This document shows positions 1 to 41,347 of a stretch of DNA of 41,347 bases, in pieces (positions within the stretch are counted from its first letter, which is position 1; each line of letters begins with the position of its first letter). A program made the position numbers and the translations under genes. The stretch comes from Jimgerdemannia flammicorona (taxonomy: Eukaryota): contig RBNJ01000108.1 in the NCBI GenBank assembly GCA_003990765.1, forward strand, positions 1 to 41,347, in the 5' to 3' direction. The notes below the pieces were generated by a model, which worked only from the letters and a program-made list of their open reading frames with translations, was not told the DNA's origin and did not search any database.

Positions 1-7
1 AAAAAAA

Positions 8-941
8 GTAACCTACAGAAGGTATACAGACAGCGAATCCGATGAAAGTGAAGATGAAGCACCCCTCCTTCGCCCACCAACACCTTATCCAGCATATGAG
101 ACAGATGATGCCATCTTGTGGGATGGAGATGAAGTTCCAATGTATTATTACTTCAGCAAACAAGGAGAAGTAATCCACAAACCACTTTTTCTGGATGACT
201 ACTTCATCAGAGATGATGCAATCGATGGTGATATCATCGAGGACTACCCAGATAGTGCCTAAACCCATAAATAACCTAGCAGTTATAGTATAGTTAGATT
301 AGCCTTATACGACGTGACTGTGAACTGACTCAGCAGTCAGACAATCTCTTGACATATCAGATCACACTTGTACTATGTGACTGCATTCTGACTCAGCAAA
401 GCACTTAGTGCTACATCCATATTCAGCATAGTCCAGATAGCCCCTCACTAGTATAAATATCCTCTCCCCCAGACCTCAGAATCTCAGACTTGAACACACA
501 AGAATATTCCTGAATACTTCCCCACAATATCCCTTCATACAACTACTCCTAGTATAGTAATATCATGAATAGCAAATAAATCTATTCAAATAACCCACAA
601 ACCACCCTTAAGTAAATCCACTCCCCGTTAGGTCCTACTCCTAACCCTGTCATGAAATTTCCTAATTGGGTATTGTCTGCAGCAATATGCCAATTCAACT
701 AAGCTGGTCTTAGTTTCTTGAACTTCCTGAAATATGGAAATCCTGAACATCCAGAACTAGTCCAAAAAAAAGGACTTTGGTTGAGATGTCAACCTGATCT
801 TGAAATCAATAAGTGTAGAGGATGTACTCCATATGAAATTGATCTTGACCATAAGAAAATAGTCTTCCAGAATATCCAGAACTTCCAGAAAACCCTTTCA
901 GAACTATATAATGGTTACCCTAAAAAGTGAACCATCTAACA
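8..941 (+). repeat. 5' LTR of element A (3' part only)
   Basis: Near-identical to 8338-9270; ends ...atctaaCA followed by the PBS; TATA-like gtataaata at 451. Confidence 0.93.
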
Positions 942-2900
942 ACTTAGTAGCAGTGGCTTATAATCCAATTCCACTTCAAGATGCTTCCTCACCCCGCTAC
1001 AACCCTTCTGAGAATTCCTACAAGTTGGCATAAAGCCCAATCTCTGAACTGGAATTTATCCTAAACTATCTGACAATCTGAAGAGAATTGAACCTGATGT
1101 ATAAGGACAATTTGACCTCCACACCTGCAACAAGTGGGATAAACTTCATTCAAAGAAAGAAGTACTCCAGTTAAACCAGCAAATAGGTGAAACTCTATTC
1201 ACCGAACTTCTTGCACTACACCTAGCAAGTCAAGATGAAGAAGGTCTTATTGAAGCCTTCTTTACTCTTCTCAACAAGAGTTTTGTCAGCTCCACAAATC
1301 TGAGTGACCTAGGACAACCAGCAGCAGTCTTTCTAGCCTTAGTTCCTCACAAAGCCCAAGCCTTGGTAGCCAAGTGGCTCAACTCTACCAACTTTCACCA
1401 TACCAGAACCAAGACTGCATTATACTACTGATTCTAGAATAGCAAGGCCCACCATATTCTTAAAGAAGAAGCAAGAGAAACCCTTCATCAACTACCTGAC
1501 CCTGAACCTGAAGCAGGCCCTGCTACAGCCCTACCTGAATCTGAAACCAATACCGAACCTGAACTTGACTTTGAATTAAGTCCATCTGAAATCAGATATA
1601 CAACTGATTCTGTCTACTTTGACACCAAGCAAACCCAATTACACAGGGACCAAACCGAAGAAGAGGAGGAGTATCTCAGTGAATTTGATCCCAGATATAC
1701 CACCGAAGGAGAAGTACCTCCATCAGGACAAAATACACCAACACAGTAACAAATAGTTATCTATCAAGCCCTCACTCTAGACCCACAACTACTACTCCAG
1801 CAACTTACACAGACCCAAAGAACCCTATCACACTCTGCACCAGTACCTCAAGTAGTACCAGTAACACCACTACCAGCAGTCCAACCGCCTCTAGCAAACA
1901 ATATAGCAAACCAACAGATTCTTGATCTCACAGCCCAAGTAGCTATAATGGCAGCAACCATTACTGCCTTAGCTGAACAGACCCAACCTACAAAATCTGA
2001 GCCTACCTACCTTTAATGGTACTGCACAAGAAGTCCAAAGCTTCATTAGTATAGTTGACACCAACTTCGAAGCCAATCAATGGACTAATGAGTGAGTTGC
2101 TGACTGCATTCTGACAAACAATCAAGACCACACTCTGGAACAACTCTTTGCTACCACTACAGCCTATGTCTGCTGAGTTGTTATATTCTTCTGAGGACCT
2201 GCCAAAGAATGGTGGTGAACCCTTCCTGAAAAACCCCTCACATGGGATACCCGACCTACAGTAGTTGCTCAGAATGCAGCAAACAATGCCCCAGGATATG
2301 GAGCCCATCCTGCAGCCCCTGGACTCAAACAACTCATGATTGCTCAATATCGCAGCGAAACCATGATTGCTGAATCTCGAGTGAAACTCCGCAATCTCAA
2401 ATTTGATGTACATGGCAAAGAGGAATTCAAAACCTTCTGTACAAAACTCGAGTCACTCCTGAACACTATTGGCCTAGGATATATTGCCAATGATGAAGCA
2501 CGAAATAATACAAGAGCAGACCATTTATTTGATGCCCTGTCTGAATGGCTTACTAGAAAAATCTGAGAACAAGGCCACCCAGTTGGTTGTGATCACCAAC
2601 AATGGTGCCTGGCAAGAATCAAGACTATGGTCAAGCAAATTCTAACAGCTGGACCAATTCTGCCCCAAAGGCAATTCAACAACAAGAAAAAGACTTGGAC
2701 TAAGAAAGAAGAACCCAAGCATGAAGCATCTCAAGCTCCCTCCACATCCACCTCTTGGACACCCAGAAATCATGAACCCACCCAGCCAAGTACCTTCAAG
2801 AAACTTACTGAAGGTGAAAGAAATAAACTTTGAAGAAGTGGAGTATGCTTCTATTGCTGAAAGACAGGATACATGGCCAGTACCTGCCCTAACCAAAAAC
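652..2900 (+). pseudogene. gag: gag of element A with a long N-terminal extension starting inside the LTR
   Basis: Frame from ATG 652 continues to ~2010 with stops of the C>T or G>A type; one frameshift near 2005; then capsid-like PTFNGTAQEVQSFI..GPAKEWW and degenerate zinc knuckle CFYC*KTGYMASTC at ~2845-2890. Confidence 0.8.
945..953 (+). promoter_or_regulatory. Primer binding site of A, probably initiator-Met tRNA
   Basis: tagtagcag 3 nt after the LTR end equals TGGTAGCAG with one G>A change; TGGTAGC is complementary to the tRNA-iMet 3' end. Confidence 0.65.
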
Positions 2901-2965
2901 CCCGAACAGCAATACAAGCAACTGTTACCACTCTGCACTACCTCAACAACCTGACCACCAGAACA

Positions 2966-3375
2966 CTGGACTTTGTCAAGTTAAGACAAACTGCTAAGGC
3001 CCCAACTTAAGGAAGTCAAAAAGCAGCTAGATATGACCTGTATACAGCCAAAGAAGCTACAGTTTCCAACTGAGAAGTCAAACAAGTCTATACAGGAATC
3101 GGTATCCAAATCTCTGAAGGACATGTTGGAAGAATATACTGTTGCAGCAGCCTAGCATTGAAAGGACTCTCAGTAGAAGGAGGAGTCATTGACGAGGATT
3201 ACACAGGTGAAATTATTGTCCTCATCTGAAACCACAGTTAGACACCCTTCAAGATCCCTATTGGTTTCTGCATCACCCAGATCCTATTTGAAAAAATCGA
3301 GTCAACTCTGACAGTCAAGGAAGTCCCTGAACTACTGCCCACCATCCGAGGATCCAAAGGATTTGGCTCATCAAA
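2966..3375 (+). pseudogene. dut: Trimeric dUTPase domain between nucleocapsid and protease of A
   Basis: Manual translation LDFVKLRQTAKAPT*GSQKAARYDLY...SSLALKGLSVEGGVIDEDYTGEI...ITQILF...RGSKGFGSS shows dUTPase motifs I-V, partly mutated. Confidence 0.92.
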
Positions 3376-3589
3376 CAAGGCCCCAGCCCAACCTATCATG
3401 AGTAAAGAAGAACAATTCTACAAGAAAATTGAAGATGGATATGTACCAAGTGGCTGATGTCCCTATGGTATTAGAATGTACTCTTCCCGAATGATTGATG
3501 ATTGCTTCTCTTATGTCAATGAACTGGCTCAAAGAAGAACCAACAGAAGGAAAGCTCCTACAACTGAAATCACCACCATTGGATTAGAC

Positions 3590-6500
3590 AAACTGCTCAC
3601 ACTTAAGGCTTTTGTCAACCGAGCACCTGTTAAGATTATGATAGACAGTGGTGCCTCAGGCAACTTCATCAATGAAGAGACAGCCAACAGACTCAAGGTC
3701 TTTACCTCTCCAGTATAGCAAACTCAAGCAGTTGCTACAGCTGATGGAACCTCACATGTTATTAGCAAAGAAGTCCGCAATCTACTCTTCTGAATTGGCA
3801 ACTACCGAGTACATATTACTCTCCAAATTGTACCACTTCCTGATAATGAAATCATCCTTAGGACCCCATGGTTAAAATAAGAGAACCCTATGATCAATTG
3901 AGTAAACCATTCTCTGACCATCAAGAAGGGATGCCACAACTTCAAACTGCAAGGTGAAAAAGACCCACTTAATTCTGGTGACCCTGGACCAAAGATCACC
4001 CACATCAACAAGTTACAACTTAAGAAATTGGCCAAGAAATGCCCACTCTTCGCCATCTCCATCTGCCCATCGAAAGGAGAACCTGAGAATTCTGAAGAAG
4101 ATTTTTCCAAAGTTGACAGCTGTGTCAGACCACTACTCCAGAAATTTCGAGACATATTCCCAAAGAAGCTCCCAAAAGGCCTACCTCCTAAGCGAGTAGT
4201 AGACCATACCATCAAGACTATTCCAGATGCCAAACCAGTCTTCAAGTCAATCTACTACATGTCTCTGAGAGAAATCAATGCACTCAAGAAAGAAATTGAC
4301 AAACTCCTGAACAAGGATTCATCAGACCCAGTGTATTACCTTATGGTGCACTAGTCCTATTTGTTATCAAGAAAGGAGGAGACCTGCGAATATACATTGA
4401 CTACTGCGATCTCAATGAACAGACCATCAAGAACTGTTGCTCACTACTGAGGATCGATAAAATATTTGATAGACTTACCAACTCACAATTCATGAGCTCC
4501 TTTGACCTGTGAAATGATTACTGGCAAATTGCTATGAAAGAAGAAGACATCTACAAGACAGCTTTCCAAACTCGCTATGGATACTTTGAGTTTCTGATTA
4601 TGCCCTTTGGCTTAACTAATGCTCTAGCAACCTTCCAGACACTGATGAATACCATTCTGCATCCATACCTGGACAAATTCGTTGTTGTCTACATTGATGA
4701 CATCCTAGTCTTCAGCAAAACCCTGGAAGAACATCTTGAACACCTTGAACTAGTACTACTGAAACTCCGAGAAAACTGACTCTTTGCAAAACTCAGCAAG
4801 TGCGAATTTCTCCTGAAAGAAATCCAATTCCTTGGACACATTGTCATGCCAAATGGAATTAAGGTAGACCCTAGCAAAATCTCCACAATCAAGGATTGGC
4901 CCAGACCCAAGAAGCTGAAAGACCTCTAGTCATTCCTGGGATTAGCAAATTATTACAGGTGATTTGTTGCCAACTTTGCTAAAATCACTACTGTCCTCAC
5001 CCAAATGACCAAGTATAACAAGAAACAAGAACAACCCTGGACCATAAAACAAGAGAAAGACTTCAACAATCTTGTAACTTGGGGACCTGAACAAGATACC
5101 ACCTTTCAAGCACTGAAAGATACCCTGATAACTACTCCAGTACTTCAAGCAGCAAACCCTGCACTACTATATAAAGTTACCACTGATGCCTCTGACCTAG
5201 CCCTTGGAGCAGTACTCATGCAAGAAGGACACCCTGTGGCCTATTACTCCCGCAAGTTCAATGATCAACTACGCAACTCATGAGAAGGAGATGCTAGCCA
5301 TTATGGACACTCTGATCAAATGGCAACCCTACCTAGAAGGAGCACACTTTACTGTATTGACCAACCACAAGTCATTAGTCAACATCAAGACACAGGCTAC
5401 CCTTTCTCGAAAGCAAGCCAGATGGATGAAAGTTCTCACCAACTTTGACTATAAAACCCAGTATCACCCTGATAAGGAAAATATTGTTGCTGATGCAATC
5501 TCCAGACCACCAATCGAAGAGGTTATCCAAACTCTCACCTTGGTTACAAACTCCATCATGGAACAAATTATTACAGTATGTGCCAATGATAAGGAAGCTC
5601 AAGCACTGTGAGAAATCCCGAATAGTGACAATGCAGACAAGCATACACAGTATCATCAATACTACCTAAAGGACAATGCTATCTACTATAAGGACAGACT
5701 GTATGTCCCAAACAACTGAGACCTCTGAAGGACTATCCTATTCAAATGTCATGATGCCCCTATAGCTGGATATTTAGGATTTGATAAATGTTATGAAGTT
5801 ATCTCCCGAAACTTCTATTGGCCCTGCATGGCAGATCAGCTCAAAACCTACATCACTTTCTGTGATGCCTGCCAATGAAACAAGTCCTCAACACTAGCAA
5901 AACCCGGCTTACTTCACTCTATTCCAGTACCATCTGCTAATTGAGAACAAATCTCTATGGACTTCATTGTACAACTACCCCGAACCAAGAATGGGAAAGA
6001 TACAATTATTGTCTTTATGGACTATCTCAGCAAACAAGCCCACTTTGTACCTACTACCACTACTGCAACAGCACCAGACATAGCTACACTCTTATTTGAT
6101 AACATCTTCCACTATCATAGTCTTCCCAGGATCATTGTTAGTGACCGAGACCCAAAATTCACCAGCCATTTTTAGAAAGCCCTCCATATACACCTTGGAA
6201 TAAAACTTGCACTATCCACAGCCTTTCACCCAGAAACTGATGGCCAAACTGAAAGAATGAACTGAACTCTGGAACAAATGCTAAGGAACTATGTTTCCTA
6301 CAGACAAGATGACTGGAATGAATATCTCACCACAGTTGAGTTTGCCTATAACAATAGTAAGCAAGCCTCTCTCGGAATGACCCCATTCTTCACCAATACT
6401 GGACAAAACCCAAACACCCCTTTGACACTTATCCATACCACTGAAGAACCCTCCACAGTCAAAGCTGTTGAAGAATTCCTACTCCGAATGCACAATCTAA

Positions 6501-7024
6501 GCCAGATTGCAATTGAGAATTTATCACGAGCTCAAGAACAACAGTCACAGTATGTTAACCAACACCACCAAGAAGAAACCTTTGATATTGGAGAAAAAGT
6601 TCTACTGGACATCAGAGGTTACCAAGTTGACAACCTCAAGCACAGACCATCTACAAAGCTGAACAGCAAGTTCATTGGACCATTTGAAGTTATCACACAA
6701 GTCTCTCCTACCTCCTACAAATTGGCACTACCAGATACCATTAAGATTCACCCAGTCTTTAATGTTCAACATCTCAAGCAATACAATGAGAATGATGACA
6801 AGCTATTTCCAAACCGGACCACCAAACCACCTGCACCTGTCATTATTAATGATCAAGAAGAATATGAAGTTGAACAAATCCTCAACAAACATGGCAACAA
6901 GAGCCACCCTGAGTACCTTATCAAATGGAAAGGTTACCCAATCCACAATGCAACCTGGGAACCCAAGACCAATCTCAAGAATGCTACTGACCTAGTTCAG
7001 GAATATGATTCCTTAAACAACTAG
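3590..7024 (+). pseudogene. pol: pol of element A: PR, RT, RNase H, integrase, GPF motif, C-terminal chromodomain
   Basis: [108 protein letters not shown]. Confidence 0.95.
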
Positions 7025-7222
7025 AACCAAATACTCTACACCTATCCATACATACTATATATTATCCTCCCGAACAGTATAATTATTATAAACCAAACCA
7101 AGAACTCAGCAAAACAAGACAAGAATACTGACCCTCTGAAGAAATGGCAAAACTGAAAGCAAGCCTATTCTCCCTATACCATCAAACAAAATTAGAAGGC
7201 CCCAACGAGGACATTGAAAGCT

Positions 7223-7235
7223 AAGAAGGGGAGAG
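7223..7235 (+). promoter_or_regulatory. Polypurine tract of A
   Basis: aagaaggggagag immediately before the TG start of the 3' LTR. Confidence 0.85.
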
Positions 7236-7236
7236 T

Positions 7237-9270
7237 TGTAAGTGCACAACCTCCAAACCACCGAAATTACATGTCACCCTCTGAACAAATCTGGAAATCA
7301 CCTGCTTGATCATGAAGCTAAGTCAAACCAAAGTCACAGCACACAAAGCTGAGTCAATACAAAGTCACAGAACACAAGATTTACACAAACGGAATCTTAC
7401 CAATCAAGACCAAGTGCATATATACTGAGCACCGAGATGTGTTGAATCAGAAGAGCCAAAACAAACAACAACCACAACTTCCAAATACACAAACATGACC
7501 ACCGAGATCTATACCCATATCCGTACTGACATTTGGAATACCATTGTTAACCGAGCCACACCCCCTCTGCCCCTCATGAATATCCATAGCCTAGCACCTC
7601 TCTACTTCGTGGAAGCCCATTGGAATGCTCTGAACATACTTAGCAAGGCCCACTGAATCGGACAAATCTCAAGCTACTATCAGATTGGTCACCTCCTGGA
7701 AGACATGGTCGAACACCACCATGATATAGACATTACCCAGATGTCTCAACACCAGAAGCTCATCGCCCACAAACATCGAGAACTCTTCTATGAGTACAGT
7801 ACCATTATTCCCCACCTCTGAGTTGCCACCAGTGAAATGGTTGCTACTCTGTCCTATGGCCAAATCAATGACATGATACAAGAACTCAACCACAAGTACC
7901 TTGAGTATATTGAAACCACAGACAGAACCTTCCCACACCCCAATGATTATATGCTGCAAATGCCCCAAGTTGGATACATCATAAAGGACATCTACGATAT
8001 AATCCACTTTGATGAAGATGAAGTAGAAGACAATGATCCCTCTGATGCCAATATGACCTCTAGCCAAGGATCTCTACCAACCCTGATCACACCGCCAACC
8101 TTGCCAATGAACTTACAACAATTCATAACAGCATATGAGACTTATTGGGACAATGACCACTGGCACGAATACCAACCCACATTCACCCCCGATTGCTTCA
8201 ACTACAATGAAGAGACTGGAGAACACAACCTGTACCTCCAGACAACCCTCGAGATTGAACCAACCACTCCACCACCCAAGTATGAGCAACATGAACCACA
8301 GCCACCAGCTTACTACAACTCCATGACTCATAGTGCTGTAACCTACAGAAGGTATGCAGACAGTGAATCCAATGAAAGTGAAGATGAAGTACCCCTCCTT
8401 CGCCCACCAACACCTTATCTAGCATATGAGACAGACGACGCCATCTTGTGGGATGGAGACGAAGTTCCAATATATTATTACCTTAGTGAACAAGGAGAAG
8501 TAATCCGTGAACCACTTTTCCTGGATGGCTACTTCATCAGAGATAATGCAATTGATGGTGATGTCATCAAGGACTACCCAGATAGTGCCTAAACCCATAA
8601 ATAACCTAGCAGTCATAGTATAGTTAGATTAGCCTTGTACGACGTGACTGTGAACTAACTCAGCAGTCAGATGATCTCTTGATATGTCAGATCATACTTG
8701 TACTATGTGACTGTATTCCAACTCAGCAAAGCACTTAGTGCTACATCCATATTCAGCATAGTCCAGATAGTCCCTCACTAGTATAAATACCCCTCCCCCA
8801 GACCTCAGAATCTCAGACTCGAACACACAAGAACATTTCTGAATACTTCCCCACAATATCTCTTTACACAACTACTCCTAGTATAGTAATATCATGAATA
8901 GTGAATATATCTATTCAAATAACCCACAAACCACTCTTAAGTAAATCTACTCCCCATTAGGTCCTACTCTTAACCCCATCATGAAATTTCCTAATTGGGT
9001 ATTGTCTGCAGCAATATGCTGATTCAACTAAGCTGGTCTTAGTTTCTTGAACTTCCTGAAATATGGAAATCCTGAACATCCAGAACTAGTCCAAAAAAAA
9101 GGACTTTGGGTGAGATGTCAACCTGATCTTGAAATCAATAAGCATAGAGAATGTACTCCATACAAAATTGATCTTGACCATAAGAAAACAGTCTTCCAGA
9201 ATATCCAGAACTTCCAGAAAACCCTTCCAGAACTACATAATGATTACTCTAAAAAGTGAACCATCTGATA
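7237..9270 (+). repeat. 3' LTR of element A (~2.03 kb)
   Basis: Starts TGTAAG after the PPT; 3' part matches 8-941; ends ccatctgata (terminal CA mutated to TA). Confidence 0.9.
7495..8592 (+). pseudogene. LTR(U3)-encoded accessory ORF3 of A, ~365 codons, unknown function, acidic Pro-rich C-terminus
   Basis: ATG 7495 is in frame with the 251-aa ORF 7837-8592, interrupted by two TGA codons (probably from CGA); the C-terminal part is repeated at 8-261 in the 5' LTR. Confidence 0.8.
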
Positions 9271-10818
9271 CATAGTGGTTGCTGAGTCCTTTAAATATGC
9301 CAGATTCTCTTCAAGATGTATCTCTTAGACTAACTCAAGTCTGTTATAAGTAAGTTCTTATTGGAGTGCCTTCCCAAGGTCTTATAGTCCTCAAACTTCT
9401 TATCTTTAACTGTCTTATTATCTCTTAGATTGCTTGCAAGGAAGTGTGTTTAAGTGAAACCGGAACTGACTTTATTTCAGAGGAAATAAGAGGGGTATTT
9501 ATACAAAATACAATTCAATAGTTGCTAAGATATAAAGCTAAATATAAATTCCAATAACTAAAACTACTAAGTTCCAGAGTTGGTGCTGATGGTTGTATAG
9601 GTTCAGGATATTGGCATTATTTAGTGTCACATCAAAATGCCAGTACTGGAACAATTTCACATCACCTCAGAATACTGGTACTGGCATTATCCAGTATTAT
9701 ATAAGAATACCGGTACTGGCATTATCCAGTGTAATACAGAACTTAGAGCAGAAAGTTCAGGACTATGGGAGCTTCATCCTCATCATCATCATCACTGAAG
9801 GAGATGAGATCCACAAATTCATCATTTTCGTGTGCTTCATTATGTGTCTCGCGTATGTCGATGTAGTGTGGGATGACGTCATTGCCGATGACGTCATCAC
9901 ATTCAGCTGTGGTGGGAAAATTGGGAACAAGATCTGGAGCTCTCCAGTCTATAAGGTTCTCTTCCACAAAATAGGGAACAAATGTGGGGTCTTGGGGAGG
10001 TCTAATCTAGATACTTGGGCCTTGGAATACTGAGATCAATCCTTGCAGGAATTGGTCTGAGTTGTCCTGAAGGATAGGGTGCCAGAAGTCTTCTACTTCT
10101 TCACTGTTGAGGGTGATAGTGGACTGGGCTTCTGTAACCACTCTGGCTTCTAGTGCATTGATATGGTGGGGTGATAGGTCTCTGAAGTCTGAGACTCTAA
10201 CATACTCCAAGTTGGGGATTGACCATAGTGCATGCCTGAAGATCTGATGGATCTTCTTAGCTGTCCTTATTTCATGTATATCCATGGGAGTGGCATCTTG
10301 TAGCTCTTGGGTACTGGCTTGTGGGAACTCCCAGCAGAGGAGGTTTCCTATTTCGTACTCCTGCCACATTTGGAGGCATTCAGTAGCAATAGTGATCCTT
10401 ATTTCCATTTCACAGTGGTAGAGAATAAAGTGATAAGGGTCTGCAGTACCCAGGTTGATACTAGGCATCCTTCTTGAGTGGATCCTCATGGCTCTTCTGA
10501 TGTCTTGGAATATCCTTTCCTTAACTGAGATACCTTGGTGATTCCTTGATCTTGAGGTTTGGCAGGCAGCAGGCATTTTGTTTATGGTAAGTCTTTAAGC
10601 TATTTTGGGATTAGTGGTTCTTGTTGGTTGCTGCTACTGTGGTTCCTTGATCCTTCTTTTATATTCTTCAGGATGCTTGTGCTGTGGTCACAATGACTCA
10701 CAGTTGGTCATCATTACTCATCTCATATGCTGTATGATCTTCTTGTGCTCCAATCTAGTGGCTTGTAAGGAAAGGCTGTCTCTGGTGCTGATGTCATCAT
10801 TCTGGGGTCACTATTATA
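9271..10818 (-). repeat. 3' LTR of element B (terminal 5 bp displaced by element A)
   Basis: Highly similar to 16472-17989 and 19118-20636; PPT adjacent at 10819. Confidence 0.92.
9743..10576 (-). pseudogene. LTR(U3)-encoded accessory ORF3 of B, ~277 codons
   Basis: ORFs 10007-10576 and 9743-9967 are one frame broken by a single TAG that is CAG in sister copies; also present in the other three B LTRs. Confidence 0.85.
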
Positions 10819-11131
10819 TCTTCCTCCTGAATAAGGATCTTCCTGAGCATCCTTATTCATTGGTCCAGTCTTGAAAAATTTGCTGATCCCATAACCTCTG
10901 GTAAGGGGTTAAAAACTGGTGTTTATGGGCTGGTGTCTTCTCTTTATATTTTGGCATGATGGTGAAGGGTTGCTCTCTTCATATAGAGCAAGGGCCTGAT
11001 TCTGATCTTGACCAATCAGTTGATGGTTCAAACTCCTCTGACTTCGAAAGTCTCATAGATGAGTAGTTGCCAGTGCTATATCCCTTAGAGAATGGTCCAG
11101 ACAGATAGCCTGCTGGTCATGGGACATGCTG

Positions 11132-14100
11132 TTATGATTCATGGACTAGAACCTCATGGGTGATCATCATGTTTTGCTTCTCTTGTATAGGTTCATGGTA
11201 CTTCTTGAGTCTGTTCCTATATACTATGGTAGACAGTATGGTCCCTGAGATTTTTCTAAGCCAGAAGATAGTTCCCTTGATATCTTGCACATAGAAGGGT
11301 TCTTTTCATTTGGGCTCCAGTTTTTGCGACCATGAGGCTTCTACCATATTTTGATACAGTAGAACCTTTTCTCCGATTTGGATGAGTTCTAGGGCCTTGT
11401 GATTCTTTTCCGCATTCTTCCTTGTCAGCACTTGTGACTTGGTGATGTAATCTTCAGCCTTCTTCCTGATTTGGTGTAGTCTCCAGATTTCTGCATCAAC
11501 CCATCTTCAAGTTAGGTCTAGATTTGTGGCTGAGGTTCCATCAGAATCTTCTTCTCTGAAGAGCAGCTCTCTTGGGGTAAAATGTGTGCTCTGTGACCAT
11601 ATGTCTTGTAGAACAGAGAGGGCAGTTGGGAGATAGTTATCCCAATTCTCATATGTCTCTGAGATCTTTGCTAGGATGTTCTTGAGGGTCTTGTTGGTTC
11701 TCTCTGTCTGTCCATTTCCTTGAGGGTGGTACACAGTGGTCTTGATGTACTGGATCTTGTATTTCTGATACATTATCTCATGGAATCCATTGACAAATTC
11801 TGTGCCATAGTCTGTTGTAATTTGCTTTGGTGTCTTGTAGTGGCAGATGATTTCTTGGTGTAGGAAGTCGGCTATAGAGAGAGTATTGGCTTCTTGTAAT
11901 GCTCCTGCCTCTATCTATTTGGTGAAGAGGTCTACAATAACTATAATATACAGTTTCCTGATAGTATTACTAGTAGTGGTCCAATGATATCCATTGCAAT
12001 GTGGTGGAAGGAGATAGGCTCAATTATTGATAATCCGGATGCTTGGTCTTGCTGATCTTGTTTCTGTTTTTGGCACTTGTTACACCCTTTGACAAATTGG
12101 CACAGGTCTTCTTCCATCTTGAGCCACCACATGGTTCTTCTTGCCTTGTCGTATGTGTTGGTTCCTTCTAAGTGTCCTTGCTTGTATACTTCCTTCATTA
12201 CTTGATACTTCTTGTGTTCAGGTATTACTAGCTTTCCTCCTTTTCTGAGTGTAGTGTTGTCTAATTCAAACTGTTTCCAAGTCCAGTTGATGATGGTAAT
12301 TGTCCAGGGTTCGAGGTGGTTGGGCATCTTCTGCTGCTCAAGGTAGCTGATTAATCCATAGTATAGCTCCTTATTCATATTGAGTAGTCTTGATGGGGGT
12401 GTTTCGAGGTATCCTTGAGAGTGCATTAGTATTGGTGTTGGTCTTTCCTGAGTGGTGCTTGACAGTACAGTCATACTCTTGCAGCCTGTAGATCCATCTG
12501 GCATATATTCCTTTGGGGTTCAGAGTGTGGAATAGCCAGGCAAGAGTGGAATTGTCTGTTTGAATGGTGAAGTGTTTTCCAGCTAGGTAGTAGTGGAACT
12601 TGTCTACTGCCCAAACTACCACTAAGCATTCAAGCTTGCATGACTTGTAGTTCTGTTCCACTCCATGGGTACCTCAGCTTGCATAGGAGATGACATATTC
12701 ATATCCATCTTTCTTCTGAGCTAGGACTGCTCCAAGTTCTATAGTACTCACATCTGTCTGCAGGATGAATTCTAGGTTCCAGTCTGGTCTTCTGAGGATG
12801 GGTGCTTGGGTCAACCTGGTCTTGAGTTCATTGAAGGTTTCTTGGTACTCCTTGGTCCATTCAAATTTGGTCTCCTTCTTCAGTAGCTCATAGATAGGTG
12901 CTGCAATGTTGGAGTATCCTTTGATGAATCTTCTGTAGTAGCTGGACAGTCCAAGGAAGGTGTGGACTTTGTAGTTGTTCTGGATCTCGGGTAGGCTGCA
13001 ACAGCCTCAATCTTCATGGAGTCTGTGTGGATTCCAGTCTGGTTGATGAGGTGTCCTAGGTAGGCGATTTCTTGAGCTGCAAACTTGCATTTCTTGGGCT
13101 TGATGTAGAGGCCATACTCCTTGAGCCTCTTGAGGGCTAGCTGTATGTGATTGACATGTTCCATACAGTGTTGCTGAAGATGATTACATCATCAACATAG
13201 ACAAAGAGCCATTTTTCAATCTTGTTACTGAAGACTCTGTTCATCATTTGCTGGAAACTTACTGGGGCATTGCATATTCCAAATGGCATTCACAGATAGA
13301 TATAGGTGGCATCAGGTGTAATGAAGGCTGATTTCTCACTGGTATCTTGAGTGAGACTGATCTGATGGAAGCCTGAGAACAGATCCAAGGTGGTGTAGTA
13401 TTTGGCTTTGCTTCCAAGGGTGGTAAGAATTTCTTGAATATTCGGCAAGGGCTGCCTATCCTTCTTGGTGATGGCATTGAGTTTTCTATAGTCAATGCAG
13501 AGTCTTGGTGCAAACTCTCCAGACTTGCTTCCTTTCTTTGGGGCAAGGACAATGGGCTGATAGCTTGCTTGTTGATTCCAGCTTCTTCCATTTCCTTGAG
13601 TTCGGCTTGCAGCCACTCTCTGTAGACAGGTGGTATGGGTCTGGCTTTCTGGTAGATAGGCTTGGTATCACTAGTGTCAGCTTCATGGTAGTACTTGGGT
13701 TCTTGATTGTAGATATCCCTAAAGTCTGTAGCAAGTACCTCTTCATTCTTGTACAGGATCTTGAGAAGTTATTCTTCCAGGAGAAAGTTTTCTCCAATGG
13801 TATATGTGTGCTTGTTCTGGTCCTTATCTTTCTTATGCTCAAGTTCAGTAATCTTGATGGCTGCATAGGCTCCTCTTCCAGTAGATCCAAAGCCTTGTTC
13901 TCCTCTCTTGGTCTTGATAAGTTCAGTGGCTTCTATGATCTTGAGCTTCTTGATTTCATGGATCAGCATCTGGCCAATCCTGTCATACTTCTTGACTTCG
14001 AAGAGGGTGGTGTGGTTGTGATTTCTGACTATGAGAAAAATCTTGCCAGTGTAATCAGGGTCAATTACTCCTCCTTCAACTGAGATTTTGCTTTTGGCCA

Positions 14101-15000
14101 GACTGCTCCTGGTCTTGATAATTCCAGTATGGTTTTCTGGCAACTTGACTCCAATTCCAGTGCCAAGTAGGGTGGTGGTCTGTGGTTCAAGGGTAGCATC
14201 TTGGATGCTGGCAAGGTCCATTCCTATGGCTCCTTCAGTCTTGTATTCTGGGATCTTGGCTTCAGGGTGAAACTTCTTGACCTTGGGGGTGATGTCTGAT
14301 TCTTGTTCCTTCTCATTATCACTGTTAGCTTGAAGCTCTGGGGGCTAGTCATCTTCTTCAGCTTTCCTTTTTGCTTCAGCAGCTTCTTGCTCATGTTTCT
14401 GTTGGCAGATTTTCCTGACTTCACTGATACAGGACCAGTAGTCATTCAGGTGTTCGAAGCAGTACATTCTAGTACCATGGGGGCATCTTCCTTGAGGGGC
14501 ATACTCATCAATGATCTTATTATACCACTGCTCATCTGTGAGCTTGGGTGTCTTATTTTTGTTCTTGTTCACTGAGTGCATGAAGACCTCTGTGTCTTCT
14601 TCATCTCTTTCCTCCATGTCTAGCAGGACTCCTTTGTGGACATTGATAGAAACTCATATCTTTCTTCCTCTATAGTTGATCTGTATCTTCTGGGCATTGA
14701 GGTCAATAATGGCCTTGGCCTTGTGAAGCCATTGGTTGCCAATGAGGATGTCATAGTTAGTGGCACTTATAACAATCACATCTACTAGGATGGTAGCTCC
14801 TTCTATCTTGATGGGTACTTCTTGGATTTTGCCAAGAAGGGTAGCTCATATATCATCTGCTGTGATATATACCATCTTGGTGGACTCTTCAATGTCCCAA
14901 CCTAGGCAGTCAATTGCCTTCTTGCTCATGAGGCATCCTCCAGCACCAGTATCAATGATGGCATCAAAGATACAGTCTTCAATCTGGCAGGGGGTATAGG
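11132..15000 (-). pseudogene. pol: pol of element B: PR, Cys/His module, dUTPase, RT, RNase H, integrase
   Basis: DAIIDTGAGGCL; RLCIDYRKLN; TTLDLFSGFHQI; YVDD near 13190; LECLVVVWAVDKFHYYL; IAMDIIGPL; YHPQGNGQTERTNKTLK. Confidence 0.93.
13870..14290 (-). pseudogene. dut: dUTPase domain between protease and RT of B
   Basis: GMDLAS..TRSSLAKSKISVEGGVIDPDYTGKI..DRIGQML..RGEQGFGSTG. Confidence 0.93.
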
Positions 15001-16466
15001 CTAATATCTTGTACTGGTCTTCAGATTCTTTACCTGAGTTCTCAGATTCTTCTTGTGCATTGTGAGCTTCTATGATCTTATACTCTTGATTCTTAGCAGT
15101 AGTTGCAAGTCCTACTCTCAACTGCTGTCTGAAGGCAGGGACTTCAGCTAGCTGCCCAAAAGTGGCATTGACCTTCTGTTTCTTGAAGTCCTTGTAGATG
15201 TCATACTGGTGGATCTTGGTCTTGCACAGCTTCTGTTCCTTCTTGCTCTTGCTTTCTCCTGAGACTAGAGTAGTGCCTTTGATAATTTGGCAGGCAGCTT
15301 CATCTAACTCCATATCTTGATCAATCTCCTCAGATTGGGTCTTACTTTGAATAGTAATAGCTGGAGTCTTCTTTGGTCTTCCAACTGGCTTGCTGTTGCT
15401 CTTCTTGTCATAGGGCTTGGACTGGGTTCTGGTACCTTCAGTAGTAGGGTAGAATTCGAGCTCCTCATAGTATTCTTCATCATCAGTGTCACTGATCTCC
15501 TCGATGACTACTGTATTGGTTTGTTCTCTGGTTCTGCTAGCATTGCTTGATTGGGCTTTACATCTCATTTTGGTCATGCAACTCTTTGCATAGTAGCCTT
15601 CTTCTCTACATCTGAAGCATGTGATATTGTATTCTTCTGTAGTAGCTACAAATCTCTACACTGGTCTCCTGTTGGCACTTTGGGCTTCTCTAACAACATC
15701 ACCAAGGTGTGCAGTCATCTTGGTGAACTGCTTGGCAAGTTCTTCCACTGGGTTAGCTTTGGCTATCTTGGGAGTAGGTGGGATTAGTTGTCTGTTTACA
15801 ACTGTGGCAGGTAAGATACTAGTTGACTTTGATGGCTCTATCTTGATGCTAGTTATTTTCTCCATTGAGTGTTTGGCAGAGTGTCTGGCAGTCCAATATC
15901 TCTGTGCAAAGACCACTTTCTGATCAAGGGTCAGTGCAGCTGGGGTAGACTGGATTGCTAGGGCAATTTCAGAGTGAACTCCTTTGAGGAAGATTGAATT
16001 CCAAGACAATCTGGTGGCAGATTTGGATATAGAATGAGTTGGGATCTTCACTAAGTCCCTGACAGATAGTATTGAGTTGATCCTTAAGAGCTTGCTTGAT
16101 CTCTTCAGTATAATATGTTGTTCTGAGGAAGGTCTTTATGTTGGTAAGTTTGACTGCATCAGCACCAGTAATAATGGCTGCATTAAACTTATCTCTGGCA
16201 GGCTCTCTGAGGCTAACTGATAGAAGGGCCAATTGAGCATCCACACCAAGGGCTCATATGGTGGTGAATTGTTCAAAGTCTTCAATAAAGATCAGGATTG
16301 ACTCTTCAGTAGTATATCCATAGAATGTGGGGGAATGCATTTCTATCTTATCTTGAATTCTTGCAGAGATGACTTTTGTAGTCAGGGTAGTTATTGTGGG
16401 GGTTGTTCATTTTTCAGCTTGAAAGTGAGGGATTCATCTTGAATCACCAGCCAATGGGCACCAAGT
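15001..16466 (-). pseudogene. gag: gag of element B
   Basis: Homologous to gag of C (KQALKDQLNTICQGLSEDPNSFY, KGVHSEIALAI, NPVEELAKQFTKMTAHLGD); degenerate zinc knuckle near 15590-15625. Confidence 0.85.
16451..16463 (-). promoter_or_regulatory. Primer binding site of B (TGGTGCCCATTGG)
   Basis: Begins with TGG 3 nt after the LTR end; the same motif follows the 5' LTR of C; cognate tRNA not identified. Confidence 0.75.
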
Positions 16467-17989
16467 TGTCACATAGTAGTCGCTGAGTCCTTCAAATATG
16501 CCAGATTCTCTTCAAGATATATCTCTTAGACTAACTCAAGTTTGTTATAAGCAAGTTCTTATTGGAGTGCCTTCTCAAGGTCTTATAGTCCTCAAACTTC
16601 TTATCTTTAACTGTTTTGTTATCTCTTAGATTGCTTGCAAGGAAGTGTATATAAGTGAAACCAGAACTTGACTGACTTTATTTCAGAGGAAATAAGAGGG
16701 GTATTTATACAAAATACAATTCAATGATTACTAAGATATAAAGCTAAATATAAATTCCAATAACTAAAACTACTAAGTTCCAGAGTTGGTACTGATGGTT
16801 GTACAGGTTCAGGATACTGGCATTATTTAGTGTTACATCAAAATGCCAGTGCTGGAACAATTTCATATCACCTTAGAATACTGGTGCTGGCATTATCCAG
16901 TATAATATAGAACTTAGAGCAGAAAGTTCAGGACCATAGAAGCTTCATCCTCATCATTATCATCACTGAAGGAGATGAGATCCACAAATTTGTCATTTTT
17001 GTATGCTTCATTATATGTCTCGCATATGTCGATATTATGCAGGATGACGTCATCACCAATGACATCATCACATTCGGCTGTGGCAGGAAAATTGGGAACA
17101 AGATCTGGAGCTCTCCAGTCTATGAGGTTCTCTTCCACAAAATAGGGAACAAATGTGGGGTCTTGGGGAGGTCTAACCTGGATGCTTGGGCCTTGGAATA
17201 CTGAGATTAATCCTTGCCGGAATTGGTCTGAGTTGTCCTGAAGGATAAGGTGCCAGAAGTCTTCTACTTCTTCACTGTTGAGGGTGATAGTAGACCAGGC
17301 TTCTGTAGCTACCCTGGCTTCTAGTGCATTGATATGGCAGGATGATAGGTCTCTAAAGTCTGAGACTCTAACATACTCCAAGTTGGGGATTGACTATGGT
17401 GCATGCCTGAAGATCTGATGGATCTTCTTAGCTATCCTTGTTTCACATATATCTATGGGAGTGGCATCTTGTAACTCTTGGGTGCTGGCTTGTGGGAACT
17501 CCCGGCAGAGGAGGTTTCCTATTTCATACTCCTGCTATATTTGAAGGCATTTGGTAGCAATAGTGATCCTTGTTTCCATTTCATGGTGGTAGAGAATAAA
17601 GTGATAAGGGTCTGTAGTACCCAGGTTGACTCTAGGAGTCCTTCTTGAGTGGGTCCTCATGGCTCTTCTGATGTCTTGGAACATTCTTTCCTCAACCGAG
17701 ATACCTTGGTGATTCCTTGACCTTGAGGTTTGGCAGGCAGCAGACATTTCATTTATGGTAAGTCTTTGAGCTATTTTGGGATTGATGGTTCTTGTTGATT
17801 GCTGCTACTGTGGTTCCTTGATCCTTCTTTTATATTCTTCAAGATACTTGTGCTATAGTCACAATGACTCATAGTTGGTCATCATTGCTCATCTCATATG
17901 CTGTATGATCTTCTTATGCTCCGATCTGGTGGCTTGCAAGAAAAGGCTGTCTCTGGTACTGATGTCATCATTCTGAGATCACTGTTACA
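16467..17989 (-). repeat. 5' LTR of element B (~1.52 kb) containing an ORF3 copy at 16914-17747
   Basis: TGT...ACA termini; matches the other B LTRs. Confidence 0.93.
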
Positions 17990-19112
17990 ATATCTATGAA
18001 TATAATTTCATTAGTATAGTATTAAATATATATATAGTTATTTACTTTATAATATATGAAGCTATTGTCAAAAAGATATTTATTAATTTTTCTATTCTAT
18101 AAATAGACTGCTTACTTAATATTATATAATCTCTTATATAGTTTATATACTAGATCATTATTCTGGTTATTATATCCTTATGACTAACAAATATATAACT
18201 CTGTATTATATTACTATTGAGAAAAATTATCTTTATATTCATCTGATAGATTTTCAGATTATGTATAGTTCTGATTATAAGAAGTATTCTTAGTAAAGTA
18301 AGCTTAAATATTAGTAAAAATATCTCATTATGATCTATATTATAATCTTGTAAATAACTCTTAGTAACAAAATGAGCTTTAAATTACTCTATACTTCTAT
18401 TGCTCTTGTATTTAATTTTATAGACCCAATGTAATCCTATGGCTTATCAATTGATCAGAAGAGATATTAGATCTCATATACTATTTTTAATGAGTAAATT
18501 AAACTTTTTATTTATTACTTACTTCTATCTCTTATTATTAGGAGATATTATTACTTTATTGTATATGCTTAGCTTATTGAAAGTTATAATAAATATACAT
18601 TTATATATCTTGGTATAACTTATATACTTTTTATATTATTATCTAAGATTTACTGATATATCCTAATAATTTTCTAATTTGGAATAAGACTCATTCTTGA
18701 GTTTATACTTTGGCTTTTTCTTCTTTTTAATAGATCTCTCATTATTATTAAAAGTCTTATCATCCTTGATCTCTATTATTCTTAGCTCAGGTAACTCTAG
18801 TTTAGATATACATATATATATAGTAGTTAAAAATAATTTTGCTTTATCAGAGAGATTGGCACCAGTTACTATATTTGTATTAACTAAGATTTAGAGATTA
18901 CTATTGATATATCTATATAAATCTCTTTATTATTTTCTTTTTTATTGAATAGTACATCTTATGAGATTATTATATAATATTTATATAGATTTCAGAGTTA
19001 ATATACTTTACTAGAATACTAAAGAAATATATACTTATCAGTTTTCAGCTCAAACTTATACTAATTAGTATTACTCTTATTAAGAATATATATATTATAT
19101 CTGAATATATAT
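17990..19112 (-). pseudogene. Extremely decayed Ty1/copia relic (post-integrase SH3-like region and RT N-terminus)
   Basis: Minus-strand manual translation GLHWVYKIKYKSNRSIE*FKAHFVTKSYLQDYNIDHNEIF...IYQMNIKIIFLNS..LVYKLYKRLYNIK matches copia RT consensus (KWVYKIK..GSIERFKARLVAKGY..QMDVKTAFLNG); YKFELKTDKYIFL*YS near 19040. Confidence 0.8.
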
Positions 19113-20636
19113 TGTCATGTAGTGGTTGCTGAGTCCTTCAAATATATCAGATTCTCTTCAAGGTGTATCTCTTAGACTAACTCAAGTTTGTTATAAGCAA
19201 GTTCTTATTAGAGTACCTTCTCAAGGTCTTATAGTCCTCAAACTTCTTATCTTTAAACTATCTTGTTATTTCTTAGATTGCTTGCAAGGAAGTGTGTGTA
19301 TTATACTAAGAAGAACTGACTTTATTTCAGAAGAAATAAGAGGGGTATTTATACAAAATATAATTCAATGGTTGTTAAGATATAAAGCTAAATATAAATT
19401 CCAATAACTAAAACTACTAAGTTCCAGAGTCGGTACTGATGGTTGTATAGGTTCAGGATGCTGGCATTATTTAGTATTACATCAAAATACCAGTGCTGGC
19501 ATTATCCAGTATTATATAAGAATACTGGTGCTGACATTATCCAGTATAACAAAGAACTTAGAGCAGAAAGTTCAGAACTATGGGGGCTTCATCATTATCA
19601 TCATCACTGAAGGAGATGAGATCTACAAATTCATCATGCAGATCACGTGTTTTATGTACTTCATGTGCTTTGGGTATGTCATGTGGGATGATGTCATCAC
19701 CGATAATATCATCACATTCGGCTATGGTGGGGAAATCAGGAACAAGGAGATCTGGAGCTCTCCAGTCTATGAGGTTCTCTTCCACAAAATAGGGAACAAA
19801 TGTGGAGTCTTGGGGAGATCTAATCTGGATGCTTGGGCCTTGGAATACTGAGATCAATTCTTGCAGGAATTGATCTGAGTTGTCCTGGAGGATAGGATGC
19901 CAGAAGTCTTCTACTTCTTTGCTATTGAGAGTGATGGTGGACTGGGTTTCTGTAGCCACCCTGGCTTCTAGTGCATTGATACAGTGGGATGATAGGTCTC
20001 TGAAGTCTGAGACTCTAACATACTCCAAGTTGGGGATCAACTATAGTGCATGCCTGAAGATCTGATGGATCTTCTTAGCTGTCCTCATTTCACGTATATC
20101 TATAGAAGTGGCATCTTATAGCTCTTGGGTGCTGGCCTGTGGGAATTCCTGGCAGAGGAGGTTTCCTATTTCGTACTCCTGCCACATTTGGAGGTATTCA
20201 GTAGCAATAGTGATTCTTGTTTCCATTTTGCGACAGTAGAGAATGAAGTGATAAGGGTCTGCAGTACCCAGGTTAACACTAGGAGTCCTTCTTGAGCAGG
20301 TCTCCATGGCTCTTCTAATGTCTTGGAATATTCTTTCCTTGACTGAGATACCTTGGTGATTTCTTGATCTTGAGGTTTGGTGGGCAGCAGGCATTTTGTT
20401 TATGATAAGTCTTTGAGCTATTTTGGGATTGGTAGTTCTTATTGGTTGCTGCTACTGCAGTTCCTTGATCCTTCTTTTATATTCTTCAGAATGCTTGTAC
20501 TGTAGTCACAATGACTCACAGTTGGTCATCATTGCTCATCTCATATGCTGTATGATCTTCTTGTGCTCTGATCTGGTGGCTTGTAAGGAAAGACTGTCTT
20601 CTATGCTGATGTCATTATTCTGGGGTCACCATTACA
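19113..20636 (-). repeat. Solo LTR of family B with ORF3 copy (19558-20394), flanked by ATAT
   Basis: TGT...ACA termini, no internal domain, ATAT on both sides, copia relic continues across it. Confidence 0.92.
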
Positions 20637-21017
20637 ATATAGATATAATATATTGAGCTTAGCTCTAGTTCATAATTTCTCAGAGGTTAGATCATTATCT
20701 CTAAAATGCTTATTATTGCTAGATTCTTTACTTAATACTTAAGATATATATTAATCATTATATATACTATTTCTACAATTATATAGTAAATTGCTCAGCC
20801 ATATCATTCTGCTGTAGTATATATAGTGCTATTGTCTGATAGTATATATAATGTTTCCTCAGATACTGCTTAAATATACTATTGATATATATATATATTT
20901 ATATTCATTATCTGATATATAATATATATTCTATATTTTATTTCATTCTTTATAATTACTTTAAACTCTTTAAATTTCTCTAAGGTCTTACTTTTTGTCA
21001 TTAAGAAGTATATATAT
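20637..21017 (-). pseudogene. Decayed Ty1/copia integrase core (same relic as 17990-19112)
   Basis: IYFLMTKSKTLEKFKEFKVIIKNE...DNEYKY...FKQYLRKHYIYYQTIALYILQQNDMAEQF matches copia IN consensus (SDNGGEY..TAPYTPQQNGVAER). Confidence 0.8.
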
Positions 21018-22093
21018 TATAATAGTGACCTCAGAATAATGACATTATCACAGAAGACAGTCTTTTCTTAAAAGCCACCAAATTGAAGTATAAGAAGATC
21101 ATATGGTATGACTCACCTAGGCTACAAGATGAGCAATGATGACTAACTATAAGTCATTGTAATCACAAGACAGATATCTCAAGAAATATAAAAGAAGGAT
21201 CAAGAAATCACAGTAGTAGTAACCCAAACAAGGCTTACAGAAATAGTTCAAAAGACTTATTACAAATAAATGCCTGCCACTTGCCAAATCTCAAGGTCTA
21301 GGAACTACCAAGAATCCTCAGTTTAGTAAAGGATATTCCAAGACATTAGAAGAGCCATAAGAACCCACATAAGAAGGACTCCTAGCCTCAACCTGGGTAC
21401 TAGTAACCCTTATCATTATATCCTCTACTGCTATAAAATAGAAATAAGGATCACTATTGCTACTGAATATCTCTGAATATAGTAGGAATATGAAATAGAA
21501 AACCTCCTCTATCAGGAATTCCCTCAGACTAGTCTCCTATAGATATATGTATATATGAAATAAGGACAGCTAAGAAGATTCATCAGATCTTTAGGTATAT
21601 ACTATAGTCAATCTTCAACTTAGAGTATACTAGAATCTCAGACTTCAAGAAACTATCAGCCCATCATATCAATATACTAGAGGCCATAGTGGCTACAGAA
21701 GCTCAGTTTACTATTACTCTCAATCATGATAAAGTAGAAGAGTTCTGGAATCCCATCCTCTAGAACAATCCAGATCAATTCCTATAAGGATTGATCTCAG
21801 CATTCCAAGGCTCCAGTATCCAGGTTAGACCTCTCCAAGACTCCACATTTGTTCCTTATTTTGTAAAAGAGAATGTCATAGATTGGAGAGCCCCTGCTGC
21901 TACCAAATGAGTTGACATCACCTGCAATGACATTATCAGTAATGATATTATCCTGCTAATTGATGATATATAAGAAGCATGTGAAATATATGATATATGT
22001 GAAATAAACAAAATGTTCACTGATCTCATCTCTTTCAAAGACATCCTGTCTCCAACCTCTAGCCTTGATGATAGTAATGAAGATAAAGCCCCC
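21018..22093 (+). repeat. Older, more mutated B-family LTR in opposite orientation, cut by the LINE; ORF3 relic from ATG 21270
   Basis: Reverse-complement similarity to 19580-20636 (tataatagtgacc = tgtaatggtgacc; MPATCQISRSRNYQ); similarity stops at ~22093. Confidence 0.88.
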
Positions 22094-22176
22094 GCATCTC
22101 TTTCCAGTACCATTCAGGTTACATAACCTTTGGAAGGCACTTTTGACATCATTTTCAGCAAAAAGAGACTAACAAC

Positions 22177-24201
22177 ATGGCAACCAACAGACAACCTGAG
22201 GTGCATACTGGGCAGGGTGGCCCTAGCGCTTTCAACTGGCAGCAGGTGGGGAGGAGGCCAGGCCTAGGGGGCAGTATGAGGGGCCTGCTGGCAGGTGGAC
22301 ATGGAAGGGGTAGAGGAGGTGGTGGAGGATCAGGATCTGGGAGGGCAAGCTTTGCGGAGATGGTGAAGGGGAGGCAGCAGGCATCGGGGCTGGAGGGCTG
22401 GCTGAAGAAGGGCAAGAAGACCGAGAAGGAGATGGTGCTGGGGGGTGCGGCCCTTGGAAGGGGGGGCAGTGGAGCTGCGGGAGTAGTGGCTGGGGGGGGT
22501 GTGACTGCTGATAGTATTGGGACTGTCGATCTGGAAAAAAATCCAGATATGATGGCTGATGGCGAGGCTGAGTGGCTGAGGCTTAGAAGGCAAGGGGACT
22601 TGGCAGATGGTGTAACAGGTCTGGCAGTGGCTCCGTTACTCAAGAAATCGATTTCAGCATTTGCGGTCACACTATGCTTCCAGGGCCTGGCAGTGATGGC
22701 GAAAATGGTACTAGGGCTCATCGCTAAGCAGATGGCAGGTACAGCATCTGTGAAGTTTTTGAAGAGACTGGAAGGAGTGGAGGTGGGTTTTGAGGAAGTG
22801 GTACCACTGGAGGAGGCACTGAAGGTTGGATTGGTAGTTGGGGAGATATGTATTCCTATGGCGCGGTGCTTGAAGTGGGACCCCAGGGTGGTCCAACTGC
22901 TGGTGAAGGAAGTGCCGATGGTGACAGCAATGGAGATAAGAAAGAGGGTTGAGGATTTCATGGCGGAATATAGTAAGGTGGTCAATATCGGGTTCAGGGT
23001 CTGGGAAGGGACCTCACTCAGGACTAGTGATGTGGATGTGAGGATTCAGCTGGCTGGGAAGGAAGCCACTGGGAAGGCAAGGGATTGGCCTTCAGCGATG
23101 GTCTGGGGAGCGATCCTGTATAAGGTGACAAGGGTGAAGGGGAGTAAGAAAGAGGAGGAGGATTTACTGGAAGCACTCGAAGAGCTTGGGGGGGCTGTGG
23201 AGAGGTGAGCGAAGGCTTGGGAGGCTTTTGAAGAGGCAATACACTTGGAGGTGATGGATGGAAAGCAGATTCGAGTAACCAAGGAGCAGTGGGAAAGGGC
23301 TCAGGGGCGTAAGAGGTAGAAGGAGTTGTTGGCCAAGCTGGATAGTGGACCACTGGGGGAGGCGAGCAAGGTGAAGGGCACAGAGGGAGCTGGAGTGAGT
23401 GTCTGGGCCCGCAAGGGGGAGGGGAAGGACAAGAAGGAGGCGTGGGAGGACAAGAAGAAGGTGGGGAAGAACCTGTATGCGGATGGTACACTGGAGGTGT
23501 GGGAGGAGGACTGGGTGGGTTCCCCTACCCCTACCCCTCTCATCAGGCATAGCCTGGCTTCCCAGAATAGGGTGGTGGAAGATGTGCCAATGTGAGGGGC
23601 CCAGTGAGTACAATTCGGAGTTCCAGAGATGGCATATGGGGGATAGGTGGAGGTGGATGGCGAGGAAGAACTGGTGGATATCCTGGAAGTATGGGATGAG
23701 TCTGCAAGTGCTGGAGCTGACACCACAATGTTGGATGGAGGGAGGCCAGTGACTCCGAGGAGGAAAGAGGTGGGGAACTTGCTTTGGATGTGCTGGATGA
23801 TGAATAACCTGGCGGCGGAAGAGTTGGGGGAAGTGGACTTGCGAGTGATGAGTGATGAGCATTGGGTGGGAATACTGCAGGGAGATGGCGTGATGAAGGC
23901 ATTGAAGGCGGAAATTCTTGCGGTATACCTGGAGGAGGAAGGATATGAGGTGGATAAGGAGAGAGAGGAGGAGATGGTGGTTGTTGCTGGAGAAAGGGCT
24001 GAATACTGCTGGAACAAGCAACATGGACTACAGCTCTGGCAGAAAGTATGCATCGAATACCGAGAGGAGTTTGAGGAGAAGGCCGATGGTGAGATGAATG
24101 AACTACTGGCTGGATTGGAGGCTCAGAGGGCTGAAGAGGAGGAGGTGGCTGTGGAACATAATTTGGACAGGGCACAGGAGGAGATGAGCATGGAGCAGTA
24201 G
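22177..24201 (+). pseudogene. LINE ORF1 (~675 codons with a few in-frame stops)
   Basis: ORFs 22177-23208, 23326-23595 and 23647-24201 share one frame; Gly/Arg-rich N-terminus with SFAEMVK; position upstream of APE. Confidence 0.75.
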
Positions 24202-24234
24202 AGGCAGATTGACAACATCACATATATCATCAAT

Positions 24235-27200
24235 ATAAACAGTACAACAAATATTTTCTCTTTGAACATGAATGGGTTACAGGGTGCTTCTCGACATAGG
24301 AACATTTTTACTTAGATAAAGGGATTGGAGGCCGATCTCTTCCTCTTGCAGGATGTCCGGTATGAAGATGACTCTGATAGGTTAGAATGGATGAAGGAAT
24401 GGGGAGGTGCAGTGATTTGGAGGGGCAAGGTTGGGATTTTGGTTAGGAAAGGCAGAGGGGAGATACAGAATGTGCAGTGCTGGGGAGAGAGACTGATCTG
24501 GGGAGAGTGGATTCGGGTAGGCTAGGAGCCAGTTATGATTGGTTCTTGCTACTGCCCTACGGTACAGGGTGAGAGGGTTGATTGGGTGAAGGGACTATAG
24601 GAGAGTGGATTACTTGTGGAGGCTGGGGTGGATGTGCTAGGGGGAGATTTCAATATGGTTAGGGATATACTGATGGATAGATCAGATGGAGGACGAGGTG
24701 CTGAGGGCAGGAGTGGAGGGCTGGTGGCATGGGAGGAAGTCGAGAGGCTGAGTGCACTATTGGATGCTGGAAGGGAGTACTGGGGGAGTAGGAGGGTCTA
24801 TACACATTGGGCAGGGGGTCTGGGGACTAGAATCAATTGGATTTTGACAGCTTGCTGCTGGGGACTAGATGTTTGGAAATCATTGGAGGTGGAATGGTGT
24901 CCATGGTTGGATCACTGGGGGCTTTTGGGACAGGGGTGCTTTGGGGGAAGTGGGGATGGGCCTGGATATTGGCGCCTCAATTCCTCTTTGTTAGATGACA
25001 AGACCCAGTGGGATGAGTGGGCTAAAGACATTCAGCTGAGGGTGGAGACCTGGAGGCAGGAAGGGGCTGCAGTTGGGACTCGGTGGATGAGGATGAAGGA
25101 AATGGCCAGAATTTACTGGAAGGAGGCTGGCAAGGAGGCAGGGAAGCAGCGAAAACAAAAGGTGTGCTGGGCCTCTGCTCGATTGACGAGGCTCCTGGAG
25201 GAGTGGGCACAGCTGATGATGTTGGAGGGAGAAGAAGATTGGAGATTACTGAGGGCGAAAATGGAGGTTGGGGAACTTCAACAGGTGCTGCGGGAGGAAG
25301 AAGAGGCAAGAGTACAAAGCTTGGCAGCACGGCTTCATTGGCAGGATCTGGAGGAAGGAGAGAGGCCTTCCAAGCTTCTTTCAAGGGCCCTTAGGGCAAG
25401 GTGGGTCCAGCAATGGTGGGAAGGGGTCTTGGACTCTGATGGTGTACTGGTGCATGGTGTACAGGATATTCTTGGATCGCTGAAGGAGAGATGGAGTAGA
25501 TTGTGGAGTGAGGAGGAAGGTGGGGCAGATGCCGCTACAATTGAATGTACATTGGAGGATTGACACCCACCACAAGTCGAAGGGCTAGGGGACCTGGTGA
25601 TGCCTGTACAAGAGGGTGAGATCCACCAGGTTCTTGCCGCAACAACATCTGGTATGGCACCTGGGGAGGATGGGCTGCCCTGGGACTTTTGGAAGTGAAT
25701 GGTTGAAGTCCCAGGGGTGATGGGAGAGATGACAGCATTGTGTGACCTTATTCTACAGACAGGTAGATGGGTGGGGGGGCAGGACCTTGGGCTGGTGACA
25801 CTGCTCTACAAAAATAAAGGAGGGCGGGAGGATTGGAAGAACTGGCGGCCGATAATGCTGCTAGATATGGACAGAAAGTTGGTAACCAAGGTGGTGGTGA
25901 CAAGACTACAGAAGGTGGCCCAGCAAGTCGTGGGTGTGGAGCAGAGGGGATTTGTGGGTGGTCAGCTCATCAGGGATGACACCGCCTAGGTGCATGGCAT
26001 CATTGAAGGGGCGAGAGCATATGGGCTAGATGGGCGTCTAGTTTTCTTGGACCAGGAGAAGGCTTATGACTGGGTGCAGAGAGTCTGGCTGGAGAAAGTT
26101 CTGGATAGAATGGGGGTACCACATCAATTCGGGTTGACAATGGTCAGCCTACTGGAAGGGAGTAGGGCTGCACTCATATGTAATGGACATAGAGGGGTAG
26201 CATTCCCCTTGGGAAGGGGCGTGCCCCAGGGGGATCCACTGTTCCCCATTTTGTATGCTCTTTCCCTGGAACCACTTATGGACCGGATTAGGTGGAGGAT
26301 AGTGGGGCTCTCTGTCTTTGGCATAGGATAGAAGGTTAGGGCCTTTGCTGATGACATGGTGGTGGGCTTGGGTTCGATTGCTGATGTTGAGGAGCTCAAG
26401 AGGACTGTGGAGTGGTATGAGGAGCATTCTGGAGCTAAGCTGAATTGGCATAAGTGTGAGACAATGGTGCTTGGTAATGGCCTGGTAGGAGGGGAAGTTA
26501 TAGGAACAATTGTCCCCACCGGTGAAGCAGTGCGGTACTTAGGTATCTACTTGTCAGTCTATGGGTCAGTTCTGCCCAAGCTTTGGTGGGAGCAGAGGAT
26601 TGGAATCTGGGAGGAGGCTCTGCGGAGTTGGGGGGGTAGACAGTTTTCTCTAGCAGGGTGGGTCTCGGTTTTGAATGTCTACTGGCTGCCAAAGTTGTGG
26701 TATCTGGCATATCATCTGGACTTCCCAGCCTGGGTAGTGAAGAGATTGATGAAGGCAGCAAAGGGATGGATTTGGGCTGGCAGGCGGAGTCAGATTAGTT
26801 GGGAAACCTTGTCCCTACCAGTGGTAAGAGGTGGTCTTGGGCTGGTTGACTTTCCAAAATGGTTACACTGCTTGAGAGTATGGTGGCTGAAGAGGGCAGT
26901 GGAGTTGAGAGGAGGTGGATTGGTTCCTCTGTTACAAAAGATATGGGAGAGGTGGACATCACCAAGGGGCTCAACTGGTGATCTCCTCTCCTTGGTTGGG
27001 CTTCAGAACACTGCCCAACTACGATATAAAGGATTTTGGTGGGGAATTGCAGAAGGAGCACACTGTATTGGTATTTGTTGGCAAGAGAATGAAGGTGAGG
27101 AGGATTGGGACCTGGCAATGTGGAGATGGGACTGTATACTGCTGGGTGGTGCTCCTTTAGCTGAGTTCGATATTGGTGATGGAATGGAATGCCAAAGGGG

Positions 27201-27825
27201 ACCAGGCCAGGATCTGTGGCCTAGCAGTTGGCAAGGAGTTGGAATTGGCAAAGAGTGGAACTGGCATAGTGTTTAGACCTGGAGCGCTGCAGTGAGAGCA
27301 TGGCTGCCACCAAAGTACTGGGTGGTCTGGTGGCGCATACTGCAGAGGAATGTTATGCTCAATTTTTGCTCAGGGCACCTGGTTGTAGAGGGTTGCTTCG
27401 ACTGTAAGGAGTGCCATAATGTAGGGCAGGAGGGGGGTTATGTACAGACACTGGAACATTGGCTAGGAGAGTGTGAGGTATTGGGGAATTTTTGGCAGAC
27501 AATTGGGGATCGCTTAGGGGTACGGGGTGGGAGTGATGGAGTACAGAGGCGATGGGAGGACCTGAGGGTTAGATTGGTAGGGGGGATAGGGAAGGAGTGG
27601 CTCACTTTAGGTTGGGCTTTGGCTATTTGGGTGGGGTTGGCCAGTTATTGGCTATTTGTCTTTGAGGATGGGAGGAGGTAGAGCTTGGGAGACTGGCTGC
27701 TGCGATGGCATAGGCTTATGGAAGACACCTTAACAGCTGGGTTGGGGGATGTGGGGTGGTCAGAGGCGTCGCTTGGTGGAGAGAATCTGTGGGCAAAGTG
27801 GGGGGAGAGTGGGGGTCGTTGGTGA
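24235..27825 (+). pseudogene. LINE ORF2: AP endonuclease, reverse transcriptase, C-terminal Cys-rich region
   Basis: FSLNMNGL, LFLLQDV, GGDFN, LDHW, GYWRLNSSLL, KNWRPIMLLDMDRK, FLDQEKAYD, GVPQGDPLFP, AFADD (26341-26355), RYLGI, GGLGL, CxxCxxC..EHWLGEC. Confidence 0.93.
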
Positions 27826-28126
27826 AAGGGTGATTTTTATTTGTGAGGAAGTAGGGAGGGGCCCCTTGGTGGGGATTGGATAGTGGGTCGGAATGATGTA
27901 TAATTATTCATAGACTGGTAATAAAGGCGGAGTCCAAGTGGCTATAAAAAAAAAAAAAAAAAAAAATGACGTTCTGGATGTTGGCATGATTCCAGCACAT
28001 GATAAGGAACCCCGGGCTGAGGCCCTCGTTAATGACTTGCGGCCACCTGCTGTTCTCATTACTGGTGAGCATACCGGGATTCCCGAGAATGAGAGTACGA
28101 CAGAAGTACGTTGGTCTGGTTTAGCG

Positions 28127-28307
28127 TTGTTTGACGGGAGATTGCGGAGGTCGCCTAGGATCTGTGTTCAATTGTTCGATGGGAGATTGCAGAGGTTGAC
28201 TAGGATCTGTGTTCAGGTCTTTCTCCATTTTTAGTCGGACACATCATGGTTATCACTCGTAGCTGTTCGACAGAAGATTGCAGAGGTTGGCTAGGATCTG
28301 TGTTCCG
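28127..28307. repeat. Three imperfect 45-nt repeats (15-aa unit LNTDPSQPLQSPIEQ on minus strand)
   Basis: Units 28127-28171, 28172-28216 and 28263-28307 share gattgc.gagg....ctaggatctgtgttc. Confidence 0.85.
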
Positions 28308-28639
28308 TATCTAGTTCTTCGATAGGAACCAATTAGATATGGACGTGAGACACTAATCGCACAAGTGCCGCATATAGGGTTTCGGCAACCGCCGGAAGCA
28401 CTCGTCACCGCTGAGATGGTCCAGTTCCTTTGTGAGCATGGTTTTGAACGATCCGGAAATGGTGCGCATAATGAACGCTTCGACGTTGTGCGCAAATACG
28501 GTACTCTGGATCGATCGGACATGGTGGACGACAGGAAAGTGGGACAGGCGCAAAGGCCTCGCTCATGTCCAGTCGAACGCCCCCTTGGCATCGGGGAATG
28601 GTAATCGCTCCGGTCTCTCCGATGGTATTTCAGTGACGT

Positions 28640-29510
28640 GGGTGGCTACCGCGGGGCCCGTTGCGTTAGCAGCCGCTGTGTGTGTCGTTGGAGTGGTGTC
28701 GTTGGAGCGGTGACGTGGTCGCCTTGCGAGGTGCTAGTAGTGGCGAGGCGCGTAGAGGTGGCAGCCACGGGACCCATGTCGTAGCAGCCGCTGGGTGCGG
28801 CATTGGAGCGGTGGCGGGGCTCATGGTGATAGAAGCGGGGAGCCTTGAGGTGGCAGCCGCTGGGCGCGTTGTTGGAGCAGTGGTGGGGTTGCATACGAGA
28901 GGCGCGTCGAGGTGGCAGTCACGGGGTAGCAGCCGCTGGGAGCGGCGGCGGGGATCGTAGTGCTAGAAGCGGCGTGGCGCTTCGAGGTAGCAGCCGCATG
29001 GCACGTTGTGGAAACAGCCATGGGGCACGTCGCTGTAGTGGCAGCAGGGCTCGTAGTTATAGAAGCAGTGGGACACGTCGTTGCAACTGCCGCAGGGTGC
29101 GTTGTGCTTGCAGCCGTGGTGTAGGTAGCAGTAGTGGTGCGCATTGTGGTAGGACCCGCGGGGCGCGACGTGTTAGCAGCCGCGGGGCGCGTCGTAGAAG
29201 CAGCCGTGGGGCGCGTCGCATCCAAGTGGTGGTCTAGCGGTGGGGCGCTTCGTCAAAGCATCCAAGGGATGGTCTGGCGTGGTGGAGCGCGTCGTAATAG
29301 GGCCCGCAGGGCGCGATGTAGTAGCTGCCACGGGACGGCCTTGAGTGGTCGAGCGCGTCGCGGTGGAGGGCGTCGTGGTGGAGCGCTTTGTAGTGGAGCG
29401 CGTCGTGATAGAGCAATGTAGTTGCAGCCACGGGACGGCGGTGGCGTCGTGGTGGAGAGCCTCGTGGTGGAGCGCGTAGTGGTAGGGCTCGTGGGGCACG
29501 TCGTATAAGC
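28640..29510. repeat. Degenerate GC-rich minisatellite-like array (gcgcgtcg / gcagcc motifs, about 27-nt period)
   Basis: Recurring ggcgcgtcgt.gt.gcagcc units, CpG-rich. Confidence 0.7.
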
Positions 29511-29939
29511 AGCCACTGGACTGTCTGGCATGGTTGAGTGCATGGAGGTTGAAGATGGTTTGTACGAAAGTTGTCTTGATGGTGTTATGCGTAGAGGTTC
29601 ATACTGAACGCGAACCTTATAAACATTTTTTTTTTTTTTTTCTGTAGTCGATTGATTTCCTCAGTTTGACGTCATTATGATACTACTGACACAGTGGCTG
29701 AGAGCGCATATGTTACCACTATGCCACATATACATTTAACTGGGAAAAAATATATATCAATGAATAATAAAAAATAAAGAAGCCATCAAATTTAGGGTTA
29801 AGGCGCGTTACACCATCGCGTACCTCTACCACACATGTTCCGTTCACACAATCAAGGAGCGTATGCCAAAGTTACAATCAACAGATGTTCTAAGGAGAAT
29901 ACATATACGCAAATGTAAGGATACAAATTAAATATGATG

Positions 29940-30205
29940 AAAAGTATGGTAGGGTACACCTTCTCAGGAAGGCCAGCCCATGCAATCCCGTGATTAATAC
30001 CGATGATGGAAAGGGCACAAGTATTATGATTGCTTTTATCTAGATGCAGAGTCACTACATCACCGCTCCGAAGTGCGACGCCATGGCCATGAGATCCTCT
30101 CGGCCAAAATACTTTCCGATAATCGATACAATACCCCGCCGATGGTTTGCCGTTTATCTCAGCCACAACGGCACATGTTTGCGAAAACCTGATCAAGGCT
30201 GTCAA
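29940..30205 (-). pseudogene. SPRY/B30.2-like domain fragment
   Basis: HGVALRSGDVVTLHLDKSNHNTCALSIIGINHGIAWAGLPEKVYPTI resembles the SPRY C-terminus (GDvigvxLD...lsFxxNG..G.Af..l...lYP). Confidence 0.6.
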
Positions 30206-30369
30206 GCTTCCATCGTTTACATAAGACCATCGCGTACCAAAACGTGCTCGCCCCGATGCACAGGACCGTTGGCGGATGAAGTATCAAACTTATGTCAACC
30301 AAATACAAAACCTGTCCGCTCTCTCGCTTGTTGATTTATTCTACTTTTTATTCCCATCCTCTCTCCGCA

Positions 30370-30388
30370 ATATATATATATATATATA
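30370..30388. repeat. (TA)n microsatellite
   Basis: atatatatatatatatata. Confidence 0.9.
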
Positions 30389-31554
30389 AACAAGATCCCT
30401 GAACTCAGACCTCTTTGTTAGAGGACACCTCGTGCATACTCTGCTTATGCGTCTCGGTGCCTGGAGTTTAAGGAAACAGAGAAAGCAGTGCCGAGAACAG
30501 GACATGGGTCATAACATAATGAAAGAACGTATTCACTTGCATACATAATATAGTGCGGTCACAACATAAGGATTTCCTATTTCCTCCTCAGCGGTTATCC
30601 TCAGCAGGCAATCCTTAGACTATTTGGCTCCTCTTGGTATTGTATTTGAACGAATGGAACTGAACTGACTTCATTCCACGGCTACCGGGTTATTTTTATA
30701 TACATTTCGTTGTTGATGCTGATCTTAATGGCATAAGCTATATTACTGGGTATGTATGTTCATTATTAACTATAAAAGGATGGTCGAGTTTGCCATCTTG
30801 TGAAAGCTTGCCATTTTGTGGCAGCTTGCCATTTCATGGTGGTGGTCCCTCTTTCAGTATGAATTCTCTTGTGGATTGGAGGCAGGGTGCGATCAAATCT
30901 AGGCCAGGACAAATCACATGACCTTTTGGGATTACATACCAAAAAAGATTCTTGTTCCTGTCCATGACATCTTCTAGATAAAGAAATTCCATCTTTGTCC
31001 ATTACACCCACTTGTCCAAATATTACCGCCTGGAGTATAACTTGCACCTGAACCAACCATACCACTGGCAACGCTGCAAGGAACTATGTCTAGGTTCAGC
31101 GCACGTGTACGATGGACGCTGTGCCATAGTTGGGTCCACAATTTCAAAGTCGCGAGATAGACTTCGCAAATTGCTCGCATATCTCGGTATTATATTACCG
31201 CAATCAAAAGGTGACTTGGGCGTAATATTTGTTGCCTGTGTTCACAATTATATCCGCTACATTGAATACGGTCAAATCTAAACCGACCTAATTTCATTGG
31301 GAGATAAGGTCGGTTTTGATTTGAACGAACTCGAGGTAATTGAAAAACCACCAATATATTAATATTTATATAAGCGTGAGTAACTTCATAGCAGTGGCTC
31401 ATTGGCAGGTTTCTCCTCCTAAGTATACCAGACAATTGGCTTTTGCTTTGATTTTCTGACTGAGGTTTATTCACTCTTATCTCTACAGTTGTGGTTGCTA
31501 TCTGGTTGCTATGTGGCTAACTATAGAATGCACAGTAATGCTATTTTGGGAAGG

Positions 31555-31641
31555 GGGGTGACCAGGTGTGTCCACTGGGCACAGGTGTGTCTGAGGGGCA
31601 CAGGTGTGTCCAATGGGCACAGGTGTATCCTTAGGACACAG
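31555..31641. repeat. Tandem ~19-20 nt repeat gggcacaggtgtgtc (four copies plus a partial one)
   Basis: Directly visible; lies in a CpG-free patch. Confidence 0.85.
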
Positions 31642-33129
31642 ATCAATAAACCTGATTTGGTACCTTGCTAATTATAAGTGGTGGCACATGTGGGTAACTA
31701 GGTATGGGTAACTATGCTATGCTGAGTATTCATATCATCTGGCTATACTATGTTATTTGCTTGTCACAATATGTTTCCACATTTCGAAGAGTAGAACTCG
31801 GCGAAGACCATTAAACGGGAGCAAAATATTTATTTGTACGAAAAATTCCTATTAAACAATTATTACAACAGGGAAGTGTGAGATATTTTCTACTGATTGT
31901 CCCACGGTCCGTGGTTGTTTTGTACCATTGCGAATTGTCCATCAAAGTGCGCTTTCCATCACAACGTTACGTCGACAAAATCGGCAACGGGGGCAAACGG
32001 CACAGGCAAGACCCGAGCCAATGCGGACGCGAACCTAGGGCGGGCAGATTAGGAACGGACAATGTGTATTCCAGAATTCTTTGTGCCGCGCATACCGTTC
32101 CGTTGTCGAACCGACATCTCCTAATTTGTACACAGTGTGTCCACCTTATTATGGTCCTGCCGTCCTTAGCATAGTCAGATATAGCCCTCCGCATCACGTT
32201 GCATAAATAGGGCAAATATCGGGTCCGCGCCTCAAAGAATAAGAGTGTGCCACCTAGTGGTGCAGATTAAGTAATAGTTTACTCCTCCGGTATCCATTCA
32301 CCGACGTGGCGCCGCGGCCAAGTGATCCGCCACAATATCGTTACAGTTAGAATCGGGTTATTGCGTCGACACGGATTGCAGCGGAAATATGTATTACAAA
32401 TGGCCGGAATGGATCAATCCAGATTACATAAAACGCATGCCGTCAGAATGCTTGCGGATTAAATGACACTTGTGATATCGCCAAAAATGGTTTAATGATG
32501 CCAATGCCCACCTCTCACGTATCTCCAGAGGAAATATTGCATATAGAGGTTTCGTCCATGCGCACCGGACTGGTGGTCGAAATTCGCTGCGTCGTCGTCG
32601 AAGTACCACCGATACCGCGTGGCGTCGGTGTATTATGGATATCGCGCCTGCGAGAAAGGGAAGAGAAGAAAGACGTGAAAGCGGGAGAAAAGATTTAAAT
32701 CCAACAAACATCATTAAGGAAAAAAAAAAAAATGGGAGGGAGGAAGACGCGCAATGCAAAAACGGTGGGACCGTTTATGGAAGTCAGCGTAACGTTGATT
32801 GATTGACACGTGATCTCCCTGTCTCCATTGCAATTGTTAATAACCGATTTTTTATTCGACATAGGAGAATGAAACAGAATATTGCACTGTCTCAGAAGAC
32901 TGCTATCTCGTTATGCAAGGGGGAAAAAAAAAAAGGTTAATCTATAATTAAGAATTCGGACAAGTCGAAATACAGTCAATCTGTATAAATAATTCGTACA
33001 AGTCGAAATCCGATAAGTTGTTTAATCCATTTATGTGCTAGGCATGCAATAATGCTGCTGCAACTTTCAATATTACGTTTATTGATTACATTTACATTTA
33101 AGCGGCCATTGAAACGTCATTGAAGTTCG

Positions 33130-34323
33130 CTAGACATCGTTATTGTCCTGCGGACATACGCTTGTACGATGTGGTTTGACCCTATCACCATTCTTGCGCA
33201 TTGACTTTAGAAACTGCGAATTCACAAAATACTCGTTCAATAAGTCTTCCAAAGCTTGAAGACGTTCTGCCAACACGTCAACAAAGAATTTTGCTTCTGT
33301 TGTCCCACGATGTTGCCAATTTGTTTTATCCGCTAACGGCATCCCAGTTGTGGTCAAAAATGAATCTTTAAAAATGAAACAAAAGAAGACATTGATATTG
33401 ATAAAATGATCTTTATAGGAGATACAACACGGGGAGAAACGAAATTGCCTCGAGGAAATTACCAACTTCATACCTTCAAGTTTTTTTGGTCGATTCTCTA
33501 CAACATCCACGTGCCAACATTTGAACGACCCCCCAACTTGATGCAGCTCGGACACCGAAAAGGAAAGCATACAAGCTCGCCACTATGCTGACGAAACCGC
33601 CGATGGGCGGTACTGTAGATAAAACCGTGTGTACTCTATGATCAAGGTAATGAGGAGAAAAGCGAAATAATAAATAGAATCATTAATGAACAGATTCATC
33701 GCGACTGTCAGCTAATTGCGCCCACATTACCAACCTTATTTCAGTTTGAACTGTCACGGTGAGCATATCAACTAACAAAAAAAGAATTGGCATCATCACA
33801 GTCGCCGACGAAGCTTTTTGACTCTTCCAACTCGATTCCTAGACATCAACCGAGGAAATTTTGTTCGTCTGGGGGAACCCAAGATAGTTCCGGAAGGTCA
33901 TTCATGCTTCACGACTGACTAAGTTACGATGGGTGATGAACCTGTGAAATCACGCGGTTGTGAAATGGTTCCAATTTGTACTCGTTTCTTGGGACGCGCT
34001 CGGAAAACCTGTTGCCGGCGATGGCTTCCAGGCCTTAGGGTCTGTGATGGTGAGATTGTTACTTGTAGGTGGCATGCGTATAAGGCGACGAAATGTACTG
34101 TCCATCGAAGAACAGTGCACTGAATGTACTGGTTTTCCATGAATTATTGTAGTTTACTGGAAGAGCCACTACCGGGAAATATTGTTCACATGGATTGGAA
34201 TGGGACGATTGTTCAGTAAGAATTTGGTAAGTGTTCAATAGAATGACCTTCCTCTCCTTTTTTCCTGCCGCCCTCAGGACCTTGGCAGAAACAAAACAAA
34301 TTTCCCCATAAATTCTTACCTGC
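33130..34323 (-). CDS. 3' exons of a spliced host gene or pseudogene of unknown product, interrupted by element C
   Basis: Introns GTATGA..TTTAAAG (33473-33366, 108 nt) and GTAAGA..GGTAG (34319-34169); last exon DSFLTTTGMPLADK...LEDLLNEYF...DNNDV*; middle exons not resolved. Confidence 0.5.
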
Positions 34324-34789
34324 TGTGATGGCTGATCTGAATTAGTAACATGAAACAGGGGAATTAGACATTTGATCGTGGTACCTGAATCCGATTCCCA
34401 ATATAGCTTAGCCTTATAAATAGCAGCCATATTCCGCAAAGTGCAGAAACTTTAATGTTTGCAAAGATTTAGGAGATGTTAGAATCTTCATGATCAGTGA
34501 AATCTTAGCAGATGTTAAAAGATTCAACACTTGCGAAATGAGCCATTACTTAGCCACCTTATAGTTAGCAAAACTTGTATAAATAACCCAGTATCTTAGA
34601 GTGAATAAACCTCAGATCGAAATAGTTCAAAAGTAAAGAGATAGCAAAGGAACTAGTAAGCCCACAGGCAGATACACTTTGAACTCATCCACCCCTGCAT
34701 CCCAAGGACTCTGAGGAGTCAGAGAAGATCAAGTATTCAAGATACAGAAATCTGATGTACTTTCAAGAGTAAGCATCTGCTATATTACA
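34324..34789 (+). repeat. 5' LTR of element C
   Basis: Direct repeat of 40576-41041; TATA-like gtataaata at ~34577. Confidence 0.96.
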
Positions 34790-34801
34790 ACTTAGTGCCC
34801 A

Positions 34802-36240
34802 TTGGCTGATAATTCAAGACGAATCCCTCACTTTCAAGCTGAACAACAAACAACTGCCACTACCCAAGCAACTACACAAACCAAGCCACAATACCCAGAA
34901 AAAATGGATATGAGACTACCAGTATTCCACAGGTATACCTCAGATGAATCAATCATTACCTTCATTGATGATTTCAAGCAGTATGCCACTATAAGGACCC
35001 TGACAGCAGCACAGCAAGTAGCCCTCATGCCCTTCAGCCTATGAGGTCCTGCCAGAGCAGCATTTACAGCTACAACCCATGCAGGAAATAATGCTGATGC
35101 TATACTGACAGCACAGAAGACCTAGCTCTGAAATATATATTATATAGATGAGATCAAGCAAGCCCTGAAGGATTAGCTCAACACAACATACCAAGGAATG
35201 AGTGAGAATCCAAACACATTCTATACTAGAATTCAATATCAGATAATCCTCGCAGATTATGCTACTACTATCCGAGATCAAGTAGCCAAAGCAACCTTCA
35301 TGAAAGGAGTTCACCCAGAGATAGCTATGGCCATCCATTCATTACCAGTAGTCTTGGATCTACCACAGAAGATCACCTATGCTCAGCAATATTGGACAGC
35401 CAGACACCCACAAGACCATATAATGGAAAGAGTCACAGGAGTCAGAATTGAAACACCCAAGGCAACCAGTGTGATCCCTACTATAATGATAAATCAAAAC
35501 ACACCTCAGCCAAAAACTACAGAGCAGCAAAAGAACAGTAACCCTATGGAGGAACTTGCCAAGAGATTTACTGAAATGACCACCCACCTGGGAGACATGG
35601 TAAAAGAAATCCAAGGAAGAAACTGCCACCCAGTTCAGAAGTTTGTTGCCACCTTGGATAAGAAGAAAGGTACCTGCTACACCTGTGGAGAAGAGGGCCA
35701 CTACTCCTATGAATGTATGAGTGAAACCAAGCACAAGGCTCAACCAAGCAATGCTATATGAAACAAAGAGCAGACCAATACAATTATCTTCAAGGAAATT
35801 GGAGATTCTGATAAAGAAGAATGGGAGGCCTATCTTGCTCAGACTGCCAAGAAGGATGTTTGCAAGGAACTCTACAAGAGACCACCAGGAAGACCCAAGA
35901 AGAACCCAGTAGAAAAGTAGATGGAAATGGCCACCAAAAGCCAAGCTGAAGAGATGGACCAAGATATGAAGCTGGAGCAAGTAGTTCAAGATATTATCTA
36001 AGGAACTACCCTAGCCAGCAAAGAAGAAAAAGAAAAGAAACTTCACAAGACTAAGACTTTCAAGTATGATATCTTCAAGGACCTTAGCCAACAAAAGGTC
36101 AATGCAACCTTTGGTTAGCTTGCAGAAATCCCAACATTCAGACAACAAATGAGATTTGGACTTGCCGAAACAACCAAGGAGCAAGGATGAAAGATAACTG
36201 AGGCCAATAATGTTCAAGAGGACTCAGGAGAAGCAAGTGA
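34802..36240 (+). pseudogene. gag: gag of element C
   Basis: MDMRLPVFHRYTSDESIITFIDDF; KATFMKGVHPEIAMAI; zinc knuckle CYTCGEEGHYSYEC. Confidence 0.88.
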
Positions 36241-39200
36241 AGACAATTGCAAAACCTCTGCCTATGCAACATATCAAATTGAAGATAGAGTCTTCAAAGC
36301 CATCATCGATACTGGAGCAGGAGGATGTCTCCTTAGCAAGAAAGCAGCAGACTGCCTAGACTGAGAAGTCAAAGAAGTAACCAAGTTGGTTTTTATCACA
36401 GCAGATAGTACAAGAGCCACCCCTCTGGGAAAGATCCGAGAAGTCCCCATTAAGATTGGAGGAACAACCATCCCAGTAGATGTAATCATAACCAATGCCA
36501 CTAACTATGATATCCTCATCAGCAATCAATGGCTTCACAAAGCCAGGGCAGTAATTGATCTCAATACTCAGAAGATGCAAATCACCTACCGGGGACAGAA
36601 GATATGAATTCCCATCAATGTCAACAAAGGAGCCTTGTCTGACATGGAGGAAGAAGAGAGCAAGCAAGAGAAAGCTTATATAGTGACTACTCTGAAGAAG
36701 AAAGTTAGACAGATGAGTGAAGAAGAATGGTATAAGAAGATCACAGAAGGCTATATACCACAAGGAGTCTGTTCTCATGGGATCAAGATGTACTGTATGG
36801 AGCATGTCAATGATTGCTACCAGTGCACCATCAGAATCAAGAAAATCCACCAGGAAAGAAGACAGAAAGCTCTCGAAAAACAGGTCAGAGAAGAGAAGGA
36901 GGAGGAAAATGATGAACCACTAGCCCTCCTGAAGGATAGTAATGATGAAGAAGAAATTAAGGTCAAGATCCGAAGGACCCACCCTGATGCAGTCTTGCCA
37001 GAATACAAGTCGGAAAATGCAGCTAGAATGGACATTGCCATAGTAGATGAAGCTGTACTAGAACCCCAAACAACCACCCTACTTGCAACTGGACTGAAAA
37101 TGACTATCCCAAAGGAACATGTCAGGATCCTTAAGACAAGAAGCAGCCTGGCCAGAAGTGAAATTATGATTGAAGGAGGAGTCATCGATTCTGACTATAC
37201 TGGAGAAATCCTGCTCATTGCTAGGAATCACAATCCTACAATCTCATTCTCAGTCAAGAAGAGGGACCGATTGGCACAGATGTTGATCTTCCCAATCCTA
37301 CAACCAAGGATTATAGAAGTCAAGAATTTGGAGGAAATGAAAAGAGGAAAAAAAGGATTCAGATCCACAGGAAGAGGAGTATTTGCCAGTACCAAGATCA
37401 CTGAACTGGAGCATAAGAAGGAGGAAATCACAAACAAGCACAGTTATATCATTGGAAATGAATTTCTACTCAAAGAGGAACTCAAGAAAATACTCCATGA
37501 ATTTGAAGATATCCTCACCATGGATTTCAAGGATATCAAGGAAAAGACTCCACACTACTATCATGAGGTAGATACCGGAGATACTGAACCAATTTACCAG
37601 AAGGCAAGACCTGTCCCACCAGCCTACTGAGAATGGCTCAGAGAAGAAATCAAGTGGATGGAAGAAGCTGGTATTATCAAAGAAGCCAGCAGCCCCTAGT
37701 CTTCACCAGTTGTACTAGCTCCCAAAAAAGGAAGCAAACCTGGAGAATTCACCCCAAGACTCTGTGTCAACTACAGAAAGCTCAATGTAGTTACCAAGAA
37801 GGATCACCAATCACTGCCCCTCATCAGTGACATCCTTATAACACTGGGAGACAAAGCACAGTACTACAGTACCTTAGACTTATACTCAGGATTCCACCAA
37901 ATTGGACTCACAGAGATGGCAAGTGAAAAGTCAGCCTTCATCACCCCAGATAGAACCTACATATACCTACGAATGCCGTTTGGGATGTGCAATGCACCAG
38001 CAAGCTTTCAGTGAATAATGAATAAAATCTTCCACTATGATATGGAAAGATGGATAATGGTCTATGTTGATGATATAATCATCTACAGCAAGACACCTGA
38101 GGAACACCTGCAGTACATATGGTAGATAATAGAAAGACTGAGAAAGCATGGCCTATATATCAAGCCCAAGAAATGCAAATTTGCAGAAATTGAGATCTCC
38201 TACCTTGGCCATATTATCAATCAAGATAGAATATAAATGGACCCCCTCAAGATACAAACAGTAGCAGCATACCCAAGGCCCACCACCATTACAGAAGCCC
38301 AAGCCTTCATGGGACTCGCCTCCTACTATCGCAGATTTATCAGAGGATTCTTCAATATTACAGGTCCAATCTATGAACTCAACAAGAAGGACACTAAATT
38401 CAACTGGACTGGCAGACAACAAAAAGCATTTGATGAACTCAAGGTCAGACTGACTCAGGCACCCATTCTGAGACAACCCAATTGGACTCAAGAGTTTATC
38501 CTTCAGACAGACACAAGTGCACAAGAACTAGGAGTAGTTCTAGCTCAAAAGGAAGACAAAAAAGAGTATGTCATTACATACCTTAGCCATAGAACCTGAG
38601 GAGGTGAAAAAGAATACAAATCCTACAAGTTGGAATGTCTTGCAGTCATTTGGGCTGTGGAAAAGTTCCACTACTATCTGGCTGGAAGACACTTCACCAT
38701 TCAGATGGACTACTCAGCTCTCACCTAGCTACTGACAACTGGACAACTCAAAGGAATCTACACCAGATGGATAATGAAGTTACAAGTCTATGATGTAACC
38801 ATTGTACACTTCCCTGGAAGAACAAATTCCAATGCAGATGCTCTCTCACAGATACCTTAAAACACCTCCAACCAACAAATCAATTATAAATAAGGAGCTC
38901 TACTATGGAATCATCACATATCTGAGACAGCAAAAGATGCCCCAATATCTGGAAGAATGGATGCAAACAATTATCAACAGAACATAGAAACAATTCAAAA
39001 CTGATGGACAAATACTGAAGAAAGGAAAACTACTGGTCATATCAGAATATAAGAAGGAGCAAGCAATGAAATCAGTACATGAACTTGGCCATCTAGGAGG
39101 AATGAATATATGTATATGATAAGACAAGAAGAATGATATAGTGGCTAGGAATGGAGAAAGATATCAGACAATTTGTCAAAACCTGCGATAAATGCCAGAA

Positions 39201-40092
39201 ACAGAAACAAGACTAACAAAACCAAGCCCCAGGATCAGCACATATAGAACCAGTACCATTTTCCCATATAGCAATAGATGTAATTGGGCCTCTACCCTTG
39301 ACCCTGACTGGCAACTGATATATCATTATCATTGTAGACCTTTTTATGAAGTAGATAGAAGCAGGACCTCTCAAGGAAGCCAATGCACAGTCAATTTCTG
39401 ATTTCTTCCACAAAGAAATCATCTGCTGGTTCAAGACCCCAATGCAAGTAACTACAGATAGAGGAACAGAATTTGTGAACCAGTTCTTTGAGATTCTCTA
39501 TAAGAAGTACAAGATCCAGTACATTCAGACTACAGCCTATTACTCTTAAGGAAATGGATAAGCAGAAAGGACCAACAAGACCCTCAAGAATGTTATTGCC
39601 AAGATCTGTGATAACTATAAAAACTAGGATCACTATCTGCCAATAGCATTATCTGCTCTCTGAGATATCAGATCACAAAGTACCCACTTTACCCCTTGAG
39701 AAATACTGTTTGGAGAAGAAAGTTCTCAAGAAACCCTATCACCCAATGGAGATACTGTATGGAAACATATGGATAGAGAAATATGGAGACTATACCAAAT
39801 CAGGAAGAAGGTTGAGGATTACATAATGAAGACACAGGTACTACAATGGAAGAATGCAGAAAAAACCCACAAATCCTTAGAGATTATCAAGATAGGAGAT
39901 AAAGTCCTGGTGTATCAGAACATAGTAAAAGCCTCATGGTCATGAAAACTGGAGCCCAAGTGGGAAGGACCTTACCTTGTGCAAGATATAAAAGGAACCA
40001 CCTTTTGGCTACGAAAACTCTCAGGCACAATCATCCCCACTACCATCTATTGAAACTAACTCAAGAAGTACCATGACCAGTCAATGAAGTAA
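36241..40092 (+). pseudogene. pol: pol of element C: PR, Cys/His module, dUTPase, RT, RNase H, integrase
   Basis: AIIDTGAGGCL; RLCVNYRKLN; MPFGMCNAPASFQ; VYVDDIII; FMGLASYYRRFI; LQTDTSAQELG; AIDVIGPLP; LEPKWEGPY. Confidence 0.94.
36955..37380 (+). pseudogene. dut: dUTPase domain between protease and RT of C
   Basis: AARMDIA..TRSSLARSEIMIEGGVIDSDYTGEI..DRLAQML..RGKKGFRSTG. Confidence 0.93.
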
Positions 40093-40534
40093 TACTGCCA
40101 CCCTCAGAATTACTAGTACAGCTCAGCAAGCCATTGAAAGATAGTGGTGTTCGACTGAGCCACCAACAATGGAAGAATCCTTTGACAGCATCCAGAGTAT
40201 AGTGCAAACACACTTATCACAAATCTCACATTTCAAGGCCTACCAGAACCAAACCGAGTTCCAGGAATACTTCAAGTTGAGACAGCTACTGAATTCAAGA
40301 CTGAAGATGGGAAAAGAAGACTAGATCAGAGAATGTCAGCTCTCCTATACTCAGATCACAATTGCAAAAAGAGTGCACAAGTTATTCAAAGACAATGAGT
40401 CAGTCTTAGCCCATTTCCAAGGAGTAACCCCAGGAGACTTTGGATATGTCAAGAGACAACATTGGAAGGACATAATGATATAAATCATACAGTATAAGGA
40501 AATACAAATTGTAGAAGCCTGGGAATTCGAGTGA
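40073..40534 (+). pseudogene. Accessory ORF3 of C at the env position (~153 codons, 4 internal stops; not in the ORF track)
   Basis: Manual translation MTSQ*SNTATLRITSTAQQAIER*WCSTEPPTMEESFDSIQSIVQTHLSQISHFKAYQNQTEFQEYFKLRQLL...QITIAKRVHKLFKDNESVLAHFQGVTPGDFGYVKRQHWKDIM; motifs align with the LTR ORFs of A and B. Confidence 0.72.
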
Positions 40535-40575
40535 ATAGGATGCTCCTGAGATGAATCACCTATTCAGGAGGAAGA

Positions 40576-41041
40576 TGTGATAGCTGATCCAAATTAGTAA
40601 CATGAAACAGGGGAATTAGACATTTGATCATGGTACCTGAATCCAATTCCCAATATAGCTTAGCCTCATAAATAGCAGCCATATTCCACAAAGTGCTGAA
40701 ACTTTAACATTTGCAAAGATTTAGGAGATGTTAGAATCTTTGCGATCAGTGAAATCTTAGCAGATGTTAAAAGATTCAACACTTGTGAAATGAGCCATTA
40801 CTTAGCCACCTTATAGTTAGCAAAACTTGTATAAATAACCCAGTATCTTAGAGTGAATAAACCTCAGATTGAAATAGTTCAAAAGCAAAGAGATAGCAAA
40901 GGAACTAGTAAGCCCATGGGCAGATACACTTCAAACTCATCCACCCCTGCATCCCAAGGACTCCAAGGAGTCAGAGAAGATCAAGTATTCAAGATACAGA
41001 AATCTGACGTACTTTCAAGAGTAAGCGTCTGCTACGTTACA
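40576..41041 (+). repeat. 3' LTR of element C
   Basis: Follows PPT aggaggaaga; direct repeat of 34324-34789. Confidence 0.96.
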
Positions 41042-41347
41042 CTGCTAACGTTAGACCCACAAGAGTGTTCGGAGTTTCGTGTACTATACATCCCCCTTCC
41101 GTCTGTGGGATCTGTAGGTGGTAACATGTGGTATAAACCTGATCGATGGGTATCAACGGAGAAACCGGTGGAGCAATTACGTACAATCGTTTAACGCATC
41201 AGGGTTGCGCATTTGCAACATGCAAGTCAATGCGATTGTTCCGTTTGGTGGAGGGACTTTGGGATTGTTGTCTCGATAAGTCGTGTTTGCAAGACTGATA
41301 TTGTACTTTAGGGAACAGAAGGTGGATGCCTGCAGGTTGTGAAAAAA
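41042..41347 (-). CDS. Upstream exons of the host gene interrupted by element C
   Basis: Exon 41111-41042 (IPQTEGGCIVHETPNTLVGLTLA) joins in frame to 34168 (VALPVNYNNSWK) once C and the 151-nt intron are removed; GTACGT donor and CTACAG acceptor upstream, but the phase of that earlier exon does not fit. Confidence 0.4.

Follow-up and report, generated by a model that had tools for sequence, protein, structure and literature searches.

Among the retroviruses, MMTV and HIV have accessory genes that fall, wholly or in part, within U3 and so near the genomic RNA's 3' end; Sag of MMTV is a membrane glycoprotein, and Nef of HIV is a myristoylated adaptor. In the foamy viruses, the 3' accessory gene tas is expressed from an internal promoter within the preceding gene, and its product binds and activates both this promoter and the LTR, according to the accounts in PMC8670036 and PMC4929722. 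In some families of plant LTR retrotransposons, the interval from pol to the 3' LTR holds additional ORFs (aORFs), presented in PMC7264820 as being of unknown function, with nuclear localisation and a regulatory role suggested. The LTR retrotransposons of bdelloid rotifers, as described in PMC5408684, have varied ORF3s downstream of pol (env-like, GDSL esterase or DEDDy exonuclease), and the occurrence of the same type in unrelated lineages, several of which also carry a dUTPase, is read by the authors as modular gene sharing. For the fungi, PMC2864245 depicts gypsy elements with an "add. ORF" of unknown function and with the dUTPase at varying positions, and the Botrytis element Boty/BcGypsy1 is described as having an extra gene, brtn (10.1101/2021.04.13.439636).

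The window analysed here, that is, the whole stretch of 41,347 nucleotides from Jimgerdemannia flammicorona (contig RBNJ01000108.1), contains three Ty3/gypsy elements, A, B and C, each of which has an ORF3. These ORF3s form one protein family, the shared part of which is a helical core of approximately 125 residues. All three frames, and the motifs originally quoted for them, were recovered at the positions first assigned to them.

Three elements and the place of ORF3

Element A (8..9266, forward strand) is a chromovirus of the order gag-dUTPase-PR-RT-RH-INT-chromo, with a pol that ends at 7024; the chromodomain is present in A and absent from B and C, as the original prediction had it. The repeated LTR parts (8-937 and 8338-9266) are 93% identical, and positions 1-7 of the window are AAAAAAA, with no continuation of the repeat. 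ORF3-A (7495..8592, forward; 365 codons, two in-frame stops) has its conserved core at about 7495-7880 and, beyond this, an acidic tail. Since the repeated part begins at 8338, the demonstrable LTR takes in no more of ORF3-A than its final 255 nt. The sole polypurine-like tract from pol to 8338 is a candidate at 7222..7234 (forward; AAGAAGGGGAGAG, then T, then TGTAAG), with nothing else purine-rich before 8338, and if this is the true tract, the LTR begins at 7237 and contains the whole of ORF3-A. The A LTR may start at either 8338 or 7237. The TATA box of this LTR (8782..8789, forward; GTATAAATACCCCTC context) lies downstream of ORF3-A, 190 nt past the stop codon, and its context has a 15-nt identity with that of the B LTR TATA box.

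Element B (9270..17987, reverse strand) lacks a chromodomain and has the order gag-PR-dUTPase-RT-RH-INT, with LTRs (9270-10816 and 16471-17987) that are 90% identical, the bounds of which are marked by copies with other flanks that end at 9273 and at 10811/10816. The ORF3-B of the 3' LTR (9743..10576, reverse; 277 codons, one in-frame stop) is entirely in U3, with 240 nt separating it from the LTR start on one side and 240 nt from the LTR TATA box on the other; this box lies, like the AATAAA, downstream of the gene (9503-9496 and 9476-9471, together 9471..9503, reverse). A copy in the 5' LTR (16914..17747, reverse) has two in-frame stops, and another (19558..20394, reverse) occupies a solo B-type LTR (19120-20634, 87% identical); all B LTRs, the solo one among them, have ORF3-B wholly within U3. 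An inverted B-like LTR (21018-21894, 76% identical) has a partial, more diverged copy (21270..21894, forward), whose tail may include a piece that extends to 22123, followed by a LINE. The interval from the ORF3-B stop to the LTR TATA box contains four repeat units with a spacing of approximately 35 bp (9609..9732, reverse; unit starts 9609, 9644, 9679 and 9714), with a TACTGGCATTAT-type head in three of the four and the inverted arms AATGCCAGTAC / GTACTGGCATT, which are candidate cis sites.

Element C (34324..41041, forward) is a relative of B (67% nucleotide identity over 5.4 kb, 56% at the amino acid level), with LTRs (34324-34789 and 40576-41041) that are 94% identical. ORF3-C (40073..40534, forward; 153 codons, four in-frame stops) is the core only, without a long tail, and its start overlaps the final 20 nt of pol (stop at 40090-40092), while its end is 28 nt before the polypurine tract (40563..40575, forward; TTCAGGAGGAAGA). 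This tract is identical and homologous to that of B (10819..10831, reverse), as B 10882-10805 aligns with C 40505-40590 at an E-value of 9e-7. The proposed location of ORF3, inside the LTR in A and B and at the env position in C, thus stands for B and also for C, where the gene lies between pol and the 3' LTR, and in A it holds for the final part that falls in the repeated LTR sequence.

In all three elements, ORF3 follows pol and precedes the TATA box that belongs to the LTR, which places the gene at the genomic RNA's 3' end. With respect to the polypurine tract, it comes before it in C, after it in B, where the gene is in U3, and either spans or follows it in A, and ORF3-B and ORF3-C flank a homologous tract on opposite sides. 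The gag-pol identity is 56% between B and C and 36-37% for A-B and A-C, while that of the ORF3 core is about 21-25% in all three pairs, with B-C (about 21%) no closer than either is to A. The gene had been taken to be either ancient or exchanged; given that B and C are close in gag-pol and share a homologous tract, yet have ORF3s on opposite sides of it that are no more alike, the balance leans to exchange or non-orthology, and these sequence comparisons suggest that the ORF3 cassette was probably swapped between gypsy lineages.

The box TATAAAAG precedes both ORF3-B (10656..10663, reverse), at 87 nt upstream of the ATG, and ORF3-C (39987..39994, forward), at 86 nt. It occurs three times in the 24,695 nt of the sense strand of A, B and C, in both B LTRs and in C, each time 86-87 nt upstream of an ORF3 ATG; this evidence for a TATA box comes from a single C copy and from B-type copies of common descent. 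Elsewhere, the solo LTR has the box at -87, locus L001 at -80 and locus L002 at -65. In C, it is built from the pol codons for D-I-K-G, while B has the same residues in other codons, and no TATA. The sense strand of A has no TATAAAAG, and CATATATAC is found near -79 instead. The 5' leader AGACTTACCA.AAACAAA-ATGCCTGC is conserved between B and L001 despite a residue identity of 42%, and is slightly altered in L002 (AGACTCACTACAAACAAATG). From this arrangement, we infer that the ORF3 gene has its own TATA promoter.

Family membership, selection and decay

The pairwise BLASTP E-values are marginal (A-B 0.007, B-C 0.016, A-C 0.017) and every ORF3 copy in the window has in-frame stops, as would be expected if there were no real gene, only three chance frames with a chance likeness of motifs in A-rich retroelement sequence. 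The profile comparisons point the other way. Single-family HMMs applied to the complete set of 1013 stop-to-stop ORFs in the window had the other two ORF3s as their best non-self matches, and the hhalign scores exceed those of the column-shuffled controls, with 31.8 for B-C (12.5±2.5 in the shuffles, reached by 0 of 70), 21.7 for A-B (reached by 1 of 70) and 18.7 for A-C (0 of 70). HMMs that left one family out, and so represented the remaining two alone, gave 13.3, 15.2 and 10.1 bits, scores reached by none of the 2000 shuffled decoys in each test.

A profile of A, B and C searched against 1,835,955,588 proteins recovered 17 members at E<=1e-3, all of them unnamed environmental ORFs, including an intact A core (P0018), with E-values that reach 1e-107 and, for the divergent members, range from 1.4e-8 to 5.4e-4. 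Eight divergent members bridge the families pairwise (A-P0023 5e-4, B-P0021 6e-7, C-P0025 1e-13), intact relatives were found for each of ORF3-A, ORF3-B and ORF3-C, and the homologous set comprises the three window copies and some 30 environmental ORFs. The status of gypsy accessory gene is established for A, B and C. No match was found in Pfam, PHROG, NCBIfam or the PDB sequences, in keeping with the description of ORF3 as uncharacterised, the 1.84 billion representatives yielded no named cellular homologue, and an NCBI or UniRef record was lacking for all 10 family clusters looked up. The prediction of one uncharacterised family in three different Ty3/gypsy elements is thus borne out, as is that of a common core, although the acidic tails of A and B have no detectable homology to one another.

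Codon substitutions show that ORF3 of the B lineage has been under purifying selection. Between the B 3'-LTR copy and L002 (275 codons), dN/dS is 0.19 (NG86) or 0.23 (ML), that is, about 0.2 rather than the value of about 1 set against the prediction, these ratios being rough, since dS is saturated across the B lineages (1.9 to above 3). When the reading frame was shifted over these aligned bases, the ratio was 1.06 and 1.40, and the two LTRs of one element, decayed after insertion, gave 0.41 (NG86) and 0.72 (ML). Both tblastn loci in metagenome contigs have uninterrupted ORFs, of 291 and 323 codons. In the window, all nine in-frame stops of ORF3 are of transition type, at codons that are sense in the intact relatives, and the CpG observed/expected ratio is 0.09-0.21 in A, B and C vs. 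1.00 in 29700-34323. The hardly credible reading of ORF3 as chance frames is refuted by the decoy tests, the library E-values, the in-frame dN/dS and the intact relatives.

Protein architecture and possible roles

The expectation of a helical core is matched by AlphaFold, which models the core of P0002 confidently and as all-helical (pLDDT 87-96 at residues 61-150, and below 50 at 220-271). This model and that of P0008 (mean pLDDT 80) have a short helix, a turn of 4-5 residues, and a 14-residue helix bearing the conserved A-[RK]-[RK]-I-[YH]-x-x-F. As modelled, ORF3 is a helical core, usually with a disordered acidic tail. The acidity foreseen for A and B amounts to a net charge of -22/-23 for the B tail and -44 for the whole A protein, and a highest 19-residue hydropathy of 1.08, with no transmembrane-like segment, agrees with the view that this is not an Env. 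The core is not markedly basic (pI 5.1-9.3 across members), the B-type N-termini are arginine-rich (net +4 over residues 1-30 in both P0002 and P0001), and the C-type proteins have neither the tail nor the basic N-terminus. The best structural rows for both models are repeatedly HTH domains of the ParB/SopB/KorB/VirB type, below threshold, which cover the region of the conserved Y-x-I-G and A-R-R-I-Y-x-x-F helices. The language-model and BFVD leads are to DUF3102 and plasmid-partition families, below the noise bars, and when the family profile was compared with P1 ParB by hhalign, the probability was 0.15%, with an alignment off the HTH.

The TATA box, the HTH-like core and the disordered acidic tail, as read from sequences and models, favour a trans-regulatory or VANC-like role only indirectly. 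Our tentative reading, to which we grant somewhat less than an even chance, is that ORF3 is a real accessory family encoding a self-promoted, nuclear, nucleic-acid-binding regulator that has moved between gypsy lineages. ORF3 would be transcribed from its own TATA box, about 86 nt before the start codon, into a short mRNA ending at the LTR poly(A) site, which would make each B-type LTR, even a solo one, a self-contained ORF3 gene. The protein would be nuclear, with its HTH-like core binding element DNA, such as the U3 repeats, and its acidic tail recruiting host factors, by which the transcription of the element would be raised or otherwise controlled, while the cassette would be transferred among lineages via 3'-end recombination.

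ORF3 may instead resemble the small accessory proteins of complex retroviruses, with a role inside the particle or at the level of the cDNA, be it in the packaging or export of RNA, import into the nucleus, the choice of integration site, or the countering of a host restriction factor. In favour of such a replication cofactor are the location of the gene, which all three elements have where retroviruses usually carry accessory genes, at the genomic RNA's 3' end, the arginine-rich N-termini of the B type, and a conservation under selection that is combined with no match to an enzymatic family. This is nevertheless unlikely, as the dedicated TATA box and the solo-LTR copy suit a particle-independent, trans-acting factor, without excluding a cofactor, and the C-type proteins lack both tail and basic N-terminus. 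The VANC proteins of the plant VANDAL transposons act as anti-silencers, and by analogy ORF3 might bind the DNA of its own element and block or reverse cytosine methylation or heterochromatin, rather than being a classical activator. The CpG depletion and the transition-type stops, signs of heavy host mutation or methylation of the elements, speak for this, together with the short U3 repeats that each lineage has adjoining its ORF3, and the sub-threshold HTH leads apply here too. The window copies are themselves fully decayed, however, so any protection by ORF3 has failed here, and an acidic tail suits activation at least equally, which leaves anti-silencing quite improbable. A captured or hitch-hiking gene, with a product that works for the host or on other genes and has no part in transposition, could be expected to lie within an LTR, to combine a promoter of its own with the LTR poly(A) signal and to persist on a solo LTR, and the eight divergent members are known from their protein sequences only; this is very doubtful, given that the same family occupies the same RNA place in three different gypsy elements and that named cellular homologues and database records were not recovered in the searches above.

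Comparison with known accessory genes

The brtn gene of Boty/BcGypsy1 is antisense, while the window ORF3s are sense. Coding in U3, as in MMTV sag and HIV nef, is likewise seen in ORF3-B, wholly, and in ORF3-A, which at least overlaps it; ORF3 differs from Sag and Nef in having no hydrophobic segment, and no sequence or fold match to the viral proteins of BFVD was found. The sole resemblance of the core, below threshold, is to the ParB/SopB/KorB/VirB-type HTH domains and DUF3102.

The position of the plant aORFs described in PMC7264820 is matched exactly by ORF3-C. Those aORFs are described as lying between pol and the 3' LTR, not within the LTR, unlike ORF3-B, and the present family differs also in being common to a chromovirus and to non-chromoviruses, with a candidate promoter of its own. 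The rotifer ORF3s are similar in their place after pol and their sharing across lineages, but the present ORF3 matches none of the types given in PMC5408684, nor any other Pfam family. The position of the dUTPase varies between A and B/C as in the fungal gypsy elements of PMC2864245, the "add. ORF" of which is likened to the window ORF3 by description only. No homology of ORF3 to foamy virus Tas was found in BFVD. The TATAAAAG box of C is, like the foamy internal promoter (PMC8670036, PMC4929722), inside the preceding gene, here pol, an analogy in gene layout only; if the regulator reading is true, ORF3 would work in the manner of foamy virus Tas.

A protein family common to three Ty3/gypsy elements

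The three ORF3 frames, one in each of the decayed Ty3/gypsy elements A, B, and C (ORF3-A, 7495-8592, forward strand; ORF3-B, 10576-9743, reverse strand; ORF3-C, 40073-40534, forward strand), read in the sequence as the original prediction had stated, and belong to a single family, as it had claimed. The common core has the pattern [YF]xxIxxxIxxA in an N-terminal helix and [YF][YF]xIGxxL at the end of a long one, together with the segment QxRxA[RK]RI[YH]xxFxxxPxA[LI]xHL, which is followed by LS or LT.

The direct BLASTP pairs are weak (E 0.007, 0.016, and 0.017 for A-B, B-C, and A-C, respectively), as chance ORFs with a chance similarity might be, a reading that the further comparisons effectively rule out. 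When the per-family HMMs were compared with all 1013 stop-to-stop ORFs of the window, the top non-self matches were the other two ORF3s. In hhalign, B and C align over 94 columns (P=1.4e-4) with a score of 31.8, against 12.5+-2.5 for column shuffles, none of 70 being as high, while A-B scored 21.7 (1/70 shuffles as high) and A-C 18.7 (0/70), and the profile-profile alignments are thus better than their shuffled controls. The joint profile of the three families (alignment A1), searched against 1,835,955,588 representative proteins at a cut-off of E<=1e-3, recovered 17 proteins, among them P0018, with an A-type core free of interruptions, three remote B-like proteins, and eight divergent proteins (P0021-P0028) that align across the whole core. 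These divergent proteins bridge the families in a database of ~1000 sequences (A-P0023 5e-4, B-P0021 6e-7, C-P0025 1e-13), in which the unrelated ORFs of the window gave E values of 0.1 or worse. HMMs made from only two of the window families scored the left-out family at 13.3, 15.2, and 10.1 bits, values reached by none of 2000 decoys in any of the cases; with the divergent proteins added, the scores were 46-50 bits, which is partly circular, given that those proteins were fetched with the three-family profile. Word-based protein searches yielded five matches among 241 candidates for the close relatives of ORF3-B, eight among 12 for ORF3-C, and one among 626 for ORF3-A, limited to the tail.

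The family appears to be uncharacterised, as predicted, with no confident match to a described domain in Pfam, PHROGs, NCBIfam, or the PDB sequences. None of the three elements has a Pfam match at E<=0.01 in its ORF3 frame, and the best E value among 22 aligned members was 0.008, with no family common to more than two members. The best PHROG (E 0.0068) and NCBIfam (E 0.0077) hits do not come near a curated threshold, and the best profile match among the PDB sequences had an E value of 0.29. The ten clusters looked up derive from JGI/IMG, ENA, or a read archive, are annotated at most as "hypothetical protein", and have no NCBI or UniRef record. A full-text word search of the literature recovered no description of the family, which, being nameless, may stand there under another label. 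As the whole family is too divergent, the locus search for relatives used a B-like sub-alignment, which recovered, by tblastn, two short metagenome contigs (L001 and L002); no relatives were found in viral contigs. In the protein collection, the contigs with C-type ORFs are 515-856 bp long, and those with B-type ORFs, 778-2375 bp, sizes near those of the predicted short mRNAs, although short contigs are usual in that collection, and the likeness is perhaps meaningless.

The B-type ORFs of both metagenome contigs, 291 and 323 codons long, are uninterrupted. Between L002 and the ORF3-B of the window 3' LTR, dN is 0.355 and dS 1.865, giving a dN/dS of 0.19 (NG86) or 0.23 (ML), while the ratio for L001 is 0.19, the saturation of dS between the B lineages limiting all these figures. 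The identical aligned bases, shifted one or two bases out of frame, gave ratios of 1.06 and 1.40, and the 5' and 3' LTR copies in element B, whose divergence dates from after insertion, gave 0.41 (NG86) or 0.72 (ML). The ORF3 frame was therefore constrained between lineages, with a ratio of about 0.2 in the B lineage rather than one near 1, and is relaxed in the dead element B. All nine of the in-frame stops (TGA, TAG, and TAA), two in A, one and two in the 3' and 5' LTRs of B, and four in C, occupy codons that have sense in the intact relatives. The CpG observed/expected ratio is 0.09-0.21 in A, B, and C, compared with 1.00 in the segment 29700-34323, which fits the CpG-directed decay of the TEs that had been proposed.

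The product does not resemble a classical Env, as had been anticipated. Env proteins of the errantivirus and Athila types carry a signal peptide and one or more transmembrane segments, whereas no segment of 21 family members is hydrophobic enough to span a membrane (the mean Kyte-Doolittle hydropathy of 19-residue stretches peaks at 1.08), and AlphaFold, run with the family alignment, predicts a soluble, all-helical core, with a mean pLDDT of 80 for the P0008 model and a pLDDT of 87-96 over residues 61-150 of P0002, two environmental relatives. The tail of P0002 (residues 220-271) falls below 50, which suggests that it is disordered. The tails are indeed acidic in A and B, as predicted, with 15-26% Asp+Glu and a net charge of about -20 in the B-type and -44 in A (whole protein). 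Homology between the A and B tails was considered and rejected, since an HMM of 10 B-type tails did not distinguish the A tail or P0006 from shuffles (1157/2000 and 1961/2000 decoys, respectively, at or above the observed score), and the likeness is compositional.

Both models have a helix of 6-7 residues, a turn of 4-5 residues, and a 14-residue helix with the conserved A[RK][RK]I[YH]xxF, which, judged by inspection of the secondary structure, has a helix-turn-helix geometry. Foldseek returned no match in the PDB (best E 1.2) or BFVD (best E 0.082), and the best ESM Atlas scores, 0.83 for the whole protein and 0.87 for the core, are below its bar. The Atlas hits of the core, DUF6192 (0.87), DUF3102 (0.83), and plasmid-partition clusters (0.81-0.82), are all below the noise level, and in hhalign, alignment A2 reached a probability of just 0.15% with the single P1 ParB sequence, the 18 aligned columns lying away from the HTH. 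The helix-turn-helix reading is treated as a lead. A homodimer model of the core (two copies of residues 15-160 of P0002) gave no verdict, with a score of 0.00.

The host elements and the position of ORF3

The three LTR elements were delimited by self-comparison and a repeat search of the window. In element A, on the forward strand, the repeated LTR parts (8-937 and 8338-9266) are 93% identical, and the domains are gag, dUTPase, protease, RT, RNase H, integrase, and a chromodomain, with pol ending at 7024. The LTRs of element B, on the reverse strand, are 1.55 kb long (9270-10816 and 16471-17987) and 90% identical, and enclose gag, protease, dUTPase, RT, RNase H, and integrase, with the chromodomain absent, an order shared by element C, on the forward strand, with its 466-bp LTRs at 34324-34789 and 40576-41041 (94% identical). 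The interiors of B and C have 67% nucleotide identity across 5.4 kb and 56% protein identity (1486 aligned residues), compared with 36-37% protein identity, in the conserved segments only, between A and B or C. The dUTPase lies ahead of the protease in A (938-7024), and between the protease and RT in B (11132-16470) and C (34790-40092), in agreement with the differing position of this domain among fungal gypsy families in the portion of PMC2864245 on these elements, which also records dUTPase-bearing gypsy elements and chromoviruses in fungi. Elements of this dUTPase-bearing type are likewise on record in the bdelloid rotifers, according to the relevant part of PMC5408684.

The 3' LTRs of A (end 9266) and B (end 9270, on the other strand) lie tail to tail, 3 nt apart, and no target-site duplication could be assigned at this junction (9263-9273). 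The 5' LTR of B is separated by a stretch with a GC content of 0.20 (18001-19000) from a solo B-type LTR (19120-20634), beyond which is an inverted, partial, and more diverged B-like LTR (21018-21894), with a possible piece of the ORF3 tail to 22123. This LTR adjoins a GC-rich non-LTR retrotransposon on the forward strand, at about 22.1-28.7 kb (22147-28700), with Exo_endo_phos (endonuclease) and RVT_1 (RT) domains, which may have been inserted into it; its GC content is 0.50-0.57, with a strong G skew, and it is less decayed than the gypsy elements (CpG observed/expected 0.52). A 90-nt GC-rich direct repeat (29278-29367 and 29463-29552, 73% identical, with a spacing of 185 nt) is found near the 3' side of this LINE. 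The segment 29700-34323, with no Pfam match in any frame and a CpG ratio of 1.00 amid CpG-depleted elements, may be unmethylated host sequence.

The polypurine tract (PPT), TTCAGGAGGAAGA, is identical in B and C, and is homologous together with its flanks and the first bases of the LTR (10882-10805 in B, 40505-40590 in C, E 9e-7). ORF3-C overlaps the end of pol, its start being 17 nt ahead of the stop (40090-40092), and terminates 28 nt short of the PPT, the LTR starting at 40576, whereas ORF3-B starts 240 nt downstream of the PPT and ends 240 nt before the LTR TATA box (9503-9496, with AATAAA at 9476-9471, reverse strand). The whole of ORF3-B therefore lies in U3, between the LTR start at 10816 and the TATA box at 9503, an arrangement found in both full LTRs and also in the solo LTR. 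In two public runs, differently flanked copies of the B LTR have breakpoints at 9273 and 10811/10816, which agree with the assigned ends. The remains of a C-type ORF3 were sought, and rejected, in the 310 nt that separate the pol of B from the PPT, no frame having a match to a family HMM (best E 0.25-1), and this spacer aligns with C only over the last ~30 nt before the PPT.

In element A, the repeat visible in the window begins at 8338, with no purine-rich tract just before it, and window bases 1-7 (AAAAAAA) neither match 8331-8337 nor extend the LTR repeat; they may derive from an insertion, ending in poly(A), by which the 5' LTR was truncated. The sole polypurine-like tract between pol and 8338 is found at 7222-7234, followed by a T and by TGTAAG. 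One option is that ORF3-A runs across the LTR boundary; the other is that the 5' LTR copy has been truncated and that 7237 is the true LTR start, which would put ORF3-A 258 nt into the LTR, a position similar to that of ORF3-B. Of the predicted placements, that within the LTR in B and that at the env position in C, between pol and the 3' LTR, hold, while ORF3-A is wholly inside the LTR only if the latter starts at 7237. In all three elements, ORF3 is upstream of the LTR's own TATA box (8782-8789 in A and 40830-40837 in C, forward strand), so that the genomic RNA carries it in its 3' end. A common context, GTATAAATA(C/A)CCC, is found in the LTR core promoters of A (8781-8795), B (9490-9504), C (40827-40841), and L002 (1216-1260), with GTGAATAAACCTCAG ~20 nt further on in C and L002, which puts a poly(A) signal at the expected start site in these two.

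A candidate promoter and proposed cassette exchange

On the sense strand of the three elements (24,695 nt), the TATA-type octamer TATAAAAG has only three occurrences, at -87 relative to the ORF3-B start in both B LTRs and at -86 relative to that of ORF3-C, and is also found at -87 in the solo LTR, -80 in L001, and -65 in L002; from the octamer rate, the chance of such an occurrence is ~0.005 per given 40-nt window. In C, the box coincides with the pol codons for D-I-K-G (GAT ATA AAA GGA), which B, with no ORF3 at that place, spells GAT ATC AAG GGA. The leader before the ATG, AGACTTACCA.AAACAAA-ATGCCTGC, is kept in the ORF3-B of the window and in L001, the proteins of which are 42% identical, and L002 has a slightly changed form of it. 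Element A has only CATATATAC, near -79. A short ORF3 mRNA would start ~30 nt after TATAAAAG and end at the LTR poly(A) site, its expected length being ~1.2 kb for B and ~0.9 kb for C. No RNA dataset was listed as containing the B LTR, and the contigs of two runs of uncertain type contain short pieces of this LTR (80-99% identical) that show neither transcription nor its absence. Candidate cis sites are located between ORF3 and the LTR TATA box: in B, a run of ~35-bp units (9609-9732) that has inverted arms; in A, a 43-nt pair; and in C, a 20-nt inverted repeat.

The ORF3 cores are about equidistant, with 21-25% identity over the aligned columns of all three pairs, whereas in gag-pol, B and C are far closer to one another than either is to A. 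A maximum likelihood tree built from 17 cores separates B and C into different halves, A being on the B side, and its deep forks have only 80-82% bootstrap support and long branches. Together with the opposite positions of ORF3 around the common PPT in B and C, these patterns make it unlikely, on the sequences compared, that ORF3-B and ORF3-C are simple orthologues. The simplest account would be that ORF3 cassettes were swapped between lineages, which may occur when co-packaged RNAs undergo template switching at their 3' ends, and in B, and perhaps A, the cassette would include the LTR that holds ORF3.

Possible functions and comparison with known systems

Most of the extra genes known in LTR retrotransposons come from plants and animals, and, to our knowledge, few have been assigned a function. 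As a kind, the retrotransposon accessory ORF is already known, and what is new here is the protein family, its U3 placement with its own candidate TATA box, and the differing placement in two close relatives. The family is testable, being defined by sequence, under selection, and unannotated, with a profile and intact natural members, and is present in both chromovirus and non-chromovirus gypsy elements. A gene in U3 with a candidate promoter of its own is a rare retrotransposon layout, in which each solo LTR would be a potential gene, and the close relatives B and C, with the gene on opposite sides of one PPT, would provide a concrete case of module exchange.

The tentatively favoured reading, held with somewhat less than even confidence, is that ORF3 is a self-promoted accessory regulator, the helical core of which would bind the DNA or RNA of the element, while the acidic, disordered tail would act via host factors. 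The candidate box and the helix-turn-helix lead are consistent with this. The location of ORF3 in the genomic RNA would also suit a cofactor of the particle or the cDNA, which is unlikely, if by no means negligible, and the CpG depletion of the elements would suit the anti-silencing factor that the original prediction proposed, which is rather unlikely. A hitch-hiking gene directed at the host is less likely, and improbable. A further proposal is a mobile LTR gene cassette, formed by the TATA box, ORF3, and the LTR poly(A) signal, which would move by recombination between unrelated Ty3/gypsy lineages, be expressed from solo LTRs, and encode a new eukaryotic branch of ParB/KorB-like proteins that recognises lineage-specific U3 repeats and shields the element family from silencing based on CpG methylation, as a counterpart of VANC; it is quite improbable as a whole. 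A possible link to host defence arises should ORF3 prove to be a DNA-binding regulator or an anti-silencer, since it would then illustrate the response of elements to a host in which their CpG sites are methylated and mutated, and thousands of environmental "hypothetical proteins" would be flagged as retroelement genes.

Some retroviruses encode genes in U3, a layout similar to that of ORF3-B, and the product of MMTV sag is a type II membrane glycoprotein (superantigen). Like sag, ORF3-B is a complete ORF in U3 upstream of the LTR TATA box, but the ORF3 proteins, with no hydrophobic segment, do not share its membrane character. The layout of ORF3 is also like that of the foamy-virus Tas, with its internal promoter, as outlined in parts of PMC8670036 and PMC4929722, of which the candidate TATAAAAG box at -86/-87 in B and C would be the counterpart, the binding and activation of the LTR by ORF3 being putative. 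In the bdelloid rotifers, ORF3 types are common to unrelated LTR lineages (in the part of PMC5408684 on these genes), and the Botrytis element BcGypsy1 carries an extra gene, brtn (mentioned in 10.1101/2021.04.13.439636). The extra ORFs of plants, located between pol and the 3' LTR, are described in the pertinent portion of PMC7264820 as having an unknown function, with a regulatory role suspected. The position of these plant ORFs, in the sense orientation between pol and the 3' LTR, is that of ORF3-C, whereas ORF3-B is found inside the LTR instead.
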